Below are positions 1 through 64,000 of a DNA stretch of 64,000 bases, piece after piece (position 1 is the first letter of the stretch; each line of letters starts with the position of its first letter). The notes under the pieces were generated by a model, which was given only the letters and a program-made list of their open reading frames with translations, ran no database searches and was not told the origin of the DNA. The stretch is from positions 3,938 through 67,937 of the forward strand of contig JAVEEA010000072.1 in NCBI GenBank assembly GCA_030840675.1, in the 5' to 3' direction. The stretch is from Pyrinomonadaceae bacterium (GTDB lineage Bacteria > Acidobacteriota > Blastocatellia > Pyrinomonadales > Pyrinomonadaceae). The position numbers and the translations under genes were made by a program.

Positions 1-1
1 T

Positions 2-3000
2 TTGACGGTCGTCGGACTCTTCTCCTACAAGTCGCTGGGCGTTGATCTATTTCCTAAGATTGACTTGCCGACAATCACCGTGACAGTGGTAAATCCCGGC
101 GCGTCGCCGCAGGAAGTTGAAACGGAAATCACCGACAAGGTCGAAGGCGCCGTCAACACCATTAGTGGAATCGACGAGCTACGGTCCACTTCAGTCGAAG
201 GCGTTTCCCAGGTTTTTATCACTTTCCTGCTGGAAAAAAACCCTGACATTGCCGCGCAGGAGGTCCGTAACAAAGTCGATTTGATCGTCAACGATTTGCC
301 GGTTACCGCCGAGCAACCAATCGTGCAGAAACTGGATACCGACGCCGCGCCAGTGGTGCGCATTGCCGTGTCCGCGCCACGTTCGCCGCGCGAAGTGACG
401 GACGTTGCGGACAAACGGATCAAGCAACAGATCGAATCGATCAGCGGCGTGGGCCAGGTGAGTATCATCGGCGGGCGCACGCGCGAAATTCAAATCTGGG
501 TAGACCCCGACAAACTGCGGGCGTTCAACGTCACGGTCGCGCAAGTAGCCGACGCGGTACGCGCACAAAATATGGAGCTTCCCGGTGGACGCGTAGACGA
601 AGGCGCGCGCGAACTGACCGTACGCACGATGGGTCGCATCGTCCAGCCGTCGGATTTTAACGAACTGGTAGTGGGCAGTCGTGGTGCTTATTCCGTAAAA
701 CTCAGCGACGTCGGTTATGCCGAGGATGGCTCGGAAGAAGCGCGCACCGAAGCGCGCCTCAACGGCCAGCCCGCGGTCACTTTAGTTGTCTCCAAACAGT
801 CGGGACAAAACACCGTGGCCGTCGCCGAAGCGGTTAAGGACCGTCTGCACGAGATTCAGAAAACTTTGCCGCCGGGCTTCAAGACCGAGGTCGTCGGCGA
901 CCAGTCCATCTTTATCAAGGCCTCAATCGAGGCCATCCAGACCCACTTGATCGAAGGCAGCATACTCGCGGCGATCGTGGTTTTCTTATTCCTTTGGAGT
1001 TTTCGCTCGACTGTCATTGCGGCGCTGGCTATTCCCACCTCGTTGGTCGCTACCTTTGGTTTGATGGCGGCGATGGGTTTCACCCTGAATCAGATCACTA
1101 TGCTCGCCCTCACGTTGATGGTCGGTATCGTGATCGACGATGCGATTGTGGTGCTGGAAAATATTTTCCGCTTCATTGAAGAGAAGGGCATGCCTTCGTT
1201 TCAGGCGGCCATCGAAGGCACGCGCGAAATCGGCATGGCAGTTACTGCCACTACCTTGTCGCTGCTCGCGGTGTTTTTGCCGGTCGGCTTCATGGGTGGC
1301 ATCGTCGGGCGTTTCATGTCGTCGTTTGGTTTGACTTCGTCGTTCGCGATTGCAGTTTCGTTGCTGGTTTCATTCACGCTCACGCCGATGCTGGCCGCGC
1401 GTTTGATCAAGCGCAGCAACGACGCGGAAGAAGGACCGATTGAACGCCGCATCGAACCCGCCGATCACGGTTCCAAACAATCGCGCTTTTACGCTCCGAT
1501 TGACCGCACTTACACCCGCCTGCTCACGTGGTCCATGGCCCGGCGCTGGGTAATTGTGGTTGCCTGCCTGATCGTCATTATCAGCATCGTGCCGTTGTTC
1601 ATGTTCGTCGGCAAAAACTTTTTGCCGGTGGACGACCAGTCGCAGTTTGAAATTAACGTACGCGCGCCGGAAGGCTCGACTCTCGCTTCCACCTCGTCGC
1701 TCGCGGAGCGGATTGCCGCGGACCTGCGCAAGTTGCCGGGCGTCTCAGACACATTGACGACGATTGGCGGCGGCGCGCAGGAGCAGGTAAACGTCGCCTC
1801 GATTTACGTGAAGATGCTGCCGCTGGCGGAACGCAGTATTTCGCAGAGCGACGTGATGGTGCGCGCGCGCAACGAAGTGTTGGGGAAATATCTGAAGGAG
1901 TTTCCGGGTCAACTGCGCACCAGCGTGCAGCAGGTGGCCGCGATTTCCGGCGGTGGTTTTCGCAACGCGGACATTCAATACGTCATCGGCGGGCCGGACC
2001 TCGACAAGCTAACGAAGTACTCCGACGCGTTGCTCGCGAAGATGAAGACGATTCCGGACGTGGTAGACGCCGATTCGTCACTGGTCACCGGCAAGCCGGA
2101 GTTGCGCGTCGTGATTGACCGCGCGCGCGCAGCGGACCTGGGCGTGCGCGTGGCGGACGTCGCACAGGCTTTGAACACGCTCGTAGCCGGTCAGAAAGTA
2201 TCCACGTTTAATGCCGGCACGGACCAGTATGACGTGCGCGTGCGCGCGACGGGGCAGTCGCGCTCGAGTGTCGCCGGACTGAAACAGATGATCGTTTCCT
2301 CCGCGAAGCTTGGCTGGGTAACGCTCGACAATCTGGTGCGCGTAGAAGAAGGCACTGGTCCTTCCGCGATCGATCGACTAAACCGGCAGCGCCAAGTGAT
2401 GCTGCTGGCCAACGTGAAGCCGGGCGGCTCGCAGGCGGCAGTGATTCAGAAGATGAATGACGCCGCGAAGGAAGTCGGGATCGACTCTTCCTACACCACC
2501 GGACTCGCCGGTCGTTCCAAGGAACTCGGTCGCGCCGGTTACTACTTCATGCTCGCCTTCGTGCTCTCGTTTGTATTCATGTACATGGTGCTGGCGGCGC
2601 AGTTTGAATCGTTCATTCACCCGATTACGATCTTGTTGACACTGCCCCTGGCAATACCTTTCGGCATTCTGTCGCTGCTCATCACGGGGCAGACGGTCAA
2701 TATTTTTTCCGGACTCGGATTGTTGCTGCTGTTTGGCGTAGTTAAGAAAAACGCAATCCTGCAGATCGATCATACGAACCATTTGCGCGCGCAGGGAATG
2801 GAGCGGCTCGAAGCCATCATCCGCGCCAATCGCGACCGCCTCCGGCCTATTCTGATGACGACTATTGCACTCGTCGCGGGCATGTTGCCTTTGACGATTT
2901 CGAGTGGGCCAGGTTCGGGCACCAACCGTTCAATCGGTGTGTTGGTGGTCGGCGGCCAGTCGCTGTGTTTGCTCTTAACGTTGCTGGCGGTGCCGGTTTT

Positions 3001-3139
3001 CTATTCCCTCTTCGACGATCTCGGCAAGAGCCGAGTTTGGAGTTATCTCGGAGGACGCGTCAATGGAGCGTTCGCCTGGGCGCGGCGCCGAACGGCAAGC
3101 GCGACCGCGTCTTTGGTTGGTTTGGTTTCGAAACATTAA
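2..3139 (+). CDS. RND (HAE1, AcrB/MexB-like) efflux permease, 5'-truncated by window edge
   Basis: 1045-aa ORF open to the window start, so the leading TTG is a track artefact. Multi-TM plus large periplasmic loop layout. Typical RND motifs include [19 protein letters not shown] and [13 protein letters not shown]. Confidence 0.9.
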
Positions 3140-3187
3140 TGACGACCCGGGCCGGCTCGCCGGTGCGGGCTTGAGTAGCTGAAGCGA

Positions 3188-5008
3188 ATGAACGATTTCA
3201 TGTTGAAGCAAGTAATAAAAAAACAAAGCGCGCGCCGGAAGTTTTGGCGCCGGTCTGGGATTTCTCTTATCGGCGTAGTGGCGCTTCTCTTAGGCGTCGC
3301 CTTTACTTTTCCGGCAGTAGCGCAGGAAGCAACCCCAGCCCCGTCTCCTGTCCCGCGGGAGTTGCAGGTGCCGGCGATTGCTCCGGAGTTTCATCCGACG
3401 CAGAAACCCTTGCCGGAACTCGGCCGCGTGGGCGTCGACATGGACCGCCAAAGACCACTCACTTTGCGCGAGGCGCTGGCGCTCGGGTTGGACAACAACA
3501 AAGACATCGAGGTGGCGCGGCAAAATGTGAAGATTGCCGAGTTTGATTTCACTGCCGCACGCGGCGCTTATGACCCGCGCCTGAGTTCGACTTCTTATTA
3601 CGAACGCATCATAAGTCCGATCTCGAGTTTTCTCAGCGGCGGCGCGGACGGCACTACCACGCAAAGCGATTACACGGCAACCGCGCGGCTGGAAGGCCTG
3701 GCGCCGAAATTCGGCGGTAATTATCACCTCGATTTTTCGTCTGTGAGATTGACCTCCAACAATCAATTCACGGCGCTCAACCCGCAGTATCCAACCGGGC
3801 TTACCTTTAGTTATGCGCAACCGTTGCTACGTGGGCTCAAGTTTGACAACAATCGCCGGCAGATCGAAATTGCCAGGAAGAACCTGTCGCTGACCGATGC
3901 GCAGTTTCGCCAACGCGCGATCGAAACCATCACCGGGGTGCAACGCGCTTACTGGGACCTGGTTTTTGCGTTGCGGAATTTGCAAGTGCAGCGAGACGCG
4001 GTGCGTGATTCGCGTTTGCAGTTGGAACACAACAAACGCCTGGTTGCCGAAGGCGCACTCGCGCCCATCGACGTGGTCGCGGCCGAAGCGCAAGTAGCCG
4101 GTTTCGAACAGACTCTTTACAGCTCGCTCGAAGAAGTTTCGCGTTCGGAAAACAATCTTAAGAATTTGATTGCGGTTAATCGTCAGTCAGACCTTTGGAG
4201 CCTGGCCGTCGTGCCGACTGATTCCGTAGACCTCGCGCCGCCGGACATCTCGCTGCCGGAAGCTTTGAAAGCGGCGATGGATAACCGGCCCGAGCTGCAA
4301 CAGTCCGACGTGGTGCGCGAGATCAATCAGATCGATCAGAAGTACTTCCGAGAACAGACCAAGCCGGCCGTTGATCTCGTGGGCAGTTACGGAATGGTCG
4401 GGCTGGCCGGCACCACCAGCGGCGCCACGAACCCACTGACTGCTTCGTCGGTGCAACTTCGCGATGCTGTTAACAGGTTGTTAGTGAATTCAGGTTTCGC
4501 ACAGTTGCCCGAGCCGCCGGTGCAAACGCTGTCGCCGTTTTTGCTGGGGGGCTATGACCAGTCGCTGCAAAATCTGCTGAGTAATCGCTTCAATAATTTT
4601 CGCGTCGGAGTGCAGATCAACCTGCCGCTACGGAACCGCACGGCGCAGGCGCAACTGGGGCGTTCGCTGGTCGAGGGCCAGCGCATAGCTACGCAACGCG
4701 AACAGCTCGAACAGAACATTCAGGTCGATGTGAGAAACGCTTTGCAGGTGGTCCGCAGCGCCGAAGCGCGACTGCGCGCGGCCGGCATCGCGCGCGATGC
4801 CAGCGAGCAACAGTATCAAAGCGAGCAAAGGAAACTGGACGCTGGTCAGTCCACGGTGTTCCTCGTGCTTGAACGCCAGACTGCCTTGACTACCGCGCGC
4901 GGCAACGAGCTGCGAGCGCAGACCGACCTCAACAAGGCGATTGCGGAATTACAACGAGCGACGGGGAATGCGTTAACCAGCAACAACATCGTAGTGCGTG
5001 TGCGCTGA
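3188..5008 (+). CDS. TolC-family outer-membrane efflux protein
   Basis: 606-aa ORF 48 nt after the RND gene. It has a signal-like N-terminus (LIGVVALLLGVAFTFPAVAQE). OEP/TolC-type duplicated coiled-coil pattern (LTLREALALGLDNNKDIEVARQNV..., MDNRPELQQSD...). Confidence 0.85.
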   Translation: MNDFMLKQVIKKQSARRKFWRRSGISLIGVVALLLGVAFTFPAVAQEATPAPSPVPRELQVPAIAPEFHPTQKPLPELGRVGVDMDRQRPLTLREALALGLDNNKDIEVARQNVKIAEFDFTAARGAYDPRLSSTSYYERIISPISSFLSGGADGTTTQSDYTATARLEGLAPKFGGNYHLDFSSVRLTSNNQFTALNPQYPTGLTFSYAQPLLRGLKFDNNRRQIEIARKNLSLTDAQFRQRAIETITGVQRAYWDLVFALRNLQVQRDAVRDSRLQLEHNKRLVAEGALAPIDVVAAEAQVAGFEQTLYSSLEEVSRSENNLKNLIAVNRQSDLWSLAVVPTDSVDLAPPDISLPEALKAAMDNRPELQQSDVVREINQIDQKYFREQTKPAVDLVGSYGMVGLAGTTSGATNPLTASSVQLRDAVNRLLVNSGFAQLPEPPVQTLSPFLLGGYDQSLQNLLSNRFNNFRVGVQINLPLRNRTAQAQLGRSLVEGQRIATQREQLEQNIQVDVRNALQVVRSAEARLRAAGIARDASEQQYQSEQRKLDAGQSTVFLVLERQTALTTARGNELRAQTDLNKAIAELQRATGNALTSNNIVVRVR

Positions 5009-5046
5009 TCCACGTCTCCGGATAGCGGCAGCACCGCACACGAGAG

Positions 5047-5085
5047 GGCGGCGAGTAGCGTGGGGCGAACTCGCCGCCTTCAGTT
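5047..5085 (+). terminator. possible intrinsic terminator after the efflux operon
   Basis: 9-bp GC stem ggcggcgag (5047-5055) / ctcgccgcc (5070-5078), followed by a weak T-rich tail (ttcagttctg). Confidence 0.35.
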
Positions 5086-5193
5086 CTGTAAAGCAAACTG
5101 TTAGTTTGCTGCAACACCTCTGGCGGAGAAGTGTTAACGCACGAACACGCAGGTAACGCAACTCAAGAAGCAAACTAACAGTTTGCTTTACAG
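5086..5193. repeat. inverted pair of a 23-25 nt motif, each arm containing the 8-3-8 palindrome AGCAAACT-N3-AGTTTGCT (copy 1)
   Basis: ctgtaaagcaaactgttagtttgct at 5086-5110 and its exact reverse complement at 5169-5193. This lies directly upstream of the DinB-family gene (ATG 5206). Confidence 0.85.
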
Positions 5194-5205
5194 GAAGAGG
5201 AGCAG

Positions 5206-5673
5206 ATGGACGACAATCAGTTTCTGGAAACCTGGGACGTTCACAATCGCATCAACCTCTATTTGCTTGATGCCGTGCCGCCGTCGGCGCTTGGCAGTTT
5301 GTCTGCGTCGAAGGGCCGCACGGTTGGGGAACAATTTGCCCATATTCACAATGTGCGATTGATGTGGCTGAAGTCTGCGGCCCCGGACTTGTTAGACGGC
5401 CTGGCGAAGATTGAGAAAGAGCGAGCTGCCGATCACAAACTGTTGCGACGATCGTTGGTGAGTTCCGGCACGGCAATCAAAGCGCTGCTGGACCACGCCG
5501 CAATTCAGGGCGGCAAAGTAAAGGGTTTCAAACCCCACGTGTTCGCCTTCCAGGGTTACCTGATCTCGCACGAGTCGCATCATCGCGGTCAAATCGTCCT
5601 GTCGCTAAAACAGGCTGGCAATGTTCCGGACAAGAAGGTTCTTTATGGGATCTGGGAATGGGGCGTGCGGTGA
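5206..5673 (+). CDS. DinB-family (DinB_2/YfiT-like) metal-dependent protein; possible bacillithiol S-transferase
   Basis: 155 aa with a GGAAGAGGAG RBS. His-rich DinB four-helix-bundle pattern (AHIHNVRLMW ... SHESHHRGQI). Confidence 0.75.
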   Translation: MDDNQFLETWDVHNRINLYLLDAVPPSALGSLSASKGRTVGEQFAHIHNVRLMWLKSAAPDLLDGLAKIEKERAADHKLLRRSLVSSGTAIKALLDHAAIQGGKVKGFKPHVFAFQGYLISHESHHRGQIVLSLKQAGNVPDKKVLYGIWEWGVR

Positions 5674-5674
5674 G

Positions 5675-5719
5675 AAAGCGGAAGGCAGAAAGCAGAAGGC
5701 AGAAAGCAGAAGGCAGAGG
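5675..5719. repeat. 14-bp purine-rich tandem repeat x3 (AAAGCRGAAGGCAG)
   Basis: Three head-to-tail units at 5675-5688, 5689-5702 and 5703-5716, plus a partial unit. They begin immediately after the DinB stop codon. Confidence 0.9.
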
Positions 5720-5743
5720 TCTGATCAGAAGCGTATTTGGACG

Positions 5744-5896
5744 TCAGGCGAGCGTTTCGAGAAGGTACCAGGCGGCGACTCCAGCTACCAACACCACCGT
5801 CACAACGACGACATACCACGCAACCAATTTGGTCTTACACGCGGCGCAACGCGTCCTGGCCCAACTGGCCCGCCGGCCACAGTTTGGACACCTCAT
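5744..5896 (-). CDS. small zinc-ribbon membrane protein (50 aa, below ORF-track threshold)
   Basis: Hand translation gives MRCPNCGRRASWARTRCAACKTKLVAWYVVVVTVVLVAGVAAWYLLETLA. It has CxxC-N12-CxxC followed by one clean TM helix. A GGGGAAG element lies about 8 nt upstream of the ATG, in an otherwise gene-free 385-bp gap. Confidence 0.4.
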   Translation of the reverse strand: MRCPNCGRRASWARTRCAACKTKLVAWYVVVVTVVLVAGVAAWYLLETLA

Positions 5897-6058
5897 ACTG
5901 TTGCTTCCCCGGTTCTGAGTTTTGGTACAACCTAAATTGAGAACGCCACTGCTCGGCGGTTACTTTACCATATCGCCTTAGACGAGCCGCAACGACCAGT
6001 ACCCGACCACTCAACGCGAGTGCGAGGAACGGTTTCGCCTGATCAGCTGAAACGACAA

Positions 6059-6823
6059 TTAGAATTCCAGGCGCAACCCGTCAATGGCAGCGATGGTTTC
6101 GCCTGGCCAAAGCTTGCGTGCTTCTCCGGCAAGATCGACGCCGTCCCATTCAAAATAGAGATGGGTTAAAACCACTTTCCCCGGCTTACATGTGCGCGCT
6201 AGTTCCATTGCTTCTGATAACTCCAGATGCGTTGTTACCGGCTTGTTTCGGAAAAAGGAACACTCCATTAGCAGCACGTTTGCGCCCGTGAGAAATTCCG
6301 CCAGTGTCGCAGAATAACCCGTGTCGCCAGTGTAAACGAGTGTGCTGCCGTTTTTGTCTTTCAGGCGAATGCCAAGGCTTTCCTTCGTATGCGGCGTCGC
6401 GAAGGCGTGGGCCATGACGCCTGGCAGAAACTCAAACTCCTCTCCGGCTGCCACCTCGCGGGTCTCCAACGGAAACGACTGTTGGAACAGACGGTAGTTA
6501 TTAGCTTCGTCAATCGCCTGCAGAATTTTAGGAAAGCCGGCGGGCCCAAAAATTCGCAAGGCCCGCTCGCGCTCTCGGGTCTGCGGCGCCGAACGAGTGC
6601 CAAACAAAAATGGGGCGAGGCCGCCGATATGATCGAGGTGAAAGTGGCTCAGCCAAACGGCGTCGAGGTTGGGCCAATCGAGTTGCTCCTGCGCCAGCCG
6701 GTGGGGCACGTCAGCGCTGATATCCAAAAGCGCCTGGTGGGTCTCGGTCGCCAGCCAATAGCCAGACGCAGTACGAGCGGGATGGGGAAGTGAAGTGCCG
6801 GAACCGAGTACGACAAGTTTCAT
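6059..6823 (-). CDS. MBL-fold metallo-hydrolase (RNase Z/PhnP-like)
   Basis: HxHxDH motif (SHFHLDHIGG). The start is moved to MKLVVLGSGTS (ATG 6823, GGAGA RBS); the upstream 38 codons of the track ORF cover the repeat element. Confidence 0.85.
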   Translation of the reverse strand: MKLVVLGSGTSLPHPARTASGYWLATETHQALLDISADVPHRLAQEQLDWPNLDAVWLSHFHLDHIGGLAPFLFGTRSAPQTRERERALRIFGPAGFPKILQAIDEANNYRLFQQSFPLETREVAAGEEFEFLPGVMAHAFATPHTKESLGIRLKDKNGSTLVYTGDTGYSATLAEFLTGANVLLMECSFFRNKPVTTHLELSEAMELARTCKPGKVVLTHLYFEWDGVDLAGEARKLWPGETIAAIDGLRLEF

Positions 6824-6885
6824 GGTGTCTCCCGCGGACGTTAACCAAAGTAATTGTAGCCTCAGCGCCGCGGTGAAACGAAGAC

Positions 6886-6980
6886 CAGTAAAGCAAACTG
6901 TTAGTTTGCTTATCTGTAAGGCGTCATATTGGTCCACCGTAATCCCGGGTGAAGAAGCAAACTAACAGTTTGCTTTACCT
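6886..6980. repeat. second copy of the inverted AGCAAACT-N3-AGTTTGCT motif pair
   Basis: gtaaagcaaactgttagtttgct at 6888-6910 and its reverse complement at 6956-6978. This is the divergent intergenic region between the MBL hydrolase (-) and the BshB1-like gene (+). The spacer between arms differs from copy 1. Confidence 0.85.
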
Positions 6981-7024
6981 CACGCCTTGACCAAAGCCGC
7001 CGGCTCAGTTAAACCTCAAGACGC

Positions 7025-7771
7025 ATGGATGAAACACAATTCGAACTTGACGTGCTGGCCGTGTTTTCACATCCGGACGACGCCGAACTCTGCGTGGCCG
7101 GCACCCTGCTGCGCCTGAAAGCTTTGGGTTATCGCACCGCGGTGCTCGACATGACGCGGGGCGAGATGGGCACACGCGGTACGCCCGAGGGACGCGCCGA
7201 AGAAGCAGTGGCGGCAGCGCGGATCATGAAGCTCGACCTGCGTCTCAACCTGGGCCAGCCCGATGGACACATTTGGCTCAACGACGAATCGCGTACCGCG
7301 CTGGTGCGCGTGCTTCGTGCCCATCGGCCAAAAGTATTGTTGACAACCCACTGGGACGATCCGCATCCGGACCATGCCAACACCTGTCGCATAGTGCGCG
7401 ATGCCGCGCGGTTGGCGACGATGGCGCGTTACGACGAAGCCGGCCAACAATCGCCCGTGGCCATGCCCGCGATCATGCACTCGCTCTTCTCGCGCCACAC
7501 GGTGCCGTCGTTTATCGTTGATGTCTCGGATTTCTTCGAGCAGAAGATGGCTGCGATCAGAGCACACGGCTCGCAGTTTTACCGCCCGGAATCGGACGAG
7601 CCGCCGACCAGAATCAGTGCGCGGGGGTTCCTCGATGAGATCGAGCAGCGCCTGCGCTACTTTGGTTCGTTGATTGGCGTCAGCGCTGGTGAGCCGTTTT
7701 ACGTTAGGGAAGCTTTGAATGTGGACGATCCGGTGGCGCTACTCACCAGACCGATGAATATTTATTCCTGA
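7025..7771 (+). CDS. bshB1: PIG-L family deacetylase, BshB1-like (bacillithiol biosynthesis)
   Basis: LAVFSHPDDAELCVAGTL ... LDMTRGEMGTRGT ... HPDH pattern, as in LmbE/PIG-L and specifically BshB1-type deacetylases. Confidence 0.65.
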   Translation: MDETQFELDVLAVFSHPDDAELCVAGTLLRLKALGYRTAVLDMTRGEMGTRGTPEGRAEEAVAAARIMKLDLRLNLGQPDGHIWLNDESRTALVRVLRAHRPKVLLTTHWDDPHPDHANTCRIVRDAARLATMARYDEAGQQSPVAMPAIMHSLFSRHTVPSFIVDVSDFFEQKMAAIRAHGSQFYRPESDEPPTRISARGFLDEIEQRLRYFGSLIGVSAGEPFYVREALNVDDPVALLTRPMNIYS

Positions 7772-7799
7772 GAATTTCTGGCGCGCTCGAACCAGGCGC

Positions 7800-9719
7800 T
7801 CACTTTGCCTTCTCGCTTAGCAGAGCGCGGGCGACTGCAATCAACGCCGTAGCGCGTGGCGCCTCGCCCTCAAAGCTGCGCGCCAGTTCGATCGCCTGGG
7901 TGGCATTCTCCTGCGACAACGTCTTGAATACGCCCGGCAAATTAAACTCGTCGATAGTGTTGCTGCGCATCGAGGTCATGTTTGGCGTTTGCAGACGCAT
8001 CATGAGCCGGCCGTCTTCGCCATTGAACCCCGCCACGGAGTTCGACGCTTTAACCACTTCCAGCATCGTCTCCCAGGCACGCGGGCGGTCGAGCGCAAGA
8101 AACGCATTGGCGACGGCGACGAGGGCGCGCGGGCGATCACTGTCGGAACCATCGATGCGGCGCGCCTCAACCGCGGCCTCAGCGACCAACTCGAGCGCTC
8201 TATCGCTTGTCGCCGGCGGCAACGCGCGCGCGACTTCCGTCAGTAACCACACTCGCTGAATGTGTGACAAGTCACCTTTGGCTGCCAGCGTCAACGCGTT
8301 CCCCGTATCTTTTTTGCCGACTGCGCTGAAAGCCAGCGTCATGTCCACATAGGGTCGTGCCTGTTTACGCATTTCGCTGTCATCGATCTTTTCGGTGAAG
8401 TCGCGTGCGCGCATGTCGCCCTTCTGTGCGGTCCGGGTAGCCAACTGCAAATAGATTGCGTCTCGTTCGGCGGCGGTCTTGGCGCGGTCAATCCGATCCA
8501 GCAAGGCCTTCTCGACGTCAGCGGCTGGACGATCCGGAGTTATTCCGCGCTGTACCGGAAAGTCGTCGTCACCGTCATCCGTTTCGCGCGCCTGACGGTC
8601 GCTTCCTTGCGAAATCACCGCCAGCTCGCCGCGCAACTGGTCCACCACTTCTTTCGCTGCGTACTGTTCGAAGAGGGGCAGCAGTCGTTTGATGACGGCA
8701 TATTTGCCGGGTGCCCCGGAAGTGCTGCGATCCTGTTCACGCGCGGCCGAGGGACGCAACAGCACCAACCCCGCGGTACGAAAGAACGCGGCGCGAAACT
8801 CCGGAGTCACTGCCGCAGCGGGTGCGGGTGGCCCAGTTTGCGAGGCCTGCTGGCCTCCCTCTGGTCCAAAAGTGATGAAGAGGTGCGGCGTGAATAGATA
8901 GGAGGCGAGCAGCGAAATCGTGTTGGCGTCTGAGTTCAAGTCCGCTTCCGCGATCGCCAGCATGCGGGCGTAGCGCTGGTCGGCAGCCGCGACATTTTTC
9001 TCGCGCAAGGTTGAAAGAAAGTCCAACCCTTCGCTGGTGATGGTTCCCAGCACCGGCTCGGCAAACTGCAACGCTCGATCAACGTCCGTGTCCATTAACT
9101 GACTCGCCAGGGCCAGTCGTTGTCTAGTGGCAGCGGGAGTTTGTGGAGCGCCGATCGGAAGGGGCGAATCGGCGCCAGTCGTTTCGCGCGTGCGCGCGTC
9201 TTTGAGTTTGTCCAGGAACTCTTCGCCGAGGACGCGGTCGCGTCGCGCGGCCAGGCGCAAGACTTCCGCGCGCAGATCGGGTCGCGCCACCAACGCAAAG
9301 GGCCGCTTCGGATCTCCCTGCTGCTGAGTCGCGCGCTCTTCGGCCACTAGTCGCGCAGTCTCCTGGTCCGCAAATTCGGCAGCGTCCCAGGCTTTGCGGA
9401 ATAATGCGCGACCCTGGTCTGCGTCGGCCGCCCAGAGTGCGTCTGCGACTTGCCCGAGGGTACGCGCGCGTAATTTCTGATCGGGATAACTGCGAGCGTC
9501 GTTCGCGAGGGAGACCAACAGAGATAATGCGAGCGCCTTCTGTTGGTCGATCCGCGACTTGTTGGCGGCGCGAGCTGCTTTGGTTTTCTCAGACACCTTC
9601 AGAGTCTGAGACTTGGGCGGAGAAACCATTTTTTCGGAAGTCGCCTGGGCCCTGACTCCAGTCGTTAACGAAACGAAAAAGAGAAGCGCCAAGAGCAAAC
9701 GAAACGCGCGCGAGGTCAT
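7800..9719 (-). CDS. exported alpha-helical repeat protein (paralogue family A)
   Basis: 639 aa with a Sec signal (LLLALLFFVSLTTGVRAQA) and Ala/Leu/Arg-rich helical-repeat composition. Its C-terminal half is alignable by eye to 60154..61998. Confidence 0.7.
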   Translation of the reverse strand: MTSRAFRLLLALLFFVSLTTGVRAQATSEKMVSPPKSQTLKVSEKTKAARAANKSRIDQQKALALSLLVSLANDARSYPDQKLRARTLGQVADALWAADADQGRALFRKAWDAAEFADQETARLVAEERATQQQGDPKRPFALVARPDLRAEVLRLAARRDRVLGEEFLDKLKDARTRETTGADSPLPIGAPQTPAATRQRLALASQLMDTDVDRALQFAEPVLGTITSEGLDFLSTLREKNVAAADQRYARMLAIAEADLNSDANTISLLASYLFTPHLFITFGPEGGQQASQTGPPAPAAAVTPEFRAAFFRTAGLVLLRPSAAREQDRSTSGAPGKYAVIKRLLPLFEQYAAKEVVDQLRGELAVISQGSDRQARETDDGDDDFPVQRGITPDRPAADVEKALLDRIDRAKTAAERDAIYLQLATRTAQKGDMRARDFTEKIDDSEMRKQARPYVDMTLAFSAVGKKDTGNALTLAAKGDLSHIQRVWLLTEVARALPPATSDRALELVAEAAVEARRIDGSDSDRPRALVAVANAFLALDRPRAWETMLEVVKASNSVAGFNGEDGRLMMRLQTPNMTSMRSNTIDEFNLPGVFKTLSQENATQAIELARSFEGEAPRATALIAVARALLSEKAK

Positions 9720-9953
9720 AGTTTTCTCCTGCGGAACGGGTTGGAAAGACAGGTGTGGCCGCGGAATTAAACGCTGGTAGCGAAGGACGGTTCCAAAAAA
9801 GATACTGCTTCAGTGTGGCGACTCGGCTACGAGAAACAAAACCGGAAGCGGGAGAGCGGTAGCGACTGAGGTGGTTTTAGGTGTGACCGCGACCTGTATT
9901 CCTTGACCTGGATCCGTGCGCGCTCCCGGTTCGGATGCTGACTGACGCAAGGA

Positions 9954-10514
9954 CTAGACGGCAATCACTTCCATTTCCGGATCGATCTCCTGCTTGAGCA
10001 TTCCTTCGATAGCCATCAAAGTTCCGGTGAGCGAACTCGGACAACTCCCGCACGCACCTTGATAGCGGATGCTCAAAGTATGCTCCTTGAGTCCCAGCAC
10101 TTCCAAATATCCGCCATCGCCCATCAGAGCGGGTCGCACTTTCTCATCCAGAATTTCATTGATCTTCAAGAGCCGCGGGTCGTCGCTGGTTAAAGCTGCG
10201 ATCGCCCCACCTACTGCTGCCGCGGCGGCCCCCGCCGGAGAGTTCACAGTTGCGGCCGCTCGAATCGGCACAGCCAGGACCGGCAACAGGTCGTCCCAGT
10301 CGCCTTCGTCATCCTTCTCGATGGTAATCATCCGGTCCATATAAAACACAGACACCACATGGCCCACGTCAAACAACGATTTGGCGAGCGTATCGCCGGT
10401 CGCCTGGTCCGCGGAAGCATACTGGTGGGCCGTCCCGTTGCTGACTGCTTCCCGCAGAATAAACTTTACTGCGTTGGGATTGGGAGTCTCTTCGATGTCA
10501 CTAATTTTGGGCAT
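9954..10514 (-). CDS. Nfu/NifU-like Fe-S cluster carrier (Nfu_N + NifU C-terminal domain)
   Basis: N-terminus ETPNPNAVKFIL (Nfu_N). C-terminal region VRPALMGDGGYLEVLG...GACGSCPSS carries the CxxC motif. Confidence 0.85.
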   Translation of the reverse strand: MPKISDIEETPNPNAVKFILREAVSNGTAHQYASADQATGDTLAKSLFDVGHVVSVFYMDRMITIEKDDEGDWDDLLPVLAVPIRAAATVNSPAGAAAAAVGGAIAALTSDDPRLLKINEILDEKVRPALMGDGGYLEVLGLKEHTLSIRYQGACGSCPSSLTGTLMAIEGMLKQEIDPEMEVIAV

Positions 10515-10682
10515 TACTTACTCCAATTGTCTGCTCGTAAAAATCCGGTCTTTCCTTGGTTTTCAGGGCTTGCGAGCATTATAGCTGCTTTGACGCGACG
10601 GCGCAGTCTGCGGGAGTAGGAGGCAGATTTCGGGAATAAATCACGTCCTGGATTTAGGGAGAGTTTTTCTCTCAAAGAACTA

Positions 10683-10711
10683 TTGCCAAAGCCTGAGAGC
10701 AGGCATATACT
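10683..10711 (+). promoter_or_regulatory. sigma-70-like promoter TTGCCA-N17-TATACT
   Basis: -35 at 10683-10688 and -10 at 10706-10711, with an exact 17-nt spacer. Confidence 0.4.
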
Positions 10712-10759
10712 CCGTCCCCTCACTTGCCCCCCCTTACAAAAGGTGAGCCAAGTTGAGAT

Positions 10760-10802
10760 GGAGGCAAACGATTGCGAGGGTCGTTTGCCTCCGCTTTTTT
10801 TT
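10760..10802 (+). terminator. strong intrinsic terminator upstream of bshA
   Basis: Perfect 11-bp stem ggaggcaaacg (10760-10770) / cgtttgcctcc (10782-10792), followed by T8 (10795-10802). There is no upstream plus-strand CDS. Confidence 0.65.
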
Positions 10803-10914
10803 CTGGCGAAGGTCTCCAGACTTCGGTTCGGTCTTTGATCTTTACCTGAGAATCCCTGATCCTGTCGGCGAGAAATTACAAAGACGAAAGTCCAAAACTA
10901 AGGCCACAGCAGCA

Positions 10915-12054
10915 ATGAACATCGGCATCACGGTCTATCCAACCTATGGCGGCAGCGGCATTGTCGGCTCGGAACTGGGGAAGGAACTCGCTGCCCGTGG
11001 ACACACGGTCCATTTCATCTCCTCTTCACTGCCAACCCGGCTCACTGAGTTAAACGAGCGCGTGCGTTTTCATGAAGTGGAGATGATGTCGTATCCCTTG
11101 TTTGAGCATCAGCCGTACACGCTCGCGCTGGCCACCAAGATGGCGACGGTGGCCGAAACAGAGAATTTGGATTTGCTACACGTCCACTACGCGATCCCAC
11201 ATTCAATCAGCGCCATCCTCGCGCGCGAGTCGCTAAAACCAAAGCGCTACCTGCCGGTGATCACCACGCTCCACGGGACCGACATCACGCTGGTGGGCGC
11301 GGACCGCTCGTATCTTCCCATCACGCGTTACGGGATTGTGCAGTCAGACGGCGTGACTGCAATTTCGCATTATTTGAAGGCAGCGACCAAAGAGAGTTTC
11401 CAGTTTGATGACATCGAGGTCATCCCAAATTTTATTTGCCAGACCGATTACCAGCGCCATCCGGTTGCCGCTTTGCGCGCCACGCTCGCGCCCGCGGGCG
11501 AACTGCTGCTGGTCCATGTTTCAAACTTCCGCCCGGTGAAGCGCCCGGTAGATTGCGTCGAGATATTTGCGCGCGTCGCGCAACAGTTGCCGGCCACGCG
11601 GTTGGTCATGGTCGGTGACGGCAGCGAACGCACCAATGTCGAGCATCGCGCGCGCTGTTTGGGCGTTTACGACAAGTGCGTTTTCGTGGGCAAGCAACCG
11701 AACATCGTAGACTACCTTTCGGCTGCCGACGTTTTGCTGTTGCCGTCCGAACAGGAATCGTTTGGTCTCGCGGCGCTGGAAGCGATGGCTTGCGAGGTGC
11801 CCGTGATCGCGTCCCGAGTTGGCGGCCTTCCCGAAGTGGTGACCGACGGGGAAACGGGATACTTAAGCGAGGTCGGCGACGTGGAGAAGATGGCCGCGGA
11901 TGCGACTCGTCTTCTGCGTGATGAAACGTTTCGACGTGACATGGGCCAACGCGCGCGCGAGTCCGCCGTTTCCCGCTACCGGAGCGATATTGTGATCCCA
12001 CAGTATCTTCAGTTTTATCAAAAAGTTTTGCAGCAAGCGCCCAAGCCGAACTAG
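10915..12054 (+). CDS. bshA: N-acetyl-alpha-D-glucosaminyl L-malate synthase BshA (GT4 glycosyltransferase)
   Basis: Start reset to ATG 10915. MNIGITVYPTYGGSGIVGSELGKELAARGHTVHFISSS, TTLHGTDIT, HVSNFRPVKR and SEQESFGLAALEAMACEVPVIASRVGGLPEVV follow characterised BshA closely. Confidence 0.85.
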   Translation: MNIGITVYPTYGGSGIVGSELGKELAARGHTVHFISSSLPTRLTELNERVRFHEVEMMSYPLFEHQPYTLALATKMATVAETENLDLLHVHYAIPHSISAILARESLKPKRYLPVITTLHGTDITLVGADRSYLPITRYGIVQSDGVTAISHYLKAATKESFQFDDIEVIPNFICQTDYQRHPVAALRATLAPAGELLLVHVSNFRPVKRPVDCVEIFARVAQQLPATRLVMVGDGSERTNVEHRARCLGVYDKCVFVGKQPNIVDYLSAADVLLLPSEQESFGLAALEAMACEVPVIASRVGGLPEVVTDGETGYLSEVGDVEKMAADATRLLRDETFRRDMGQRARESAVSRYRSDIVIPQYLQFYQKVLQQAPKPN

Positions 12055-12134
12055 TTCGCCTGGCGATTTGTCGCGCCCTTCCGTCGCCATATCAGGACGG
12101 AGATTCGCACAGTCAAAGGCAGTCACTCTTCTTA

Positions 12135-14051
12135 ATGCACTCAATCATCGTCGGCACTGCCGGTCACATCGATCACGGTAAAAGTTCCCTGGTCCAGGCC
12201 CTAACCGGCAAGGATCCGGATCGTTTGCCGGAAGAAAAACGGCGTGGCATCACCATCGACCTTGGCTTCGCTGATCTTAAGCTCGGCGATACTAGCGTTG
12301 GTTTCGTCGATGTTCCCGGTCACGAGCGTTTCGTAAAAAATATGCTCGCCGGCGTACATGGCATTGATGCAGTGGCGCTGGTGATCGCGGCTGACGAAGG
12401 CGTGATGCCGCAAACACGCGAGCATTTCGACATTTGCCGGCTGCTTGCGGTCCAGCGCGGGCTAATCGTCATCACTAAAACCGATCTGGTGGAGGCAGAG
12501 TTGCTTTCCCTGGTGCGAGCTGAGGCGGAGGAGTTGGTCGCCGGCTCGTTCCTCGCAGGTGCGCCAATCATGGAGGTGAGTGCGCGGACCGGAACCGGCC
12601 TGGCAGAATTTCGTGAAGCGTTGCAGTCGCTGGCCGCGGACGTGCCAACGCGTTCCGGTGATTACGTAACCCGCCTGCCGATCGATCGCGCGTTTACGAT
12701 GAAGGGCTTTGGCGCGGTGGTAACCGGCACGCTCGTTTCCGGTCGCATCGGTGTGGGCAATGAACTGGAATTGTTACCCGGCGGTGCGCGCGTGCGCGTG
12801 CGCGGAGTGCAGGTACATGGCGCCGCGGTGGCTGAGGCAGAGGCTGGCCAGCGTACCGCTGTGAACCTTGCTGGCGTTGACACCGCGGAACTCGAGCGAG
12901 GCATGGTGCTCGCTCCCATAGGACGCTTGCGTCCCACGCAAATCATAGACGTGAAACTCGACGTCTTGCCCAGTGCGTCGCGGGCCGTCCGCAATCGCGC
13001 ACGGCTGCGTGTTCATCTGGGTTCGGCCGAAGTTCTCGCGCGGGTGAAAGTGCTGAACCTCCGCGGCGAAGTGCCTCCCGGTGAGACTGCCTTTGCGCAA
13101 CTCCGATTTGAGACGCCGGTCGTGGCGGTGCATGGAGAGCGTTTTATCGTTCGCTCTTATTCGCCCGCGGCGACGATTGCCGGTGGTCTCGTTTTGGATC
13201 CCCAGGCTACTAAACGCCGCGGAAGGGAACTCGCGCGGGCTGATGGCCCACTGCAAGTTCTGACTAGTGGTGAGCCGGCCGAAAAGCTCGCGGTGTTTGT
13301 CGCCATCGCGGGAAACCTGGGACTGCGCCCGGCTGAGATCGCCGCGCGGACGGGTTGGAACGACGAGGTTATTGCGCGCGTTTCGCGGCAAGCGCAGACG
13401 CAGACACTCGTCGAGGCTGCGGGTGTGCTAGTGGTCCAGGATAACCTTGAGCGGCTCACGCGTGACGCAGTTGCAGCGGTCAAACTCCACCACCAGCGCG
13501 AGCCCTTAGCGCGCGGTTTGCCGCGCGAAACTCTGCGTGAACGTTTATTCGCCCATGCGGCGCCGGAAATATTTCGCGCAGTGATGGCGCGTTTGGAACA
13601 GGACGGGAGGCTCGTCAGCGAAAAGGACGTGGTTCGCGCCAGTGAACACGGCCGCTCCCTATCGCCGGCTGATACGCGGTTGCGAACTGAAATAGCGAGC
13701 GCTTATGAGCGTGCGGGACTTGAGGCCCCGAGCTTCGATCAGGTTCTGGTCGAGGCGGGCGTTCCGCCGGCGCAACGTGCGCATGGGAGAAAAATCCTGC
13801 AACTGCTGCTCGACGACCACACCCTCGTGCGGGTACAGGGCGAGATGTTTTTTCACACGGCCGCGATCAAACGTTTGCAGAGTCTGCTGCGCCAATACGC
13901 GTTGGACCATCAACCCGACCGTTTGATCGATGTCGCCGGGTTTAAAGAACTGGCCGGCGTATCGCGGAAGTATGCAATTCCACTGTTGGAATATTTCGAC
14001 CGCGAACGTGTCACCCGCCGCGCCGGCGACAAGCGAATGATCCTCAACTAA
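12135..14051 (+). CDS. selB: selenocysteine-specific translation elongation factor SelB
   Basis: GTPase motifs [16 protein letters not shown] and TKTDL. A long C-terminal winged-helix extension is typical of bacterial SelB (638 aa). Confidence 0.9.
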
Positions 14052-14059
14052 CACGCGGG

Positions 14060-15259
14060 TCACGCGTGTTGTCCGGCCGCATAACCCGAAGCCCAGGCCC
14101 ACTGAAAGTTGTAGCCGCCCAGCTGGCCAGTTACGTCAACGACCTCGCCGATGAAATAAAGACCCGCCACTCTTTTGGCAGCCATCGTTTGTGAAGAGAG
14201 TTCTTCGGTGGCCACTCCGCCCGCAGTCACCTCAGCTTTTTTATATCCCTCGGTTCCGGAGGGCGCGACTTCCCAGTTATTGAGCCGAGCAGCGATTCCG
14301 GTAAGTTCGCCGGGCGAGTAGCGCCTGAGCGGTTGCGACGGATAATTCAAGGCGCACCAGGCGACGGCAAAGCGATGCGGCAAAAACTGGCTCAGCAAGT
14401 TTGCCAGTGTGAGTTCTCTGTTTTTCGGTTCGCGCAGGAGTTCAGTTACGTCGTAGTCCGGCAACAGATCAATCGCGACGCTGTGACCCGGACGCCAGTA
14501 AGACGAAATTTGCAGGATGGCCGGGCCGCTAAGACCGCGATGCGTGACCAGAATATTTTCGCGAAACTTCGCCCCGTCAAAACTGACTTCGGCAGCGAGT
14601 GAAATGCCGCTCAAGCTCGACAACTCGCGCAGTGTTTCGCGGAGCAGCGTGAAAGGGACCAGCGCCGGCCGCGGTTCGCGAATGGCGAGGCCAAACTGGC
14701 GTGCCAACTGGTACCCGAAGTCGGTCGCGCCCAGCGGCGCAATCGACAACCCGCCGGTGGCGACAACCAAAGAATCTGAAGCGAGGGTAGCGTTACCGGT
14801 TCTAACCGAGAAACGGCGCCGGGACCGGGGGCTCGCCTGCAAGTTGCTTGATGGAGTTACGCTGCGCACGTTTACGCCGCAACGAATTTCCACGCCCGCC
14901 TCTTTCGCTTCAGTCAACAGCATTTCAATAATGCGTTGTGAGCTATCGTCGCAGAAAAGTTGGCCGAGTTTTTTTTCGTGATAGGGAATGCCATGCTTGT
15001 TGACCAGCGAGATAAAGTCGTCAGGCGTGTAACGCGCGAGGGCCGACTTACAAAAATGAGGATTCGCGGAAATGAAATTGTCGGGCGTGGTATTGAGGTT
15101 CGTGAAGTTGCAGCGGCCGCCGCCGGAAATCGCGATCTTTTTTCCCACGCGGTCGGCGTGTTCGAGCACGATGACCTGGCGACCACGCTTGCCGGCTTCG
15201 ATCGCGCAAAACAGGCCGGCGGCTCCGCCCCCGATGACAATAACGTCCGTGTCAGTCAC
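14060..15259 (-). CDS. HI0933/BaiN-family NAD(P)/FAD-dependent oxidoreductase
   Basis: DVIVIGGGAAGLFCAIEAGKRG dinucleotide fold, GGGRCNFTN, and the C-terminal GEVVDVTGQLGGYNFQWAWASG signature. Confidence 0.85.
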   Translation of the reverse strand: MTDTDVIVIGGGAAGLFCAIEAGKRGRQVIVLEHADRVGKKIAISGGGRCNFTNLNTTPDNFISANPHFCKSALARYTPDDFISLVNKHGIPYHEKKLGQLFCDDSSQRIIEMLLTEAKEAGVEIRCGVNVRSVTPSSNLQASPRSRRRFSVRTGNATLASDSLVVATGGLSIAPLGATDFGYQLARQFGLAIREPRPALVPFTLLRETLRELSSLSGISLAAEVSFDGAKFRENILVTHRGLSGPAILQISSYWRPGHSVAIDLLPDYDVTELLREPKNRELTLANLLSQFLPHRFAVAWCALNYPSQPLRRYSPGELTGIAARLNNWEVAPSGTEGYKKAEVTAGGVATEELSSQTMAAKRVAGLYFIGEVVDVTGQLGGYNFQWAWASGYAAGQHA

Positions 15260-15292
15260 GTCTAGAGCCTATCACCGGCAGCGGCCGATACG

Positions 15293-15325
15293 AAAAAGGC
15301 GGCGAACAATATGCTCGCCGCCTTT
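15293..15325 (-). terminator. intrinsic terminator of the VWA gene
   Basis: 10-bp stem aaggcggcga (15296-15305) / tcgccgcctt (15315-15324). On the minus strand the hairpin is followed by a T5 run. Confidence 0.6.
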
Positions 15326-15387
15326 GCCATTCGGAGTGCGATGATCGCGCTCCAATAAAGATCTGAATTCCCCGTTCTCGCTGCCGG

Positions 15388-16620
15388 CTATGGTTTCGCG
15401 GCCGCGTCGGGCTTCGGTGCGTTGTAGAACTGGCGCGCTTGGATCACGTATTCCTTGTCATCAATTACGCCATCGCCGTTTACATCGATGCTTACCTTAA
15501 TCTTGTGTTGCTTGCCGTCGTGGCTGTCACCCGGGTTGAACGCCAGACTGTATTGACTGCGCAACAGAGTGTTGATCGAACCGAGTACTTTCGGTAATTC
15601 ACCCGGGAAGGTCACGGGATAATAAGCGCCTCCCGTTTCCGCGGCGAAGGTTTTTAGCGTGTTCTTCGCTTGCAGAAAAGTCATGCGTCCGGGCGCGCCA
15701 TCAATTGCGTCCACTGGGCCCAGCTGGTTTTCGTATTTCTTAAAAAAGAGTTCGCCGGTGCCGATGATGTAGATGGGGATGCCGGCGTTCTGTGCGACCT
15801 TGCGCGCGTCGCCATAGTTGATCTTGCTGAAAGTATCGATGCCGGAAGCGACCAGGATGATGGCGCGACGCCGGCCCTGGATACTTACCAAGCCCGCGTA
15901 CTCAGACTTTTCTTCTTTCGCGTTGTCGAGCACTACGGAATCACCACGTCCACCGACGAGCACGAATTTAAGCGCGTCAAAGAGATTGGTTTCGCGGAAC
16001 GCGGGAGAATTCCGCAGGAGTAGATTGATAACCTGGCTAATCCGGCCAGGGTCGTTGGTGAAATCAGTAAGCGGCGTCGGCCGCATGTCGAAAGCAACAA
16101 CTGAAACGTAATCCTGGGGAGGTTTGACGAATTGCGATAGGAACATCGCCACCGGCCGAATCACTTCATACGTACCCGGATCGTAACCACCCGAGCCATA
16201 GTAGCCAAACGCTTCCGACCATTTGCTGTATTCAACCACCATAGCCACAGTGATTGGCGCTTCGGGAGTCGAGAAGTTGGTGATGACCTGCGGTGCGCCG
16301 TCAACCTGGATGGAGAAGTTTTCTTTCTTCAATCCGGTTACGATTTGCCCGCTCTTCTTGTGGTAAACAACCGCGTCTACGTTAACGATCTGCGTGGTGA
16401 CCGTTACCTTTTCAGCTTCCTGTGGCCTTCCCACCAGGTCTGGCGGCGGCGGTTCATCCGGCTGTTGACCGGGCTCCGGCGGGCGTTTGTTCTTCTTTTC
16501 ACTCGAGGTCGGAGGCTGGCGGCGCGACTGCGCGCTAGCAGAAGTGAATAACAGACTGCCGCAGAGATTTGATCCAATGAGCAGGGCAAGCAAGAGGCGC
16601 GCGAGCTTAGAGAGTTTCAT
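15388..16620 (-). CDS. exported VWA-domain protein (VWFA-related acidobacterial-type)
   Basis: Signal peptide, Pro-rich linker, then a VWA-like core (ILVASGIDTFS ... IPIYIIGTG). The overall layout resembles the VWFA-related family common in Acidobacteria. Confidence 0.75.
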   Translation of the reverse strand: MKLSKLARLLLALLIGSNLCGSLLFTSASAQSRRQPPTSSEKKNKRPPEPGQQPDEPPPPDLVGRPQEAEKVTVTTQIVNVDAVVYHKKSGQIVTGLKKENFSIQVDGAPQVITNFSTPEAPITVAMVVEYSKWSEAFGYYGSGGYDPGTYEVIRPVAMFLSQFVKPPQDYVSVVAFDMRPTPLTDFTNDPGRISQVINLLLRNSPAFRETNLFDALKFVLVGGRGDSVVLDNAKEEKSEYAGLVSIQGRRRAIILVASGIDTFSKINYGDARKVAQNAGIPIYIIGTGELFFKKYENQLGPVDAIDGAPGRMTFLQAKNTLKTFAAETGGAYYPVTFPGELPKVLGSINTLLRSQYSLAFNPGDSHDGKQHKIKVSIDVNGDGVIDDKEYVIQARQFYNAPKPDAAAKP

Positions 16621-16744
16621 TAATCACCTATTGTGGAAGCAGAAAAGGGAAGAAGACCAAAACTGTCAGTCCGTCTTCACCCGAGTTGCCGATTGCCATG
16701 TGATGCCCGAAGCCAAGGTCACGTTTCCCCGACGCAGGCCCTGC

Positions 16745-17509
16745 CTACCTGACGCCGCCGCCCGCTTCGGCCTCGACAGTTACGTCGTACGTTCCCGTGT
16801 TGTCGTTTAGATTTCCTTCGTTCACACCGAGGAATAACACGCCGTCACGCTGGGCCACAAAATCTCGTCTGGTGGCAATCAACTGAAAATCGTCATTGTC
16901 GTCGCCGATAACCGCTATTAACGCACCAGTCGCTTCGTTGCGCATGAGCTTCTCACCGTCTGTCGAACCCGCAACGCCGGCAGGTGTAGAAAAACGGCCG
17001 CCGCCAAGTGAAACCCGGCCGGTGGCGCTGATACGCAGACGCTGGCCCTTGCGAACCACCAATCCGGTGTTGGTCCACCCATTGTTTGCGTTGTCCGCTC
17101 GCACGGCTACCTTGATAGTGAAGAAAGTCGGTGCACCGGCCGGCAAGTTTGCCGGGTTCGTGCGCGCCGGCACGCGATTACTCTCTGGCTGTTGGGTAGG
17201 GCGCGGCTGTTGATAAACCGGCGCTGCGGTCGAGTTGTTGTTCGGGTCGTCATTCGCGAGCGACGCGGCCGCTGCCGTGGTAGCGGAGTCAAACTCGATC
17301 GACTCAACGTCTTCCACGTAGACGACGGTACGACTGCGGCGTCCCTGACTACCGGAACCGACTAATACCGTAAATTGCTGGTCGCGAAAACCGATCACCT
17401 GGCCGCGAATTACATTGCCGTCCTTGAGACGAATTGTGTCAGCCAAGACCGGCAGCGAAAGGGTAAGAATAAGTGACAGGAAGAAGAGAACGCGAAAGCC
17501 ATTTTTCAT
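16745..17509 (-). CDS. exported protein with C-terminal PA-IL/LecA-like beta-sandwich domain
   Basis: Start reset to MKNGFRVLFFLSLILTLSLPVLA (ATG 17509). The C-terminus GWTNTGLVVRKGQRLRISATGRVSLG ... GALIAVIGDD ... LFLGVNEGNLNDNTGTY resembles lectin-type domains. Confidence 0.5.
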   Translation of the reverse strand: MKNGFRVLFFLSLILTLSLPVLADTIRLKDGNVIRGQVIGFRDQQFTVLVGSGSQGRRSRTVVYVEDVESIEFDSATTAAAASLANDDPNNNSTAAPVYQQPRPTQQPESNRVPARTNPANLPAGAPTFFTIKVAVRADNANNGWTNTGLVVRKGQRLRISATGRVSLGGGRFSTPAGVAGSTDGEKLMRNEATGALIAVIGDDNDDFQLIATRRDFVAQRDGVLFLGVNEGNLNDNTGTYDVTVEAEAGGGVR

Positions 17510-17742
17510 AGTGATGCTCCAGGCGGTTATTTCACGAACGAGTTTTACAAGAGTCGATTTCTTTTGCAAGCGGGAGAGGCAAGCGGCCTATCTCGGATGC
17601 CCGCTGGCTGTTAAAGGTTGCGGGTGGCGGTTTTATGCCGCGTTCCGGGCTGGGCCAGGGTAATGTTCCCAGCAAAACTAAACGTCACGCTCGCACAAGT
17701 GGGGCATCTTGCCGCCGCGGATCCGCTACGCTTTTTGGCCTG

Positions 17743-17771
17743 TTGCCAAGAAGCGAAATGCGCGCTATAGT
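17743..17771 (+). promoter_or_regulatory. sigma-70-like promoter TTGCCA-N17-TATAGT
   Basis: -35 at 17743-17748 and -10 at 17766-17771, with an exact 17-nt spacer. The -35 hexamer is the same as at 10683. Confidence 0.4.
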
Positions 17772-17777
17772 AACGCC

Positions 17778-17880
17778 AACTAGATGGTTGGTGAATCCTT
17801 CCATCCAAGTGGTTGCTGGGGTGAGGACAGTGACCACACAAGATTAGGCGCGACGGCCCAAAGCTGTCGCGCCTTTTCGC
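17778..17880 (+). ncRNA. candidate ~100-nt small RNA (promoter-to-terminator unit)
   Basis: Bounded by the promoter above and a terminator-like hairpin ggcgcgac (17847-17854) / gtcgcgcc (17866-17873) + TTTT. It has internal stems (ccaac/gttgg, gtggt/accac). There is no credible CDS, and the yihY ATG is 300 nt further on. Confidence 0.3.
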
Positions 17881-18176
17881 TAATGGTAAGCAGAGTTGAC
17901 CGAAGTCTCGCAATCGAATATCTGACAAAGTCCCCGGAAATTCGTGCGCAACGCGAAGCTTGTGCGTTCGCTTATCAGACGAGGAGTGTCGTGCTTCGCC
18001 ATCCGTCTTCGTGTCAAACTGGGCCGTCGCTTATTCAAAGATCGTCAAGTGTCAGTGTGATCAGCGGTTGGTCGAAGAAAACCCGCGCCGCCAGAACGTT
18101 CCAGGGTCCTCGGAATAGTCATTGCTTAAACCGACCTGCACCGGTAGCGAAATCTGAGATAAGGATTCAAACAATC

Positions 18177-19088
18177 ATGGCATCAGTTTGGGCTCTGGGT
18201 GGGTTGACCTGGAAAGCTCTGGGTAAGAGGGTCGTTAGTGAAATCCAGAAAGATGATGTTTTCGGACGCGCCGCGCAGCTCGCTTACTATTTCCTCTTGG
18301 CGCTTTTTCCACTGCTGCTGTTTCTCACCGCTGTTATCGGACTGTTGCTGGGCTCCGGCACTGGCTTGCGTCATAACCTGTTCAACTACCTCAGCCAGGT
18401 GTTGCCGGGTTCGGCTTACCAGCTGGTCGATTCGACGATCTATGAGGTGAGCGAAGCCAGCGGTGGCGGCAAGGTGATCTTCGGCATTCTTGCCGCGCTT
18501 TGGGCTGCGTCAAACGGAATGGGAGCAATCACCCAGGCTCTCAATGTCGCCTATAATGTGAAGGAATCTCGGCCCTGGTGGAAACAACGGTTGACGGCGA
18601 TGTGTTTGACGATTGGACTTTCGGTACTCGTGATTTCCGCGCTCATACTCATCCTCTACGGTGGAAAGCTCGGGGACCATGTCGCCGGTCATTATGGTTT
18701 CGGAGAGGTCTTCGTAATCACGTGGAAGGTCATACAGTGGCCCATGTTGCTCGGTTTCATGCTGCTGTCGTTTGCGCTTATCTACTACCTCGCACCGGAC
18801 GTTCGCGATCAGAAGTGGATCTGGATTACTCCGGGTTCGGTCGTTGGGCTGAGTTTGTGGCTGCTCGTTTCCTTCGGCTTCAAGCTGTACCTGCATTTTT
18901 TTGATTCTTACAGTAAGACCTATGGCACGCTCGGCGCGGTGATCGTGCTGATGCTCTGGCTTTACCTGACGGGGGCAGCGATTCTTATCGGCGGCGAAGT
19001 GAATTCTGAGATTGAAAACGCAGCCGCGAAAGCGGGCGCCCCGGACGCTAAAGAGAAGGGCGAAAAAGCGCCACCGGAAAAGAGTTGA
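18177..19088 (+). CDS. YihY/BrkB-family membrane protein
   Basis: Start reset to ATG 18177. DVFGRAAQLAYYFLLALFPLLLF and the multi-TM layout are typical of the YihY family. Confidence 0.85.
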   Translation: MASVWALGGLTWKALGKRVVSEIQKDDVFGRAAQLAYYFLLALFPLLLFLTAVIGLLLGSGTGLRHNLFNYLSQVLPGSAYQLVDSTIYEVSEASGGGKVIFGILAALWAASNGMGAITQALNVAYNVKESRPWWKQRLTAMCLTIGLSVLVISALILILYGGKLGDHVAGHYGFGEVFVITWKVIQWPMLLGFMLLSFALIYYLAPDVRDQKWIWITPGSVVGLSLWLLVSFGFKLYLHFFDSYSKTYGTLGAVIVLMLWLYLTGAAILIGGEVNSEIENAAAKAGAPDAKEKGEKAPPEKS

Positions 19089-19198
19089 CCGCCGGGGCGA
19101 AACTTATAGAACACGCATAACTTCCGGCGACCCTCCGATTCTTGACTAACCGTTCCAGAAAGAGTAAGAGTAGTCACTCGTTGAAAGAGGGAAAATAG

Positions 19199-20242
19199 AT
19201 GTTACGAACAGAAGGTTACGCAGTTACAAGCGCCGAGTCGAAATTCGCTCCCTTTGCATTCGAGCGTCGTGAACTTGAACCCAAAGACGTCTTGATCGAA
19301 ATCATGTTTTGCGGCGTCTGTCACTCGGACATTCACCAGGCGCGGAATGAGTGGGACAATTCGAGCTACCCGATGGTGCCTGGTCATGAAATCGTAGGGC
19401 GCATCAAGCAAACCGGCGCCGGGGTGACGAAGTTTAAGACCGGCGACTTTGCCGGCGTCGGTTGTTTCGTTGATTCGTGCCGCACTTGCGACAACTGCCG
19501 TCAGGGAGCCGAACAGTTTTGCCAGGTACACGCGGTAATGACCTACAACGGAACTGAGATGGACCAGCAGACGCCGACTTTCGGCGGTTACTCATCACAA
19601 ATCGTCGTGGCTGAAGCGTACGCGCTGAAAATTCGCGAGCAGGAAAATCTGGCTGCCGTCGCCCCGCTACTCTGCGCCGGTATCACAACCTATTCGCCGC
19701 TCAAACGCTTTAACGTGCGCGCGGGGCAGAAGGTTGGCATTGTCGGTTTAGGCGGCCTCGGTCATATGGGCGTGAAGCTTGCGGTCTCAATGGGCGCGGA
19801 AGTAACGGTGTTCAGCACCTCGCCGTCGAAAGAAGCGGACGCGCGGAAGTTGGGCGCACATAACTTTGTGGTCACGAAAAACCCGGAGAATCTCGCGCCT
19901 CTGGCCGGCGCCTTTAATTTCATCCTTGACACCGTAAGCGCTCCCCACGATCTTAATCCTTATCTCAATTTGTTGGCACTGAACGGGGCGATGGTCATCG
20001 TGGGCATACCGACAACACCCGCGGAGGTGGCAGCGTTTTCACTCGTCACCAACAATCGCATACTCGCCGGTTCCGGTATCGGCGGCATACCCGAGACGCA
20101 GGAGATGCTTGACTACTGCTTCGAGAACAAGATCTTTTCCGAAGTGGAAATAATTCCCATTCAGAAGATCGAAGAAGCGTTCGAACGCACACTTAAGGCT
20201 GACGTGCGCTATCGCTTCGTCATTGATATGGCATCGCTCTAA
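19199..20242 (+). CDS. Zn-dependent NAD(P) alcohol dehydrogenase (CAD/YahK-like)
   Basis: GVCHSDIH, GHEIVG, the structural-zinc pattern CRTCDNCRQGAEQFC, and GLGGLGHMG. Confidence 0.9.
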   Translation: MLRTEGYAVTSAESKFAPFAFERRELEPKDVLIEIMFCGVCHSDIHQARNEWDNSSYPMVPGHEIVGRIKQTGAGVTKFKTGDFAGVGCFVDSCRTCDNCRQGAEQFCQVHAVMTYNGTEMDQQTPTFGGYSSQIVVAEAYALKIREQENLAAVAPLLCAGITTYSPLKRFNVRAGQKVGIVGLGGLGHMGVKLAVSMGAEVTVFSTSPSKEADARKLGAHNFVVTKNPENLAPLAGAFNFILDTVSAPHDLNPYLNLLALNGAMVIVGIPTTPAEVAAFSLVTNNRILAGSGIGGIPETQEMLDYCFENKIFSEVEIIPIQKIEEAFERTLKADVRYRFVIDMASL

Positions 20243-20521
20243 GGAATGAACTGGGTCGGAATGTTTTGAGCACCTGCTCAAGCGGACGGCGGTCGGCGGG
20301 CGATAGATTACGTAGGAGCGTGGACAAAAACATCCAGCTACCGCGTTGCGTCGCAGTAACACCAATCGCTCAGGTTTGTCGCGACGATCGTTCAATCTCT
20401 CGTTTTTCCGGCGAACGCGAACCAGCTTTTGACGCGGACTAAAAACTCCACCCTCGTTAATTTCCCCCAACACCAACTACAAATTCCCTGAGAATTCTGT
20501 TCGTCTCCCTCACTTTTGAGA

Positions 20522-20537
20522 CGGTATGCAAAATGCT
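20522..20537 (+). promoter_or_regulatory. candidate sigma-54 (-24/-12) promoter of the eCIS operon
   Basis: CGGTATGCAAAATGCT has GG and GC at the exact consensus spacing of TGGCACG-N4-TTGCW, with 4 further matches. It lies 86 nt upstream of the first eCIS start. Chance matches are expected in a window this size. Confidence 0.25.
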
Positions 20538-20622
20538 CTGTACCCTCGCGCGCGTTGCCATGCGGCGCCGGCCTGAAACCAGCAGCCACCGGTGAAGCGT
20601 CACTCAAAAGGAGGGTCCGTGT

Positions 20623-21192
20623 GTGGCCGACTTCACCGTCATCTCGGCGGTTTCAGACACTCTCAGAGTAATGCTCGATGCGGCCATCAAGGCGAAGGTC
20701 GCGGCTGGCGCGGCTGCCTTTCTCAATGTTGAAAGTCTACCGAACAGTCCCACGCTCACGATTTTTTTGTTTGAAGTCGGTGAAGATCCCAGCGCACGCA
20801 ACCAGGCTCGCGTTCGCGAAACAACGCCGCCGAACATGAGCATCAGAAAGCCGCCCGTCACTCTGTTGTTGCGATATCTGTTGACTCCCTGGGGAGGCGA
20901 CGCGGTTACCGAACAAAAGATTCTGGGGATCACAATCCAGACTCTTTACAACCACGCAATTCTAAGCGGCCCGGTACTGCAGGGAGTGCTCAACCCAACC
21001 GACGCCGCGCTCAAAGTAACTTTGTCGCCGCTGAGCCTGGAAGAAAAGGCGCGCGTTTGGAACACCATGCAGAAAGCGTTTCGCCTATCACTTTCTTACG
21101 AAGTGCGCGTGGTAAATCTTGACGCCGACGACGGTGAAAGCTTCAAACCAGTGACCCGGCGAACTGTCGCGGAGGAAGGCGCAATAAGTTGA
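20623..21192 (+). CDS. Pvc16_N/DUF4255 protein (Afp16-like tail cap/terminator)
   Basis: GTG start behind AAAAGGAGGG. The N-terminus ISAVSDTLRVMLD ... TIFLFEVGEDP ... LLLRYLLTPWG follows the DUF4255 pattern. Confidence 0.8.
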   Translation: MADFTVISAVSDTLRVMLDAAIKAKVAAGAAAFLNVESLPNSPTLTIFLFEVGEDPSARNQARVRETTPPNMSIRKPPVTLLLRYLLTPWGGDAVTEQKILGITIQTLYNHAILSGPVLQGVLNPTDAALKVTLSPLSLEEKARVWNTMQKAFRLSLSYEVRVVNLDADDGESFKPVTRRTVAEEGAIS

Positions 21193-21914
21193 TGACGACG
21201 TGGCGTAACTTGCCGGGCGAAAAGCTGGAAATGTACAGCCCGATCGGTTTGATACCTACGGATGTCTTTACCTCCAAGGAGCCGTTCGGGCGAATGAAGG
21301 TGATGCTGGACAGGCGTGAGAATGATGGCCCGTGGCGGTTGACCGATATCAAGGAGGTAAGGACCGCTAGCGGCGTAATTGCTTATCCGGGGTTAGGACG
21401 CGGTGCCATGGTGATGGGCCAACCGCCGCGTCGCTATCGTGTCAGAGTCGAAGCAGAGTTCTATTTGCCGCTGTACACAAAAACGGTCGGCGGCACGCTG
21501 GAGGGAATCGAGTTTGACGGCTTTGCTTACAACGACGCGCTGCCGCCGGACAACTATCCGAAGCAAGCGTCCGAGTTTCCCGCTTATCTCGAAGCGGTGT
21601 TGCGGAAACTGTGGCTGGCGCCGGCGCCGAACTATGCGTTTCCCAACCATGTGCGCGTTTTGCGTGGAGACGTGGTTGACGGGACCACCGGGCTGGCGGT
21701 GAGCGGGGCTGAAGTGAGTTGGGGAAATAAGGAGACGGCGTTAACGGACGACAAGGGCGCATTCGGTTTGCCGTTGCGTGTCAAAAAAAAAGAGGAGCTG
21801 ACGGACCTGCAAAAGATCGACGCCAGCGACCGGCAAGCAACGCCACGATTGGGAATGAAAGAGATCATCATTCCTGAAGCTGTGGGAAACAACCTAACCA
21901 TAACTATCTCTTGA
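21192..21914 (+). CDS. eCIS-associated hypothetical protein with carboxypeptidase-regulatory-like C-terminal segment
   Basis: ATG overlaps the upstream TGA (TGATG). VLRGDVVDGTTGLAVSGAEVSWGNKETALTDDKGAFGL resembles CarboxypepD_reg-type beta-sandwiches. Confidence 0.55.
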   Translation: MTTWRNLPGEKLEMYSPIGLIPTDVFTSKEPFGRMKVMLDRRENDGPWRLTDIKEVRTASGVIAYPGLGRGAMVMGQPPRRYRVRVEAEFYLPLYTKTVGGTLEGIEFDGFAYNDALPPDNYPKQASEFPAYLEAVLRKLWLAPAPNYAFPNHVRVLRGDVVDGTTGLAVSGAEVSWGNKETALTDDKGAFGLPLRVKKKEELTDLQKIDASDRQATPRLGMKEIIIPEAVGNNLTITIS

Positions 21915-21926
21915 GAGGAAGAAAAC

Positions 21927-24470
21927 ATGCCTGAATATCTAAGTCCTGGTGTTTACGTTGAAGAGATCGACGCGGGGCCGAAGCCGATTGAAGGCGTCAG
22001 TACGAGCACGTGCGGCGCGCTAGGAATCACTGCGCGCGGACCGACGTCGGGCAAGCCTGAACTCGTCACCAGCTTTGCCGAATTTCAACGCAAGTTTGGC
22101 GGCTTCTTGCCTGAGCCGCTGCCGGCCCTGGCGAATGGTTGGGCACTCAACGAGGCAGAGGGCGGACGCTGGTGGCAGTTTCCACTGTCGGTCAAGGGCT
22201 TCTTCGACAACGGTGGGCAACGGCTTTACGTCAAGCGCGTCTTTAGCAGCACCGCGACCACCGCCGCGGTTGAGTTAGGCCATGGTCTCGCGAGCGAAAT
22301 ACTCCGCGATGCACCGGCGGCGGCGACGGAGTTGCGCCTGCGCCACACTATCGGCATTGAGAACGGGACCGCTATTCAGTTGATAGTTAACGGACAAGCG
22401 GCCGGCAACTTCACGGTGCAAAGCTACAGCGCGGCTGGCGCGGTCGTCCTCGACAATCCAGTCGGACAGGATATTAAGGGTGGTCGCGATTTTGTTCAGA
22501 TCATAGCGCGTACGGCGACCGCTGCTGGCCCACCGGACGAGCGTCTTACTGTGCGCGCGAAGGCGAGCGGCAGTTGGGGTGGAGACGAAAATAGCGAGAC
22601 GGGAATTCTGGCCGGTAATGGCCTGCGCGTGCGCGTGCGACCGGAAGTTGCGGCTTCGCTGAAATTGCTCGCGTCGCCGGTTGCGGGCGGTAGTCCGGCA
22701 AGTACCGCTGTTCTGGTGCAGGGGCCGGTGGGCGCTACGGTAATTGAAGTGAGAGGAGTCGAAGGTCTCACCAACGGTGACACTGTTTCGGTTGACGGCG
22801 CTGAATACGTCGTGTCGGCTGTGACGGCGGCACGGTTCGACATCGCTCCCTCCGGCGCTCCTCCGCCGGCTGGTCCACTGCCCGCCGGAACCGAAGTGAG
22901 AGAAAGTGGACAATTGCGCGCGCGCCTCGCCGCTCCCGCAACCACCACCGATGCCTTCGTCATTGTCGACACAGTAACCGGTCTAACCAATGGCGACACA
23001 GTAGTGATCGGCGCGAATAGTTACGTCATTGCAAACGTGACGACCGCGCGCTTAACGGTCACCCCCGCGGTGCCCAGCGGCGATCCGTGGGAACCGGGCA
23101 CCGTTATTCGCCGGCTGCGGCCTGCTTATGACACCGGCACCCCCGGGCTCATCGTCAGCGTGCAAAACGCCGCGCAGCTTTACCCGGGCGCGCTCGTCGA
23201 ACTCGATAATGGCACAGACAAAGAGCAACGCGTCGTCGACTCGATCAATGGTGAGTCGGTAACGCTCTCGGGCCCCAACCTCGCTAACAATTATTTCGAA
23301 GGACACCGGCTGCGGCTGATCGAGGTCGAGATCGGCGCGCGTTACCTGCATAACTATCTAGTGGCCGCCGAAGAGATCCTTTCCAACCTGCGCCTCGTTG
23401 ACGATGGTGGTCCAAATTATATTGTGCGCCGCGTCAATGAAGAGTCGAAGCTGTTCGATCTCGAAGCGGGCGCGGACTTCGCGGGCGCAGTAGACACGTT
23501 TGCCGAACTGCCTAGTTTGCCGCTGCCCAGCGCCGCGGCCCCCAACGGTCCGCAAATGAGTGCCTGGTGGAACTTGACGGGTGGTGCGGACAACCTCGAA
23601 GGCTTAACGGTTGACGATTTCGTCGGTGTGCAGGACGGCGGTGAACGTTCGACCGGCGTTCAGTCGTTGGAGTACATCGATGAAATTTCGATCTGTATGG
23701 CGCCCGGGATGTGGTCGTCCACAATTCAATCGGCGCTCATCATTCATTGCGAGACTCTGAAAGACCGATTTGCCATTCTCGATCCTCCGGGCAACCTCGA
23801 CATTGAAGACGTGCGCGTTTTCCGCGAGCCGCTGGACACGAAGTATGCGGCGCTTTATTACCCGCACATTGAAGTGCGCGACCCTTCGCTGAAAAGAAAT
23901 GTAGCCGTTGGTCCGTCGGGACACATGGCCGGGATTTACGCCCGCGTCGATGTGGAGCGAGGCGTGCACAAGGCGCCGGCGAATGAAGTGATTCGCGGCA
24001 TTACCAGGATCGCGGACGATGTGACCAAGCGAGAACAGGATCTGCTCAATCCGCGAAACATAAACGTCCTGCGGTTCTTCCCGGGACGCGGCAATCGCGT
24101 CTGGGGCGCGCGCGTCGTTACCTCCGACGCCGCCTGGAAGTACATCAACGTGCGCCGGCTCTTCATCTTCGTGGAGGAGTCGATCGATGAGGGCACGCAA
24201 TGGGTTGTCTTTGAGCCCAACGACGAGCCGCTCTGGGCGCGCGTGCGCGCGACGATCAACAACTTCCTTACCAGCGTCTGGCGCACTGGCGCGCTTCAGG
24301 GTGCGAAACCCGATGAAGCGTTCTTCGTCAGGTGTGACCGCACCACCATGACCCAGGACGACATCGACAACGGCCGGTTGATCTGCCTGGTCGGTATCGC
24401 GCCAGTGAAGCCGGCGGAATTCGTCATCTTCCGTATCCAGCAGAAGACGCTGGAAAACAAGGTCAGCTAA
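21927..24470 (+). CDS. contractile tail sheath protein (long form, 847 aa)
   Basis: Canonical sheath N-terminus MPEYLSPGVYVEEID. The C-terminal domain contains RFAILDPP ... YYPHIEV ... GHMAGIYARVDVERGVHKAPAN ... NVLRFFPGRGNRVWGAR. Confidence 0.92.
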   Translation: MPEYLSPGVYVEEIDAGPKPIEGVSTSTCGALGITARGPTSGKPELVTSFAEFQRKFGGFLPEPLPALANGWALNEAEGGRWWQFPLSVKGFFDNGGQRLYVKRVFSSTATTAAVELGHGLASEILRDAPAAATELRLRHTIGIENGTAIQLIVNGQAAGNFTVQSYSAAGAVVLDNPVGQDIKGGRDFVQIIARTATAAGPPDERLTVRAKASGSWGGDENSETGILAGNGLRVRVRPEVAASLKLLASPVAGGSPASTAVLVQGPVGATVIEVRGVEGLTNGDTVSVDGAEYVVSAVTAARFDIAPSGAPPPAGPLPAGTEVRESGQLRARLAAPATTTDAFVIVDTVTGLTNGDTVVIGANSYVIANVTTARLTVTPAVPSGDPWEPGTVIRRLRPAYDTGTPGLIVSVQNAAQLYPGALVELDNGTDKEQRVVDSINGESVTLSGPNLANNYFEGHRLRLIEVEIGARYLHNYLVAAEEILSNLRLVDDGGPNYIVRRVNEESKLFDLEAGADFAGAVDTFAELPSLPLPSAAAPNGPQMSAWWNLTGGADNLEGLTVDDFVGVQDGGERSTGVQSLEYIDEISICMAPGMWSSTIQSALIIHCETLKDRFAILDPPGNLDIEDVRVFREPLDTKYAALYYPHIEVRDPSLKRNVAVGPSGHMAGIYARVDVERGVHKAPANEVIRGITRIADDVTKREQDLLNPRNINVLRFFPGRGNRVWGARVVTSDAAWKYINVRRLFIFVEESIDEGTQWVVFEPNDEPLWARVRATINNFLTSVWRTGALQGAKPDEAFFVRCDRTTMTQDDIDNGRLICLVGIAPVKPAEFVIFRIQQKTLENKVS

Positions 24471-24513
24471 AGAGTCGGGGTCAAACCCTGGCTCATAACT
24501 AAAGAGGACAACT

Positions 24514-24975
24514 ATGCCTGTATATCGAGACGACCCATACGCGGGATACAACTTCGAGGTCGTAGTCACTGGCATCAGCGACGACGGCAAAGCGGTCAAG
24601 GGTTCATTCGCCGAAGCTTCGGGACTCGAGGCGGCGATGGATCCGATCGAATACCGCAACGGCAGTGAAGACATCACGGTGCGCAAGCTGCCGGGCTTGA
24701 AAAAGTTTACCAACATCACGCTCAAGCGCGGCGTGACCGGGGACCTGGCCTTCTGGAATTGGATCGTTCAGGGAATGAACGGAACGATATTGCGTACTGA
24801 AGGTTCGATTCTTCTGCTCAACGAAGCGAAGCAGGAGGTGATGCGCTGGAACTTCAAACGTGCCTGGATTACTAAGTGTACCCAACCAAGCATGAATGCG
24901 AAAAACAACGAGGTGGCGATGGAGACGGTGGAAATTTGCCATGAGGGCCTCTCCGTTGACGGACAGACCGGATGA
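24514..24975 (+). CDS. tail tube protein (T4 gp19-like / Afp1-like)
   Basis: YAGYNFEVVVTGISDDG ... FAEASGLEA ... IEYRNG ... NITLKRGV is the typical eCIS/T4 gp19 tube pattern. Confidence 0.9.
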   Translation: MPVYRDDPYAGYNFEVVVTGISDDGKAVKGSFAEASGLEAAMDPIEYRNGSEDITVRKLPGLKKFTNITLKRGVTGDLAFWNWIVQGMNGTILRTEGSILLLNEAKQEVMRWNFKRAWITKCTQPSMNAKNNEVAMETVEICHEGLSVDGQTG

Positions 24976-26618
24976 GATCGGCACCCACAGTTCCCGGACT
25001 GACCTTCTCGGTTTCGCCTCCTTTGGCGGAGCCTTCACCCCTGCGCTCGGACGTGGCCGGTTTCATCGGCCGCACCAGGCGTGGACCAGTGGGCGTGCCA
25101 ATTCGGGTCGAGGGTTGGCGTGGTTATCAGCGGGAGTTTGGCGGACTCTACAGCGCCGCGGTGATGACTTATGCCATTCGGGGCTACTTCGAGAACGAGG
25201 GCGAGGTGGCCCATGTGATTCGGCTGGGCCATCCTTCTGCCTTGCCGGCGCGCGCGATTTGGAACGTCGGCGACTTTGACAAGAGCGGAAAGTGGAGCGC
25301 GAATTCACCCGCGGGATTCGAGCACGCGAGTTATTTGATCGCGGCCAGCAGCGCCGGGGAGTGGGCCAACGACACCCGAATCGCTATCAGATTTCGCCGC
25401 AGTGGGGCCTCCGGAAAACCTGAGTTAGATATGACGATTGCTGTCCCCGACGAGCCGCCGCAGTACTTCAACGGCATTCCGCTGTTGCCTGATGCCGGGG
25501 CCAGGAGTGAACAGGAGCGCAGCACCTTTGCTGAACTCATCAACACCGGTTCGCGCTTCATTCAGGTCACGTCGCTGGGTCCAAAAACGGAGCCTCGTTC
25601 AGCAAGCGAGGGGCCGAACGCAAGAGAGTGGGAAAGGGAACTCACCCTGAAGGGTGGCACGGACTCGGCCCAGGGCGAAACTCCCGACAAGCAAACTTAC
25701 CTCGACGCCATCACTGAACTGCGAGACATCGGCGAGGTGGCCCTCGTCGCTGTCCCGGGATTAGCAGACGACCTGAAAAAAGATCCGGACGGGCAGCAGG
25801 AGATTCTGCTGACCCTGATTGAACAGGCGGAGGAGCTTCGCGATCGCCAGGTGCTGATTGACGTCAGCACCGGCGGGGAACACGAGGACGAAAGTGATGA
25901 CGCAACGCGAGCCGTGGAAGAAACCTTGAAGTGGATCGAAGACCTGCGCAGCAACCTGGACCAGGGGGCGCGGGCGGCGACTGTCTACCATCCGCGGCTG
26001 ACAGTTTCCGATCCGCTTGGGGGCTTGAGGCACCCGCTGCGCAACATTCCGCCTTCGGGACACGTGGCCGGTGTGATTAGCCGCGTCGACCGGCTGCGCG
26101 GTGCGCATCATACGCCGGCAAACGCCGAAATATTTGGAGTGGTCGACGTTACGCAGGGCTTCGATCCACTCGAGCAAGCGCGTTTCAACTCCAACGGCGT
26201 GAATCTGCTGCGGTGCTTCGCCGGCAAGGGCTTGTTGGTTTGGGGCGGACGGACGCTCAACCTTGAACCGCAGTTGAAGTTTGTGGCCCATCGCCGGTTG
26301 ATTCATCGTCTCGTCCGTGCGATTCGCGCTGTAGCCGAGCCACTCGTCTTTGAAACCAACGGACCCGAACTCTGGCTGGCCCTGGCGCGCTCGATTACGA
26401 GCATCTTGCTGCAAGCGTGGCGGGCGGGCGCGTTGAAAGGAGCGCGGCCCGAAGAAGCTTTCCAGGTTCGCTGCGACGAAAAACTAAATCCACCGGAGGA
26501 AGTGGATGCGGGTCGCGTCTTGTGTGAGGTCGAACTGGCGCCGGCCACGCCGATGGAGTTCATTCAGTTGCGGATTTCCCTGGGCGGCGAGGGCAAGCTG
26601 GAGGTGTTTGAGTCATGA
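24972..26618 (+). CDS. contractile tail sheath protein (short form, 548 aa)
   Basis: ATGA overlap with the tube gene. The sheath C-terminal domain is repeated (TVYHPRL ... GHVAGVISRVDRLRGAHHTPAN ... NLLRCFAGKGLLVWGGRT). Confidence 0.88.
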   Translation: MRSAPTVPGLTFSVSPPLAEPSPLRSDVAGFIGRTRRGPVGVPIRVEGWRGYQREFGGLYSAAVMTYAIRGYFENEGEVAHVIRLGHPSALPARAIWNVGDFDKSGKWSANSPAGFEHASYLIAASSAGEWANDTRIAIRFRRSGASGKPELDMTIAVPDEPPQYFNGIPLLPDAGARSEQERSTFAELINTGSRFIQVTSLGPKTEPRSASEGPNAREWERELTLKGGTDSAQGETPDKQTYLDAITELRDIGEVALVAVPGLADDLKKDPDGQQEILLTLIEQAEELRDRQVLIDVSTGGEHEDESDDATRAVEETLKWIEDLRSNLDQGARAATVYHPRLTVSDPLGGLRHPLRNIPPSGHVAGVISRVDRLRGAHHTPANAEIFGVVDVTQGFDPLEQARFNSNGVNLLRCFAGKGLLVWGGRTLNLEPQLKFVAHRRLIHRLVRAIRAVAEPLVFETNGPELWLALARSITSILLQAWRAGALKGARPEEAFQVRCDEKLNPPEEVDAGRVLCEVELAPATPMEFIQLRISLGGEGKLEVFES

Positions 26619-27121
26619 CTCCAAATCCGCTGAGTGTGTTTACCGATCCGCTGACCTCCTATCGCTTCGTGGTGACGCTGAATGCCGGAGACGCTTATCT
26701 GAAACCGCCGCAAGCGGCGCTGCTGAAGTTTTATGCAACGGCTGGTTTCCAGGAGGTCAAGGGCCTGGGCGCCGATCTGGAAGTGACCACCTATGCCGAG
26801 GGAGGCGTCAACGATCATGTACACCAACTTCCGGTGCGTCATTCATGGACGCGCATTTCGCTGCGCCGCGGCCTGACGCTCGGTAGCGGATTGTGGGAAT
26901 GGTATGAGGCGGGCCTGACGCAATCGCTGGGGGCGCGTCGTGACGGCGCCATTATCCTAATGTCACCGGCCGGCATTCCGGTGGCGGCGTGGGAATTTTT
27001 CGGAGGCATCGCCGCTAAGTGGACCGGCCCTGAATTTAATGCGATGCAGAACGCGGTCGCGATCGAGAGTATCGAGATTGCGCACGACGGCGTGCGTCAA
27101 GTCACCGTCTTATCGCTCTAG
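26615..27121 (+). CDS. second tail tube protein (Afp5-like)
   Basis: ATGA overlap. SYRFVVTLNAGD ... FQEVKGLGADLEV ... YAEGG ... ISLRRGL matches the gp19-like tube pattern. Confidence 0.85.
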   Translation: MTPNPLSVFTDPLTSYRFVVTLNAGDAYLKPPQAALLKFYATAGFQEVKGLGADLEVTTYAEGGVNDHVHQLPVRHSWTRISLRRGLTLGSGLWEWYEAGLTQSLGARRDGAIILMSPAGIPVAAWEFFGGIAAKWTGPEFNAMQNAVAIESIEIAHDGVRQVTVLSL

Positions 27122-27160
27122 CAGAGGAACTGTAGCAGCAATGATTGAGAGGCGTAGCTG

Positions 27161-27340
27161 ATGGTTTCAATCAACAACTTGGACGTGAGGTTTGACGTTG
27201 AAGGCGACGGTGACGAAGCGACGTTTGCCAGATTGTTTGAGAAGTATGTGCGCCAGTGGCACACGAAACAGGAAGAAGCGAGCGAGCGAGAACACCGGGA
27301 CAGGGAAGAGCGGGCCGTGGGAGATCGTCCCGAGGTCTAA
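27161..27340 (+). CDS. small eCIS ORF (59 aa) in the Afp6/Pvc6 position
   Basis: Hand translation gives MVSINNLDVRFDVEGDGDEATFARLFEKYVRQWHTKQEEASEREHRDREERAVGDRPEV. It fills the only gap between tube 2 and the LysM gene, on the same strand, and is below the track threshold. Confidence 0.4.
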   Translation: MVSINNLDVRFDVEGDGDEATFARLFEKYVRQWHTKQEEASEREHRDREERAVGDRPEV

Positions 27341-27345
27341 GAATT

Positions 27346-28005
27346 ATGACTAATCCGATAACTAGTGCGAGCCAGAGTTTGCAGCGCGCGAAGCTGATCA
27401 TCGAGTCGCCGGTGACGGGCGATAATATCATCGACTTCAAATTTAATCCGACCGAGTATCAGCTGCAAAAGGCGAACAACTTCGCCGAGATAGCAATCCC
27501 CGGTTTGGAGTCGCCACCGATTCAATTCGTACGCGGCAACTGTGAAAAGTTGAGCGTCGAGCTGTTGGCTGACACTTCCGATACGCTTCTGGACGTGCGC
27601 GTGGTCTATGTAAACAAGTTGCGCAACCTGCTCAGGATTAGAAGCGAGTCGCACGCGCCGCCGATAGTCAACTTTGTTTGGAGCAACAATGAATTTCGCG
27701 GCGTGGTCGAAAGCCTGAACGTTACCTACGTCTTGTTTTCGCCCGAAGGCGTGCCCCTGCGCGCGAAACTTAGTTTGACGCTGAAGGAATATCGTCCGGT
27801 TGAAATTCAACTCAAGGACTCGCCCAGGACATCCCCCGATTTGGAAAAGACCTGGGTCGTCAGACGCGGCGACAAACTCAGTAGCATCGCGGCTGCCGTC
27901 TATCGTGACGCCGGCGTCTGGCGCGCAATTGCCAAAGCTAACCAAATTCAGGATCCCCGCACTTTAAAGCCGGGGAGAGTGCTGACACTGCCGCGAATTC
28001 GTTGA
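27346..28005 (+). CDS. tube-initiator-like protein with C-terminal LysM domain (Afp7/Pvc7-like)
   Basis: Start reset to ATG 27346. The tube-like N-domain contains FKFNPTEYQLQK. The C-terminal LysM region is VVRRGDKLSSIAAAVYRDAGVWRAIAKANQIQDPRTLKPGRVLTLP. Confidence 0.8.
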   Translation: MTNPITSASQSLQRAKLIIESPVTGDNIIDFKFNPTEYQLQKANNFAEIAIPGLESPPIQFVRGNCEKLSVELLADTSDTLLDVRVVYVNKLRNLLRIRSESHAPPIVNFVWSNNEFRGVVESLNVTYVLFSPEGVPLRAKLSLTLKEYRPVEIQLKDSPRTSPDLEKTWVVRRGDKLSSIAAAVYRDAGVWRAIAKANQIQDPRTLKPGRVLTLPRIR

Positions 28006-28020
28006 ACCCGGTGAACTCGA

Positions 28021-29214
28021 ATGTCTATTCAGTTGCAAGAAAACCAGGACGTAATCTCCGGCTTGCCGAGCACGGATTACTACGCGCCGGACTTTCGCGT
28101 GCTCGTGGAAGGGACCGAACTCGACGCTGCCAGTCATGGCGACATCCTCGATCTCAACGTCAGCATGGACATCGACGCGCTGACAACTTTCTCTTTAACG
28201 GTCAACAACTGGGACGACCGGAGTTTTGATTTCAAATACAGCGACACGACCACTTTCGACATCGGCAAGCGCGTAGACATTCAGATGGGTTATGCAAACC
28301 AGTTGCGGTTTATGGCGAGCGGCATCATTCAGACGCTGGCGCCGCGGTTTCCCGAATCCGGTTCACCTACGCTGGCAGTTTCCGGGGCGGACCGGCGAGT
28401 GAAACTGCGCGAGCGAAAACCGAAGCCAAGCGACGTCAAGAAGTTTGTCAACAAGACTGACTGGCAGATTGCGCAAATCATCGCCGAGCGCAACCAACTC
28501 GAGGCCAGCGTCACCAGGCAGGGCGAACAGCACCCAGTTGTCTTTCAAAAGAACCTGGACGATCTCACTTTCCTGATGGGACGAGCCAAGCGCATCGATT
28601 TCGACTTCTATCTGCGCGTCGATCCGGAAAGCGGTAAAGACACGCTCTTCTTCGTCAGTCCCACCGATAACCGCGACGCGCGTCGCACGCAGAGCTACGT
28701 CTTCGAGTGGGGTAAGAATCTGATCAACTACAGCAGCCAACTCTCGCTCAATCGACAAGTGGCCAGCGTCACGGTGCGCGGCTGGGACCCGGCGACCAAA
28801 CAGAGCATCAGTTACACCGCCACGCCGCGGGACCTGCCGGAGACCAGGAGCCAGGGCGCCAATGGACCACAGACGGCGAAAGATCGGCTTGCCGATCGTC
28901 AGGACTTTGTCGTGGACCATCCGGTCGGCAGTGCTCAGGAGGCGCGCGATCTGGCTATCAGTCACCTGCGCGAGCGCGCGTATCAGTTTCTTACCGGCAC
29001 GGGTCGCGTCATCGGCTTACCGGACATGCGCCCCGGCGATGTGGTTGAGCTGCATGGACTGGGCCAGCGCTTCAGCGGCACCAGCGATAAGTACATTCAA
29101 TATGCCGTCAAGAAAGTTACGCACACTCTCGGAGGCTCCGGTTATCAAACCCAATTTGAGGTGCGGTCCACTGCCGATGGCGGCACGCGAAACAGTGCGG
29201 GAGGAACTGCATAG
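28021..29214 (+). CDS. phage late control gene D-like baseplate hub (gp27/VgrG N-terminal equivalent)
   Basis: 397 aa; APDFRVLVEG ... FSLTVNNWD ... LPDMRPGDVVELHGLGQRFSG ... Y is the Phage_GPD-like pattern. Confidence 0.8.
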   Translation: MSIQLQENQDVISGLPSTDYYAPDFRVLVEGTELDAASHGDILDLNVSMDIDALTTFSLTVNNWDDRSFDFKYSDTTTFDIGKRVDIQMGYANQLRFMASGIIQTLAPRFPESGSPTLAVSGADRRVKLRERKPKPSDVKKFVNKTDWQIAQIIAERNQLEASVTRQGEQHPVVFQKNLDDLTFLMGRAKRIDFDFYLRVDPESGKDTLFFVSPTDNRDARRTQSYVFEWGKNLINYSSQLSLNRQVASVTVRGWDPATKQSISYTATPRDLPETRSQGANGPQTAKDRLADRQDFVVDHPVGSAQEARDLAISHLRERAYQFLTGTGRVIGLPDMRPGDVVELHGLGQRFSGTSDKYIQYAVKKVTHTLGGSGYQTQFEVRSTADGGTRNSAGGTA

Positions 29215-29855
29215 TGACAACGCAGGCGCGCTCACGTACTGCCGACCAGCGGTACTTCGGCGTTTACGAAGCAATCGTGACCGAAGTTAACGACCCGTCC
29301 AAGGAAGGCCGGGCGCAGGTGAAGTTTCCCTGGTTTGACGAACAGATGACGACCGAATGGTGCCGCGTACGGCAGTTTTACGCGGGCAATGACTATGGCG
29401 CTTTTTTCGTTCCCGAAGTTGGCGATGAAGTGTTGGTGGCGTTCATCCAGGGTGACATGCATTTCCCCGTGGTCCTCGGCGGACTCTATAACGGCAAGGA
29501 CAAACCGCCGACGGCGCGTTCGGCCGACAAAGATCAGAAGCTGATTCGCACCAAGGGCAAGCATGAATTGCTGTTTGACGACTCAAAGAACCAGGAGCGC
29601 GTTCGCATTAAAACCAAAGGTGGCCATGAGATCACGCTAGACGATATCAGCGGGTCAGAAAAGATCGCCATAGTCGATTCGAAGTCAAAAAATAAGATTG
29701 TGATCGACACGGCGGCAAACTCGATCACGGTTGAGTCCAGCGGCGGGAAACTAGTTCTCAAAGCCAGCGAGGTCGAGATTTCCGCCGACAGCACGCTCAA
29801 GATCGAAGCCGGCGGACAGCTGACCATCAAAGGGGCGACAGTAAATATCAATTAG
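29214..29855 (+). CDS. gpV/gp5-like spike (OB-fold plus beta-helix)
   Basis: GTG overlaps the upstream stop. GVYEAIVTEVNDPSKEGRAQVKFPW ... WCRVRQFYAGNDYGAFFVPEVGDEVLVAFIQGD is followed by 8-residue beta-helix-like repeats. Confidence 0.8.
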   Translation: MTTQARSRTADQRYFGVYEAIVTEVNDPSKEGRAQVKFPWFDEQMTTEWCRVRQFYAGNDYGAFFVPEVGDEVLVAFIQGDMHFPVVLGGLYNGKDKPPTARSADKDQKLIRTKGKHELLFDDSKNQERVRIKTKGGHEITLDDISGSEKIAIVDSKSKNKIVIDTAANSITVESSGGKLVLKASEVEISADSTLKIEAGGQLTIKGATVNIN

Positions 29856-29870
29856 TGTGACAGTGAAACC

Positions 29871-30272
29871 ATGGGACAACCGGCAGCAAAAAACGGGGAT
29901 CAGGTTACGGCCACCGACATCCACATTGTGATGGTTCCGGCGCCGCCGGGCCCCCCTGTGCCCACGCCGCTGCCGCATCCTTTCGTGGGAATTATCCAGG
30001 GCGAACTCAGCAGCGACGTCAACATCATGGGACTTGCGGCAGCCACTGTCGGCAGCACGGCTGATAACACTCCGGCGCACATTCCCACGCCGCCGGGTAC
30101 TTCGTTTCAAAACCCTCCGAGCAACAAGGCAACAATTAAGCTCGGCAGCGCCACCGTCAAGATCAATGGCAAAGCCGCGGCGCGGAGTGGTGATACGGCG
30201 GAGACTTGCAACGATCCAACAGATCTTCCGAGCGGCACGGTAGTCGCCACCGCCACTGTTCTCATCGGCTAG
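29871..30272 (+). CDS. PAAR-domain spike tip protein
   Basis: 133 aa, Gly/Pro-rich, with PAAR-like repeats (HIPTPPGT ... INGKAAARSGDTAE). Confidence 0.75.
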   Translation: MGQPAAKNGDQVTATDIHIVMVPAPPGPPVPTPLPHPFVGIIQGELSSDVNIMGLAAATVGSTADNTPAHIPTPPGTSFQNPPSNKATIKLGSATVKINGKAAARSGDTAETCNDPTDLPSGTVVATATVLIG

Positions 30273-30296
30273 GCGCGAAGAAAGCGTGAGGCAAAC

Positions 30297-30698
30297 ATGG
30301 ATTCTCAAATTGTCGGCAGCGGATGGCGCTTTCCGATTAGGCCTGATTCGACCGGTGGCCTCGGCTACTCGTCCGGGGACGAAAACGTCGAGCAGTCACT
30401 CAAGATCTTGTTGTTGACGAACCTGGGTCAGCGCGTGATGCGTACCGACTTCGGCAGTAAGGCGCCGGGCCTCGTGTTCGCGCCCGGAAATTTGCAGTAC
30501 CTCGGTCTCCTGGAAACAACCATTCGCGAAGCGGTACGCGACTGGGAACCGCGTATCGATCTGGAGGAAGTGCGTGCCGAACCCGAGCTCGACGACGAAA
30601 CTCAGATTACCGTTCACATCGGCTACCGCGTGCGACGGACCAACACGCGCAGCAATCTGGTATTTCCCTTCTATCTCGGAACAGTGGAGCGAAGTTGA
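30297..30698 (+). CDS. GPW/gp25-family baseplate wedge protein
   Basis: GSGWRFPIRPD ... VEQSLKILLLTNLGQRVMRTDFGS ... V matches the gp25 lysozyme-like pattern. Confidence 0.85.
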   Translation: MDSQIVGSGWRFPIRPDSTGGLGYSSGDENVEQSLKILLLTNLGQRVMRTDFGSKAPGLVFAPGNLQYLGLLETTIREAVRDWEPRIDLEEVRAEPELDDETQITVHIGYRVRRTNTRSNLVFPFYLGTVERS

Positions 30699-32878
30699 TG
30701 GCTCTCGACTCGATCAAGCTCGACGATCTTAGTTGGAACGAAATGGTCGTGGCCATCAGGCGGCGCATTGCCGCCGCGTCCGACGGAAACTGGACACTGC
30801 ACGCGCCTGTCGACCCGGGCATAACCCTGCTTGAGTTGTTCGCCTACCTGCTGGACCAACGCGTTTACTGGATGGACCAGGTGCCGGATTCACTGGTGCG
30901 AGGCGCGCTGTCGCTGCTGGGCGAACAACCGCGCTCCACGCGGGCGGCGGCCACAGTGGTCCATTTTCCCGAGCTCAAAAAAACGGTAGTGCTAAACGCC
31001 GGTACGGAATTGACACTCGCCCGTTCGGTACCCGCGTTGGTTTTTTCCACCGCCGCTGAAATCGCTCTGCTGCCTTTTGAGAGCGGCCGGCGGCTTAGCT
31101 TGTTTATCGATAACGTCGATCGTACCGCCGACCTGGAGCATGGGAAAGTGATGCGGTTATTTCCGCCGGCGGGTTCCGGCGAGGTCCGGATTGTCCTCAG
31201 GTTGCGTGAGCCCTTGCCGGAGAGCGCGAAAGACAAATGCTGCTCGCTGCTTTTTCAACTGCGCACGCCATCCGGGGTCGCTCCCGAGTGGGTGCCCCAG
31301 TGGTCGGCACTCGGAACAGTAACTCCGCCGGCGAAAATCTCCTGGTTCTATGGCGGCGGCGGTGGCAAACGAATCGAGTTTAGTGCCAACGAAATCAACG
31401 ACGGCACCGGCGGTTTGCGCCGCTCGGGATTGGTACTGCTGCCGTTGAAAACGGGAACCGGAACCGAAACCGACTGGTCGCCGGAATATGACGCCAAGAC
31501 GATGCTTTATTCCTATTCGCTCTGGTTGCGCGTTGAGCAGTCAACTTTCAGCGCCCCGCCGCGATTGGAACGGCTGGTACCAAATGTCGTGATCGCTTCA
31601 CACCAGCGAACAACGGCTGAACACAAACTTCACCGGGACTTTCTTCCGCTGCCCGGCAACACGCTGGACCTTGCCGATTTGCCCGAAGACAAACTCCTAA
31701 AAGATCACCCACCAATTGAAGACACGATCAAGCTCCAGATTCGCGAAGCCGATGGCCAGTGGCATCCGTGGCGACCGGTGCTGGATTTTAGTTTTCATGG
31801 TCCCTCCGATCGCGTCTTTACTACTGACCGGCTACTGGGCCAGGTTTCTTTTGGCGACGGCTTGACCGGGCGACTGCCGGTGCTCAACAACGACGGTGAT
31901 GTTCAACTAAAGGTCGAGTACAGCGTGGGCGGGGGCGTGTCCGGAAACCTCGGCGCGCATCTTGATTGGAAGATCAGTTCGGCGAAGGATGAAGCGTTAG
32001 CAAACTTGACGGGCGTTAATTTAGTGCAAACCGAGGGCGGTGCGGAACCTGAAACGATGGCTGCGGCTCGGCAGCGCGCGGGCCTGGAACTCAGGAAGCG
32101 AACCCGGGCCGTCGTGCGGGAGGACTATGAGGAGCTTGCCCGCACGATTCCCGGGGTGGCGATCAAACGGGCGTACGCGGCAGTCGGGCTGCACCCAAAT
32201 TTTCCCTGCGTTGCGATACCCGGCGCCGTGACCGTGTTCCTCGTGCCTGACGTGTCGCGGCCTGACGTGTTGAGCGAAGAGTCGTTGGAGTATGACGGAA
32301 GTAGCGTCGAGAGTGCCTTTGTTGCGGCTCCGGTACCTGACCCGGGGGCGCTCGCAATGGTGCGGGCAAAACTCGAGAAGGCTCGCCTGGCTGGCAGTGA
32401 GGTCTTCGTTTCCGCTCCGCACTATCAAGCGGTAGACCTCTTCCTCGATGTCGAATCCAATTCTCTCGACGCCGATGAACTCAGCCGGCAGATCCGGCGA
32501 CGCTTGCGTTACTTCCTCGATCCTCTCAGCGGCGGTGATGCAGGTCTTGGTTGGCCCTTTGGCGAGCCGCTGCGTCCCTCCGCGATTCTGCGTGAAGTTC
32601 AAGCAGCCCTGGGAGACGAAGGCCGCGTCGAGCGACTCTTCATCGTCTTGCCAGACAAATCCCCGAAGCGTGCAGAAGTCGACTATGGGCCGTGCGTGTC
32701 TACGCCTGTTTGTTCTGCGTCCGAAACCGCGGGCGAAACCCAGGTCGAGATGCACCCTTCACAACCAGACGAGCCTGCTTGTGCCGACGTCCTGATCGGC
32801 GAATACGATCTGGTTGAACTGCGCCGGCTCAGCTTGAATTTTAGTCGCGGTACCGAGAGCCAGGGAGGTTTGCGATGA
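30698..32878 (+). CDS. baseplate J-like protein (gp6/Afp11-like)
   Basis: ATG at 30698 overlaps the gp25 stop (TGATG). RAVVREDYEELARTIPGVAIKRAYAAVGLHPNFPCVAIPGAVTVFLVPD is a gpJ-type motif. Confidence 0.8.
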   Translation: MALDSIKLDDLSWNEMVVAIRRRIAAASDGNWTLHAPVDPGITLLELFAYLLDQRVYWMDQVPDSLVRGALSLLGEQPRSTRAAATVVHFPELKKTVVLNAGTELTLARSVPALVFSTAAEIALLPFESGRRLSLFIDNVDRTADLEHGKVMRLFPPAGSGEVRIVLRLREPLPESAKDKCCSLLFQLRTPSGVAPEWVPQWSALGTVTPPAKISWFYGGGGGKRIEFSANEINDGTGGLRRSGLVLLPLKTGTGTETDWSPEYDAKTMLYSYSLWLRVEQSTFSAPPRLERLVPNVVIASHQRTTAEHKLHRDFLPLPGNTLDLADLPEDKLLKDHPPIEDTIKLQIREADGQWHPWRPVLDFSFHGPSDRVFTTDRLLGQVSFGDGLTGRLPVLNNDGDVQLKVEYSVGGGVSGNLGAHLDWKISSAKDEALANLTGVNLVQTEGGAEPETMAAARQRAGLELRKRTRAVVREDYEELARTIPGVAIKRAYAAVGLHPNFPCVAIPGAVTVFLVPDVSRPDVLSEESLEYDGSSVESAFVAAPVPDPGALAMVRAKLEKARLAGSEVFVSAPHYQAVDLFLDVESNSLDADELSRQIRRRLRYFLDPLSGGDAGLGWPFGEPLRPSAILREVQAALGDEGRVERLFIVLPDKSPKRAEVDYGPCVSTPVCSASETAGETQVEMHPSQPDEPACADVLIGEYDLVELRRLSLNFSRGTESQGGLR

Positions 32879-34959
32879 GTGATGTTTGGTGGGGAAAGGA
32901 ATCCCGGGTGGGGACCGGGCGTCTGAAGCGCAGGAGTCAACCTCTGCCTCCGCTGCCGGTGCTCGCGCCGGCCACGCGTCAGGATGCCGGGAACGAAGTG
33001 CGCGCTCGCGTGCAGTCCTTCACGCCGGAGTGGACCAACCTGCGTCCCACGGATGCGGGCGTAGCGCTCACCCAGCTCTTCGGTGAACAGATGGAACCTG
33101 TGCTTGAACGACTAAATCGGCTACCTGATAAAACGTTTGTAGAGTTTTTAAATATCGCGGGTATCAGACCGTTGCCGGCGTCGCCGGCGGCTGCGTTGCT
33201 GGAGTTCGAGATATCCGATACCGCGCCGCAGTCCGTGTTCTTGAGTAAAGGTTTTCAAGTTGGCGCGCAACCCGCCGAAGGTCCTGACGACCTCGTGATC
33301 TTTGAAACTGAACGTGATCTGGTTGCCGCCCCGGTAAAAATAGTCGAGCTGCACCGGCAGGAAAATAATCTGTTTCAGTCGCTGGATCCCGGGGCGACGA
33401 CCGTGGGCGGGTTCCTTCCTTTTGGCAGTAGACCTGAGCCCGGTCGCGCACTCTTCATCGGTCTTGCCGGGGAAGTCGCGCCCGCACCGCGCATCTCGCT
33501 GGGCATTCGCGTCGCCGCGCCCCCGGGAGCGCCGCCGCCATTGGCGGTGGGTGGAGTAGCGCCGTTGCCGGTGACTTACGCGCCGCAATTGGAATGGAGC
33601 GTTCTTGACGGGACCGCGTTTGTGCCGGCCGAGATTTCCTTCGACGAGACCGGCGGCTTAACGCACAGCGGCGTGGTCGAGTTGCGACTGCCGCCGCAAT
33701 GGCGCGTGGGCCGGCCGCGTGGGTTAACCGGTAAGCCGTTGCGCTGGTTGCGCCTGGCAATCGTTTCCGGAACCTTTTCCGAGAGTCCGGCGCTGTCTGC
33801 GATCAAGCCGAACATGGTGCCCGCTATTGCGGCGCGCACGCTCTTCAACGAGGCGCTCGAGCCGTTACCGCAAAGTAAAAATCGCCAGATGACTTTGAGC
33901 CGGAAACCAATTCTCCCCGACTCGTTGCTAATCGAAATTGACGAAGGTGGTTTTGCGACTGCCAGCGGCCCGGAGGTGGACCTGCCGACAGCTGTTGCGA
34001 CTGCGAACGGTGAGGGAGCGAAGCAAGCGAAGACCAAACAATGGTTGCAGGTGGACGATCTCAGTATCTATGGACCAGAGGCTGAGGTCTATTCTCTTGA
34101 TCCACTCGCAGGCGTAGTTACCTTTGGCGACGGCGTGCACGGCGCGCTGGTGCCGCGGGGTTTTCGCAACGTGCGTGCAAAAACCTACCGGGTGGGCGGG
34201 GGCCGCGCGGGCGCCGTTCCCGCTGAGGCGATCAGCACGCTGCTGTCCTCCGCGCCATTCATAACCAAAGTGACGAATCCCTGGCCCGCCACCGGCGGTG
34301 TCAATAGTGAAACCAGCGATCAGGCGTTGCTGCGCGGGCCGCAGGAGATTCGTGCTCGATCGCGAGCGGTCACAATTGCAGACTACGCGCTGCTCGCTCG
34401 CCAGGCCCAGGGCGCGCTGGTGGCGCGGGCCCATGCAGTGGCTGGATTACACCCAGCGTTTCCGGGACGGCCCATTCCGGGAGTAGTGGGAATCTTCGTA
34501 GTGCCGCCGGATCGTAATGAAGGTCCGCCGACTCCCGACGAAGACAGCTTGCGCGCCGTGGCTACTTATCTAAGCCGGAATGCTGCTCCGGCAGGTGTCG
34601 AGGTGGTGGCGGCGGCGGCGCGATTTCACCGGGTGAAAATTGAAGCGGTAATCACAATTCGCAGCGGCGCCGATGCGGCCGGGACAGTGCGCGATGCGCT
34701 GCAAGCTTTGGAGGTGTACCTGCATCCTTTGACTGGAGGTGAGGATGGTTCGGGTTGGCCTTTTGGCGGTCCCTTGCGTTACCAGGCTTTGGTCCGGCGG
34801 CTGACCCGAGTCGCGGGTGTCAGTGCCGTGCCAACGCTAAACATCATTGCCGATGGTTCACGCTTTCTCTCGTGCCACGACTTCATCCCGGAACCTCATG
34901 CGTTGCTGTGGAGCGAGGTCCACCAGGTAATAGTTCAACAGCGGAGGGAGAGCAGATGA
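32875..34959 (+). CDS. second baseplate J-like / putative baseplate assembly protein (Afp12 position)
   Basis: ATGA overlap. It carries the same gpJ-type motif: SRAVTIADYALLARQAQGALVARAHAVAGLHPAFPGRPIPGVVGIFVVPP. Confidence 0.7.
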   Translation: MSDVWWGKESRVGTGRLKRRSQPLPPLPVLAPATRQDAGNEVRARVQSFTPEWTNLRPTDAGVALTQLFGEQMEPVLERLNRLPDKTFVEFLNIAGIRPLPASPAAALLEFEISDTAPQSVFLSKGFQVGAQPAEGPDDLVIFETERDLVAAPVKIVELHRQENNLFQSLDPGATTVGGFLPFGSRPEPGRALFIGLAGEVAPAPRISLGIRVAAPPGAPPPLAVGGVAPLPVTYAPQLEWSVLDGTAFVPAEISFDETGGLTHSGVVELRLPPQWRVGRPRGLTGKPLRWLRLAIVSGTFSESPALSAIKPNMVPAIAARTLFNEALEPLPQSKNRQMTLSRKPILPDSLLIEIDEGGFATASGPEVDLPTAVATANGEGAKQAKTKQWLQVDDLSIYGPEAEVYSLDPLAGVVTFGDGVHGALVPRGFRNVRAKTYRVGGGRAGAVPAEAISTLLSSAPFITKVTNPWPATGGVNSETSDQALLRGPQEIRARSRAVTIADYALLARQAQGALVARAHAVAGLHPAFPGRPIPGVVGIFVVPPDRNEGPPTPDEDSLRAVATYLSRNAAPAGVEVVAAAARFHRVKIEAVITIRSGADAAGTVRDALQALEVYLHPLTGGEDGSGWPFGGPLRYQALVRRLTRVAGVSAVPTLNIIADGSRFLSCHDFIPEPHALLWSEVHQVIVQQRRESR

Positions 34960-37100
34960 GTTGCGGCGGCGGTTCCCAGAATTTCAGATTACTCGACGGC
35001 TTCGTGGGTTGGGACCAGGCCAGCTGCGAAGGACTAGTTGGCCTGGGCTTTGACAATGCCGGCGGAGTGAAACTTGCGCAGGAACAACCGAAGTTGTCGC
35101 CGCTGGATTGTGCTAACGGCGATACTTACCTGTCAGCTGAAGCGCTACTTGCTTACTTACTGCCGCCACGACTGGCGCGTGGCTGTGGCAGCTGCGACTG
35201 GTTTCTGGTTTTTCAAAAACAACTACTGCGCCGGGATTGTTGTGCGCCGGCGTGGTACTCCGCGTGGAGCACTCGTTGTGATCAGCATTTATTAAAGGAC
35301 GCCGTGGCCGTCGCCGCGAAAGGACATCGCGTCGCGGTGGCTGACGCGCGCGCCAGGCGAATCCGGATCTGGGAAGGCGATGGGGAGCGACTGGTCGGAT
35401 CAATAAACCTGGACAGTTTATCAGCGGATTCCGACTGCGAGCCCGACGACTTCGAAAACCGGATCAACCGCATTGCCGCGCTTGCCTTCACGCCCTGGGG
35501 CCAGCTGCTGGTTGCCGACGCGGGCAGTAACTCTATTTGGAGTTTTGCAGCCGGCGGTGTGGTCCACAAAAGACTGAAAATCGCATTGCCCACCTCGCAA
35601 CCGATCAGAAACCTCGCCGTCAGCGACGACGGCCAGATGTGGGTTGTCACTGGCCACGACGACCAGTCGCTGGAACTCTGGCGTGGCAGCCGTGAAGACA
35701 GCACGTTCCAAAAGGCGTCGCTCGCAGAGCTACAGGCGACGTTCAAACCAACCGGACTCATGGCGGCAAATGAAAAAGGTTTTTGCCTTGAGCAATGTGG
35801 GCCCGAGGGAGTGGCCGTCTCTCTTTGTTTTGCTTGGAATGGTGAGCCGGCGAAAGAGCCAATCAAGTCGCCCGAACCGCCGAAGCTTCTGCTTCTGGGA
35901 CAATTGATAACGCGCGCTATCGATAGCGGAATGCCCCGCTGCCGCTGGCATCGAGTACGTCTCGACGCCGACGTCCCCTCGGGAACCACTCTGGAAATTG
36001 CAGTGGCTACCAGTGAACCTAACAGCGCGGGTGAGGAGCAGGCGCCGCAGGGTGAAGGGGCGAAAGCGGAAGGTTGGGAAAGTTTCAATGCCGGAGTACC
36101 GCATCCGACAGACTGGCAGGTAGCTCCCGCTGGGACTCTTGACTTCCTCATCAATCAGCCGCCGGGCCGTTTGCTTTACGTCCGCTTGCGACTTACCGGG
36201 AATGGCAAGATTTCGCCGGTGGTACGCCGCGTGAGGCTGGACTTTCCTCGTATCACCAGCCTGGAGCTGTTGCCCCCGGTCTATCGCGACAATCCCGAAG
36301 CCGAAGATTTTACTGAACGATTCCTGGCACTTTTCGATGCTTCGATTGGCGAGTTGGACCACGCAATCGAGCGGGCGCCGGCACTGCTCGATCCTAACGG
36401 CGTTCCCGCTGAAGTGTTGCCGTGGCTTGGCAGCTTCCTCGACTTGATTTTCGATCCCGGCTGGAGCGCGGAAATGCGCCGCAAGGTGCTGAGCGCTCTG
36501 CCGAAACTTTATCCCCAGCGAGGAACCGTCACGGGACTCAGCGAGACGATCAAACTCATCTTCGGCGTTACCCCCGCGATTCAGGAGTTGGCGATGGAAC
36601 GCAATTTCGGCAGCGTCGCCAATAACCACGGAGCACCGCAGCGCAACCAGGCGCAGCTGGGAGTGGTGCGGCTATTTGGTAAATCGCGCGCGCGCTTCCG
36701 CCTCAGCACCTCAGCGTTGGGCCAGGCGCCGCTGCGCAGTTACGGAAATCCCGACCACGATCCCTTGTTGGCCCAGGCCTTCCGCCTGCGCGTTCTCATT
36801 CCGCCACTGGAGGTCAACACTCCCGCCGCTCGGCAGAGTCTGGAGCAATTGATTACCAGTCAAAAACCGGCACACACGGTGGCCAGCATCCGCTTTGGCG
36901 GCGAGGGTTTCATCCTTGGCGATCGCTCAGCGATAGGAGTTGACACGATTTTTGGACCACCGCCGCCGGCGGTGCTGGGGAAGGCGGGCAATGTGCGTTT
37001 GAGTCGCATGAGCCTGTTGCGACCGGGCAGACGCGGCGCTTTGGGCGGCATACGTTTGGGCGAGACCAGCGTAGTGGGCGTGCAGACGGTCGCTGCTTGA
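34956..37100 (+). CDS. phage tail protein with P2 gpI-like C-terminal domain and beta-propeller-like N-terminal domain
   Basis: Start reset to ATG 34956 (ATGA overlap). The C-terminal region is LLPPVYRDNPEAEDFTERFLALFD ... VLPWLGSFLDLIFDPGWS ... LPKLYPQRGT (tail_P2_I-like). The N-terminal half has NHL/propeller-like strands (LVADAGSNSIWSF, MWVVTGHDD). Confidence 0.7.
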   Translation: MSCGGGSQNFRLLDGFVGWDQASCEGLVGLGFDNAGGVKLAQEQPKLSPLDCANGDTYLSAEALLAYLLPPRLARGCGSCDWFLVFQKQLLRRDCCAPAWYSAWSTRCDQHLLKDAVAVAAKGHRVAVADARARRIRIWEGDGERLVGSINLDSLSADSDCEPDDFENRINRIAALAFTPWGQLLVADAGSNSIWSFAAGGVVHKRLKIALPTSQPIRNLAVSDDGQMWVVTGHDDQSLELWRGSREDSTFQKASLAELQATFKPTGLMAANEKGFCLEQCGPEGVAVSLCFAWNGEPAKEPIKSPEPPKLLLLGQLITRAIDSGMPRCRWHRVRLDADVPSGTTLEIAVATSEPNSAGEEQAPQGEGAKAEGWESFNAGVPHPTDWQVAPAGTLDFLINQPPGRLLYVRLRLTGNGKISPVVRRVRLDFPRITSLELLPPVYRDNPEAEDFTERFLALFDASIGELDHAIERAPALLDPNGVPAEVLPWLGSFLDLIFDPGWSAEMRRKVLSALPKLYPQRGTVTGLSETIKLIFGVTPAIQELAMERNFGSVANNHGAPQRNQAQLGVVRLFGKSRARFRLSTSALGQAPLRSYGNPDHDPLLAQAFRLRVLIPPLEVNTPAARQSLEQLITSQKPAHTVASIRFGGEGFILGDRSAIGVDTIFGPPPPAVLGKAGNVRLSRMSLLRPGRRGALGGIRLGETSVVGVQTVAA

Positions 37101-37231
37101 GCAGTCCGCGGGTTGCGCAACCTGACAACCTTCGCCTGACCCACGGTTGATTGTCGTTCGCTCAAGCATTGTTTTCGAGGGTGCAAGGGGAGCCAGCAGT
37201 CAGCAGCTTAATTTGAGGAGCCCAACTAATC

Positions 37232-38650
37232 ATGGAGTCTGAAACCAAAATCCAAGTGCAGCGCGAAGACGTTTCTGATCGCAAGCAAGCTACCGCCTGC
37301 GAGTCCCTTCCCGATTTTACCCGGTTGCGATATTTTCACGGCCAACTGCTTGGTCATCACGACTTCCAAAACGAACAAGACTACTTTCGCGAGAAGCTCA
37401 AGCTACTCAATCGTTGTCTGCAAGGTTACGGAACGGTCTGCGGTTTGAAAGTCGTCGCCGTTACGGACGACCCTGACTGTAACCCGCGCGACTACGACGC
37501 GGAGTCTCACGAGTCTGAGAATTATGAGACTCGCGACGAAGCCAAGCAGCAAGTCGAGCAGCGATACGAGCAGGACGAACGGCAAGACGAACGGCAGGAC
37601 GAACGCCGTCGCCGGCCCCTGTGCGTGGAAATCGAGTGTGGGCTGGCGCTGGATTGTGAAGGAAACGAGTTAGTCGTGCGCCATCCCTTACGCGTCGATC
37701 TATGGCAGGCGTTGAGCGAGACTGAACGAACGCAGAGTGGACCCGATCAGCGCACCAGGTTTTATCTCAGCATCTGCTATTGCGTGCAGGCGATCGATCC
37801 CGTGCGTCCGGTGCTGCCCGACGCTTGCAACGCGGTCTCCGAGTGCGTCTACAGCAAGCTGCGCGACTCGGTAAAGGTCAAGGTAACGACCCAGGAGCCG
37901 AGACGTGATCATTGCCGCGACAACTGTTGCGATAAATGCGGCGACCGCTGTCTCCTGCTGGCCGCTATCGAGGTTGGCAAAGATGGTTCACCGATCATTC
38001 ATAACGACGTGCGACGTTGGCTCACCGTTTATGAACCGGTAACCATCACTGGCATCAACTGGTATCACGGCGCCGGCTACACAGTGGCTGAAGCGCGAGC
38101 CATGTTGCGCCACGGGCTGAGTCTCAATTTCTCACGTCCGGTGCTGACTGAAACTATTACCGACGGTGTTGTCGACGCCTGGGTCATGGAAGGAGGCAGC
38201 GGGCGCTCCGGAAATATTTACAACCTGGCGTTGCGACTGGTCGTGCCGCCTGACGCGCCGACGACGACCACCTTAAGTTTCAGAAAGCCCTCCGGCGAAA
38301 CATTACAGGATGGCGATCGTGTGCTGCTGATTGTGCGCACCGATTTCATTCTCGATGAATGCTGTCGCCCGGTGGATGGCAATCACGTCGGCGGTCGCGT
38401 GCCATATTACGACCCGGATTACAACGCGGATCGGGCGAGCGCCGCCGCGGACTCCAGGAATCCCGCCCCGGACAAACCAAGAAACAGACTGCGCAACGGC
38501 AACGAGATCGAACAGCGCGCTTGTGTGACGCCGCCGCGGCGCTATGGCCCCTGGGTGTCAGGAAACAGATCGGCCGGCGACACTTTTGAAAGCTGGTTCT
38601 ACATCAAGGACCCGGATTCCTACGACGAAAGAGCGGCGACGGCAGAGTGA
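37232..38650 (+). CDS. fibre-like paralogue 1 (472 aa), function unknown
   Basis: GAGGAG RBS. The N-terminal module LRYFHGQLLGHHDFQNEQDYF...LNRCLQGYGTVCGLKV is shared with the next two genes. The protein is Cys-rich. Confidence 0.65.
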   Translation: MESETKIQVQREDVSDRKQATACESLPDFTRLRYFHGQLLGHHDFQNEQDYFREKLKLLNRCLQGYGTVCGLKVVAVTDDPDCNPRDYDAESHESENYETRDEAKQQVEQRYEQDERQDERQDERRRRPLCVEIECGLALDCEGNELVVRHPLRVDLWQALSETERTQSGPDQRTRFYLSICYCVQAIDPVRPVLPDACNAVSECVYSKLRDSVKVKVTTQEPRRDHCRDNCCDKCGDRCLLLAAIEVGKDGSPIIHNDVRRWLTVYEPVTITGINWYHGAGYTVAEARAMLRHGLSLNFSRPVLTETITDGVVDAWVMEGGSGRSGNIYNLALRLVVPPDAPTTTTLSFRKPSGETLQDGDRVLLIVRTDFILDECCRPVDGNHVGGRVPYYDPDYNADRASAAADSRNPAPDKPRNRLRNGNEIEQRACVTPPRRYGPWVSGNRSAGDTFESWFYIKDPDSYDERAATAE

Positions 38651-38750
38651 CAACCAAAGGTTCGGAGTTGCAACTTGAATGTCGGCGCAGAGCCCGCCGG
38701 CGTTAGACGACCGGTGGTGGTGACGTTTCCGTTCACGCAAGGAGATCAGA

Positions 38751-40685
38751 ATGATTCCCAACCCTACTTATAAAACCTCGGGCTGCGGTTGCGGCGGCAG
38801 CGGCGCAGTTTCAGCCACTCCCTGCGGTTGTGGCGGCGCTGACTGCGCTGCTTGTCAAGGGCAGGGTATTGTTCGTCCGCGATTTTTTGCCGGACAACTG
38901 CTCACCGAAGACGATTTGCAATTGCTGACGGAATACGTCGGTCAAAAGGATCGCTTGCACAATCGCCAACTCTTCGGCGCCGGCGTTGTGTGCGGCCTGG
39001 AAGTGACCTGTCATCCCTGTGGCGAAGGCCGCGTGCTGGTCCACCCGGGCTACGCGCTTGACTGTTGCGGTAACGACCTCACGCTTGCCTGCCAACAGAC
39101 GCTCGACATCAATGCGATGGTCCGGGCCCTGCGACGCGATCAGTTGGGAGGTTACGACTGCGGCGACCCCTGTCCCGACCCAGGCGCCGAGGTCATCCGC
39201 CCGACGACGCCGGTTCGCGGTGCGAATCAGCTCGAGTATGGACCGGTGACCCCGGCGCCGGAACCGTTGCGCTATTGTCTCTACGTGCGCTATTGCGAGC
39301 AGTTGTCCGATCCGGTGATGCCTTATTCGACCGGAGACGATTGTGGCGCCTTGAGTTGTGAACCGACGCGCGTGCGCGAAGGAGTCAAGTTTGAATTGCG
39401 CTGCCGGCCCAAAGGCGATGCGGCAAACGCGCTGCTGCAGCGACTGTGCGCCTGTCTTGGCGATCTGAACCGCTTGCCACTCGTTTACCGCTCGTTGCAG
39501 GCACTACAACGAAGTAACCGGAGCGCACAGACCATCCTGATTACTACTGACACAGGACCTGCGCCTAGACCGCTGGAAGGTATTGCCAGCGACGTTTCGA
39601 AGGCCTTCAGTGAGGTTCGAGACTGGCTGTTGGAGCGTCTTAACAATGCGCCGTACTTAACGGACTGCACGCTGCGCAACAAGGTCCATGCGATGGCGTT
39701 GCCGACCTTTGGAAAACAGATGACGGAAGCGGAGACGCGATCGTTTGTGGCCGCGACGGAGCCTTTGATCGAAGTCTTCATCAATTACCTGCGCGACTGC
39801 CTCTGCCGCGCCGTCAATCCCGCGTGTGTTCCCTGTAACGATACCGCGGTGCTGTTGGCCTGCCTCGAAGTGGACGACTGCCAGGTTGTTAAAGTTTGCA
39901 ATCTCGAGCGCACCTTCGTGTTGTCTCCGTCCGCGGTTCGCTACTGGCTGCCGCCCTTGCAACTCCTAGGCAATTTGCTTGAGCGTTTCTGCTGCGATCC
40001 GTTGGAGGTGCTGCTAACGGAAGAATCAAAACAGTCTGTGAACGTCGGTATCGGTGATTTCGACATCACTCGATTATTTAAGCAGGAGGTCATGCGAATT
40101 CTGGAAGACTCAAGTTGCATGCTTGGCAGCGAGACACTGAAGGGCCATATCGATTCAATGTTTGCCGCGAGACCCAATCAACCCACGCCGCCCGCTTCCG
40201 TTGACACCGCTCAGGCTGAGGCGATCAGGGCCGCGGCCATCAAAGAAGAAGCGGCGAAGGCCGAAGCGAGTAAAGCCGCAGCCCTCAAAGAGGAAGTTGA
40301 AAAGGCCAGGCTCGCTACCGCAGCGGCAGTGAACGCTGAAGCTGCTAAGACCGCGGCCGCCACGGCGCAGATCGTCAAGCTCGAAGCAGAGTTGGCCGAA
40401 GCCAGGAAGGCAGCCCTGCCCGAGTCTACTCCTGTTCCCGTGCCCGCAGCCGAGAGCGCAAAGAAGGACTCGAGCGCAGCAGCCGCGGTGGAAGTTAAGG
40501 CCAGCCCAGGCGCGGTTAGAAAACTTACGGGAATGCCAAAGAGAACCCGTGCTCGCAAGCAGGTAACCGCGGAGACCAAAGCCGAACCTGATGCGATCGC
40601 GACGGTCGAGCCACCCGCGGACACGGTCAGCAAACGTCTAGCCGTCCGCACTAAAACGAAGCGTGCGAAAGGAGCGAAGAAGTGA
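38751..40685 (+). CDS. fibre-like paralogue 2 (644 aa) with Cys/Gly-rich N-terminus and Ala/Lys/Glu-rich tail
   Basis: GGAGA RBS. It carries the shared module PRFFAGQLLTEDDLQLLTEYV...HNRQLFGAGVVCGLEV. Confidence 0.65.
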   Translation: MIPNPTYKTSGCGCGGSGAVSATPCGCGGADCAACQGQGIVRPRFFAGQLLTEDDLQLLTEYVGQKDRLHNRQLFGAGVVCGLEVTCHPCGEGRVLVHPGYALDCCGNDLTLACQQTLDINAMVRALRRDQLGGYDCGDPCPDPGAEVIRPTTPVRGANQLEYGPVTPAPEPLRYCLYVRYCEQLSDPVMPYSTGDDCGALSCEPTRVREGVKFELRCRPKGDAANALLQRLCACLGDLNRLPLVYRSLQALQRSNRSAQTILITTDTGPAPRPLEGIASDVSKAFSEVRDWLLERLNNAPYLTDCTLRNKVHAMALPTFGKQMTEAETRSFVAATEPLIEVFINYLRDCLCRAVNPACVPCNDTAVLLACLEVDDCQVVKVCNLERTFVLSPSAVRYWLPPLQLLGNLLERFCCDPLEVLLTEESKQSVNVGIGDFDITRLFKQEVMRILEDSSCMLGSETLKGHIDSMFAARPNQPTPPASVDTAQAEAIRAAAIKEEAAKAEASKAAALKEEVEKARLATAAAVNAEAAKTAAATAQIVKLEAELAEARKAALPESTPVPVPAAESAKKDSSAAAAVEVKASPGAVRKLTGMPKRTRARKQVTAETKAEPDAIATVEPPADTVSKRLAVRTKTKRAKGAKK

Positions 40686-41842
40686 GTACCGGCATTGAGC
40701 GACCACTCTTCTTCGAGAATCAGATCCTGGGCGCGGCGGACCTTACCGCTTCGGTGGAACATAGCCGCGGGCAGGAAGCGCGACACAATCGCTACCTGCA
40801 TCTGTGGGGCATCGCCTACGGCCTGGAACTGAGCGGCGAGGACGCTGAAGAAAACAATCAGCCGTTTAAGAAGATCACGCTCTCGGCCGGCATGGCGATC
40901 GACGGGACGGGGCGCGAGATCATTGTGCCGCAGTCAGAAGCCTTGAGCGAAAACACTTTTTCGCAGTTGCAACTTACGGCCGGACTCAACCTCGCTGAAG
41001 TTTGGTTTCCTGTTTTTCTAGTTGGTAAAGATCAACCGGCCCAACAACCACCGCTGGCAACAGCCAGGTGCGACAGCTCGGCGCCGTCGCGCAAGGTGGA
41101 AGGCTACGAGATCACGTTTCGTCGGCCGGGCGAAGCACGCACGCTGGATGAACAGGCTGCGGGCAATGTTGCTGACGGACCAGGGGCCGGCGACTGGAAG
41201 ATTCTGCTGGGCTTTGTTCAGTCGAATGCCAATGGCGACAAGTTTACAGATTTTAAGTATGAGGTTAGCGGCATCGGACGCAAGTATGCGGGCGTCCAGG
41301 CAGACGAGGTGGCGGCGCGCAGCGGTTCGTTGAAGTTGCGCACTCGGACCACGCCTGAGGCGAACAAGCCGGCGCTGCTGCTGGACGAAACGGGTGATGG
41401 GCTACTGCAATTCGGTTCGCTTGACGCGCTCGGAAGGCTACAGGCGGTCTTTAGTGTTAACGCCAAAGGTGACGTTAAGGCTGAAGGCAAAATCATCGGC
41501 GCGTTGACCACCAAAAATGTTCAGATTGAATCCGGCATCGCCACCGATGGAGTGGTGCTCCCTCTGCCGCCGGGAATCACGGAAAAACAAGTTGCGGACG
41601 GCGATGCGATTGTGCAAACGCATATCTCACTGCGAATGACTGGGGAAACATCGCCCCCGGGCGCGGCCCCCTCAACGGACCAGTGGGGCGCTTCTCCGCT
41701 GGAAGTTTGGGTCGACTCCGAGCGCCGCGTACATTGTAAGGCGCGCTGGTTTCGCATGATTGGCAGCAGCGGTCGTGTCGAAGACCACCCGGCTGCTTGC
41801 AATTATATGGTGCTCGCCTCGGTGAAGGAGACGCAGCCATGA
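40682..41842 (+). CDS. fibre-like paralogue 3 (386 aa)
   Basis: GTGA overlap. It carries the shared module RPLFFENQILGAADLTASVEH...HNRYLHLWGIAYGLEL. Confidence 0.6.
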   Translation: MSTGIERPLFFENQILGAADLTASVEHSRGQEARHNRYLHLWGIAYGLELSGEDAEENNQPFKKITLSAGMAIDGTGREIIVPQSEALSENTFSQLQLTAGLNLAEVWFPVFLVGKDQPAQQPPLATARCDSSAPSRKVEGYEITFRRPGEARTLDEQAAGNVADGPGAGDWKILLGFVQSNANGDKFTDFKYEVSGIGRKYAGVQADEVAARSGSLKLRTRTTPEANKPALLLDETGDGLLQFGSLDALGRLQAVFSVNAKGDVKAEGKIIGALTTKNVQIESGIATDGVVLPLPPGITEKQVADGDAIVQTHISLRMTGETSPPGAAPSTDQWGASPLEVWVDSERRVHCKARWFRMIGSSGRVEDHPAACNYMVLASVKETQP

Positions 41843-42468
41843 ATGAAAAAATGCAGGTGCTGTTTGCGAAACAAACTGGTCATGTGCTGGCGGCCTTTAC
41901 GCGCACCGCCGACTCTGAAAACAAACCCAAAGTCGTCGCTGCGACCGGTGGCGGTCTGGTGGTTCGCCAGCCCACTTTAGTCACAGCTTTGTCGGCTACT
42001 ATTCAGGAAATGATCGTACCTGCCGAAGCGCTGGATCTGTCAGTGGTTGATTTTGACTCGGCGGTTTTTGGTTCGCCGCGCGAGTATGTAGAAGGCGGAG
42101 GTAAAATTGCGAAGCTTGGTCCGGATACGCTCTTGTCCGTTTCCACTCCGCCACCAGCTTCATCACCAACCACTCTTGTCAGTTCCCCGGAAGTCAGCTT
42201 CAGCACCACTCGGCTCGCTATCCAAATTCCTACTAATACGGCTGATGAAAAGGGAGTGTGCGTAATTCTGGAGGAGAAAGCGCCGTTGCCGGGGGTGGCG
42301 CCGGAGCGCAGGGTGGCCCAGGGGAAGATAGCCACTGGGACACATTTTATTTCGCTTGATTGGAAGACCAGTCCTGACGGTTCCCCAGTCTCGGTTCCCA
42401 GCGGCAGTTATTTCGTTCTGGCCCTGCTGGCCGGCTGCCAGCCACTCTTTCGAACCATAACTCTTTAG
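41839..42468 (+). CDS. eCIS-associated hypothetical protein (209 aa)
   Basis: Start reset to ATG 41839 (ATGA overlap, GAAGGAG RBS). No motif recognised. Confidence 0.55.
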   Translation: MNEKMQVLFAKQTGHVLAAFTRTADSENKPKVVAATGGGLVVRQPTLVTALSATIQEMIVPAEALDLSVVDFDSAVFGSPREYVEGGGKIAKLGPDTLLSVSTPPPASSPTTLVSSPEVSFSTTRLAIQIPTNTADEKGVCVILEEKAPLPGVAPERRVAQGKIATGTHFISLDWKTSPDGSPVSVPSGSYFVLALLAGCQPLFRTITL

Positions 42469-42486
42469 GAACCGGCAGGCCAAGCC

Positions 42487-44754
42487 ATGGTCGACATCAC
42501 CATCCATCGCTGCACGCTACGCATTGTTCGACACGGCGGTTGGGGCTGGGGACCAGAGCCACGCAGACTACTGCAAACTGCAATCAAGGCGTTGCCTGAG
42601 TTGCTGGAAGCGGAGCTGGGTAAACTTTGGCCCGACGATCTTGAGCTGAATTTCGCGGCGCCTGTTTCCCTAAGAATTCCTATGCGGCTCGGAGAGCTTG
42701 TGGCCGCGACCCACCGGGAAGAAGGCTTCAACTCGACCACAACGTCACCCGAGGCGCAGGCCCTGGGCCAACGAATTGCCGTCGCCGCAAGACGCGCGTT
42801 TGGTAGCGAGCAAAGTGCTGCGGTGTCTCAGTCAGAACTGGGGAGACCTGCGAAAGACGAACGCGCGATCGCTTTGCCGCTCCAGCGTGGACCGGGCAGC
42901 GCGGTCTTTGAGGTGCTGCGGTCCTGGTGTGAGGCGGGCGTGCTTACGCAACGATTGTCTGGTTTCTCAGTGACGGCCCTCGCAGCTTGGTTGGCGCAAT
43001 TGATTCAGCCTGCGCCTGGCCCAATTGCTCAAACTCCGGATGGTCCAGTCGCTTGCGAATCTGTGGGTCGCGCCGCACGCGGCGGCGTTCGGGAAGCATT
43101 GTATCCGGTTACTTCGTTTGTGACTCAACCACGCAGCGGTCACGGCGACTCTGTTCCTGCCGAAGTAATTATTCGGGTTGTTGGCGACCACGTTCGCCGG
43201 CTGCAAGACGCCGCAGAGAACCGCGCAGCCACTCTGCGACGCCGCCTAATTATCCTGATCGAAGTCATGACTGAGCTTGGCCTGCGACAATGTGATCCCC
43301 CTTTACTCGAGACTTTGCAGCGGCTGCTGCCATTGCCCGGCGCCGCGAACGTTCCCGCCAGTGAAGCACTAACGTCGCCGAAGTTCACACAAGATGAGTA
43401 CAGCTTGCCCGGTGCCGCGAACGTTCCCCCCAGTGAAGCAGAGGAAACGCGGTCAGGAGGCAGCTCCGAACAACGCACGTCAACGTCGAGTCGAGTAGCG
43501 ACGACTTTGCGAGAAATTGAAAGGGATCGTTCGAACTTTTCGCCCGCGGTTTCGCAGCCAGCGGTGGGTGCCGACCACTCGGAGACAAGGTCAGCGCAGG
43601 CTTCACTCGTCGCAGCCGAGCGCGCTTCGGAACAGTCGCAACGGTCGTCGCAAGCGAATGTCCCTGCGCTCGCGTTGCAACCGGCAATCGCGGTTCCGTT
43701 GCTTTCTGGCGTCCGCAGACTTGCGGCAGACGGAAGCAAGCAACGTGTCGTCTCAGCCCTGCCCTTCATCCTGCTTGGACCATTGTCGCGGGTCGGTTAC
43801 TTGAAGGTGCTGGCGGCAACCCTGGAAGCGGCAGACGCCGTTGCCTCGTCGTCCCTGTTTGCCGCGGCCCTTGCTTATAAAGTATTGGCGCCGCCCGCGC
43901 GCGGCTGGCGGCGTGAACCGGATGCGATCACAGCCGCGAGCGCGTTCGCGGGGTTGGCCCAGCCGGTACCCGAACCCGAGTTGGCCCAGTTAGCACGTCA
44001 CCTGTACCAGCAACTCTCGCCTTTGGACGCGCTCATCTCCGGAGCTTTGATCAGCGGGCACAACCAGCAAAAACCAATCCTGTTGTTGCGGGCGGGGACC
44101 AAAACCGAGGACGGTTTTCTTTTGGTAGACGTCGAGGGAACGTTTGCAATTCAGTGGGCCGAGGAGCTTGCCGAGCTTCGCCAAGCTCTGGTCCAACTGG
44201 ATTCTTCGTTGGTACTGGTGCCACAGGCTACGGCTGATGCCAAAGTGTTGCGCTGGCTCGCTGAGGAGGGTTTCCAGTTCGTCACCGATGCAATTCCGAT
44301 CCGTGGAGAACAGTGGCGCAACCTGAGGTGCCAGCAGGAACGCTGGTGGACCAACGAGGCGATCAGATCAGACACGTCATTGATAAAGATGGCGCGCCTG
44401 ATGCGCACGGCAGCGGAGGAAGCTGCGTCGAGCTGGGCAGCGCTCATGGTTCAGCGTCCGAGCGTGCCGCTGGCTGACGACCACAAACTCGACCGCCACC
44501 TGACGCTCGCGGCTTCGCTCGCACTCGGAACTGTGGCCTGGGAACTGTGGCGCGCTCGTGAACAAACCTCGCCGCAACTGGCGCTTGAAAGGTTCAGCGA
44601 TCTCGGAGCTCTGGTTACCTGGAATCGTGACGCTGTACACGTGACTCTCCCGCTGGGAAAACGATTTCAGGACCTTCGCGATCACGGTCTCCTCGATGAC
44701 GTGAGTGAGGTGCCGTGGTTCAACGGACGCAGGTTGACGTTCTCAACTGATTAG
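42487..44754 (+). CDS. hypothetical protein in the Afp14 (tail-length/assembly) position
   Basis: 755 aa, lying immediately before the Afp15-like ATPase. The middle is Ala/Ser/Gln-rich and probably disordered, and contains an internal 36-bp direct repeat. Confidence 0.55.
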   Translation: MVDITIHRCTLRIVRHGGWGWGPEPRRLLQTAIKALPELLEAELGKLWPDDLELNFAAPVSLRIPMRLGELVAATHREEGFNSTTTSPEAQALGQRIAVAARRAFGSEQSAAVSQSELGRPAKDERAIALPLQRGPGSAVFEVLRSWCEAGVLTQRLSGFSVTALAAWLAQLIQPAPGPIAQTPDGPVACESVGRAARGGVREALYPVTSFVTQPRSGHGDSVPAEVIIRVVGDHVRRLQDAAENRAATLRRRLIILIEVMTELGLRQCDPPLLETLQRLLPLPGAANVPASEALTSPKFTQDEYSLPGAANVPPSEAEETRSGGSSEQRTSTSSRVATTLREIERDRSNFSPAVSQPAVGADHSETRSAQASLVAAERASEQSQRSSQANVPALALQPAIAVPLLSGVRRLAADGSKQRVVSALPFILLGPLSRVGYLKVLAATLEAADAVASSSLFAAALAYKVLAPPARGWRREPDAITAASAFAGLAQPVPEPELAQLARHLYQQLSPLDALISGALISGHNQQKPILLLRAGTKTEDGFLLVDVEGTFAIQWAEELAELRQALVQLDSSLVLVPQATADAKVLRWLAEEGFQFVTDAIPIRGEQWRNLRCQQERWWTNEAIRSDTSLIKMARLMRTAAEEAASSWAALMVQRPSVPLADDHKLDRHLTLAASLALGTVAWELWRAREQTSPQLALERFSDLGALVTWNRDAVHVTLPLGKRFQDLRDHGLLDDVSEVPWFNGRRLTFSTD

Positions 44755-44772
44755 ACTTTTGAGGAATTCGGG

Positions 44773-46962
44773 TTGCTCAATACGATTGCGACAGAACATC
44801 TCCTGCTTCGCTTGCGACCGCTTAATCGCGCCTTGCAAGCGGCGGTCGCCGCTCAGGGACAAGTGGCTGCGCGTCTGTTTCATCCCGATGTCACGCCGTT
44901 GTGCGTGACTGAAGAGCAAGTCCGCCTGCTGTTGAGCGAGATCGATCAGTTGAATACGGATCCCGACGAGCCGCCGCCGGCTAGTCTTTCGCCGGAAGAA
45001 CTTTCCCTGGAAGCAGTCCTGCGCCAGCGAGCCCACGCGGCGCAAACGCAACTTCCGCTCGATCGCCTGGCCCGGGAACTGCAACTCTCAAGCTTCGAAC
45101 AAGAGGCCGTACTCTCATGTGCCGCCGTCGAGTTGGATCGTGCGTACGAACGCATCTATGCCTTCATCCTCGATGATCTCAACCGCCGTTATCCCTGCGT
45201 CGAGTTAATTTGCAATCTCACTACGGCCACCCTGGTTGAGCGTTGCGCCCGGCGTCCGGCGCTTGGTCCGTATGGAAAACTTCGGCGCCATGGAGTGTTG
45301 CGGGCCTATGGAGATCCGCCCACCGAGGGACGCCAGGAATTGCGACTGGCGACTGGCCTGTTCGCTTTTCTGACCGGCGCCGCCGGAGACGCGACTACAC
45401 TCTTTCGCGACCGGAGCAAGGTAACTTTACCCGCGCATCCGGACGGAAGGCTCCCCGCCGAAATCGATGCTGAGTTAGTAAGGCGTGCCGGACGTGCGAT
45501 CAGTGCTGGCGAAATTGCCGTGTTGGGTATTTGGGGTCCGCGCCATTCAGGTCAAAAGGAAGTTGTGCTCGCGGTCGCGGTCGCCGCGGGTTTGCCGTTG
45601 CGCTGTTGGCCCGCCGGCGAGATCACGACTCCGGGTTTTAGTTGGGAACAGAGCATTGCGGAATCCATTCATTGCGCGACGGCCTTAGGATCGCTGTTAT
45701 GGATTGATACTGACTTGCTTGACGGTCAAGCCAACGAAGGTTTGCGGGCCTTGAGTGCGCTGCTCGCAGACTACCTGGCCGTCTGCAGGATTCCCATCAT
45801 TCTCACCGGCACAAACCCCTGGCGTCCCACCGCTCTGCTTGAAGCACGACCTTATGCCCAACTGGAAACCAGCACGCCGGGCTATGCCATGCGTCAGGCT
45901 ATGTGGGAACGCGCGTTGCCCGAAGTAAGCCGGAATCACCGTGATGATTTGGCTGCTCGTTTTCGGATGAACAATCAGGAGTTACGCGCCGTGGCACTGA
46001 TGACCGGGACGCAAGCGTGTCTCGCCAACAACGGCAGCGCACTTACGATCAATGAGCAACTCGAACAAGCATGCGACGCCATTACACGCAAGCAGAGTCA
46101 CCGCTTTGCCAGCGTAATCAGACCGCGACGCGGCCGCGATGACTTGATTCTTCCAGCTCCGCTGCACCAGCAGATAATTGAGATTGCGCAGTTTCATCGC
46201 GCCTGGCCGCGCGTGGCTGAAGGCTGGGGCTTTGGCCGGATGATAACTGGAGAAGGCGGCATCAAGGTGCTGTTCACCGGCCCTTCGGGTACCGGCAAAA
46301 CGTTAGCCGCCGAAGTGATCGCCGGCGAACTGCGCATGGCCCTGCTCAAAATAGATTTGTCTCGCGTCGTTTCCAAGTGGGTGGGCGAGACAGAGCGCAA
46401 CCTGGAACAGGCGTTCAGTGAAGCCGAGGACAGCAACGCATTGTTATTTTTCGACGAAGCGGATTCGCTGTTTGGAAAGCGCGGCGAGGTGCGTCACGGC
46501 GTCGACCGTTATGCGAACCTCGAAGTCAGTTACTTGTTGCAGCGACTGGAAACATATTTCGGTCTGGTCATTCTCGCCAGCAACCTGCGCGAGAACATCG
46601 ACGCTGCCTTCACCCGCCGTTTCCAGATCGTATTGAACTTTCCTCGTCCCGAACCAGCCGAGCGCCAGCGTATTTGGCGGCTAGCGTTTCCAGCCGCGGC
46701 ACCGGTCGACGAAGAGGTGGATTTCGAGTTGCTGGCAAAGTTGGATATGACCGGTGCGAGCATAATGAATGCCGCCCAGACTGCGGCCTTGCTGGCAATT
46801 GAATCTACGCAGAACGGAAAAGCGGATGGCAGTCAAGCAGCAGTGACAATCATGCCGGCTCACGTGGTCCAGGCAATCGCGCGCCAGTATCAACGCGAAG
46901 CGCGACTGCTGACCGCCTCGGAGTTGGGAGCTTATGCCGAACTGCTGCCGGAGGGACGATGA
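44773..46962 (+). CDS. Afp15-like AAA+ ATPase (eCIS assembly/cargo-loading ATPase)
   Basis: TTG start. Walker A GPSGTGKTLAAEVIA, Walker B LLFFDEADSLFGKR and sensor ILASN. The long N-terminal non-ATPase region matches Afp15/Pvc15-type proteins. Confidence 0.9.
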   Translation: MLNTIATEHLLLRLRPLNRALQAAVAAQGQVAARLFHPDVTPLCVTEEQVRLLLSEIDQLNTDPDEPPPASLSPEELSLEAVLRQRAHAAQTQLPLDRLARELQLSSFEQEAVLSCAAVELDRAYERIYAFILDDLNRRYPCVELICNLTTATLVERCARRPALGPYGKLRRHGVLRAYGDPPTEGRQELRLATGLFAFLTGAAGDATTLFRDRSKVTLPAHPDGRLPAEIDAELVRRAGRAISAGEIAVLGIWGPRHSGQKEVVLAVAVAAGLPLRCWPAGEITTPGFSWEQSIAESIHCATALGSLLWIDTDLLDGQANEGLRALSALLADYLAVCRIPIILTGTNPWRPTALLEARPYAQLETSTPGYAMRQAMWERALPEVSRNHRDDLAARFRMNNQELRAVALMTGTQACLANNGSALTINEQLEQACDAITRKQSHRFASVIRPRRGRDDLILPAPLHQQIIEIAQFHRAWPRVAEGWGFGRMITGEGGIKVLFTGPSGTGKTLAAEVIAGELRMALLKIDLSRVVSKWVGETERNLEQAFSEAEDSNALLFFDEADSLFGKRGEVRHGVDRYANLEVSYLLQRLETYFGLVILASNLRENIDAAFTRRFQIVLNFPRPEPAERQRIWRLAFPAAAPVDEEVDFELLAKLDMTGASIMNAAQTAALLAIESTQNGKADGSQAAVTIMPAHVVQAIARQYQREARLLTASELGAYAELLPEGR

Positions 46963-47054
46963 GCGCGGACCTCAGCAGGAAATGGGTCAGCGTCGTTCGC
47001 TCCCGAAACTCTTACTGACTCTTTGAGTTATGCAACGTTAACGCAGGAGGCGAA

Positions 47055-49352
47055 ATGAACTCTAAACGGACTCAGCCCTTAGAGCGCGAGATTCAGGTCG
47101 CGTCAGCGACTGCTGTTTCGAACTCCTATTCGGATCCCTTGAATCGCCTTGAGGACTCGCAATCAGCCCTGGGGAATGCCGCAGTTGCCGAAGCTGCCAA
47201 AAACACCAACACGGCGGGGAGGTCCGGATTGCGATCTGCCATGCAGCCTGGTTTTGGCGCCTTGGAACTACAGTTAAAGGTTGGAAACTCCGGTGTTCAA
47301 AGGGCCCTTCGCGCCGCTTCGATTCAACCGAAGCTTGCCGTTGGCCAGCCAGACGACTTGTACGAACAAGAAGCTGATCATGTGGCACAAATGGTGATGC
47401 GCATGCCGTCTCCGTCCGCGCCGACTGAGGCCTCAGCGTCTGTGCTGGAACGAAAATGTGCTGCCAGTGAAACCGCTCATGAGCAATGTTCGAAATCTGC
47501 TGAGGGGCAGGGGAGAGTGCAACGGAAGCCACTGTTCTCAAGAATCACATCGTTCATTCAGCGTCACGCAAGTGCATCCGAAGGCAGTGGTGAATCGGAA
47601 CTTCGCCAACCGGTGGAAAGCCAAATAAAGAAAACGCGCGGCGGAGGGGAACCGTTGTCAGCTAATGCACGCTCCTTTTTTGAACCGCGGTTTGGCATGG
47701 ACTTCAGCGAGGTTCGCGTGCACACCGGTAACGATGCTAACGAAATGAACCGCGCCGTCGGCGCCCGGGCCTTCACCCACGGTTCGGACATTTACTTTGG
47801 CGCGGGAAACAGTCCAGCAGATTTAGAGCTCACCGCGCACGAGTTGACCCACGTGGTGCAACAGACCGGCGAAGGCGCGAGCCCGTCAGATGCCGAGCCC
47901 GCGGTGCAACGCGTGCCGATTGCAACCAACGGCGGCAGCTTCGACACCCCCAGCGGCTACTATGGCATCAACGCGCCGACCGGCGCGATTGGACAGCGCC
48001 TCGGCGCGAACATTTGGCTCGAATTCATGGCCAACGATTTAGTCGAGAGCACCAAGATAGGCTTGATACAGAGCGTAAAGGCGATGAAAAGTTCGGCGCC
48101 TGCCGGATCGCGCGACACCGTCGCGACAGGGGTGGGCGATACCGAAGAGGGCCAGCTCATCATGGGCCCCGGTCAGGCAGATCCGGGCCGCGAAATCGAT
48201 CAGGCAGTGCACCCTGGAGGCAGGGCGGTGCCTAGCACCAGCCCCGTCTATGGCGTCGGATACAGCGCCGGCGGCGGGGAGACGACCTTGAGCCAGGGCG
48301 CGCCGTCAGTAGCGAATAGCCAGTGGGGCTCGCACACGAAGGATCCCATAACCGGGGCTTTTCTGGCGGCTGTGCCGGCTCGCATCGCAGATGGGCCGGG
48401 CCGCACCATTGAGTTCGTTGGTCAGAACTTCGAACACACCTTCGAGGTCGCCGCCCTGGCAATCGAAGGTCCCATCCCAGTAAATACTTATCTGGGGTCA
48501 GTATCGTGGGGCTATACCTCGGACGCCGCCGGCCACGTGACCGTCGCTCCCCTGGCGTTGGTAGGCGCCGGCACGCCCAGTGCCGGCTTCATGGGTGCCG
48601 CAGAGCGCTGGAACGCGGCCACTTTCCAGAATGCCCCCGGCGCCGCGCTCCCTTCAGTCGATATCCCGATCACCAACCTGACTTCCACTCTGGTGTCCAC
48701 CCGAACCACGAGCGATCTGGTTATCCAGATCGCCAGGATCACCGCCGAGTTGATTCCGATGGCTCCCGGTACGGATAGGGCCAACAAGGAATTTGAGAAG
48801 AGGGCGATGGAAGCCGAGCTGGCCAGGCGCGCCGATCAGCCAACTCGCTCTCTGGCGGATCAGGAAGCGTCCGCCGCTCTACTCTCGACGGCCGATCTCA
48901 TCAGACGCTCCGACGCGCTGCCTGCCGAGATTCGTGCCATGCCGGCAAGTCCGCCGCGCACCGACAAGGAACTGGAGCAGGAGGGCGTGAAGCGAGAGAT
49001 CGCGAAGCGAAGAATGCTCATCACCGTCCACGTCCATGAGACCGAGGACATTATTGGCTCCGACAGCGTCTACGTTACAGCGGTGTCCGGGTTTCTAAGC
49101 AATAGGACTTCCGTAGTCAACCTGAACAACGGCGAGGAACATGCCTTCGTCGTGCCTCTTTCCGCCCTATTTGTCGCGCCGCTTACGATGGGATCCACCT
49201 CGCTAGTGATCCGGGCATACGACGAGGACTGGGAGGGAGACGACAAGATGTTCGAGAAAGATTGGATATGGTCCAATCTCCCGGCGGAAGAGACGCAGTC
49301 CCGGGACGGCGGCAGGTACACCGTGCGGATCGACTTCGTGCAGCTGAGATGA
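47055..49352 (+). CDS. DUF4157-domain protein (HExxH), putative eCIS cargo/effector 1
   Basis: AGGAGG RBS. Motifs are IQPKLAVGQPDDLYEQEADHVAQMVM, GGGEPLSANARSFFEPRFGMDFSEVRVHTGNDA and LTAHELTHVVQQ. Confidence 0.8.
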   Translation: MNSKRTQPLEREIQVASATAVSNSYSDPLNRLEDSQSALGNAAVAEAAKNTNTAGRSGLRSAMQPGFGALELQLKVGNSGVQRALRAASIQPKLAVGQPDDLYEQEADHVAQMVMRMPSPSAPTEASASVLERKCAASETAHEQCSKSAEGQGRVQRKPLFSRITSFIQRHASASEGSGESELRQPVESQIKKTRGGGEPLSANARSFFEPRFGMDFSEVRVHTGNDANEMNRAVGARAFTHGSDIYFGAGNSPADLELTAHELTHVVQQTGEGASPSDAEPAVQRVPIATNGGSFDTPSGYYGINAPTGAIGQRLGANIWLEFMANDLVESTKIGLIQSVKAMKSSAPAGSRDTVATGVGDTEEGQLIMGPGQADPGREIDQAVHPGGRAVPSTSPVYGVGYSAGGGETTLSQGAPSVANSQWGSHTKDPITGAFLAAVPARIADGPGRTIEFVGQNFEHTFEVAALAIEGPIPVNTYLGSVSWGYTSDAAGHVTVAPLALVGAGTPSAGFMGAAERWNAATFQNAPGAALPSVDIPITNLTSTLVSTRTTSDLVIQIARITAELIPMAPGTDRANKEFEKRAMEAELARRADQPTRSLADQEASAALLSTADLIRRSDALPAEIRAMPASPPRTDKELEQEGVKREIAKRRMLITVHVHETEDIIGSDSVYVTAVSGFLSNRTSVVNLNNGEEHAFVVPLSALFVAPLTMGSTSLVIRAYDEDWEGDDKMFEKDWIWSNLPAEETQSRDGGRYTVRIDFVQLR

Positions 49353-49572
49353 GTCGAAGCCGGCTGCAAGAGATGGCGGCCGAGATAAGCGCTCGGATGT
49401 TCCGACCTGTCATGCGGGCAGGCACGGAACAGCGCTGAAATTAATTCCGCCCATCGTCTCTTCGCGGTCGTCGTGTACTCGATGCCGTCTCGAAGCCTAC
49501 GTCGACCCCTACTTGCGTCAGGTACTGATTTCACACCTGTGCGTGTAATGCGCGCGTGATTGGAGTAACAGC

Positions 49573-50010
49573 ATGGGCAGTCAATCTCTCGACCCAACTG
49601 CTTCGTTCAACACCGGCGGCCTTGAACTTCGCATTGCTGCGCGCGGCTCCAACGCCGTGCTCACCTTGCACAACGACGGTCCGGATCAGCTGACAGTTTT
49701 CAGTTACGTCCAGGGCAGTCTAGAACAGTACGACTGGTTCACGATCTTTATTGCGGGTCCTGCCGAGACGTGCACCCTGCACCTCTACGACGACCGCAAC
49801 GCTTCGGCGCGCGTGACGGCTAACCTCGCTCCCGGCCAGGAAGTCGAACACGTGATCGATGTTGTCGCCTGGGCGCAGCGAAAGCCGAACGGCGCACGGC
49901 CGCTAGCGCCTGGGACCTATCGCATGTGGGCCAGCTACGAAGTAACGGAACCAGGCGACGTGTGGACTGGCAAGTTAGTGTCGCCGACAGTTGCCATCAC
50001 CATCCCGTAA
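49573..50010 (+). CDS. small beta-rich hypothetical protein (145 aa)
   Basis: ATG with a TGGAG RBS and no TM segment or signal. It lies between the two DUF4157 genes. Confidence 0.5.
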   Translation: MGSQSLDPTASFNTGGLELRIAARGSNAVLTLHNDGPDQLTVFSYVQGSLEQYDWFTIFIAGPAETCTLHLYDDRNASARVTANLAPGQEVEHVIDVVAWAQRKPNGARPLAPGTYRMWASYEVTEPGDVWTGKLVSPTVAITIP

Positions 50011-50074
50011 TCGCCAAGGTTCGTGGCTGTGCGAAGTAGCAGCTGCAACTAAACAAACGTTTGCAATCGAACGC

Positions 50075-52117
50075 ATGAAGTCCATTTTTGGCAAGCGACA
50101 AAACACCCAGGCCGACGCGGAGGCATCTGCCGAGCGTCTTCTCGATCTGCGCCAGCCCAAAGCATCAACAAGCGATGGGTTGGACCAAGCCTACTCTGCC
50201 AACGATCAGGGCAGCACACTTAATCTGCAAGCGAGTTTTGGTAACGCTGCCGTGACGCGCACGATAATTCAGCGCAAGGCTGAAGACGCTGAGATGTCCA
50301 GCGTTGCCAGCGCGAGTTCGGAAGCGGCTAACTCTGCGACGGAAGCTCCCGCGGACAATGCCTCCGCTATGGTCGTTGCGGCTGCAACTGTGACGCAGGC
50401 ATTGATCGTTGAAGACAACGTCGAAACAATTGCTTCAGGGCAAATGAAGAAGAGTGAGTTTCTCGCGCAGTTGCGCGCGGCAGTAAGTAGCACCGCCGCG
50501 GACGCACTCGCCGGCAGTCCCATGTCAGCGGCGGCGAGTCTCTACATTGACAACGTCTTTGCTCAATATTCCGCACAAGGTAGTGGCCAACTCGAAGGAA
50601 GCATTCGACGCTACGCACCTGAAGCTGCCGCAGTCACCAGCGCCGGCGCGCTTATACCTATCATCACCGGTCGCGTTCGTCGGTCGCTCACGACATTCGT
50701 GGCGACGGGCCAGCTCACCGGCGTGCCGGAAGGTTTGCCGCTGGGTTTGCCTGGGCCAGGCCCCTTGGGTGCGATGGCAGGCGCAGTCTCCAGTGTAGCG
50801 TCGGGAGTCGCCGACGTTGCTTCAAGTGTGGCCTCCGGAGTGGGGAGCGCGGCTTCCGCCGTGGGCAGTCTTCTTTTCAAAGAGCACAGCGGCGGCGCCC
50901 GAGAAGTTAACGATCCGCGTGCGATTGAAACCCAGTTGGGCTCCGGGCAATCTCTTGACGCTGAGGTGCGCTCACGAATGGAGTCGGCGTTTGGGGAAAG
51001 CTTCAGCGGCGTCCAGGTCCACGCGGATTCGAACGGTGCCGGCATCTCCCAGAATCTCAACGCGCGCGCGCTCACGGTGGGACAACACATCGCCTTTGGC
51101 ACGGCCGAATACCAACCCGGCACATTGATTGGCGATGCGTTGATCGCGCATGAGTTGGCCCATGTGCTGCAGCAACGCGGAGGAGCAGGGGCCGCTAGCC
51201 CGGCAGAGAAGGGAGCTGGCGAGTATGGTTCGCTCGAAGCGGACGCGGATGAGGCTGCGGTCGGCGCGATAGTGTCCGCTTGGGGCGGCGGGAAAAAGGG
51301 ATTGGCGAAGATTGCCAGGAATGCCTTGCCTAGTCTGAAGTCCGGATTGCGTTTGCAGCGCTGCAGTAAGACTTCAAGCGGACCTGTCGGCGCCACGCGA
51401 CTAACCAAGGCGCGAGCGAATTTCCAAAACAAGAATGATCACCTCGCCCCGGACGAACTCGCGAGAATTGACGCGGGTCTGAGCGCGGTGACCGCTGACA
51501 ACTTAAACCTTTGGATTGCCTTTTATGACTACTACTCACGCAATAAGATTTTAAAAATGGATGCGGACACGGCGGCGAAAGCCACAGCCTCCGGGTTATA
51601 CGCCACCACGAAACCGAACGATGACACGTACCTGCGACCAGACTTACTGGCTGCCGGCTTTCCCGCGGCGAAGCTGGGCACGACGTTGATCCACGAATTC
51701 ACCCACACGCGACACGATACCAACTACATGGGAAGCCGTGATTACCAGGAGGGTGAATCTTATGGCATCGAGTATTTCCTGGCGGAACGCGCTGGGGAAC
51801 GCACGCGAATGAGTGAGATTCTCAGTGTTATGTCCAATCCCAAAACCATTGCGATGCCCGCAAGTGTTCCCGCGCTGTTAATGGGATTCAGATCACAATA
51901 CGCGACCATGCAGGGGCTATACGAGATTATCGACAAAGGCCACTCTTCTCATGCCGGCTCACCTTTCGTGACGCCGGTATTGTTGACTGCCGCGGACGCC
52001 AGGGCGTTAGCCGAAGAACTGGTTGACACCAGGGAGGACAATCGTGGAGCACAACTCAAGAGTCTTTTGACCTGGGTTCAGGCCAATCTCAAGAGCTTCA
52101 CAATTCCACCGGTCTAG
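50075..52117 (+). CDS. DUF4157-domain protein with second HExxH-like motif, putative cargo/effector 2
   Basis: Start reset to ATG 50075. The DUF4157 region is GSGQSLDAEVRSRMESAFGESFSGVQVHADSNG ... LIAHELAHVLQQ. A downstream LIHEFTHTRHD motif is encoded at 51692-51706. Confidence 0.8.
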   Translation: MKSIFGKRQNTQADAEASAERLLDLRQPKASTSDGLDQAYSANDQGSTLNLQASFGNAAVTRTIIQRKAEDAEMSSVASASSEAANSATEAPADNASAMVVAAATVTQALIVEDNVETIASGQMKKSEFLAQLRAAVSSTAADALAGSPMSAAASLYIDNVFAQYSAQGSGQLEGSIRRYAPEAAAVTSAGALIPIITGRVRRSLTTFVATGQLTGVPEGLPLGLPGPGPLGAMAGAVSSVASGVADVASSVASGVGSAASAVGSLLFKEHSGGAREVNDPRAIETQLGSGQSLDAEVRSRMESAFGESFSGVQVHADSNGAGISQNLNARALTVGQHIAFGTAEYQPGTLIGDALIAHELAHVLQQRGGAGAASPAEKGAGEYGSLEADADEAAVGAIVSAWGGGKKGLAKIARNALPSLKSGLRLQRCSKTSSGPVGATRLTKARANFQNKNDHLAPDELARIDAGLSAVTADNLNLWIAFYDYYSRNKILKMDADTAAKATASGLYATTKPNDDTYLRPDLLAAGFPAAKLGTTLIHEFTHTRHDTNYMGSRDYQEGESYGIEYFLAERAGERTRMSEILSVMSNPKTIAMPASVPALLMGFRSQYATMQGLYEIIDKGHSSHAGSPFVTPVLLTAADARALAEELVDTREDNRGAQLKSLLTWVQANLKSFTIPPV

Positions 52118-52204
52118 CCAATCAGTGGTCACTCAGATTCGAACCTGGCCTGAGGCAAACAATGCTCGAACCGTTTTTATCCTGGTGCTGAAAGTTGGTA
52201 ACTA

Positions 52205-53374
52205 GTGCCGTGGCCTGACATTAATTCTTACGGCGATCGACTTGTCTCGCTGCACGTCCGCATAGGGCAGCGGCGTTACTCTGCCTTTAGATTTTGGGGA
52301 GCAGCGGGATTGGTAACCGCGGTGTTACTGGACCTCCTGCTCGCGCACCATTACCGACTCCCTGTTTGGCCCACGGCGGCGAGCATCGTCTTTGCCTTCT
52401 TCACGGCTTACGTCTCAGCCTGCGCGACAAAGCTAATATCCGGTCAGGAGAATTTCACTTTCTACCAGGCTTTGATCTCCGTACCGCTAGCGACGTGTGC
52501 TTTCACCTGGTTACTGAGTCAACCAATTTTGCTTTATCTCGACGTAACAATAATCAGTGTGGGTTCGGCGGCGGTGCTGGGCCGGATTGGGTGTCTGCAG
52601 GTGGGTTGCTGTCACGGCCGACCGTACCGCTTTGGCGTTCGCTATCGCGCTGAACATGCCGCCGCGGGATTCACTTCACAACTAGTGGGCGCGCGTTTAT
52701 TTCCAATACAAATCGTCGAAGGCCTTTGTGCGGGGGTGCTGGTAGTTGTTGGCTGTTTCATGATTTGGCAGCGCTATCCGCCTGGGGCGGCCGCTGGTTG
52801 GTTTGTTTCCGGCTATTGCCTGACGCGATTCTGCTTCGAGTTTGCGCGTTGGCCTGCCAACTACCAATTCAAATCGGGACTGTCGCCATATCAAGGGATT
52901 TCCCTTGCGCTCGTTTTGTTCTCAGTCAGTCTCGAGTGGGTTGGCGTGCTGCCGTTTCAATTCTGGCAGGAGTTGACGGCCGCCGGTTTGCTGTTGGCAA
53001 CCGCTGTTGTTGTGCTTGAGCGGCGCCTGCGAAGTTTCGAAAAATCTTTGAGTCAACCCGATCATATTCGAGAATTGACGAGTGCGCTCAATGCGACCCG
53101 GCGCGCGACTGACAGCAACTGCAACTACGCAGGCATTGTAGTGACAACGACGACCCTTGGCTTGCGGATCTCGGCAGCTCGGATCCACGGACCGACAGGC
53201 GACGTGCTTCATTACGCTCTCTCTTCACGATCCGGAAAATTGAGCGCCGCAACGGTTGATTACCTGTTGAAGGCGATCCTGCGACTCCAGAGTATCGGCG
53301 AGCGAACGGTGATGGTCGAAGGGAACGCCGGCGTCATTCACTTCTTGATGCACCGCCAGGCGCACGAGCCATGA
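52205..53374 (+). CDS. Lgt-family (prolipoprotein diacylglyceryl transferase-like) membrane protein with extra C-terminal domain
   Basis: GTG start. It is multi-TM, with an Lgt-like core GRIGCLQVGCCHGRPYRFGV ... LFPIQIVEGL. About 110 aa of soluble C-terminal extension follow. Confidence 0.65.
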   Translation: MPWPDINSYGDRLVSLHVRIGQRRYSAFRFWGAAGLVTAVLLDLLLAHHYRLPVWPTAASIVFAFFTAYVSACATKLISGQENFTFYQALISVPLATCAFTWLLSQPILLYLDVTIISVGSAAVLGRIGCLQVGCCHGRPYRFGVRYRAEHAAAGFTSQLVGARLFPIQIVEGLCAGVLVVVGCFMIWQRYPPGAAAGWFVSGYCLTRFCFEFARWPANYQFKSGLSPYQGISLALVLFSVSLEWVGVLPFQFWQELTAAGLLLATAVVVLERRLRSFEKSLSQPDHIRELTSALNATRRATDSNCNYAGIVVTTTTLGLRISAARIHGPTGDVLHYALSSRSGKLSAATVDYLLKAILRLQSIGERTVMVEGNAGVIHFLMHRQAHEP

Positions 53375-53530
53375 CGCAGCGAAAAATCGCGGCTGAGCGT
53401 GCTGGTGTTTCCGCGGATAGGCCGGCAGTAAACGTCCGAAGGTTTTATGCAAACACCTACTGGCACCGTCCACTACCCGCATTCCTGTTCAATGATCGCG
53501 GGCCGTTTTTTTTGGACATGAAGCACGACG

Positions 53531-56500
53531 ATGAGCCTATCCTTCGACAAACAGACGTTGGCTGAGCAGGAGGATTTGGCGGCTTCCTTGCGGCCGGCCG
53601 CGGCGGCGCTGACGACTGCAACACCGGCGCACAGTACCGATCCCAGCGCACGGCAAACAAGTTCCAGTGCGACCGCGAATGGTCCTGCCGCTTCGTCGTT
53701 TCAAAGTACGCCTAACCTGCAGTCCGCTTTTGGGAACGCTGCTATTGCCCAATCACTAAGTCAGCAAAGCTCGGCAAATGAACCGGGCTCTCATGTTGGT
53801 GGTCCGGCCTCTTTCGAAAATGCCCGCCAGCAGTTTGGTTACGGTAACGGCGCCGTCGCGCGCGCAAATCTGTCGGTGGGAACCGGTTTGCAGTCGCACC
53901 CGGCAACTTCCGGAAATCCAGTCGCAAGCGCCGCAAGTTCGGCCTCACCACAACCATCACTGACTGGACTACCAGCGATCAATAACGCGGGCGCGCTTGC
54001 ACCCGACGTGCGTTCCGTGCCTCAAGTCCCGCAGACTGAGGTTGGCCCCCCGACCCCCGGGACAGGAAACCAATTGCCTTCAGCAACAGGCGTTGGCCCA
54101 GTCGCGTCCCCAAATTCTGAAGGCCCAGTCTCGCCAGAGACACCGCCCCGTCCAGCCGGTGCCCAGACCAGCGCGCCCGCAACCGTTGGGCCGCCAGCGG
54201 AACAGACAACATCAGATCGTTCCGCAAAGGAACCGTCAGAGCGCGCTGCCAGCAGTGTCGCTGAGACGGGTGCTTCCCCCAGCGGTCCGGAAAATTCTGT
54301 TAAAGGTGACGGCCCAGGTTTGAATAGCGAACAAGCCGTGGAGACGGCGGGTGCGTCAGGCGACAATGCAGGAACGAGCCTTACTGCTCTTGACGTACCC
54401 GAGACGCCTGAGGTCGACACGCAACCCGCCATTGATACCGAGCTGGTCGCGAATGCCGCACCCAACCTGCAAACAGCGATCGCGCAAGTAAGGTCAACGA
54501 TTGCGCAGAAGAAAACGCAAATTCGGACGGCCGCCGCGGCAGCGAAAGATGCGCTGCACACTCAAGCCGCGACTAAACGACAAGAGGTAAGCAACGCCGC
54601 CAGTGAACTGGTGCAGCGAGCGAGAACTGACGTTGCGCAAAGTCGCTCGCAAGTTTCGTCTATCATCGGCGAGCAACGTGCAGTGGTGTCGCGGACTCTA
54701 GCGGTACAAAAGGAAACTACGCATCAGGGCGTAACGCGAGAGTCGCAGCGCCTTGGTACTGAAGCCGCGAAACTGAGCGTGTCGGTAATGAGTGTGGCCC
54801 GCGATCGGACCAGCGCCGCTGCCGCGCTTGGCGTCGCGCAATCCACTCGCGCGCGCACCGAAGTCGCGAGGCAATCCGCCGAAGCTCGTCGGCGAGGCGC
54901 TAACAAAGCGCATTCCATACGCGACGAAGATCCGGAGCGGGCACAGACACAACAATTTGCCGTGCTTCAAGTTGCTGAAGAACAGGCGCAGCAGATTACC
55001 ACTACCGGTCCTGAGATTGAGCAGTTCGCGCTTGACCGGGCCGGCGAGATTGCTACCAGTTTTTCAGCCCAGGCGATACAGGTTGCCACGGGAATCAATA
55101 GTGCAGTGCCCGAAGTGCAGGCGTCGGTGCTCAGCTTGAGTAACCATGCCGATGGGCACATGGATCGGCTGGCGCAGACTACGCTCGGTTCTTTGGCTGG
55201 TTTGGAACAGCGTCTGATGCGTCAACTGGACGAGCTGGAAGCAGCGTCACTGCTCCAGGCTCGCGGACTCGCCCGAGAAATTCTGCCGCAGATCGACGCC
55301 GCCGAGCAGGCTGGTGTGGCGCAGCTTGCTTCGTTAACTCAAAGGGCCCTGGCGGCGCTCGACGATTCAGCCGGCGACACGATTGCAGAATTAACTGCCG
55401 CTGATACTCCGGGCGAAGCTCAGGTGGGCACACGCCAGGAAGAAATTGCGCAACAGACTCTCACTCATTTTCAGACGCTCACTCATTATCTCGACACTCA
55501 AATATTGGAGATAGCCGCGCATGCAAACGACGGGTTCACGCAAATCCAGGCGCAGTTGAACGGCGCGCTCACCGCTACCCAGGAAGCGGCACGCTCAGGA
55601 GTTAACTCGCTGGTGCAGCAGCTGAATCAAGGCTTCGAACTGGCGCGCAACGAAGTGGTAGGGAAGGCGACTGGAATAGTCGATCAGTCGTTGGCGAAGT
55701 TCGGCGAACCGGTAAACAAAGCGATCGCGGAGTTTCAAAGCACCTATGCAAAAGGCGAACGGGATGTAATCGCGGGAGTGACTGACAGTCTGCTCTCGAA
55801 TGACCGGGCACTCGATGAAATGGGTACCCACTGTAAGTTGACCGAAGCCGCCGACCGCGCCAGGGAGGAATACGATCGCCCCACCTGGCAAAAAGTACTC
55901 ATCGCTGTAGGCAAAGCGGTGCTCTATCTCGCCGCGGCGCTTCTTTTTACTTTTGTGGTGGCGGTCGTGATTTTCGTGGGCGCGATTATTCTGGGAATTA
56001 CCGGCGTCACGTTCGCCATTGCGTTTGCGATTGCCGTGGTTTTGGTGGCGATTGGTTTTGTCATTTATGAATTTGTTCAGCGGCTCATTGCTTACAAAGC
56101 GGAACACGGTGCCATCGATAGCTTTTGGGAGGCACTCGGTGTTTCGGCAGCATTACTTTTGATAAGCGTCGCCAGTCTTACCGGCATACCACAAATTATC
56201 GAAGGCCTCAGGGGTAAACGTTTCTTCAGCGACATTCCACTCACTTCACAGGAACGCTACGATCTCGTAATCGGCGGCGTTCTTCAACTGGTCTTGATCG
56301 TCGTTGCCAGATCTTTCAGGGGACGTGGGGGACGTACCGGGCGCGCAGGCCCCGTAGAAGAACCGCTGCCGGTGCGTCCTCCAATTGAAGAAGAACCGCC
56401 GGTGGTCCTCGTTGACCCGTGGGCCGTCCTCGCCAGGCGATTTGGTCTCAGCGCCGAGGTGATCGAAATCCTTCGTACCAGCGGCATCGACGTTACCGTG

Positions 56501-57370
56501 TTCGAGCGCATCCTCGCCCGTGGCGTCAGTGGCGAAACGGTTGGTCTGATTACTAGTTTGCACGGCCGCGCCGGCGTCGGTGTGCTCGATCGGATGTCTG
56601 CTGACGGCTTTACCGACGGCGATATTCTGCGGCTTGTCGACGACGCTGACCGGCTGGGCCAGTTGGACGCTCTCAGCGATCTGACTGCGCGCGGGATAGC
56701 CCAGAGGCTGCTGCGCAATGGCTTCGACTCGACCGAGCTGATTCTCTTGCTACAGGAGTTGCATCAGGCGGGCATCCAGACAATCGACGGACTGATGCGA
56801 GCCGGTGTACAAAAGGCCCCGGCCATCGAAGCCGCGCGACTGGCAAGACAAATTGGTGCGGTCGAAGAAGTGACCCAACTGGCAACGAGTGGTAATCTTG
56901 AGAATCCGCTGGGCCTGCGAAACTTCCTGAGAGAAGTGGCTGCTGAACTAGAAGTTGGTAATCAAGGCAAACTCACCCAGTTGCGTGAAGCTGCGCAGAG
57001 ATCTTCGGGTGGCCCAGTGGCAATCGAGAGATCAGCACGGGGCCAGGCTGATATTATCGACTTCGGTCGGCAAGAAGCGCTGCAGATGAAAGTGGTGAGC
57101 AGCCCCGAGCCTGCTCAGGTTGGCGTAAGGGTTAACGAGGCTGCGAGCCAGCTTCGTGGCGAGAGAGGTGAGGTTCCGCCGGCCGGGTTTAAGACGATCG
57201 CCGATATCCGCATCACGAACCCCGACAATCCGATGTTTCCGCTTAACCGTGCGCAGTTACTACTGCAGTTAAGAAATAATGGCGTGACGCAGGCATCGCT
57301 GGCAGGCGTCGGCGAAGTGCATGTCACCAATGGGAGCGGCACACACGTCTACACTCCTAACGAGTTTTAA
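53531..57370 (+). CDS. 1279-aa coiled-coil/TM protein sharing the cargo N-terminal leader motif; putative cargo/effector 3
   Basis: The LQSAFGNAAIAQSL leader resembles those of the DUF4157 proteins. Order: Pro/Ser/Ala-rich region, about 450 aa of Ala/Gln/Glu-rich helical region, two to three TM helices (aa ~790-880), then a ~370-aa C-terminal globular region. Confidence 0.75.
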   Translation: MSLSFDKQTLAEQEDLAASLRPAAAALTTATPAHSTDPSARQTSSSATANGPAASSFQSTPNLQSAFGNAAIAQSLSQQSSANEPGSHVGGPASFENARQQFGYGNGAVARANLSVGTGLQSHPATSGNPVASAASSASPQPSLTGLPAINNAGALAPDVRSVPQVPQTEVGPPTPGTGNQLPSATGVGPVASPNSEGPVSPETPPRPAGAQTSAPATVGPPAEQTTSDRSAKEPSERAASSVAETGASPSGPENSVKGDGPGLNSEQAVETAGASGDNAGTSLTALDVPETPEVDTQPAIDTELVANAAPNLQTAIAQVRSTIAQKKTQIRTAAAAAKDALHTQAATKRQEVSNAASELVQRARTDVAQSRSQVSSIIGEQRAVVSRTLAVQKETTHQGVTRESQRLGTEAAKLSVSVMSVARDRTSAAAALGVAQSTRARTEVARQSAEARRRGANKAHSIRDEDPERAQTQQFAVLQVAEEQAQQITTTGPEIEQFALDRAGEIATSFSAQAIQVATGINSAVPEVQASVLSLSNHADGHMDRLAQTTLGSLAGLEQRLMRQLDELEAASLLQARGLAREILPQIDAAEQAGVAQLASLTQRALAALDDSAGDTIAELTAADTPGEAQVGTRQEEIAQQTLTHFQTLTHYLDTQILEIAAHANDGFTQIQAQLNGALTATQEAARSGVNSLVQQLNQGFELARNEVVGKATGIVDQSLAKFGEPVNKAIAEFQSTYAKGERDVIAGVTDSLLSNDRALDEMGTHCKLTEAADRAREEYDRPTWQKVLIAVGKAVLYLAAALLFTFVVAVVIFVGAIILGITGVTFAIAFAIAVVLVAIGFVIYEFVQRLIAYKAEHGAIDSFWEALGVSAALLLISVASLTGIPQIIEGLRGKRFFSDIPLTSQERYDLVIGGVLQLVLIVVARSFRGRGGRTGRAGPVEEPLPVRPPIEEEPPVVLVDPWAVLARRFGLSAEVIEILRTSGIDVTVFERILARGVSGETVGLITSLHGRAGVGVLDRMSADGFTDGDILRLVDDADRLGQLDALSDLTARGIAQRLLRNGFDSTELILLLQELHQAGIQTIDGLMRAGVQKAPAIEAARLARQIGAVEEVTQLATSGNLENPLGLRNFLREVAAELEVGNQGKLTQLREAAQRSSGGPVAIERSARGQADIIDFGRQEALQMKVVSSPEPAQVGVRVNEAASQLRGERGEVPPAGFKTIADIRITNPDNPMFPLNRAQLLLQLRNNGVTQASLAGVGEVHVTNGSGTHVYTPNEF

Positions 57371-58179
57371 TGGAAGACAGGATGAGAAATCTTTGGGTTA
57401 CGCGCGATGATCCAATCGCTGGTTGGGTTGCGGACCTGACTCCGTTACAACCTGAGCCGCAGGTTTTGCTGGACTGGTTGCAAAAGGTGTTGGCGGAAGG
57501 CGAGCGCTGTGAAGTATTCAAGGTTCGCGCCGCCCCTCTGGCTGATTATGTTTGGGCCAAAGATGGTCCACTAGCCTCTTATCTCAGACAGAGTTTTGCT
57601 GACACCGGAGTGGTGGACCTGTTCCATTTTTCTACTTCCCAGCTGAAGGTAATGGGAGACTCGCAGTTTCAGGCCTTAGCGCGCATGGCTTACTTTGACG
57701 CTGAGGGTCGACTGGCTGAAGCGGATGTCGCTGATCTGGGGTTGCTGCTGCGCAGCGTTCGTCCAGCCGATTTCGAAGTTAACTGGGGCCTATTCCATCG
57801 CTGCTTCCCGCTGCTGATCACGGGTCCAAAGGTAGTTTTAGGAAACCTGCAACCAGCGATCGCAGCGGATAAGCCGGAGGCCATCCGAGTCCGGTTTCGG
57901 ATCTTCTCTGACATTTGGTTTCCCTGGGTGCTTGGTTTTCTGGAGGACTCGTTTGACGTCAACCGCATGTATGACAATCGCCTTCTTTCCGAACGACACA
58001 CGCCGCGTTTGAACCGCTTTCTTTCGTTCGTCAGTGACCTCACCAAAGCGCTCGGGGGAACCTGGCAACTCGATAAGGAGGAATCGAACACAGTCTCGGC
58101 CTTCATGCTGGCGGACGAAGGCATACGTTTCGACGTGGAACCTCCTGCCGTATGGCCCATTGACCAAGACTCCCGCTGA
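57370..58179 (+). CDS. hypothetical protein, candidate immunity/accessory partner of the 1279-aa protein
   Basis: The ATG shares one nucleotide with the upstream TAA (TAATG). 269 aa, cytoplasmic-looking, no motif recognised. Confidence 0.6.
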   Translation: MEDRMRNLWVTRDDPIAGWVADLTPLQPEPQVLLDWLQKVLAEGERCEVFKVRAAPLADYVWAKDGPLASYLRQSFADTGVVDLFHFSTSQLKVMGDSQFQALARMAYFDAEGRLAEADVADLGLLLRSVRPADFEVNWGLFHRCFPLLITGPKVVLGNLQPAIAADKPEAIRVRFRIFSDIWFPWVLGFLEDSFDVNRMYDNRLLSERHTPRLNRFLSFVSDLTKALGGTWQLDKEESNTVSAFMLADEGIRFDVEPPAVWPIDQDSR

Positions 58180-58233
58180 TCAAATTTCAGCAGCGCGGAT
58201 GACGCTTCGTCGCGCATGGCATCAGCCACGCAG

Positions 58234-59316
58234 TTAGACGTTAACCTTTCTGTTGTGCTTCGTCGTCGTGCCCGCGTTCGTTGCCGGATTAGTGGCGGAA
58301 ACTTCGTTGCCGTCGTTACCGGAAAAAGAGTCGCCTTCCTCAGGCAGTTCCGCGGGCCTGATCCCATACTTGCGCATCAACTCAAAAAACGCGCGCCGAG
58401 GTTTGCCGCTGGCACGGGCGGCGTGGGCGATGTTGCCATTGTTTTGCCGCAGTACCTCCTGCAGGTATTCACGTTCAAAGCGACTTACCAGTTCGCGCTT
58501 TGCTTCCTTGAGCGGCCGCTCACTCACAAACACGGTAACCGGTGCCGCTTGCTTTTCCGGTTCTTCAACCAGCAAAGGCAGATCCTGAGGTTGTGCCGGC
58601 TCTTCCAGGCGCAGGCAGGTCAGGTATTGCATGCAATTCTTGAGTTCGCGAATGTTACCCGGCCAGTTGTAGCTGCACAGCAACTGCATCGCGCTTTCAC
58701 TGAAGCGGAGTTTTGGCAGACGATACATGCGCGCGTAGGAGTCGACATAGTTCGACATCAAGAGCGGAATGTCGTCACGACGCTCGCGCAAGGGAGGTAC
58801 TTCGATCGGTACTACGCGCAGCCGGAAAAACAGATCTTCACGGAAACGTCCTTCGCGCATTGCGGCGCTCAAGTCCGCGTTGCTGGCGGCAATGAAGCGA
58901 ACATTGGAACGCCTGATTCGCGTTTCACCCAGGCGGCGATACTCCCCGTCCTCGAGATATCGCAGCAGCTTCACCTGACTGGCCAACGACAGGGAATCGA
59001 TCTCGTCAAGGAACAGGGTCCCGCGTTCGGCTTCCGCTACCAGCCCTTCGCTCTGCGGCCGGGCTCCGGTGAAGGCGCCCCCGACGTGTCCGAAAAATTC
59101 ATTCTCAAACAACTCAGTGGGCAGGGCGCCGCAGTTCACCGGTACAAAAGCCGCGTGTCGTCGTTCACTGCGTCCGTGAATAAAGCGCGCGTAAAGTTCT
59201 TTACCCACTCCGCTTGGTCCGCTGATCAGAACTTCCACATCGGTGGGTGCAATCTTCAAAATCGTTGCGATCAACTTGCGGTGGGCCAAGCTGCGACCAA
59301 TTAATGAGACAGTCAT
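58234..59316 (-). CDS. sigma-54-dependent transcriptional activator (bEBP) lacking an N-terminal sensory/receiver domain
   Basis: The AAA+ sigma-54 interaction domain starts at residue ~10: Walker A GPSGVGKE, GAFTGA loop (GHVGGAFTGA), Walker B TLFLDEID, FREDLFFRL and NWPGNIRELKN. A C-terminal Fis-type HTH is present (NNGNIAHAARASGKPRRAFFELMRKYGI). Confidence 0.9.
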   Translation of the reverse strand: MTVSLIGRSLAHRKLIATILKIAPTDVEVLISGPSGVGKELYARFIHGRSERRHAAFVPVNCGALPTELFENEFFGHVGGAFTGARPQSEGLVAEAERGTLFLDEIDSLSLASQVKLLRYLEDGEYRRLGETRIRRSNVRFIAASNADLSAAMREGRFREDLFFRLRVVPIEVPPLRERRDDIPLLMSNYVDSYARMYRLPKLRFSESAMQLLCSYNWPGNIRELKNCMQYLTCLRLEEPAQPQDLPLLVEEPEKQAAPVTVFVSERPLKEAKRELVSRFEREYLQEVLRQNNGNIAHAARASGKPRRAFFELMRKYGIRPAELPEEGDSFSGNDGNEVSATNPATNAGTTTKHNRKVNV

Positions 59317-59756
59317 ACGATTGATCCTTTCGTAAAGATCAATTAGCGGAGATACGACCTGGGCGAGGCTCGCACGTGAAGCCAGTAGGCAGCGGCCCGA
59401 CCGTTAGCGAAAGCTCTTGTCAGTACCGCCTGTCTGCGGTCGGGGAGACGACTGGGCCAAAAAATCCGTAACAACAAACGCACTGGACGTTCAGCATTTA
59501 GACGCCGGCGATTAGGGGAATCATGCCGGATCTTGTTGGGGAGCAGCCTGCGGATTTGCTGTCGAGATTCATGGAGGACTCGTGCACTGCCTTGCCGGTG
59601 TCAATCAAGGTGCCGTGGTTGAAACAACTCAGTGGCCGCCCGGTTGTTGTGAAAGGGACAGTATGATTAAGGTTTACTGTCCAATAACCCTGGTCATTGT
59701 TAGCGCAGCTTCATCCGCGAAGTAAGACGCGGATGGGCCACGTCACTGTCAACGCC

Positions 59757-60131
59757 TCAACTCCTCTGCGAGATCATGATGCGAGTAAAACGGCGGCACG
59801 GAATAGCGAGCATGCGAGGAAACAGCTCGTGAGAAGTTAGCGCATTGAGAAACAGCGGTCGGACAATATTCCAAGCGCGAAGAAAAGTCAACATTTCCTG
59901 AGCGCGGTGTGCTCCGTCCAGGGTGTTGCCAAAAGGATCACAGGAAATGAGGTCATTACCGTAGGTCAGCGGGGGGGTGTGCTTAGCCAAATAGCCAGGG
60001 CCGCCCGACCAATTGCTGCTTGGGTTGCCATCTCGCCCAGATGAGATTCGCACCACGATGATCGCGACCACAAGAATCGCTACCTTGGCTGAGATTTCAA
60101 GAAAGCGGCGGGCCTTAGCTGATATTCTCAT
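59757..60131 (-). CDS. small hypothetical membrane-anchored protein (124 aa)
   Basis: N-terminal TM helix (VAILVVAIIVV), 22 nt downstream of 60154..61998 on the same strand. It contains the segment duplicated at 62518-62644. Confidence 0.35.
   Translation of the reverse strand: MRISAKARRFLEISAKVAILVVAIIVVRISSGRDGNPSSNWSGGPGYLAKHTPPLTYGNDLISCDPFGNTLDGAHRAQEMLTFLRAWNIVRPLFLNALTSHELFPRMLAIPCRRFTRIMISQRS
59895..60005. repeat. ~110-bp segment duplicated at 62518-62644 (copy 1, inside ORF 59757..60131)
   Basis: Shared blocks are ttcctgagcgc, gtgctccgtc.agggtg, aaaggatcacaggaaatgaggtca and gtgtgcttagccaaatagccagggccgcc. Confidence 0.8.
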
Positions 60132-60153
60132 TCTGGTTAGTCAAGGTATTAGG

Positions 60154-61998
60154 TCAGTTCTTGGCGGAAGGCTTCGGACTTGCCTTCTTGCTCTTGGGTT
60201 TCGATTCCTGGGCAAGGATGGAGCTCGCAAACTGAAGTTTTAGGCGAATCCGCAACGCCGGTTCGCGAAATTCGTCGGCCAAATATTGTGAGCGAAACCA
60301 ATCAGTTGTGCCGAGAAGCGACAGCGATGGATCAAGCTGAAGCTCAGCTAGGCTTTCGGGGAAGACCCCAAGCTTTGTGTGTGCATCCCCAATTGCGGCG
60401 TCGAGTCCAAACGCGACCGCTGGCTTGGTTGGCGGGTTGACCTTAGAAGCTGAGGAGTTGGCGTACCTCGACGCGGTCGACAGTGTATCGAACGCCCGTT
60501 GGGGATCACTCTTCGCGAGCATGGCACTGGCAATCAGCGCCAATTCCACCTTGTGCGGGCTCGGGGGTGCCTTATCCAACGCTTTTAGTGCGTTGCTGAT
60601 CAACTCAAAACCAAGAACCCGATCGCCCTTCGCGGCAACAGTTGACAAAGCAAGCAACGCCCACGCCCGTGTCTCTTCTGAAGAGATCGAACCAGCGAGC
60701 TCTTGAGCTTCGATAAACTTCTCCTGTTTCACGAGCGCGTCCAAGCGAGTTATCGTTAAGAGATCTGTGAAGGCCGATTTGACATCAGGATCGCTGAAAC
60801 CGCTGATAGCGTCCGAGGCCGTCTCACGATTCTTCTGAAAGTCCACAGAATCGTCTCGTAAGAGTTCAGAGGTGAGACGAACGAGACGAAGATCGCGCTT
60901 CTGCGGATTTGCGTCACTCAAGATGTCATGCAACCGGTCCCGCGGGTCTGAGAGCTTCTCCGGCTCGAAAGCCTGTAGCCTCGACCTTGTTGCTTCTGGA
61001 ACCAACGGCCCCAATTGTTTCATCACCGAATCAAACACGGGAACCTGTGCCGGCGCATGCTGGAAAAGCGCGGGCCTGACATTCATAGAGAACATCGTGA
61101 ATGCTAGATTTATGTAAGAAGAGTTCAGCCCGCCGTTAGCGCTGGCATCTCTAAGGAGTTGAGACCATGACTGAAGCGAGCCCATGAAGAAGCTAATAAA
61201 TGCGGCCCTCGCTTCAGGTGGCATGTCCTTGTCGGATTGCAGGAGGGCGCTGGAAAAACTCAGGCTAAGAGGATCGAGCGTTACATTCGCTGCCAAGGTC
61301 TCACCGATACCCATTTCAAGCTTGTTAAGAAACGCGCGGTCTCCCTTCTGAATCAGCTTTTGAACAATATCGAACAAAAGGCCGGAGACCGTCCCTCCCT
61401 GAAGGCTCTGGACGACAAGCGTCAACGCCTTATCAGGTTCAGTGTCGACCGTCGAGAGCGCGATTTTTGCGGCTTGGTCAGCAGTTGTTCGCCGATTACT
61501 GAACTGGGCAAACCATGCATCAGTTTTGAGCGAAGCTGCACCCGCGTTAGTCGCCGTCGATTCCACCTCCGCTTGAAACTCCTTCTGTAGAGCGGTTGCG
61601 TTTTCTGGATCAATCCGCACATAGAGGGCTAAGACCTCATTGCGCAATCCCGCCGCCCTATGTCGTTGATACCAACTCGCATTGTCTTCGGAAGCCCACT
61701 GCTTAAGATCGCCCACCGCAACATCAAGAAGGTGCATTGTCTCGTCGCGACGAAAGGGTGCCAAAATCTTGGCCGCAGAAAGCAAAAGTCCGACTCGCTG
61801 CGGTATGTTAGGCAGTTTGGAAGCCTCCCTTGCTGAGTTCGAAATCGACGTGAGCGCAAGAGAGTGGTAATCGTACTCTGCGGTTGCTAACCTGGTTTGG
61901 GCATCACATTCCGGCAGCTTGCCGAAAAAACCGCACGAAGTCAGAACGACCACGAATGCAACTAGCCTAGCGATTTCTGATGTCTGATTTTTCTTCAC
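60154..61998 (-). CDS. exported (probably lipoprotein) alpha-helical repeat protein (paralogue family A)
   Basis: GTG start. Lipobox-like VVLTSCG. The C-terminal half is alignable to 7800..9719, and the extreme C-terminus (RIRLKLQFASSIL...KPKSKK) to 63475..64000. Confidence 0.7.
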   Translation of the reverse strand: MKKNQTSEIARLVAFVVVLTSCGFFGKLPECDAQTRLATAEYDYHSLALTSISNSAREASKLPNIPQRVGLLLSAAKILAPFRRDETMHLLDVAVGDLKQWASEDNASWYQRHRAAGLRNEVLALYVRIDPENATALQKEFQAEVESTATNAGAASLKTDAWFAQFSNRRTTADQAAKIALSTVDTEPDKALTLVVQSLQGGTVSGLLFDIVQKLIQKGDRAFLNKLEMGIGETLAANVTLDPLSLSFSSALLQSDKDMPPEARAAFISFFMGSLQSWSQLLRDASANGGLNSSYINLAFTMFSMNVRPALFQHAPAQVPVFDSVMKQLGPLVPEATRSRLQAFEPEKLSDPRDRLHDILSDANPQKRDLRLVRLTSELLRDDSVDFQKNRETASDAISGFSDPDVKSAFTDLLTITRLDALVKQEKFIEAQELAGSISSEETRAWALLALSTVAAKGDRVLGFELISNALKALDKAPPSPHKVELALIASAMLAKSDPQRAFDTLSTASRYANSSASKVNPPTKPAVAFGLDAAIGDAHTKLGVFPESLAELQLDPSLSLLGTTDWFRSQYLADEFREPALRIRLKLQFASSILAQESKPKSKKASPKPSAKN

Positions 61999-62138
61999 TG
62001 TTTTTCATCCTAGAGACCGATGGAGGCACCCTGAATAGCGGCAGCCGTTCAACATACCCCCAAGCCGGCCTCAGAGAGATTTTCAGCGACGGCAGAGCGT
62101 CGGCGTCGCTGGCGCCCGCCGGTGGACGCCTACTAGCC

Positions 62139-62154
62139 TGCTTACTCAGTGCCC
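62139..62154 (-). promoter_or_regulatory. candidate sigma-54 (-24/-12) promoter upstream of 60154..61998
   Basis: The minus strand reads GGGCACTGAGTAAGCA, i.e. GGCAC-N6-AAGCA with exact GG/GC spacing. It lies about 140 nt upstream of the GTG at 61998. Confidence 0.2.
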
Positions 62155-62352
62155 TTGGCACCCGTTCAAGCAGGTCGTTAGTTTGTCGGAACAATACTGC
62201 TGGTTAGGAGGGTTGGCTCCCATGCAATACTCGTAGCCTCGATAACAGCCGTCTTGACACTGGCTAGCGTGACTAACCGGAGAAACCAGATTTGTAAAGG
62301 TGGCGATGCCAATCAACAGGACGAGCACCAAGAGTCGTAAAGTAAGACGCAT
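62146..62352 (-). CDS. small secreted Cys-rich peptide (68 aa precursor)
   Basis: Start reset to MRLTLRLLVLVLLIGIATFTNLVSPVSHA (GGAAAGGA RBS). The mature ~39 aa, SQCQDGCYRGYEYCMGANPPNQQYCSDKLTTCLNGCQGH, contains 6 Cys. Confidence 0.55.
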   Translation of the reverse strand: MRLTLRLLVLVLLIGIATFTNLVSPVSHASQCQDGCYRGYEYCMGANPPNQQYCSDKLTTCLNGCQGH

Positions 62353-62517
62353 GGAATGATCCTTTCCGTTGGAGGCCGCGTTAGTAGCCGGGAACACGGG
62401 AAGTGTTGAGGTTGACGTCTTGATTTTCCGAAGACAAATGAAATGTCTCGAACTGAGTTTAGTGATGCCCGAAATCTACTCCCTCTAGATACCACTGTCA
62501 ATATTTTTAGCGTTGGG

Positions 62518-62644
62518 TTCCTGAGCGCATTCCCTGATCTGCCTAGTGCTCCGTCAGGGCGCTGCCACAAAGGATCACAGGAAATGAGGTCAATACCGCC
62601 TTCGTCAGCGGGTGGGTGTGCTTAGCCAAATAGCCAGGGCCGCC
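62518..62644. pseudogene. degenerate duplicate of part of ORF 59757..60131 (copy 2)
   Basis: Same blocks as 59895-60005, interrupted by a 17-nt insertion and a 2-nt indel. These break the frame (GGPGYLAKHT.PLT is conserved, then frameshift and stop). Confidence 0.5.
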
Positions 62645-62757
62645 AGCGTTCCTCGCGCCCGGGCGGGAGCCGCGGTTTGTTATTTTCTTGGTCACGTATT
62701 GGTCATACTGAGAGCGCCCCAAAACCAAGCCTTCTTTTACTTCCAAACATTCAACCT

Positions 62758-63465
62758 TCAGTGGCTGTTGGAATTTGATCTCTTTGACAAGGCAGCAACT
62801 GTGTCGATTATGACATTGGTATCATCAACGATCTGCTTCGCCATTCTGATCCGAAATGCCTGGTCCTCGTTCGCTCCCGGCCAAGTACGAATGATGACTC
62901 CACTCTTGTCGAGTAAAAGATGCGAGGGCGCTACCATGGTGGACAGTGATGTGAGCGGTTGTTCTTTATTTGCCCACATGTATGTCGGAACGCCGATACC
63001 TAGCGAATCGCAATACTGGAAGAAGGCTTGAGAATTCTCCAATGGGACGAAAGATACAACGTAGTACGGAATACCCAAGAGCGCGACCTTGTCACGTACG
63101 TGACTCATTTCATCGGTTGCCACTTCGCACATCTTGCAGGCTGGATTGACCGACACCACCATAAGGAACTGTGTTTTCCCGGAGCCGGGGTGGGAAGCAT
63201 TGTCCTTACCTCTCAACTGAGTCAAATCGATCTTTTCTCCAAAGGATGGACCTTTCCACTTGCTGTCCTCGCTCCGGAGCTTATCGAAGGCAAACCCATC
63301 TCTGAAAAATATGCTGGGTCGTTGCGGCGCTTGTTGAACCGTCTGTTCCGGTTTCTGCCTGGGCGAAATAAGCGCCCGCGATAAAAACGCCGCATCCGCA
63401 AAGCCGAAAACACACGCCACGAATATGACTACTGATCGTAGCCGTTGCGAGTGGATCATAAACAT
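62758..63465 (-). CDS. TlpA-like/redoxin-family thiol-disulfide oxidoreductase, membrane-anchored
   Basis: N-terminal TM anchor. Thioredoxin-fold pattern with CxxC (VSVNPACKMCEV) and a C-terminal LLLDKSGVI motif. Confidence 0.7.
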   Translation of the reverse strand: MFMIHSQRLRSVVIFVACVFGFADAAFLSRALISPRQKPEQTVQQAPQRPSIFFRDGFAFDKLRSEDSKWKGPSFGEKIDLTQLRGKDNASHPGSGKTQFLMVVSVNPACKMCEVATDEMSHVRDKVALLGIPYYVVSFVPLENSQAFFQYCDSLGIGVPTYMWANKEQPLTSLSTMVAPSHLLLDKSGVIIRTWPGANEDQAFRIRMAKQIVDDTNVIIDTVAALSKRSNSNSH

Positions 63466-63474
63466 TTTGGCTCC

Positions 63475-64000
63475 TTACGACTTGCTTGGTTTAGGCCGCG
63501 AGTTTGAACGTTTTCGTTGTGACAATGAGCTGCTTAAGAGTTCCAGCCTGATTTTCGCGCGTCGAGTTGGCGACTCTATTGAGGTTATCGCACCGAGAAA
63601 TGCAAACTGGTCAGTTTCGAGCAGTGAGAGGGGAAGATCATAGGTTGACTGAGTATTGGCCAGCTCGCTCTTCCCCAGCTCGCTAAGATTCTTGTCTGTC
63701 GTTGGCGTAGCTCGTTCGGTGCGATTCAACGCGGCAATCATTTCCTTGAACACCGCAAAAGCGTCTACCGGAAGAAATTTCGCGTAAAGCTTCAAGAGCG
63801 GTAGGTACCACTGCCCCTTCTCAGCGTTGGTCATATCCGCTTTGGGCAACCCTTCGCGGGCCTCCTGAAGCAGTCCTATTATCAAATCGCCATACTTCTG
63901 TGGTGGGGCCTGATATGCCAGTGAGATTTGGCTGGCTACCCGCAGGCCCGCGGGCACTGCTTCGATGATTCTCCGCATGCCGGCAAAATCATCATTCTTG
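63475..64000 (-). CDS. C-terminal part of a third paralogue of helical-repeat family A (runs off window end)
   Basis: The frame stays open upstream of the track's ATG to position 64000. The C-terminus RRAKIRLELLSSSLSQRKRSNSRPKPSKS parallels that of 60154..61998. Confidence 0.6.
   Translation of the reverse strand, partial: KNDDFAGMRRIIEAVPAGLRVASQISLAYQAPPQKYGDLIIGLLQEAREGLPKADMTNAEKGQWYLPLLKLYAKFLPVDAFAVFKEMIAALNRTERATPTTDKNLSELGKSELANTQSTYDLPLSLLETDQFAFLGAITSIESPTRRAKIRLELLSSSLSQRKRSNSRPKPSKS

What the first reader, a model, noticed from the sequence alone, without database searches (positions are those of the whole stretch)
20522..59316. Complete eCIS (phage-tail-like injection machine) locus with cargo island and its own sigma-54 activator
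Seen: about 26 kb of same-strand ORFs (20623-46962), mostly joined by 1-4 nt start/stop overlaps. They carry hallmark motifs of a Pvc16_N cap, 2 sheaths, 2 tubes, a LysM tube initiator, gpD, gpV, PAAR, gp25, 2 baseplate-J proteins, a P2-gpI-like protein and an Afp15-type AAA+ ATPase. I see no capsid, portal or terminase genes and no TssM/TssL/ClpV. Established: that gene set defines an extracellular contractile injection system rather than a prophage or T6SS. Inference: the order differs from the Afp/PVC paradigm, with the cap first, alternating sheath-tube pairs and PAAR before gp25. The host looks Acidobacteriota-like, a group where I know of no characterised eCIS particle.
Basis: partly seen in the sequence, partly recalled or inferred. 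Interest (0 to 1): 0.8.

Follow-up and report, generated by a model that had tools for sequence, protein, structure and literature searches.

The report
Sigma-54-controlled phage-tail-like injection machine locus
A soil Acidobacteriota genome carries a complete gene set for a phage-tail-like protein injector with toxin cargo and its own sigma-54 on-switch; the injector type is already catalogued, but the conserved switch gives a testable handle on when such machines are made.

Summary
Window 20623-46962 (+) encodes a complete Afp/PVC-superfamily contractile injection system (CIS). It has a cap, two sheath-tube pairs, a LysM tube initiator, a split gpD/gpV spike, PAAR, gp25, two Afp11, Cis12, three Cis13-like proteins and a WHD+AAA ATPase. 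Three putative cargo proteins follow. The 64 kb holds no capsid, portal, terminase or canonical T6SS genes. The source is a Pyrinomonadaceae MAG (Acidobacteriota). Gene content fits the published subtype IIa. The same layout recurs in at least 75 genomes and is already catalogued (for example Leptothrix cholodnii), so the locus is a new member of a known kind. "Extracellular" is not established. The closest solved sheaths come from a membrane-anchored archaeal system and the cytoplasmic Streptomyces system. The sigma-54 claim gained real support. A receiver-less activator with GAFTGA and HTH_8 sits at 58234-59316 (-). Relatives of it flank CIS genes in 29 of 80 metagenome loci. A -24/-12 element lies 34-108 nt before the cap gene (or its tblastn match) in 10 loci and about 480-660 nt before it in five distant ones. 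All 12 copies of the palindrome TGGACA-N4-TGTCCA in 254 kb lie within 400 nt upstream of that element. Interest is moderate.

The parts
20321..20336 (+). Putative enhancer (UAS) palindrome TGGACAAAAACATCCA, 201 nt upstream of the promoter-like element. A weaker second site, CGGACTAAAAACTCCAC, lies about 85 nt upstream of that element.
   Evidence: It is the only match in the 64-kb window at up to 3 mismatches. Across 15 loci, 12 of 12 such palindromes lie within 400 nt upstream of the sigma-54 element.
20522..20537 (+). Sigma-54 (-24/-12) promoter-like element CGGTATGCAAAATGCT, 101 nt before the cap start codon.
   Evidence: It is weak on its own (7 of 11 consensus positions, with GG and GC kept). 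Elements scoring 9-10 of 11 sit at the same position (-100 to -108) in L089, L090 and L091. Elements scoring 8-11 of 11 lie between the activator gene and the cap gene in 11 metagenome loci.
20623..21192 (+). Cis16/Afp16 cap (tail terminator)
   Evidence: Pvc16_N, E 1.9e-35
21189..21914 (+). Conserved 241-aa protein of unknown function that always follows the cap gene
   Evidence: A 220-240 aa ORF occupies the same position in L001, L002, L089-L091, L109, L110 and L120. The only domain hit is a sub-threshold CarboxypepD_reg match.
21927..24470 (+). Large sheath protein (847 aa, with an insertion of about 450 aa)
   Evidence: Phage_sheath_1 and Phage_sheath_1C. Best solved matches are 9ezm (6e-115) and 8bky (2e-108).
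24514..24975 (+). Tube protein (gp19/Hcp-like)
   Evidence: Phage_T4_gp19, E 5e-40; TIGR02241
24972..26618 (+). Second sheath-family protein (548 aa), probably a sheath adaptor layer
   Evidence: Phage_sheath_1 and Phage_sheath_1C; 8bky, E 1e-56
26615..27121 (+). Second tube-family protein
   Evidence: Phage_T4_gp19, E 6e-32
27161..27340 (+). Conserved 59-aa ORF in the position that afp6 holds in Afp
   Evidence: Gene callers called a 59-63 aa ORF here in L001, L002, L005 and L089-L091. tblastn finds 33-42% identity in L109, L110 and L120. It has no family hit.
27346..28005 (+). Cis7/Afp7 tube initiator with LysM
   Evidence: CIS_tube, E 4e-28, and LysM, E 1.5e-8
28021..29214 (+). gp27/gpD-like half of the split spike (Afp8 N-terminal part)
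   Evidence: NCBIfam VgrG_rel, E 4e-25, below its cutoff. tblastn matches the annotated 'VgrG/Pvc8 family' gene of pHBOR03.
29214..29855 (+). gp5/gpV-like spike half
   Evidence: Phage_base_V, E 1.3e-27
29871..30272 (+). PAAR tip (Afp10)
   Evidence: PAAR_motif, E 4e-12
30297..30698 (+). gp25 wedge protein (Afp9)
   Evidence: GPW_gp25, E 1.4e-22
30695..32878 (+). Afp11/Cis11 copy a
   Evidence: Baseplate_J; TIGR02243, E 7e-61
32875..34959 (+). Afp11/Cis11 copy b
   Evidence: Baseplate_J; TIGR02243, E 7.5e-67
34956..37100 (+). Cis12 (P2 gpI-like). The true start is ATG 34956, which gives 714 aa.
   Evidence: Tail_P2_I; CIS12_fam, E 4e-44. A 714-aa gene is called in L001 and L002.
37232..38650 (+). 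Cis13-like paralog a (472 aa)
   Evidence: CIS13_fam N-terminal domain, E 1.6e-15. Conserved in 75 of 80 genome loci.
38751..40685 (+). Cis13-like paralog b (644 aa). Only about residues 40-250 are conserved; the C-terminal part is variable, Cys-rich and Lys/Ala-rich.
   Evidence: CIS13_fam, E 9e-11. tblastn coverage is confined to about residues 40-250 in most relatives. Sequence shown.
40682..41842 (+). Cis13-like paralog c (386 aa)
   Evidence: CIS13_fam, E 6e-9. The AF2 model's best fold match is Anabaena tCIS baseplate protein All3314 (7b5h_AA-AC, prob 0.99, E 1e-3).
41797..42468 (+). Unknown protein of about 209-223 aa (probable start 41839)
   Evidence: Detected only in Acidobacteriota relatives, 7 loci. 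No family hit.
42487..44754 (+). Clade-specific 755-aa protein that always precedes the ATPase; function unknown
   Evidence: 97 homologues. Present in 80 of 80 related loci next to the ATPase. In the AF2 model the C-terminal domain (410-755) has pLDDT above 90, but it has no convincing fold match.
44773..46962 (+). Cis15/Afp15 AAA+ ATPase with an N-terminal winged-helix domain
   Evidence: AAA, E 4e-26, and WHD, E 3e-25
47055..49352 (+). Cargo 1: disordered N-terminal domain + DUF4157 (residues 200-273) + unknown C-terminal domain
   Evidence: eCIS_core, E 5e-27. N-terminal motif QSALGNAAV.
49573..50010 (+). 145-aa ORF after cargo 1 (candidate immunity or accessory protein)
   Evidence: Stays adjacent to the cargo 1 homologue in L010, at 72% identity. 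No family hit.
49991..52117 (+). Cargo 2: disordered N-terminal domain + DUF4157 (residues 322-398) + C-terminal domain with a second HExxH (HEFTH)
   Evidence: eCIS_core, E 5e-27. N-terminal motif LQASFGNAAV. C-terminal sequence.
52205..53374 (+). Lgt-family membrane protein with about 6 TM helices (candidate immunity or accessory protein for cargo 2)
   Evidence: LGT, E 5e-14. TM prediction. It lies near the cargo 2 homologue in L009-L013.
53531..57370 (+). Putative cargo 3 (1279 aa): the same N-terminal motif, a long helical region and 3-4 TM helices at 803-929. It has no DUF4157.
   Evidence: Motif LQSAFGNAAI. Pairwise BLASTP of the N-terminal domains against cargo 1 and cargo 2 gives E 5e-6 and 2e-5. 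TM prediction. Found only in very close relatives.
57370..58179 (+). 269-aa ORF whose start overlaps the end of cargo 3 by 1 nt
   Evidence: 69% identical and adjacent to the activator gene in L092. No family hit.
58234..59316 (-). Receiver-less sigma-54 enhancer-binding protein (PspF-like architecture)
   Evidence: Sigma54_activat, E 1e-60, beginning at residue 5; AAA_lid_14; HTH_8. GAFTGA at residues 80-85. Relatives of it flank CIS genes in 29 of 80 loci.

Best explanation
This is one roughly 39-kb functional unit in a Pyrinomonadaceae (Acidobacteriota) genome.

Structural operon. It encodes a contractile injection system of the Afp/PVC superfamily whose gene content fits subtype IIa of Chen et al. 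2019.

Regulation. The receiver-less activator at 58234-59316 (-) binds as a dimer to the palindrome TGGACA-N4-TGTCCA upstream of the cap gene. It uses ATP to open sigma-54 RNA polymerase at the -24/-12 element at 20522-20537, and this transcribes the operon.

Assembly. The products build a cap, a sheath-tube column and an adaptor layer from a second sheath-tube pair. The baseplate contains a LysM initiator, gp25, two Afp11, Cis12 and three Cis13-like peripheral proteins. The spike is a split gpD/gpV pair tipped with PAAR.

Cargo. The WHD+AAA ATPase loads cargo proteins that share a disordered N-terminal tag (LQxxFGNAA). Two of them are DUF4157 proteins and the third is a 1279-aa protein with TM helices. 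Sheath contraction then drives tube, spike and cargo into a target.

Shown here: the gene identities, the synteny, the activator-CIS linkage and the conserved promoter and palindrome.

Inferred: that the activator binds this palindrome, that the N-terminal tag drives loading, that there is a third cargo, and the immunity roles of the 145-aa, Lgt-like and 269-aa proteins.

Unresolved: where it fires. I put release as a free extracellular particle at about 0.5 and cell-associated action (cytoplasmic or envelope-anchored) at about 0.5.
For: Identity and completeness:
- All core families were found at or above the curated cutoffs, except the gpD half.
- The subtype IIa criteria from PMC6899500 are met: two afp11, a split afp8, PAAR present, divergent afp12/13 present.
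- The layout cap, ~230-aa protein, sheath, tube, sheath, tube, ~60-aa ORF, Cis7, gpD, gpV, (PAAR), gp25, Cis11a/b recurs in L089-L091. Their upstream neighbours are unrelated to each other, which fixes the left border.
- Cis11a through the ATPase is syntenic in 75-80 of 80 genome loci from Acidobacteriota, a Burkholderiales MAG and many Actinomycetes.

Regulation:
- The activator has GAFTGA and HTH_8 and no receiver domain.
- 29 of 80 metagenome loci selected only by activator similarity (40-86% identity) carry CIS genes within 10 kb. The activator is either directly upstream of the cap gene on the same strand or convergent after the ATPase and cargo, as in the window.
- Sigma-54 elements scoring 9-10 of 11 sit at -100 to -108 in L089-L091. 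Shuffling gives P <= 0.03 for such an element anywhere in each region and <= 0.0015 at that position.
- Elements scoring 8-11 of 11 lie between the activator gene and the cap gene in 11 further loci.
- 12 of 12 palindrome matches in 254 kb fall in the 2.4% of sequence that lies within 400 nt upstream of the promoter. Eight of them are in loci that were not used to derive the motif.

Cargo:
- The architecture of disordered N-terminal domain, DUF4157 and variable C-terminal domain matches the experimentally defined AlgoCIS cargo design. There the N-terminal domain is the loading signal and is shared among the cargoes of one system (bioRxiv 10.64898/2026.05.27.728243).
- The FGNAA motif is shared by the three window proteins and by DUF4157 proteins in L010, L012 and L013.
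Against: - The window's own -24/-12 element is degenerate (7 of 11). Taken alone it is not significant (P 0.42 anywhere in the region, 0.02 at that position). A strict consensus search found nothing.
- rpoN could not be checked, because only the window is available.
- No binding or expression data exist.
- The palindrome consensus was partly derived from four of the 15 loci that were tested.
- The third cargo rests on a short motif in low-complexity sequence. The BLASTP E-values were computed without composition correction.
- Subtype placement rests on gene content only. No Afp11 tree against dbeCIS was made.
- The one characterised IIa cluster (pHBOR03) has a different gene order, a single sheath and a single Cis13-like gene, and it lacks the 755-aa family.
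Confidence: 0.8

Rival explanations
1. The machine is not extracellular. It works while attached to the producer. Either it is anchored to the cytoplasmic membrane and fires outward like the haloarchaeal T6SS-like system, or it sits free in the cytoplasm and fires into the producer's own membrane as in Streptomyces, Chloroflexota and Deinococcota.
For: - The closest solved sheaths are from exactly these systems: 9ezm at 6e-115 and 8bky at 2e-108, against Pvc2 at 9e-52 and Afp2 at 4e-42.
- The subtype IIa gene content matches the archaeal T6SS-like system.
- Lineage II systems examined by cryo-ET so far are cell-associated.
- No holin or endolysin was detected in or beside the locus.
- Small ORFs after the toxins look like immunity genes, as in contact-dependent antagonism.
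Against: - None of the clade-conserved core proteins has a predicted TM helix.
- The candidate haloarchaeal anchor (HBOR_RS17580, my identification of Hbor_38620 from the paper's description) shows no similarity to any window protein tested (BLASTP E 0.19 against the Lgt-like protein; tblastn).
- The two membrane proteins in the locus lie in the variable cargo region and are not conserved with the core.
- Three Cis13-like peripheral proteins, one with a variable C-terminal part, look like target-binding fibres. The cytoplasmic Streptomyces system lacks fibres.
- The host is diderm and has no TssJLM-like envelope complex in the window.
Confidence: 0.4
2. The sigma-54 activator is only a neighbour and regulates something else. 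The promoter-like and palindromic motifs upstream of the cap gene are coincidental.
For: - The activator is convergent to the operon and 38 kb from the promoter.
- The window's -24/-12 match is only 7 of 11.
- About half of the activator-selected loci with at least 8 kb of flank show no CIS gene by tblastn (14 of 26).
- Pfam Sigma54_activat is only weakly enriched in catalogued eCIS operons (odds ratio 1.59, q 0.04; Geller supplement).
Against: - 29 of 80 loci selected by activator similarity alone carry CIS genes within 10 kb. Chance co-occurrence with a roughly 30-kb locus type would be well below 1%.
- In 11 loci the activator gene directly precedes the cap gene, with a -24/-12 element scoring 8-11 of 11 in between.
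- The palindrome occurs nowhere else in 254 kb.
- The loci without hits are explained by variable cargo between the activator and the ATPase. For example, L108 lies on a 455,919-bp contig, and the P0099 sheath's longest contig has the same length.
Confidence: 0.05
3. It is a defective prophage tail or an R-type tailocin, meaning a bacteriocin that kills by depolarisation without cargo.
For: Sheath, tube, gp25, Baseplate_J, gpV and P2 gpI families are shared with myophage tails and R-pyocins. The pyocin sheath 3j9q matches at 6e-13.
Against: - The window has no capsid, portal, terminase, integrase, lysis cassette or tRNA.
- The hallmarks absent from tailocins are present: the Pvc16_N cap, an Afp15-type AAA ATPase and DUF4157 cargo proteins.
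- Similarity to CIS sheaths is about 100 orders of magnitude stronger than to pyocin or T4 sheaths.
Confidence: 0.03

Closest known systems
Halogeometricum borinquense CIS on pHBOR03 ('archaeal T6SS', subtype IIa; Zachs et al. 2024, PMC11566945; sheath PDB 9ezm)
   Same: It has the closest solved sheath (E 6e-115; 54% identity over the C-terminal 283 residues). It also shares the split gpD/gpV spike, PAAR, gp25, two Afp11, Cis12, one protein with the Cis13-type N-terminal domain, the DUF4255 cap, the AAA ATPase and DUF4157 toxins.
   Different: - Its gene order differs and it forms two sub-clusters.
- It has one sheath (574 aa) against two (847 and 548 aa), and one Cis13-like gene against three.
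- It has no homologue of the 241-aa, 223-aa or 755-aa proteins.
- Its putative 6-TM anchor has no detectable counterpart here.
- It is archaeal, so it has no sigma-54 control.
Streptomyces coelicolor CIS-Sc (subtype IId, cytoplasmic; PDB 8bky, 8bl4, 9gtp; PMC12237407)
   Same: It has the second-closest sheath (E 2e-108) and the same cap, sheath-tube and baseplate modules. Its wedge contains two Cis11 copies and one Cis12.
   Different: IId has a single afp11 gene, a contiguous afp8, no tail-fibre-like genes and the CisA membrane adaptor. The window has two afp11 genes, a split afp8 and three Cis13-like genes. No CisA-like bitopic protein stands out among the conserved genes, but CisA was not compared directly.
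Catalogued but uncharacterised eCIS loci with the same layout, for example Leptothrix cholodnii SP-6 Lcho_3032-3038 (Geller et al. 2021 Supplementary Data, PMC8213781) and the Streptomyces, Amycolatopsis, Blastocatellia and Burkholderiales loci L009-L091
   Same: Gene order is the same: a 360-aa Sigma54_activat+HTH_8 protein, a small ORF, afp16, an unknown protein, sheath, tube, sheath. The syntenic block Cis11a/b, Cis12, 3x Cis13-like, 755-aa protein and ATPase shares 35-76% identity.
   Different: Cargo genes differ from locus to locus. The actinomycete members showed no such activator within the 10-kb flanks fetched, and from general knowledge Actinobacteria lack sigma-54. None has been studied experimentally as far as I could find.
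Afp (Serratia entomophila), PVC (Photorhabdus) and AlgoCIS, the characterised extracellular systems
   Same: They share the core families and ATPase-dependent loading of cargo through a disordered N-terminal signal. AlgoCIS cargo also carries DUF4157.
   Different: - They belong to lineage I. Their sheaths are far more distant (E 1e-42 to 1e-52).
- The cap gene is last, not first, and gp25 precedes PAAR.
- They have a single afp11, a contiguous afp8 and a tape-measure gene afp14.
- Regulation is by RfaH-, GerE- or BTAD-type factors, not by sigma-54.
VasH-type sigma-54 control of canonical T6SS (own knowledge: Vibrio cholerae VasH)
   Same: An enhancer-binding protein encoded beside a contractile secretion machine activates it through sigma-54.
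   Different: The machine class differs: there are no TssB/C, TssJLM or ClpV here. The activator here has no N-terminal regulatory domain. The resemblance is recalled from memory, not tested.

Membership tests
Afp/PVC-superfamily contractile injection system ('eCIS' locus in the sense of Chen 2019 and Geller 2021) | Core set present: sheath, gp19 tube, LysM initiator (Afp7), spike (Afp8), gp25 (Afp9), Baseplate_J (Afp11), DUF4255/Pvc16_N cap (Afp16), AAA+ ATPase (Afp15) | tested here: met
   All were found by Pfam or NCBIfam. The gpD half of the spike is below the curated cutoff.
Afp/PVC-superfamily contractile injection system ('eCIS' locus in the sense of Chen 2019 and Geller 2021) | No phage head or packaging genes, and no canonical T6SS membrane complex or ClpV nearby | tested here: met
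   Pfam and PHROGs scans of most flanking ORFs of at least about 110 aa across the 64-kb window found none. There are no tRNA genes.
Afp/PVC-superfamily contractile injection system ('eCIS' locus in the sense of Chen 2019 and Geller 2021) | DUF4157 (eCIS_core) marker proteins at the 3' end | tested here: met
   Two proteins, each at E 5e-27.
eCIS subtype IIa (Chen et al. 2019) | Two afp11 copies | tested here: met
   30695-32878 and 32875-34959, TIGR02243 at 7e-61 and 7.5e-67. Criterion.
eCIS subtype IIa (Chen et al. 2019) | afp8 split into gp27-like and gp5-like ORFs | tested here: met
   28021-29214 (VgrG_rel) and 29214-29855 (Phage_base_V).
eCIS subtype IIa (Chen et al. 2019) | PAAR (afp10) present, and divergent afp12 and afp13 present | tested here: met
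   PAAR_motif; CIS12_fam and CIS13_fam N-terminal domains.
eCIS subtype IIa (Chen et al. 2019) | Placement inside the IIa clade of the Afp11 tree | not tested
   No dbeCIS reference sequences were available. The only indirect support is that the nearest solved sheath is from a IIa system.
eCIS subtype IIa (Chen et al. 2019) | afp6 absent (reported for all lineage II subtypes except IIb) | tested here: inconclusive
   A conserved 59-aa ORF sits in the afp6 position, but it has no detectable similarity to any family.
Extracellular mode of action (eCIS in the strict sense) | Particles released from the producer that act on other cells | not testable with these tools
   This needs EM of supernatant or cryo-ET. 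No lysis cassette was found, but that is not decisive.
Extracellular mode of action (eCIS in the strict sense) | Tail fibres or receptor-binding proteins at the baseplate periphery | tested here: inconclusive
   There are three proteins with the Cis13-type N-terminal domain, one with a variable C-terminal part. The fold match reaches only the N-terminal part of tCIS All3314. In tCIS and the haloarchaeal system the homologous proteins are proposed to touch membranes.
Haloarchaeal T6SS-like, membrane-anchored CIS | Conserved 6-TM putative anchor (Hbor_38620 family) linked to the cluster | tested here: not met
   HBOR_RS17580 is my identification of Hbor_38620 from the paper's description. Against the Lgt-like protein BLASTP gives E 0.19. 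tblastn of the Lgt-like protein found nothing on pHBOR03. The core proteins have no TM helices.
Streptomyces-type cytoplasmic CIS (subtype IId) | Single afp11, contiguous afp8, no fibre genes, CisA adaptor | tested here: not met
   The window has two afp11, a split afp8 and three Cis13-like genes.
Sigma-54 / bacterial enhancer-binding-protein regulon | Activator with an AAA+ sigma-54 interaction domain carrying GAFTGA, plus a DNA-binding HTH | tested here: met
   Sigma54_activat at 1e-60 and HTH_8 at 3e-6; GAFTGA at residues 80-85.
Sigma-54 / bacterial enhancer-binding-protein regulon | -24 GG / -12 GC promoter upstream of the regulated operon | tested here: met
   The window element scores 7 of 11 with GG and GC kept, at -101. 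The elements at the equivalent position in relatives score 9-10 of 11, and 11 further loci score 8-11 of 11. It is weak in the window alone.
Sigma-54 / bacterial enhancer-binding-protein regulon | Upstream activator sequence about 50-250 nt upstream of the promoter | tested here: met
   Palindrome TGGACA-N4-TGTCCA at -56 to -240 relative to the promoter; 12 of 12 occurrences in 254 kb lie there. Binding itself is inferred.
Sigma-54 / bacterial enhancer-binding-protein regulon | rpoN present in the genome | not testable with these tools
   Only the 64-kb window is held.

The most novel reading that the evidence does not exclude
This widespread clade (cap first, two sheaths, three Cis13 paralogs, the 755-aa partner of the ATPase) may be a bacterial counterpart of the haloarchaeal T6SS-like system. 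On this reading it is a sigma-54-triggered machine that stays associated with a diderm producer and fires cargo carrying a shared N-terminal tag, including a membrane-inserting 1279-aa effector, into neighbouring bacteria without any TssJLM complex. The three Cis13 paralogs would form a heterotrimeric peripheral fibre or foot in place of the homotrimer seen for All3314 in tCIS.
Probability: 0.2. Interest if true: 0.75.

Novelty: new member of a known kind. Interest (0 to 1): 0.45.

Why it matters
CIS of lineage II are common in soil bacteria, but almost nothing is known about when they are made or what they do. No particle from Acidobacteriota, one of the most abundant soil phyla, turned up as characterised in my literature search. 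The locus itself adds one more well-preserved member.

The useful result is the regulatory logic, which recurs across diverged CIS loci: a receiver-less sigma-54 activator, a 16-bp palindrome and a -24/-12 promoter. Sigma-54 activator domains appear only as a weakly enriched entry in a supplementary table. Searches of the held library for contractile injection system or eCIS with sigma-54 or RpoN found no paper that discusses this.

The module offers a direct way to switch such silent clusters on in a cultivable relative or a heterologous host: express the activator. That would allow the mode of action to be tested. It also names three candidate cargo proteins and their shared N-terminal tag for loading experiments.

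Tried and rejected
- A strict sigma-54 consensus search in the window gave 0 hits, and a 2-mismatch search gave fewer hits than shuffles. This first suggested there was no promoter. Comparison with relatives overturned that.
- The sigma-70 and terminator scans were at or below the shuffle background and uninformative.
- No tRNA, no Rfam family and no meaningful tandem repeat were found.
- PDB sequence searches found nothing for Cis13-like a, cargo 1 or cargo 2.
- Pfam scans at E <= 1 of the cargo C-terminal domains, the Lgt C-terminal tail, the Cis13 C-terminal parts and the 59-, 145-, 223- and 269-aa ORFs gave only noise.
- PHROGs gave nothing for the unknown proteins.
- Foldseek of the 755-aa protein's AF2 model gave only Tn5 transposase or integrase cores at E about 1e-3, TM 0.2-0.38 and rmsd 8-10 Å. 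I do not accept this as a fold assignment.
- I tested whether the Lgt-like 6-TM protein is the counterpart of the haloarchaeal anchor Hbor_38620 and rejected it. LGT is not enriched in catalogued eCIS operons.
- I considered whether the locus belongs to the Streptomyces davawensis CIS group (PMC11126660). This could not be tested because that genome is in none of the collections available here.
- The 114-kb JGI contig L001 turned out to be a close relative, not the source. Its 755-aa homologue is only 86% identical.
- The + strand ORF 58216-59304 is an antisense shadow of the activator gene and has no Pfam hit.
- Not used: the search of protein representatives and the viral-contig scans.

Full report
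**Observation.** On the + strand from 20623 to 46962 lie the following:
- a Pvc16_N cap;
- a conserved 241-aa unknown protein;
- an 847-aa sheath, a gp19 tube, a 548-aa second sheath-family protein and a second gp19 tube;
- a 59-aa ORF;
- a CIS_tube+LysM initiator;
- a gpD-like protein (NCBIfam VgrG_rel only, below its cutoff) and a Phage_base_V spike;
- PAAR and gp25;
- two TIGR02243/Baseplate_J proteins;
- a Tail_P2_I/CIS12 protein, whose true start is 34956;
- three paralogs that share a CIS13-type N-terminal domain;
- a protein of about 210-223 aa and a 755-aa protein, both of unknown function;
- a WHD+AAA ATPase.

Downstream come two eCIS_core (DUF4157) proteins and a 145-aa ORF. An Lgt-family protein with about six TM helices follows, then a 1279-aa protein with 3-4 TM helices and a 269-aa ORF. 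A 360-aa Sigma54_activat+AAA_lid+HTH_8 protein converges on the array from the minus strand.

With the refined starts about 11 of 26 junctions overlap, most by 1-4 nt, so 'mostly overlapping' is an overstatement. Most of the larger ORFs in the flanks were scanned. The left flank is housekeeping, and no head, packaging, integrase, T6SS membrane-complex or ClpV gene, tRNA or Rfam family was found in the 64 kb.

**Source.** The sheath is identical to MDQ1707799.1 (QOJ88_1010), and the activator to QOJ88_1035, on a 69,105-bp contig of a Pyrinomonadaceae bacterium MAG. That family belongs to Acidobacteriota, class Blastocatellia. Close relatives occur on a 114-kb JGI contig and in a second MAG.

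**What kind of CIS it is.** Chen et al. 2019 separate subtypes by gene content. Two afp11 genes occur in IIa and IIc. A split afp8 occurs in IIa, IIb and IIc. PAAR is absent only from IIb. Divergent afp12/13 occur in IIa and IIb. The window has all four features, which leaves IIa.

The closest solved sheaths agree with this:
- Halogeometricum borinquense Cis2 (9ezm, E 6e-115), from the only characterised IIa system;
- Streptomyces CIS-Sc Cis2 (8bky, E 2e-108), subtype IId;
- then Pvc2, Afp2/3, AlgoCIS and the tCIS sheath All3325 at E 1e-40 to 1e-52;
- pyocin and T4 sheaths at E 1e-13 and 1e-5.

The window is not a copy of the haloarchaeal cluster. pHBOR03 has a different order, one 574-aa sheath and one Cis13-like gene. 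It has no homologue of the 241-, 223- or 755-aa proteins.

**The true relatives.** An alignment of the 755-aa family retrieved 80 genome loci. They come from Pyrinomonadaceae, other Blastocatellia, Terriglobia, a Planctomycetaceae MAG, a Burkholderiales MAG, and many Streptomyces, Amycolatopsis, Kibdelosporangium and Actinoplanes. tblastn with the window proteins shows the block Cis11a, Cis11b, Cis12, Cis13a, Cis13b, Cis13c, 755-aa protein, ATPase in the same order in 75-80 of them, at 35-76% identity.

Three loci reached through sheath homologues at 57-72% identity show the front half in the same order, from cap to Cis11b, including the roughly 60-aa ORF. Their upstream genes are unrelated to each other, so the cap gene is the left border.

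The same layout, headed by a 360-aa Sigma54_activat+HTH_8 gene, is listed for Leptothrix cholodnii (Lcho_3032-3038) in the Geller et al. 2021 supplementary tables. Those tables also list eCIS operons in Acidobacteria. The 'unusual' order is therefore the norm of a catalogued but experimentally untouched clade.

**Regulation.** This is the part that moved most. A strict sigma-54 consensus search in the window found nothing. Aligning the cap-upstream regions of independent relatives changed the picture.

A GG-N10-GC element sits 100-108 nt before the cap start codon in every case:
- window CGGTATGCAAAATGCT (7 of 11 consensus positions);
- L089 GGGCACGGGGATTGCC (9 of 11);
- L090 TGGCACACGAAATGCT (10 of 11);
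- L091 TGGTACGACTGTTGCT (10 of 11).

In mononucleotide shuffles the three relatives' elements have P 0.002-0.03 anywhere in the region and <= 0.0015 at that position. The window element is significant only by position (P 0.02).

I then asked whether the activator is linked to CIS loci in general. A metagenome scan with the activator alone returned 80 loci at 40-86% identity. Of these, 29 (12 of the 26 with at least 8 kb of flank) carry CIS genes detectable with the window proteins. There are two arrangements:
- the activator gene lies directly upstream of the cap gene on the same strand (L109, L110, L112, L114, L117, L120, L141, L146, L148, L153, L158);
- the activator gene is convergent after the ATPase and cargo, as in the window (L092, L094, L101, L115, L116, L118, and also L013 and L025 among the genome loci).

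In the first arrangement a -24/-12 element scoring 8-11 of 11 lies between the two genes in all 11 loci. It sits 34-50 nt before the cap tblastn match in six of them, and about 480-660 nt before it in the five most distant.

A 16-bp palindrome, TGGACA-N4-TGTCCA, occurs upstream of these promoters. Across the 15 loci that contain a cap gene (254 kb) there are 12 matches at up to 3 mismatches. All 12 lie within 400 nt upstream of the promoter element, which is 2.4% of the sequence. Eight are in loci not used to define the motif. The window copy is TGGACAAAAACATCCA at 20321-20336, the only match in the window.

The activator starts directly with its AAA+ domain, carries GAFTGA at residues 80-85 and ends in HTH_8. 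That is the PspF-like, receiver-less architecture. From general knowledge, such activators are usually controlled by a partner protein or by their own expression level.

I conclude that the operon is sigma-54 dependent and that this protein is its dedicated activator. Binding to the palindrome is an inference. The actinomycete members showed no such activator within the 10-kb flanks fetched, and from general knowledge Actinobacteria lack sigma-54, so the module belongs to the Gram-negative branch.

**Cargo.** The two DUF4157 proteins have long N-terminal regions poor in hydrophobic residues, then DUF4157, then C-terminal domains with no recognisable family. The second contains an additional HEFTH motif. 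This is the architecture shown experimentally for AlgoCIS cargo. There the disordered N-terminal domain is the loading signal, is shared among the cargoes of one system, and depends on the AAA+ protein.

A six-frame motif scan found LQ(S/A)xFGNAA(V/I) in frame near the N-terminus of both DUF4157 proteins and of the 1279-aa membrane-helix protein. Apart from two out-of-frame chance matches, it occurs nowhere else in the window. Pairwise BLASTP of the N-terminal regions gives E 5e-6 and 2e-5 for the 1279-aa protein against the two others, without composition correction. The motif also precedes DUF4157 in L010, L012 and L013, but not in distant systems.

I therefore propose the 1279-aa protein as a third cargo, a membrane-inserting one. 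This is an inference. Three observations suggest toxin-immunity or toxin-accessory pairs:
- the 145-aa ORF stays next to the cargo 1 homologue in L010;
- the Lgt-like gene stays near the cargo 2 homologue in L009-L013;
- the 269-aa ORF overlaps the end of cargo 3 by one nucleotide.

These pairs would point to bacterial targets. This too is inference. LGT is not enriched in catalogued eCIS operons.

**Mode of action.** It is not. Lineage II systems examined in situ include:
- a thylakoid-anchored system (tCIS);
- the free cytoplasmic systems of Streptomyces, Chloroflexota and Deinococcota;
- the membrane-anchored, T6SS-like haloarchaeal IIa system.

Evidence against anchoring here:
- None of the clade-conserved proteins has a predicted TM helix.
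- The likely haloarchaeal anchor (HBOR_RS17580, six TM helices plus a soluble domain of about 150 aa) is not similar to the Lgt-like protein.
- The two membrane proteins of the locus lie in the variable cargo region.

Evidence for a target-binding periphery:
- There are three Cis13-like proteins. Two are conserved over their full length, and one is conserved only over about residues 40-250 and has a variable C-terminal part.
- The AF2 model of paralog c (pLDDT 74) has as its only credible fold match the N-terminal part of All3314, present as 18 chains in the tCIS baseplate.

In tCIS and the haloarchaeal system the homologous proteins are thought to touch membranes, so this evidence cuts both ways. 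I leave the question at roughly even odds.

**Unknowns.** The 755-aa protein has a conserved N-terminal motif (RCTLRIVRxGGWxWG) and a confidently modelled C-terminal domain of about 345 aa, but no convincing structural neighbour. It is probably one of the 'subtype-specific genes' noted by Chen et al.. No tape-measure candidate was identified.

**Verdict.** This is a real, complete and well-delimited CIS locus. It is a new member of a catalogued, uncharacterised clade that fits subtype IIa by gene content. The extracellular label is unproven. The sigma-54 link is supported by comparative evidence and appears not to have been described beyond a line in a supplementary table. Interest is moderate.

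Noticed in passing
window 27161-27340 (+): A 59-aa ORF (MVSINNLDVRFDVEGDG...) sits between the second tube gene and Cis7, the position of afp6 in Afp. It is conserved as a 59-63 aa ORF in L001, L002, L005, L089-L091, L109, L110 and L120. Chen 2019 reports afp6 as absent from lineage II except subtype IIb.
   Followed up: partly
window 37232-41842 (+): Three tandem paralogs share a Cis13-type N-terminal motif (R-x-x-[FY]-F-x-G-Q-x-L) and keep the same order in at least 75 loci. In tCIS the homologous All3314 is present as 18 chains, three per wedge. The three paralogs might therefore form a heterotrimer, one chain each. Paralogs a and b carry Cys-rich clusters (CRDNCCDKCGDRC; CGCGGSG...CGCGGADCAAC), and paralog b ends in a Lys/Ala/Glu-rich basic tail.
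   Followed up: partly
L163 7397-7711 (+), and 20 other metagenome loci among L092-L171: A roughly 105-aa ORF lies directly downstream of the activator gene on the same strand in 21 of the more distant activator loci. It could be a co-regulator or anti-activator of the receiver-less activator. The window has no counterpart.
   Followed up: partly
window 42487-44754 (+): The 755-aa family has the invariant residues C9, R15, G18, W19, W21 and G22 at the N-terminus, a disordered middle part of variable length and a well-predicted alpha/beta C-terminal domain. It always sits immediately before the ATPase, across phyla. Its function is unknown.
   Followed up: yes
window 52205-53374 (+); L009-L013: An Lgt-family paralog with a C-terminal soluble extension of about 115 aa travels with the cargo 2 homologue in five Blastocatellia loci, although their order changes. 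NCBI annotates it as a bona fide prolipoprotein diacylglyceryl transferase (354 aa, with a later start).
   Followed up: partly
window 51400-51600 (+), cargo 2 C-terminal domain: The C-terminal domain contains a second metalloprotease-like HExxH (LIHEFTHTRHD), in addition to the one in DUF4157.
   Followed up: no
L090 4868-8269; L091 5392-8316: In two distant relatives the gene just upstream of the CIS promoter region is a large beta-propeller fusion protein: TIR+WD40 (1133 aa) in L090 and Peptidase_M48+beta-propeller (974 aa) in L091. Both are reminiscent of conflict or signalling proteins.
   Followed up: no
window 58216-59304 (+): A 362-aa ORF lies antisense to the activator gene. It has no Pfam hit and is almost certainly a shadow ORF.
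   Followed up: yes
window 12135-14051 (+): A SelB selenocysteine-specific elongation factor is encoded in the left flank, so the organism probably uses selenoproteins. No tRNA-Sec was detected in the window.
   Followed up: no
window 59757-63978 (-): Past the activator gene the GC content drops to 0.52-0.53. This region encodes several secreted or membrane proteins (124, 614 and 235 aa) with no family and no homologue in any related locus. They are unrelated to the CIS.
   Followed up: partly

What the first reader, a model, noticed from the sequence alone, without database searches (positions are those of the whole stretch)
37232..41842. Three tandem paralogues sharing a ~200-aa N-terminal module in the tail-fibre slot
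Seen: three consecutive ORFs (472, 644 and 386 aa) start with the same module. The shared blocks are [RL]-x-[FY]-F-x-G/N-Q-x-L, then ...N-R-x-L...G-x-x-x-G-L-[KE]-[VL], then G-x-A-[LI]-D-x-x-G-N/R-[DE]-[LI], then a Y.Y/F....DP block. After that they diverge completely, and paralogues 1 and 2 are Cys-rich (CRDNCCDKCGDRC; CLCRAVNPACVPCND). They occupy the position where Afp13/Pvc13 fibres sit, but I recognise no adenovirus- or phage-fibre motif. Inference: a common baseplate-docking module with exchangeable distal domains, i.e. a previously undescribed receptor-binding or fibre family giving one particle up to three specificities.
Basis: partly seen in the sequence, partly recalled or inferred. 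Interest (0 to 1): 0.72.

Follow-up and report, generated by a model that had tools for sequence, protein, structure and literature searches.

The report
Three conserved eCIS baseplate-anchored fibre paralogues
Three neighbouring genes in a bacterial "injection syringe" gene cluster share a known baseplate-anchoring domain (published in 2026 as eBAP3), so the find is real but belongs to a described kind; the new point is that the trio is an ancient, fixed set and not a swappable targeting kit.

Summary
ORFs 37232-38650, 38751-40685 and 40682-41842 share an N-terminal module of about 150-200 aa (profile-profile E 1e-21 to 3e-9). They lie directly after the Tail_P2_I/Cis12 baseplate gene of an extracellular contractile injection system (eCIS) in a Pyrinomonadaceae (Acidobacteriota) genome.

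The module is not undescribed. It hits the N-terminus of NCBIfam NF053767 (CIS13 family) and of the solved fibre or crown proteins Cis19 (7b5h) and Alg19 (9wt0). AlphaFold models match Cis19, a T6SS baseplate chain and phage receptor-binding proteins. Orthologous triplets in Amycolatopsis, Streptomyces and Goodfellowiella are catalogued as three consecutive "eBAP3" fibres by Nachmias et al. 2026. That paper also figures an operon with three fibres sharing one eBAP3 domain.

"Exchangeable distal domains" is not supported. All 77 complete triplets keep the order A-B-C and form three clean orthogroups. A and C are conserved over their full length across phyla (34-47% identity). Only B's charged tail varies.

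Most likely the three are fixed TssK-like peripheral baseplate components docked on loops of the TssG-like Cis12. Whether they form three homotrimers or one heterotrimer is open. Verdict: a new member of a known kind, of modest interest.

The parts
37232..38650 (+). Paralogue A (472 aa): eBAP3-type shoulder module, then a Cys-rich region, an Ig-like/CopC-like beta-sandwich and a conserved C-terminal block
   Evidence: ORF and start. NCBIfam CIS13_fam N-terminal hit, E 1.6e-15. AF2 model pLDDT 81.4, pTM 0.78. Foldseek: 7b5h_AB probability 0.87; PcoC/CopC sandwich probability 0.98-1.0 over about 115 columns. Full-length conservation of 34-44% identity across phyla.
37304..37906 (+). Shared N-terminal module in A (aa 25-225); includes a variable acidic insert at about aa 78-128
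   Evidence: hhalign boundaries; conservation and occupancy profile.
38751..40685 (+). Paralogue B (644 aa): N-terminal Cys/Gly knuckle, shoulder module, variable insert, second conserved Cys-rich block (about aa 280-420), and a variable charged tail with coiled-coil character and a basic end
   Evidence: CIS13_fam hit, E 9e-11. PDB hit to the Cis19 N-terminus. Two conserved blocks across phyla. Tail composition with no TM helix. Conserved Cys list.
38856..39416 (+). Shared N-terminal module in B (aa 36-222)
   Evidence: hhalign A~B E 1e-21; B~C E 1.4e-10.
40682..41842 (+). Paralogue C (386 aa): shoulder module plus beta-rich C-terminal domains; few cysteines; GTG start overlaps the stop of B
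   Evidence: 99%-identical Pyrinomonadaceae protein P0121. AF2 pLDDT 82.6. Foldseek PDB: Cis19 chains 7b5h_AA/AB/AC, probability 0.98-1.0, and 6giy_D, probability 0.85. BFVD: phage receptor-binding protein, E 3e-7. 34-47% identity over about 380 aa across phyla.
40688..41134 (+). Shared N-terminal module in C (aa 3-151)
   Evidence: hhalign.
34956..37100 (+). Cis12 / Tail_P2_I baseplate wedge protein (714 aa), the presumed TssG-like docking partner
   Evidence: Pfam Tail_P2_I, E 1.7e-9. NCBIfam CIS12_fam, E 3.7e-44. True start at ATG 34956. A homologue is present in 84 of 86 sources and lies just upstream of the three genes in every gene order tabulated.
36708..37097 (+). C-terminal tail of Cis12 with about 3-4 conserved Gly-rich motifs; candidate docking loops (inferred)
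   Evidence: Motifs conserved in at least 80% of 80 orthologues: RLFG.S..R.R.G.S.L, GG.GF..G..S.VGVDT, LP.PVLG.....RL....VL, G....VG..T. Loop-docking precedents: Alg12-Alg19 and TssG-TssK, phage 812 arm scaffold, eBAP3 modelling.
30695..34959 (+). Two Baseplate_J paralogues (J1 30695-32878, J2 32875-34959) that complete the wedge
   Evidence: Pfam Baseplate_J, E 3e-8 and 3e-13. Both are conserved through the lineage.

Best explanation
The three genes encode an ancient, co-inherited trio (A, B, C) of peripheral baseplate proteins of an eCIS. Each starts with the eBAP3-type, TssK-like 'shoulder' domain. By homology with Alg19, Cis19 and TssK, this domain trimerises around its N-terminal helices and clamps onto a loop of the TssG-like wedge protein Cis12, encoded immediately upstream. 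The most likely arrangement is three different homotrimers (A3, B3, C3), each docked on its own loop of the Gly-rich C-terminal tail of Cis12. That would give every wedge a fixed set of three short 'legs': A with an Ig-like sandwich, B with a charged tail prone to coiled coils, and C with a phage-RBP-like beta domain. These legs would bridge and stabilise the wedges before firing and make first contact with a surface. Shown here: the homology, fold class, gene position, orthogroup structure and conservation. Inferred: trimerisation, the docking site, the stoichiometry and the binding role.
For: Locus identity. The cluster encodes Pvc16_N, sheath and tube twice each, a LysM tube, a VgrG-like protein, PAAR, gp25, Baseplate_J twice and Tail_P2_I. 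The three ORFs follow, then a WHD-AAA+ ATPase and two eCIS_core proteins.

Module identity. All three ORFs hit NCBIfam CIS13_fam at the N-terminus, E 1.6e-15 to 6e-9. The three-module profile hits the first ~60 residues of Cis19 (7b5h_AA residues 12-58, E 1.1e-4) and of Alg19 (9wt0_a residues 15-58, E 2.9e-3). The AF2 model of C matches all three Cis19 chains (probability 0.98-1.0, about 200 columns) and T6SS baseplate chain 6giy_D (probability 0.85). The model of A matches Cis19 at probability 0.87. C matches phage receptor-binding proteins in BFVD, E 3e-7.

Published mechanism for homologues. The Alg19 homotrimer shoulder binds the C-terminal loop of Alg12 in a TssG-TssK-like way, and deleting Alg19 abolishes cell binding and makes firing more pH-sensitive (PMC13314943). 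eBAP3 is reported as TssK-like, with Tail_P2_I as TssG-like and 'loop-mediated attachment... up to four fibers' (PMC12923769).

Catalogue membership. Three consecutive genes are listed as eBAP3 in A. azurea, S. iranensis and G. coeruleoviolacea, the sources of L055, L032 and L082, which carry the A-B-C triplet.

Fixed trio. 77 of 86 sources carry exactly three module-bearing ORFs in the same order. The other nine are mostly cut by a contig end or fragmented by frameshifts. Best cross-locus hits are A to A, B to B and C to C in 77 of 77 loci. A and C are conserved over their full length across phyla.

Synteny. The order gp25-J1-J2-Cis12-A-B-C-(p223)-p755-AAA+ is conserved.

Several docking loops on one scaffold. 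The Cis12 tail has about 3-4 conserved Gly-rich motifs. The phage 812 arm scaffold holds four different homotrimers on serial triangular loops. Many B orthologues end in heptad-like coiled-coil sequence, which suits a B homotrimer.
Against: Sequence similarity to the solved proteins covers only about 45-75 residues with modest E-values. Foldseek TM-scores are low (about 0.2), although probabilities are high, because the multi-domain monomer models superpose poorly. The identity of chain 6giy_D as TssK was not verified. The number of docking loops in the Cis12 tail is read from sequence motifs only. The conserved distal domains argue that the proteins are not diversifying receptor binders, so 'fibre' may be a misnomer and the binding role is uncertain. 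B's coiled-coil tail is not universal: actinomycete orthologues have a Pro/Glu-rich tail with a basic end instead.
Confidence: 0.6

Rival explanations
1. A, B and C co-assemble 1:1:1 into a single pseudo-threefold heterotrimeric shoulder on one Cis12 loop. In Alg19 the three protomers of the homotrimer sit in non-equivalent environments. Here each of those positions would have been handed to its own paralogue, just as J1 and J2 would replace the two copies of Cis11.
For: Strict three-gene co-occurrence in fixed order in all 77 complete loci. Overlapping stop and start codons suggest coupled translation. The same lineage has also doubled Baseplate_J, sheath and tube genes, whereas the CIS-Sc wedge uses two copies of one Cis11. 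In AlgoCIS the three Alg19 protomers contact Alg12 asymmetrically, and Cis19 trimers are only pseudo-C3. The published catalogue modelled homotrimers only and never mentions heterotrimers.
Against: Every solved relative is a homotrimer: Alg19, Cis19, TssK, phage RBPs and the phage 812 tripods. The distal parts of A, B and C differ greatly in size and fold, which is hard to pack into one fibre. B's coiled-coil tail suits three identical chains. The Cis12 tail shows several loop-like motifs, not one. Co-occurrence and coupled translation are equally expected for three separate homotrimers.
Confidence: 0.2
2. One reading: alternative receptor-binding fibres with a common anchor and freely exchangeable distal domains, which give one particle or a population up to three target specificities.
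For: A shared anchor with different distal architectures. C resembles phage receptor-binding proteins and A carries an Ig-like sandwich. The eCIS fibre catalogue reads multi-fibre operons as target-range versatility. The wider module family (10,667 cluster representatives) includes proteins of very different lengths.
Against: Within this lineage the distal domains are not exchanged. Each position keeps the same orthologue from Acidobacteriota to Actinomycetota, Myxococcota, Planctomycetota and Proteobacteria. The distal blocks are as conserved as the anchor; A residues 361-380 are the best-conserved block in the protein. Hosts with very different ecologies would not be expected to keep the same three receptors.
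Confidence: 0.12
3. One or more of the three are assembly-only or intracellular anchoring factors and are not parts of the released particle, in the way CisA in Streptomyces or the Cis13 membrane anchor in Anabaena act from outside the core particle.
For: CisA sits in the same post-baseplate slot and is absent from purified CIS-Sc particles. Anabaena Cis13 uses its N-terminal domain to bind the baseplate and its C-terminus to anchor in a membrane. B has a long charged, basic tail that could bind membranes or polyanions.
Against: No transmembrane helix in A, B or C, or in the B tails of 77 loci. The shoulder fold is that of stable particle components in AlgoCIS and tCIS. The locus has the eCIS markers Pvc16_N and eCIS_core.
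Confidence: 0.08

Closest known systems
eBAP3-type eCIS tail fibres (Nachmias, Wang, Feng, Jiang and Levy, Nat Commun 2026, PMC12923769; preprint 10.1101/2025.05.13.653841)
   Same: An N-terminal, shoulder-like anchor domain of about 200 aa. The genes lie directly downstream of a Tail_P2_I gene in an eCIS locus without an Afp12-type gene. The domain is TssK-like and its partner TssG-like. Operons with three consecutive eBAP3 genes are listed for the very genomes that carry orthologues of this triplet, and Supplementary Fig. 2e shows three fibres with a common eBAP3 domain and different architectures.
   Different: The catalogue treats multi-fibre operons as signs of rapid evolution and models every fibre as a homotrimer. 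It does not describe the A-B-C set as three ancient orthogroups in fixed order with conserved distal domains. Acidobacteriota are not mentioned in its main text. I could not run its eBAP3 HMM, so membership rests on orthology to listed genes.
Alg19, the tail fibre of AlgoCIS (PDB 9wt0; PMC13314943, PMC8894135)
   Same: The N-terminal shoulder shares sequence motifs (profile E 2.9e-3 over residues 15-58). It docks as a trimer on the C-terminal loop of the Cis12 homologue Alg12.
   Different: Alg19 is a single 1443-aa gene with neck, middle and Ig/PKD-rich domains. Here there are three shorter proteins (386-644 aa) with other distal domains.
Cis19 (All3314), the crown protein of the Anabaena thylakoid-anchored CIS (PDB 7b5h; eBAP4)
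   Same: Best sequence and structure match to the module. It is a trimeric baseplate attachment.
   Different: It is 1476 aa. eBAP4 loci are reported to lack Tail_P2_I, whereas this locus has it. The Anabaena system is anchored inside the cell.
TssK-TssG of the type VI secretion baseplate, and lactococcal-phage RBP shoulders
   Same: The same fold class and loop-in-trimer docking logic, by published comparison and by the Foldseek hit to 6giy_D at probability 0.85.
   Different: No Pfam or NCBIfam match to a TssK family. The context is eCIS, not T6SS. T6SS uses two copies of one TssK trimer per wedge, not three paralogues.
Phage 812 arm scaffold with tripod, RBP1 and RBP2 trimers (PMC13433997; 9euj)
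   Same: One wedge-derived scaffold carries serial triangular docking loops, each holding a different homotrimer. A baseplate chain of phage 812 (9euj_G) is the third-ranked structural hit for C.
   Different: This is a phage of Gram-positive hosts with much larger proteins. The resemblance is mechanistic, and homology was not established here.
NCBIfam NF053767, CIS13 family contractile injection system protein
   Same: All three ORFs, and the Streptomyces and Paraburkholderia orthologues, match its first ~140 positions.
   Different: Scores of 32-65 bits fall far below the 370-bit equivalog cut-off, and the remaining ~250 positions of the model are unmatched. This is a related domain, not the same protein.

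Membership tests
eBAP3 eCIS fibres (Nachmias et al. 2026) | An N-terminal domain of about 200 aa with a shoulder-like fold like the tCIS crown | tested here: met
   The module is N-terminal in all three ORFs and in every listed relative. AF2 models match Cis19.
eBAP3 eCIS fibres (Nachmias et al. 2026) | Gene lies downstream of a Tail_P2_I gene in an eCIS locus (Group II baseplate) | tested here: met
   Tail_P2_I/Cis12 ends 131 nt upstream of ORF1. A Cis12 homologue is present in 84 of 86 sources and lies just upstream in every tabulated gene order. The eCIS markers Pvc16_N and eCIS_core are present.
eBAP3 eCIS fibres (Nachmias et al. 2026) | Match to the authors' eBAP3 HMM | not testable with these tools
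   The HMM is not available here. Indirect support: three consecutive genes are listed as eBAP3 in the genomes that give the orthologous triplets L032, L055 and L082. Two of the A. azurea genes are also listed under eBAP4, so the two models overlap.
eBAP3 eCIS fibres (Nachmias et al. 2026) | Forms trimers that bind loops of the Tail_P2_I protein | not testable with these tools
   No multimer prediction was available. Only conserved loop-like motifs in the Cis12 tail were seen.
NCBIfam NF053767 CIS13 family (equivalog) | Whole-protein score at or above the 370-bit cut-off over the 392-position model | tested here: not met
   57.2, 41.6 and 35.5 bits, matching profile positions 2-142 only. Distant orthologues behave the same way.
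Cis19/Alg19 (eBAP4) crown or fibre proteins | Shoulder domain homologous to the N-terminus of Cis19/Alg19 | tested here: met
   Profile E 1.1e-4 and 2.9e-3. Foldseek probability 0.87-1.0.
Cis19/Alg19 (eBAP4) crown or fibre proteins | Long protein (about 1450 aa) with neck, middle and Ig/PKD chain; locus lacks Tail_P2_I | tested here: not met
   Lengths are 386-644 aa, there are no PKD/Ig Pfam hits, and Tail_P2_I is present.
T6SS TssK | Match to TssK family models and a T6SS gene context | tested here: not met
   No TssK family appears in the Pfam or NCBIfam scans. The context is eCIS. There is only a fold-level resemblance to 6giy_D at probability 0.85.
eBAP5 / DUF6519 fibres | Pfam PF20129 (DUF6519) at the N-terminus | tested here: not met
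   No hit at E up to 0.1.
Afp13/Pvc13 adenovirus-like fibres (eBAP1) | A short helical anchor of about 50 aa plus adenovirus-type beta-spiral shaft repeats | tested here: not met
   No Pfam or PHROG fibre families. Adenovirus knob matches in Foldseek are insignificant (probability 0.03-0.04). The anchor here is a domain of 150-200 aa.

The most novel reading that the evidence does not exclude
The A-B-C trio is an obligate, stoichiometric unit. One version is a 1:1:1 heterotrimeric TssK-like shoulder in which each non-equivalent protomer position has become its own paralogue, in parallel with J1/J2 replacing two copies of Cis11. That would make this widespread eCIS lineage the first contractile system known with a heteromeric shoulder complex. 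The conserved Cys4 sites in A and B might hold metal or redox-sensitive links. In this reading the three proteins are conserved firing-checkpoint or structural legs, not variable receptor binders.
Probability: 0.2. Interest if true: 0.6.

Novelty: new member of a known kind. Interest (0 to 1): 0.3.

Why it matters
For annotation, these three "hypothetical proteins", like all of their listed database relatives, can be named eBAP3/CIS13-like baseplate-anchored fibre proteins A, B and C.

For eCIS biology and engineering, the fixed order and the cross-phylum conservation of the distal domains caution against treating every eBAP3 gene as a swappable receptor-binding module. In this large lineage, found in Acidobacteriota, many Streptomyces and Amycolatopsis, Kofleriaceae, Planctomycetota and Proteobacteria, the three are probably core baseplate parts. 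Retargeting would then need to work around them.

The open stoichiometry question (three homotrimers or one heterotrimer) can be tested directly with existing multimer prediction and with culturable hosts.

Tried and rejected
- Pfam, PHROGs and PADLOC gave nothing usable for the three ORFs. There was one sub-threshold Ntox46 hit in ORF1 (15 bits against a 25-bit cut-off) and one sub-threshold match to a PHROG of unknown function in ORF2 (E 0.043). I rejected both as noise.
- Single-sequence PDB searches with ORF1 and ORF3 found nothing. Orthogroup-specific profiles hit Cis19 and Alg19 only at E about 1. The mixed three-paralogue profile was needed for significance.
- I considered the S. coelicolor CIS-Sc/CisA system as the closest relative and rejected it. 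It belongs to a different lineage, with two copies of one Cis11, CisA downstream and no fibres.
- I considered a membrane anchor like Anabaena Cis13 and rejected it, because there is no hydrophobic helix in any of the three or in 77 B tails.
- I considered an enzyme fold for ORF1 because of the L,D-transpeptidase Foldseek hits and rejected it. TM-scores are only 0.14-0.20 with rmsd 16-20 A. The confident local matches are small Ig-like or CopC-like sandwiches.
- hhalign reports only the top region, so the hint that A and B share a second Cys-rich region could not be confirmed.
- My first MAFFT run timed out and was repeated with faster settings.
Full report
**1. What is there**

Window positions 20.6-57 kb hold a complete extracellular contractile injection system (eCIS) locus on the + strand. 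In order it encodes:
- a Pvc16_N cap protein, two sheath genes and two gp19-type tube genes;
- a CIS_tube/LysM tube initiator, a VgrG-related protein, a Phage_base_V spike, PAAR and gp25;
- two Baseplate_J genes (J1, J2) and a Tail_P2_I/CIS12-like wedge protein;
- the three ORFs of the finding;
- a 223-aa ORF and a 755-aa ORF with no family hits;
- a WHD-AAA+ ATPase, two eCIS_core (DUF4157) proteins and further genes.

The flanks are ordinary chromosome: AcrB/OEP efflux genes, a GT4 glycosyltransferase and SelB. A protein 99% identical to ORF3 comes from a Pyrinomonadaceae MAG, and the closest loci are from Pyrinomonadaceae and Blastocatellia. The host is therefore an acidobacterium.

**2. Observation check**

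The three ORFs are at 37232-38650 (472 aa), 38751-40685 (644 aa) and 40682-41842 (386 aa). Each has a Shine-Dalgarno-like sequence, and the stop of ORF2 overlaps the GTG start of ORF3. Independent metagenome gene calls give the same starts.

Pairwise BLASTP gives E 7e-9, 4e-9 and 2e-3. With orthogroup profiles the shared region is:
- ORF1 25-224 against ORF2 36-222: probability 99.4%, E 1e-21;
- ORF2 38-220 against ORF3 3-150: probability 96.9%, E 1.4e-10;
- ORF1 29-225 against ORF3 5-151: probability 96.1%, E 3e-9.

The Cys-rich strings exist, and many of the cysteines are conserved in at least 94% of orthologues.

**3. What the module is**

- All three ORFs hit the first ~140 positions of NCBIfam NF053767, "CIS13 family contractile injection system protein", at E 1.6e-15, 9e-11 and 6e-9. 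All score far below the 370-bit equivalog cut-off. Streptomyces and Paraburkholderia orthologues behave the same way.
- A profile of the three modules hits two solved proteins at their extreme N-termini. These are All3314 (7b5h, residues 12-58, E 1.1e-4) and a 1443-aa "PKD domain-containing protein" (9wt0, residues 15-58, E 2.9e-3).
- The literature identifies All3314 as Cis19, the six-trimer "crown" of the Anabaena thylakoid-anchored CIS (PMC8894136).
- It identifies the 9wt0 chain as Alg19, the AlgoCIS tail fibre. The Alg19 shoulder folds like TssK and lactococcal-phage receptor-binding proteins. Its three central helices clamp the C-terminal loop of Alg12, and deleting Alg19 abolishes cell binding and destabilises the pre-firing state (PMC13314943).
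- The AlphaFold2 model of ORF3 (pLDDT 82.6) is best matched in the PDB by the three Cis19 chains (probability 0.98-1.0, about 200 columns). A phage 812 baseplate chain and T6SS baseplate chain 6giy_D (probability 0.85) follow.
- In BFVD the same model matches phage receptor-binding and tail-collar fibre proteins (E 3e-7 to 1e-4).
- The ORF1 model (pLDDT 81.4, pTM 0.78) matches Cis19 at probability 0.87. Its distal part matches small Ig-like or CopC-like sandwiches.

**4. Prior art**

Nachmias et al. (Nat Commun 2026, PMC12923769; preprint May 2025) define five N-terminal eCIS baseplate-anchor domains.
[quoted passage not shown] It is found in loci where a TssG-like Tail_P2_I gene is the adaptor, with "loop-mediated attachment" of up to four fibres.
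- 23.4% of their loci have more than one fibre gene.
- Supplementary Fig. [quoted passage not shown]
- Their eBAP3 gene table lists three consecutive genes in Amycolatopsis azurea, Streptomyces iranensis and Goodfellowiella coeruleoviolacea, among others. My loci L055, L032 and L082 come from these genomes and carry orthologues of ORF1, ORF2 and ORF3.

The module, its docking role and the three-fibre operon are therefore already described. "Previously undescribed" does not hold.

**5. What the survey adds**

I built an HMM of the module and scanned the ORFs of 85 fetched loci plus the window.
- 77 of 86 sources have exactly three module-bearing ORFs. The other nine are mostly cut by a contig end or fragmented by frameshifts.
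- The order and sizes are constant: A about 440 aa, B about 690 aa, C about 379 aa.
- In all 77 loci the best match of A in another locus is an A, of B a B, and of C a C.
- The taxa span Acidobacteriota, Actinomycetota (many Streptomyces, Amycolatopsis and relatives), Myxococcota, Planctomycetota, Alpha-, Beta- and Gammaproteobacteria and Eremiobacterota.
- Window A aligns over about 440 aa at 34-44% identity with these distant orthologues, and C aligns over about 380 aa at 34-47%.
- B keeps the module and a second block (about aa 280-420). Two inserts and the tail beyond about aa 420 vary.
- Distal blocks are as conserved as the anchor.
- Synteny is equally fixed: gp25-J1-J2-Cis12-A-B-C-(p223)-p755-AAA+. 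84 of 86 sources carry a Cis12 homologue, and in every gene order tabulated it lies just upstream of the three genes.
- An exhaustive HMMER search finds 10,667 cluster representatives carrying the module at E up to 1e-3. In every listed hit the module is N-terminal.

So the trio is an ancient, co-inherited set. It is neither a recent tandem duplication nor a cassette of exchangeable receptor-binding tips.

**6. Mechanism**

By homology, each protein should trimerise through its shoulder and seat on a loop of the wedge protein Cis12. This step is inferred.
- The last ~130 residues of Cis12 carry about 3-4 Gly-rich motifs conserved in at least 80% of 80 orthologues.
- There are precedents for serial docking loops on one scaffold. 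In phage 812, the arm scaffold holds two tripod trimers, one RBP1 trimer and one RBP2 trimer on triangular loops (PMC13433997).
- Further precedents are the TssG-like loop docking described for Alg12-Alg19 and the eBAP3 modelling.
- B tails lack any TM helix. They are charged, and in many phyla they end in heptad-like sequence that suits a homotrimeric coiled coil.

I therefore favour three homotrimers per wedge, acting as fixed legs that bridge wedges, stabilise the pre-firing state and contact surfaces (confidence about 0.6).

A 1:1:1 heterotrimer remains possible (about 0.2). It would fit the strict co-occurrence, the overlapping stop and start codons, and the lineage's habit of doubling genes for homomeric parts. 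J1/J2 is one example, since CIS-Sc uses two copies of one Cis11. No solved relative is heteromeric, however, and I could not run multimer models.

**7. Comparison and verdict**

The proteins work like eBAP3, Alg19, Cis19 and TssK shoulders.
- Membership in eBAP3 is met on fold, position and context, and through orthology to listed genes. The authors' HMM could not be run.
- Membership in the NCBIfam CIS13 equivalog, in eBAP4 (Cis19/Alg19), in TssK, in DUF6519 (eBAP5) and in Afp13/Pvc13 is not met.
- The finding is a new member, from a Pyrinomonadaceae genome, of a known kind. The modest added insight is that this particular triplet is a conserved core feature of a large eCIS lineage.

Noticed in passing
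window 30695-34959 (J1 30695-32878, J2 32875-34959); also 21927-27121: The lineage carries paired paralogues for parts that are homomeric elsewhere: two Baseplate_J genes, two sheath genes (847 and 548 aa) and two gp19-type tube genes plus a LysM tube. J1 and J2 are both kept in most of the 86 sampled sources. The CIS-Sc wedge uses two copies of a single Cis11, so J1 and J2 may fill the two non-equivalent positions.
   Followed up: partly
window 42487-44754: A 755-aa ORF with no Pfam, NCBIfam, PHROG or PADLOC hit is conserved in 72 of 86 sources. It lies between the fibre genes and the AAA+ ATPase, which is the slot of the Afp14 tape-measure protein.
   Followed up: partly
window 41836-42468: A 210-223-aa ORF lies directly after paralogue C and has no family hit. 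It was found in only 16 of 86 sources. The position is typical of a fibre-assembly chaperone, but this was not tested.
   Followed up: no
window 52205-53374: A protein like prolipoprotein diacylglyceryl transferase (Pfam LGT, E 5e-14) sits at the cargo end of the eCIS locus, after two eCIS_core/DUF4157 proteins (47055-49352, 49991-52117) and before a 1279-aa ORF. A homologue was seen in only 2 of 86 sources. It could be a cargo or an unrelated insertion.
   Followed up: no
window 38751-38870 (ORF2 aa 1-40) and the modules of ORF1 and ORF2: Paralogue B has a conserved N-terminal Cys/Gly knuckle (GCGCGG..C.CG...C..C) ahead of the module. A and B share four conserved cysteines inside the module (A C70, C142, C199, C205; B C81, C105, C198, C203), and C keeps only one (C130). 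This suggests a Cys4 metal site or disulfides that were lost in C.
   Followed up: partly
window 34755-34956: The mechanical ORF for Cis12 starts at TTG 34755 (781 aa). The real start is almost certainly ATG 34956 (714 aa). It has a GGAGGGA Shine-Dalgarno-like sequence, overlaps the J2 stop as ATGA, and matches the metagenome gene call.
   Followed up: yes
window 37463-37615 (ORF1 aa 78-128): An acidic, low-complexity insert (DERQDERQDERRRR and similar) lies inside the shoulder module of A. It is predicted partly helical and is variable or absent in orthologues (occupancy about 0.5-0.6).
   Followed up: partly
L004 and L005 (ENA long-read metagenome contigs): The module-bearing genes in these two loci appear split into several short ORFs, with five module hits in L004. 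These are probably frameshift errors in long-read assemblies, not real extra paralogues.
   Followed up: no
window 12135-14051: A full-length SelB (selenocysteine-specific elongation factor) lies upstream of the locus, so the host probably makes selenoproteins.
   Followed up: no

Follow-up and report, generated by a model that had tools for sequence, protein, structure and literature searches.

The window, i.e. the whole stretch of 64,000 nucleotides that was analyzed, contains an eCIS locus, for an injection machine of the phage-tail-like kind, that runs from a cap gene to the gene of an Afp15-like AAA+ ATPase (20.6–47.0 kb) and is followed by the genes of three large proteins, P1, P2, and P3 (all features described below lie on the + strand). 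The structural gene block (20623..44754), delineated by Pfam matches and the open reading frame (ORF) map, encodes a Pvc16_N cap, two sheath and two tube proteins, CIS_tube+LysM, VgrG-like OB, PAAR, and gp25 proteins, two Baseplate_J proteins, Tail_P2_I, and five products without a Pfam match. Judged by Pfam, the gene set is complete and is closed by the Afp15/Pvc15-like ATPase (44773..46962), which has an N-terminal winged helix domain (PF22977, aa 8–190), a degenerate middle domain, and an active AAA domain (PF00004, aa 499–624), and for which 24 metagenomic relatives were found. An earlier reading of the sequence only had placed proteins of 765, 680, and 1279 aa directly after the ATPase. 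Their sizes and positions hold, but they are not contiguous, as two genes that had been omitted intervene, both with conserved synteny. The first is a 145-aa ORF between P1 and P2 (49573..50010; no known family), which is conserved in the corresponding place in a relative from Blastocatellia (E 2e-64 to locus L145). The second, between P2 and P3, encodes a 389-aa Lgt-like (prolipoprotein diacylglyceryl transferase family) membrane protein (52205..53374; PF01790, 52.7 bits) with ∼6 transmembrane (TM) segments. It is below the Lgt equivalog cutoffs, with NCBIfam scores far under cutoff, and recurs beside P2-type proteins (homologues in L121, L145/L146, and L058). P3 is followed by a 269-aa ORF of no known family (57370..58179), the ATG of which shares one base with the stop codon of P3 (TAATG) and which has no counterpart in a relative with a different third cargo. 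The Lgt-like protein, the 145-aa ORF (candidate immunity/accessory protein), and the 269-aa ORF (candidate cognate immunity protein) are probably immunity or accessory factors.

P1, P2, and P3 appear to be modular, polymorphic-toxin-like proteins that would be composed of four parts in order: a polar N-terminus of ∼35–60 residues without a signal peptide; a short, putatively amphipathic element of ∼17 residues, termed leader A; an optional third part with block B and a DUF4157/eCIS_core metallopeptidase-like domain; and an exchangeable C-terminal body. The third part comprises block B and DUF4157 in P1, DUF4157 only in P2, and neither in P3. The full DUF4157 signatures that had been assigned to the first two proteins were confirmed: the sequences are AHELTHVVQQ in P1 and AHELAHVLQQ in P2, and the PF13699 profile (now eCIS_core) matches aa 200–273 of P1 and aa 322–398 of P2 with 94 bits (cutoff 22). 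The same profile gave no match to P3. That DUF4157 is enriched at eCIS loci and fused to toxins, as the sequence-only reading stated, is borne out by Geller et al. 2021 (PMC8213781), where it is an eCIS core domain with an odds ratio of 2614, either toxin-fused or toxin-adjacent.

P1 (765 aa, 47055..49352) starts with an ATG that has an AGGAGG Shine-Dalgarno sequence 6 nt upstream. Its first copy of leader A (aa 32–54, 47148..47216; core QSALGNAAVAEAA) scores 23.5 bits with the seed HMM, and the pattern match is at nt 47169. The second copy (LQLKVGNSGVQRALRAAS), absent from the list of the sequence-only reading, is a canonical leader (aa 68–91) that runs into block B (IQPKLAVGQPDDLYEQEADHVAQMVMRM; aa 88–120, 66 bits), and together they occupy aa 68–120 (47256..47414). 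The PF13699 domain with its HExxH (47652..47873, 94.4 bits) is followed by a conserved beta-rich domain with no recognised fold and a helical linker (aa 283–651, 47901..49007; AF2 pLDDT 89.8). The beta-rich domain has 40+ homologues across phyla, some of them without PF13699, and its structure gave no match in the PDB or BFVD. A Foldseek search of the C-terminal region against the PDB, which had been suggested, identified a C2-like beta-sandwich with Asp-rich loops (aa 652–762, 49008..49340), matching Munc13 C2B, perforin C2, and cPLA2 C2 with E values from 1e-6 to 1e-4, a probability of 1.00, and a TM(target) of ∼0.5. As modeled, the C-terminal body of P1 would be composed of the beta domain and a C2-like membrane-binding sandwich.

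P2 (50075..52117) comprises 680 aa from its ATG, or 708 aa from an alternative TTG start at 49991 (49991–52117). It contains leader A (LQASFGNAAVTRTI; aa 51–64 from the ATG, 50225..50266; 18.9 bits), PF13699 (50954..51184, 94.4 bits), a conserved linker that ends with SGLRLQRCS, and a C-terminal domain (51203..52114) that contains another HExxH and is all-alpha in a confident model (pLDDT >90 for residues 60–304). Across 10 homologues, neither the HEFTHTRH sequence of this domain nor Glu residues downstream of it vary, and comparison of the model with solved structures gave no match. The C-terminal body of P2 is predicted to be a novel all-alpha HExxH domain.

P3 (1279 aa, 53531..57370) has two copies of leader A (LQSAFGNAAIAQSL, aa 63–76, 53717..53758; QQFGYGNGAVARANL, aa 97–119, 53819..53887), followed by a Pro/Ser/Ala-rich region, a ∼490-aa Ala/Gln-rich helical region, a TM module of ∼4–5 helices (aa 787–931, 55889..56323), a helical linker, and a toxin-like end domain of ∼200 aa (56753..57367) from a family without a Pfam model. 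Elsewhere, the TM module is found in proteins with PT-HINT or Ntox28 at the end, or with leader A or PF13699 at the start. The end-domain family, with an invariant Asp (ADIID) and Lys (QMK), terminates PT-HINT, RHS, WXG100, leader, or DUF4157 proteins. At least one of P1–P3, most notably P3, might alternatively serve in the structure or assembly of the particle and not be a toxin payload, for example as a plug, as a membrane anchor, or as a lumen protein of the tape-measure type, as the long Ala/Gln-rich helical region and TM helices of P3 resemble Tme and Sle1 (PMC11126660; 10.1101/2025.11.06.686954) and the post-ATPase gene in relatives is always very long (870–2400 aa). We consider this very unlikely: unlike structural proteins, P3 has almost no full-length homologues, and a close relative has an unrelated protein in its place; both the TM module and the end domain of P3 are mobile modules of polymorphic toxins; a small ORF is translationally coupled to P3; and the usual tape-measure position, flanked by the genes of the tube initiator and the spike, is taken by another conserved ORF of 397 aa. 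The C-terminal parts of P1–P3 look like effectors. The sequence-only reading had described them as unrecognised effector domains; they do behave as swappable effectors, but they are partly recognisable (C2-like fold, second HExxH, polymorphic-toxin end domain).

An h-G-N-x-A-[VI] element is present in all three proteins, 39–110 residues from each start, and every string that had been quoted for this shared motif was found, including a further one in P3 (FGYGNGAVARANL). The consensus of leader A is hhxLQRxxGNxAVxRLL generally and xQSxhGNAA[VI] in this locus. When all 64 kb are translated in six frames, [LFIVM]GN.A[VILM] occurs four times, three of which are these leaders. With the leader HMM, P1–P3 alone scored 8.0–18.9 bits in the window (next-best ORF, 5.8 bits), and in 120 P1 homologues every match of at least 9.7 bits was at ∼aa 4–100 (aa 4–61 for the 19 non-seed homologues among them). 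A scan of GTDB genomes with a degenerate DNA pattern gave at least 123 in-frame instances in ∼11 phyla, and leader A occurs in at least 11 bacterial and archaeal phyla. Among the matches listed, the motif is in frame in 123/123 cases, its median position is 43 aa past the first ATG (94 of 105 within 25–80), positions left free by the pattern are also conserved (V/I/L at –3 in 108/123; A/I/V at +4 in 106/123), and a hydrophobic stretch resembling a signal peptide is absent from all 122 segments that precede the motif. Chance or low-complexity likeness among Ala/Ser/Gln-rich N-termini, which the compositional bias of these regions and the shortness of the core motif might suggest, has next to no probability and was refuted by the in-frame and positional conservation, by the conserved unconstrained positions, and by a reversed-sequence control (353,000 residues), in which the best match had 6.0 bits, compared with 8–38 bits for real matches. 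Among the matches listed, PF13699 is found in 34 of 97 complete motif ORFs (35%), and the remaining ones carry Aspzincin_M35, DUF922, Endonuclea_NS_2, TGL, Peptidase_C2, VanY, Het-C, SLT, Ntox1, Reprolysin_4, or no recognised domain; block B tracks DUF4157 (25/30) and leader A stands alone in 78/123. Leader A is a separable, position-fixed module on many unrelated C-termini.

As an outcome that would refute its proposal, the sequence-only reading had named a lack of enrichment of the leader next to eCIS loci. Strong enrichment was found, in favor of the proposal, in both a forward and a reverse test. In the forward test, which sampled post-ATPase ORFs from a phylogenetically narrow group (soil Acidobacteriota), the motif is present in ∼10/12 loci in the gene that immediately follows the ATPase, with cargo bodies that are unrelated and mostly without DUF4157. 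The motif is in the first large post-ATPase ORF of seven loci (L121, L122, L123, L125, L127, L131, and L132), with sub-threshold variants in three others (L128, L130, and L134), and in these relatives only the ORF immediately downstream of the ATPase gene gave leader HMM matches of at least 8 bits. Locus L145 has leader A in each of its three large island proteins, and the protein at the P3 position is homologous to P3 in the leader only (top BLAST segment). The reverse test covered 120 blocks of 8 kb, framed at random around motif genes, among the matches listed. Of these blocks, 14 (expected, far <1%) contain eCIS structural genes or the N-domain of the eCIS ATPase, and in five of the 14 the start of the motif gene directly follows the ATPase (Acidobacteriota L028 and L117; Chloroflexota L045, L089, and L110). 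In a Methanosarcinaceae contig, six leader genes lie upstream of the ATPase. Leader A is absent from L147 and L148, the only two eCIS-type loci from a scan of viral contigs (ATPase 33–37% identical), and from L149, a locus with three DUF4157 ORFs.

Among the matches listed, 12% of motif genes have an eCIS link within the 8-kb block (42% when DUF4157 is counted), 70/120 blocks (∼58%) have neither PF13699 nor an eCIS gene, and the two nearest neighbors of motif genes in 106 marker-free blocks are mostly housekeeping genes. Together with the occurrence of the P3 end domain behind WXG100/T7SS_signal, RHS, and PT-HINT modules of other secretion routes, this could indicate that leader A marks a broad polymorphic-toxin family that uses another route or acts in the producer, with eCIS as one context and the adjacency seen here a matter of gene-island clustering rather than of mechanism. 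Such an explanation is unlikely. The frames of the 8-kb blocks are arbitrary, so the context seen is often <4 kb; motif genes immediately follow the eCIS ATPase in several phyla; and, among the matches listed, PF13699, the domain with the highest known eCIS specificity, is fused to 35%, Sec-like signals are absent throughout, and no other secretion-system genes recur among the neighbors. In addition, CIS-dependent secretion in a haloarchaeon extends to DUF4157 proteins whose genes lie outside the cluster (PMC11566945), and an eCIS-adjacent motif gene (L010) and an orphan one (L093) occur together in at least one MAG (CAVWLS01).

With a probability of roughly 60%, P1–P3 are modular toxin-like eCIS cargo in which leader A is part of an N-terminal loading signal, a role assigned by analogy. 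P1–P3 would be guided by their N-terminal region, with leader A as its docking helix, to the tube lumen or the spike end of the particle and would then be injected, and loading would depend on the ATPase, as for AlgoCIS Cgo1/Cgo2 and PVC/Afp cargo. The PVC N50, Afp18 NT20, and AlgoCIS LS signals were reported to have no conserved residues and to act via polarity or disorder, so the real signal could be the polar first 35–40 residues. A possible, though clearly less probable, arrangement is that P1–P3 are eCIS cargo loaded via this disordered extreme N-terminus, and that leader A is a docking or processing motif for a partner other than the ATPase: a DUF4157 adaptor in cis or trans, the spike, the tube-initiator, or the cap, or else a cleavage site of the DUF4157 metallopeptidase. 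Published eCIS signals lie in the first 20–70 residues, whereas the motif starts only at ∼aa 35–60; in Streptomyces, a small DUF4157 protein reportedly binds proteins of the spike complex and also an effector without DUF4157, at the N-terminal region of the effector (10.1101/2025.11.06.686954); and DUF4157 was proposed as a cis or trans chaperone by Danov et al. (PMC11297309). P3, with a leader and no DUF4157, lies beside two DUF4157 proteins, and PF13699 is the sole Pfam family that stands out near motif genes (10/202, top in both sets, among the matches listed). However, a separate DUF4157 gene is present in only 5/78 blocks without DUF4157 in cis among the matches listed, so a local trans partner is usually missing. 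Overall, the proposal of the sequence-only reading, that the leader is the packaging signal of three injected payloads, is partly supported. It is held at this level because, among the matches listed, an eCIS link in the 8-kb block is missing for most motif genes (∼58–88%, depending on the criterion), because either the motif or the preceding polar 35–40 residues may be the recognised element, and because of the extra island genes and the partly recognisable C-terminal domains. Since the tag is at the same place on variable toxins from at least 11 phyla, leader A may be an address label, perhaps the first sequence-defined one for this machine type.

The closest parallel is AlgoCIS from Algoriphagus machipongonensis (Xu et al. 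2022, PMC8894135), in which the cargos Cgo1 and Cgo2 are also encoded in the CIS cluster, differ greatly in size, share a similar N-terminus, and have a predicted disordered N-terminal region, DUF4157, and a variable C-terminal domain (PMC8894135; PROCIS preprint 10.64898/2026.05.27.728243). The C-terminal domain of Cgo1 is, as in P2, a predicted second metalloprotease. AlgoCIS cargo can be loaded without DUF4157 but not without the NTD (10.64898/2026.05.27.728243), with the AAA+ protein Alg15 implicated in the process (PMC8894135; 10.64898/2026.05.27.728243). In contrast to Cgo1/Cgo2, which were compared by description, the motif here is sharply conserved and also present on DUF4157-less P3; the AlgoCIS authors state that loading sequences are not conserved between systems (PMC8894135; 10.64898/2026.05.27.728243). 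Bacteroidota-like DUF4157 homologues (by our reading of their taxonomy) have block B and lack leader A; if this taxonomy holds, the analogy stops short of the motif itself. PVC/Afp signals are likewise N-terminal, non-Sec, and polar or disordered, and the effectors are encoded downstream of the eCIS ATPase (Jiang et al. 2022, PMC9054023; Evans & Waterfield 2024, PMC11495950; Afp18 NtSP preprint 10.1101/2023.11.13.566157). PVC signal peptides depend on Pvc15 (PMC9054023, PMC11495950), and PVC/Afp loading on the Pvc15/Afp15 AAA+ ATPase (PMC9054023; PMC11495950; 10.1101/2023.11.13.566157). These signals comprise 20–70 residues with 'rare' or 'no' conserved residues and tolerate point mutations, whereas leader A has invariant G-N-x-A-V-like positions 35–60 residues in, in many phyla, and its eCIS lineage is not from Gammaproteobacteria. 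Among eCIS-associated toxins (EATs), P3 matches the class 'EAT adjacent to DUF4157 genes' (Geller et al. 2021, PMC8213781; Danov et al. 2024, PMC11297309), for which the 'signal peptide score' reflects composition (hydrophobicity, disorder, aromaticity) and no sequence motif was described (PMC8213781; PMC11297309); unlike in EATs with DUF4157, the C-terminal domains here have no Pfam family. P3 also resembles Streptomyces Tme and Sle1 (PMC11126660; 10.1101/2025.11.06.686954), which are very long, largely disordered or helical, contain several TM helices, end in a toxin-type domain, and are encoded with DUF4157 proteins. This likeness is one of architecture; P3, unlike Tme, has no N-terminal DUF4157 and its end domain is from another family. 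Finally, by analogy only, since they belong to T6SS and are larger folded domains with no sequence relationship to leader A, the MIX, FIX, and RIX domains (PMC10435454) are likewise conserved N-terminal markers on polymorphic effectors, many of them orphans with genes outside the secretion cluster, and can be used for finding effectors.

[quoted passage not shown] The window comes from a metagenome-assembled genome of the Pyrinomonadaceae (Acidobacteriota), and its 20.6–47.0 kb region holds a complete eCIS gene set on the + strand. From 20.6 kb on, the structural genes encode a Pvc16_N cap/terminator (PF14065; 20623–21192, +), two sheath and two tube paralogues, a CIS_tube+LysM protein, a VgrG-like OB protein, PAAR, gp25, two Baseplate_J proteins, Tail_P2_I and five family-less ORFs. 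Sheath, tube, the gp25 and Baseplate_J wedge, and the VgrG-like spike with PAAR are all found, and the Pfam families detected for them are PF04984/PF17482 (twice), PF06841 (twice), PF19266, PF04717, PF05488, PF04965 and PF04865 (twice). The last gene of the set encodes an Afp15/Pvc15-type ATPase of 729 aa (44773–46962, +) with an N-terminal winged-helix domain (PF22977) and one canonical AAA domain (PF00004). No capsid, terminase or TssJLM genes were present among the ORFs scanned between 17.8 and 58 kb. The sheath, tube and Baseplate_J genes are duplicated, at 21927–27121 and 30695–34959 (+), with sheath 1 (847 aa) being much longer than sheath 2 (548 aa). The five successive ORFs between the baseplate genes and the ATPase (472, 644, 386, 223 and 755 aa; 37232–44754, +) have no Pfam family and are kept in related eCIS loci (L004, L010 and L145); they presumably include a tail fibre and other lineage-specific parts.

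The sequence-only reading had placed the three large proteins directly after the ATPase. This is true of P1 (765 aa; 47055–49352, +), which is the next gene, is preceded by an AGGAGG ribosome-binding site and is 100% identical to NCBI protein QOJ88_1029, but the three genes are not contiguous. A family-less ORF of 145 aa (49573–50010, +) lies between P1 and P2, and an Lgt-like membrane protein of 389 aa (52205–53374, +) lies between P2 and P3. Translation of P2 (+) gives 680 aa when begun at the ATG at 50075, and 708 aa when begun at the TTG at 49991. P3 (1279 aa; 53531–57370, +) is followed by an ORF of 269 aa (57370–58179, +), the P3 stop codon and the ATG of this ORF overlapping in TAATG. 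The island is closed by a convergent gene for a sigma-54-dependent transcriptional activator (58234–59316, −), which may regulate the eCIS or its cargo and whose position is kept in L145/L146, a syntenic locus from a Blastocatellia relative. A promoter and terminator scan of 46.5–59.5 kb gave no signal exceeding shuffled controls.

The N-terminal module is leader A, a short h-G-N-x-A-[VI] element. The leader strings that had been quoted for P1, P2 and P3 are each present in the sequence, and one further copy in P1 (aa 68–91), which continues directly into the conserved block IQPKLAVGQPDDLYEQEADHVAQMVMRM, had been missed; P1 and P3 carry two copies each. The pattern [LFIVM]GN.A[VILM] has four matches when the whole window is translated in six frames, and three of these are the leaders. 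A leader profile scored 8.0–18.9 bits on P1, P2 and P3, with the next best window ORF at 5.8 bits and a maximum of 6.0 bits on reversed sequences (353,000 residues). The N-terminus preceding the leader is polar, non-hydrophobic and non-Sec, as in PVC/Afp-type signal peptides, and no transmembrane segments were found within the first 780 aa of P1–P3. The assignment of DUF4157 to two of the three proteins also stands, as PF13699, whose Pfam name is now eCIS core domain, scores 94.4 bits each in P1 and P2 (cutoff 22), with AHELTHVVQQ and AHELAHVLQQ. P3 is not a member, since PF13699 was absent at E ≤ 0.01 and our own DUF4157 HMM gave no match.

Leader A, with the general form hhxLQRxxGNxAVxRLL, is matched strictly in about a third of the 120 best P1 homologues, and all profile matches of at least 9.7 bits lie at about aa 4–100 of proteins 450–1300 aa long. 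In 19 proteins outside the profile seed set, the match is at aa 4–61. Because starting from DUF4157 homologues introduces a bias, a degenerate DNA pattern back-translated from LQRxxGNxAVxRLL was used to scan the GTDB species, each represented by a single genome. The pattern specifies about 37 bits, which by rough estimate corresponds to about 10 chance matches in the whole collection; the scan returned at least 123 matches in at least 120 blocks. All 123 listed matches are in frame within an ORF. Among the matches listed, the median distance from the first ATG is 43 residues (94 of 105 at 25–80), the preceding 35 residues are rich in Ala, Pro, Arg and Ser, and positions left free in the pattern are also kept (V/I/L at −3 in 108/123, L at −2 in 74/123, and A/I/V at +4 in 106/123). 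None of 122 pre-motif segments from these matches contained a signal-peptide-like stretch (15-aa window, Kyte–Doolittle >1.8). An origin of leader A by chance or from low complexity is ruled out by the in-frame, positional and reversed-sequence controls. The hydrophobic spacing (−3, 0, +4, +8/+9 and +12/+13) suggests that leader A forms a short amphipathic helix.

The hosts among the matches listed are Acidobacteriota, Chloroflexota, Actinomycetota (Streptomyces, Kitasatospora, Saccharopolyspora and Solirubrobacterales), Desulfobacterota, Nitrospirota, Gemmatimonadota, Spirochaetota, Dormibacterota, Bacillota, Binatota and Alphaproteobacteria, and, among archaea of methanogenic or methanotrophic type, Methanosarcina and Methanoperedens. 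Sub-threshold N-terminal variants, e.g. MQQSLGNARANRML and MQRSVGNARLNRM, were observed in relatives of the P3 C-terminus (P0134, P0143, P0159 and P0177), so that the counts given here understate the breadth of the leader family. No model in Pfam or NCBIfam covers leader A, and no description of it was found in the open-access literature, although the motif may have been noticed elsewhere.

The leader module is associated both with the position of the eCIS ATPase and with DUF4157. One explanation of the latter association is that leader A is merely the N-terminal part of the DUF4157 family. This is ruled out, as 63–65% of the listed instances lack DUF4157: among the matches listed, Pfam detects PF13699 in only 34 of 97 complete motif ORFs, and the remainder contain Aspzincin_M35, DUF922, Endonuclea_NS_2, TGL, Peptidase_C2, VanY, Het-C, SLT, Ntox1, Reprolysin_4 or nothing recognised. 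DUF4157 is tracked instead by block B, a second conserved block with the consensus IQxKLxVGxPxDxYEQEADxxAxxVM. DUF4157 is present in 25 of 30 block-B carriers, and leader A stands without a companion in 78 of 123 ORFs (both among the matches listed). In three P1 relatives (P0023, P0025 and P0036), the leader is joined straight to the P1 C-terminal domain without DUF4157. An eCIS was not seen downstream of the P0036 gene, which lies 885 nt from the contig end and is hence uninformative in this respect. A Cys-pair motif, (L/I)QRKCxxCxxEE, recurs between block B and DUF4157 in the N-terminal linkers of many DUF4157 homologues (P0049, P0056, P0060, P0068, P0070, P0076, P0086 and P0092); at the equivalent place P1 has ERKCAASETAHEQC.

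The proposed enrichment of the leader next to eCIS genes was examined in both directions. In the forward direction, we used 24 metagenomic loci with ATPase relatives of 34–76% identity. Leader matches of at least 8 bits were confined to the ORF immediately following the ATPase (L121, L122, L123, L125, L127, L131 and L132), and sub-threshold variants were found in the same place (PPMGNAAAAAMARS in L128, PGMGNGAVAAMARS in L130 and AIFGNSAVAAS in L134). With these variants included, about 10 of the 12 loci with enough downstream sequence were positive. The proteins that follow the ATPase in the forward loci have 870–2400 aa, mostly lack DUF4157 and are non-homologous to P1–P3. In L145/L146, the order is ATPase, P1-like gene, 145-aa ORF, P2-like gene, an extra ORF, Lgt-like gene, a gene for a 1288-aa protein and the sigma-54 activator. 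Leader A is present in each of the three large proteins of that island; it forms the top BLAST segment between the 1288-aa protein and P3, which are otherwise unrelated. Leader A was absent from L147 and L148, the only two eCIS-type loci returned by a scan of viral contigs (ATPase 33–37% identical). The ATPase profile in that scan used generic Walker-type patterns; 23 of 26 loci were rejected as unrelated AAA proteins, and only L147–L149 were usable.

In the reverse direction, the 120 listed motif blocks are arbitrary 8-kb frames, in which eCIS genes were detected by single-sequence searches only. eCIS structural genes or the N-domain of the eCIS ATPase were found in 14 of these 120 blocks, compared with a base rate for a random 8-kb block that we estimate at well below 1% from the occurrence of eCIS in about 2% of genomes (PMC8213781). 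The motif gene begins right after the ATPase in two Acidobacteriota blocks (L028 and L117) and three Chloroflexota blocks (L045, L089 and L110). In two adjacent blocks of a Methanosarcinaceae contig (L065 and L071; DAOUSW010000002.1, 32001–48000), six leader-A genes lie in a row directly upstream of an eCIS-type ATPase. Archaeal leader clusters of a similar kind were observed in L014, L104 and L021/L037. When PF13699 in cis or in trans is counted, an independent eCIS link is present in 50 of the 120 listed blocks. Enrichment is thus borne out by both tests (about 10 of 12 forward loci, and 14 of 120 listed blocks against <1%), but many listed blocks have no eCIS link. In the listed blocks without such a link, the two nearest genes are ordinary housekeeping genes, which makes ‘orphans’ of many leader genes. 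DUF4157 proteins whose genes lie outside the CIS cluster are secreted by the CIS of a haloarchaeon (PMC11566945); by this analogy, orphan leader genes would be compatible with CIS delivery, which is not proof of it.

The C-termini of the island proteins are exchangeable and toxin-like. They had been described as unrecognised effector domains, but they are in part recognisable, with a C2-like fold at the end of P1, a second HExxH in P2 and, at the end of P3, a domain of a polymorphic-toxin family. The AlphaFold model of P1 aa 283–765, built from a 45-sequence alignment, is confident (pLDDT 89.8) and consists, in order, of a beta-rich domain, a helical linker and a terminal beta-sandwich. The beta-rich domain has no match in PDB structures, BFVD or PDB sequences; the only matches of the region are to C2 domains and lie in its last 110 residues. 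The terminal sandwich (aa 652–762; 49008–49340, +) fold-matches the C2 domains of Munc13 (C2B), perforin and cPLA2 (E 9e-7 to 1e-4, probability 1.00, TM(target) about 0.5). These best fold matches are eukaryotic C2 domains. Pfam C2 gives no match in P1, and the C2 assignment therefore stands at the level of fold. Two Asp-rich loops (TEDIIGSD and YDEDWEGDD) resemble, by inspection only, Ca2+-binding loops. The modelled C2-like domain hints at Ca2+-dependent membrane targeting and perhaps at a eukaryotic target.

The C-terminal domain of P2 has only ten homologues, in which HEFTHTRH and downstream Glu residues are invariant; judging from these residues, they constitute a second metallopeptidase-like motif. 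Its model is confident and all-alpha, and searches of the PDB matched the domain neither by fold (best E 0.7) nor by sequence. In P2-type proteins, a conserved segment after DUF4157 ends in SGLRLQRCS, with an almost invariant Cys. The neighbouring Lgt-like protein (prolipoprotein diacylglyceryl transferase family) scores far under the Lgt equivalog cutoffs. Its gene adjoins P2-type DUF4157 proteins in four loci, namely the window, L121 (14632–15861), L145 (16808–18013) and L058 (ORF on the − strand); one of the four is a Solibacter block in which no eCIS genes are visible. The Lgt-like protein might confer immunity, or it might lipidate cargo.

For P3, a full-length search returned only one 99% identical protein and one weak match, the word-index search having probably been swamped by low complexity. 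An exhaustive search with the last 499 residues returned 214 representative proteins and revealed two mobile modules of P3, a transmembrane module (aa 787–931) and an end domain of about 200 aa with invariant Asp and Lys. The P3 region at aa 300–790 is Ala/Gln-rich and has a weak apolipoprotein-like match. Among the 89 relatives of the P3 C-terminus with at least 450 aa, 10 have leader A at the start and 16 have DUF4157. Other relatives carry PT-HINT (6 proteins), RHS, PT-TG or WXG100/T7SS_signal, and some end in Ntox28 or TNT instead. The P3 end domain thus occurs behind varied N-terminal modules, as is characteristic of polymorphic toxins, and likewise the P1 C-terminal domain occurs behind the leader only (in P0023, P0025 and P0036) or behind the leader and DUF4157. 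As these mobile modules are found with varied partners, P3 is a polymorphic-toxin scaffold. The end domain has no PDB or Pfam match; from the invariant Asp and Lys, we would guess at a PD-(D/E)xK nuclease. The 145-aa ORF behind P1 is co-conserved with P1 in L145 (E 2e-64), and the 269-aa ORF is absent where the third cargo differs. Neither belongs to a known family, and the pattern would suit cognate immunity or accessory proteins.

We propose that leader A is a loading signal for eCIS cargo, with a probability of roughly 0.6. By analogy with AlgoCIS, PVC and Afp, the N-terminal region would target P1–P3 to the particle in an ATPase-dependent manner. Such targeting by an N-terminal region has been demonstrated for PVC and Afp (PMC9054023, PMC11495950, 10.1101/2023.11.13.566157), and in AlgoCIS the NTD is necessary for loading and DUF4157 is dispensable (10.64898/2026.05.27.728243). 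It is less probable, at perhaps one chance in four, that the proteins are cargo but the motif has another partner. A serious rival of this kind is that leader A is a docking site for a DUF4157 adaptor or spike, or a processing site, which is favoured by the published signals of PVC, Afp and AlgoCIS being located at the extreme N-terminus and described as without conserved residues, unlike leader A. Such a role would still be new for this large class of proteins. Other explanations carry small weights. The loading-signal proposal has a wider and more tentative form, which we hold at somewhat under even odds: leader A (hhxLQRxxGNxAVxRLL and variants) may be a sequence-defined, DUF4157-independent cargo-loading tag of CISs across many phyla, and would then be the first conserved CIS export motif. 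If so, it picks out a large number of orphan CIS effectors whose genes are distant from those of the machine, and provides a portable tag for loading foreign proteins.

As far as the open-access literature, Pfam and NCBIfam show, the new part is a sequence-defined, DUF4157-independent leader common to several phyla, whereas eCIS loading sequences have repeatedly been stated not to be conserved. Cargo selection by eCISs is an open problem that matters in practice, since protein-delivery devices are being engineered from PVC, Afp and AlgoCIS. The motif is short, invariant, fixed in position and common to hundreds of otherwise unrelated toxin-like proteins, so its recognition is directly testable. 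It could help in finding effectors whose genes lie apart from those of the machine, allow the function of the leader to be told from that of DUF4157, a domain that is still enigmatic, and expose new effector domains such as the bacterial C2-like domain, the new HExxH fold and the Pfam-less toxin end domain.

The island as such is of a kind already known, namely DUF4157-type eCIS-associated toxins or AlgoCIS-like cargo. P1 and P2 have the architecture of the Cgo-type cargos of AlgoCIS, with a disordered NTD, DUF4157, a variable CTD and a gene within the CIS cluster, and P3 fits it apart from DUF4157. A predicted metalloprotease C-terminal domain, as in P2, has been reported for Cgo1 (PMC8894135; 10.64898/2026.05.27.728243). 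With PVC/Afp-type signal peptides, the island proteins share a polar N-terminal leader without a Sec signal. Similar to the tapemeasure-related effectors Tme/Sle1 of Streptomyces (PMC11126660; 10.1101/2025.11.06.686954), P3 has a very long ORF, a helical region, several TM helices and a C-terminal toxin domain, but it lacks the N-terminal DUF4157 of Tme and is for this reason not assigned to their family; it had no tape-measure match in Pfam, the only source searched, which is a weak test of such homology. Conceptually, leader A is paralleled by the MIX, FIX and RIX markers of T6SS effectors.
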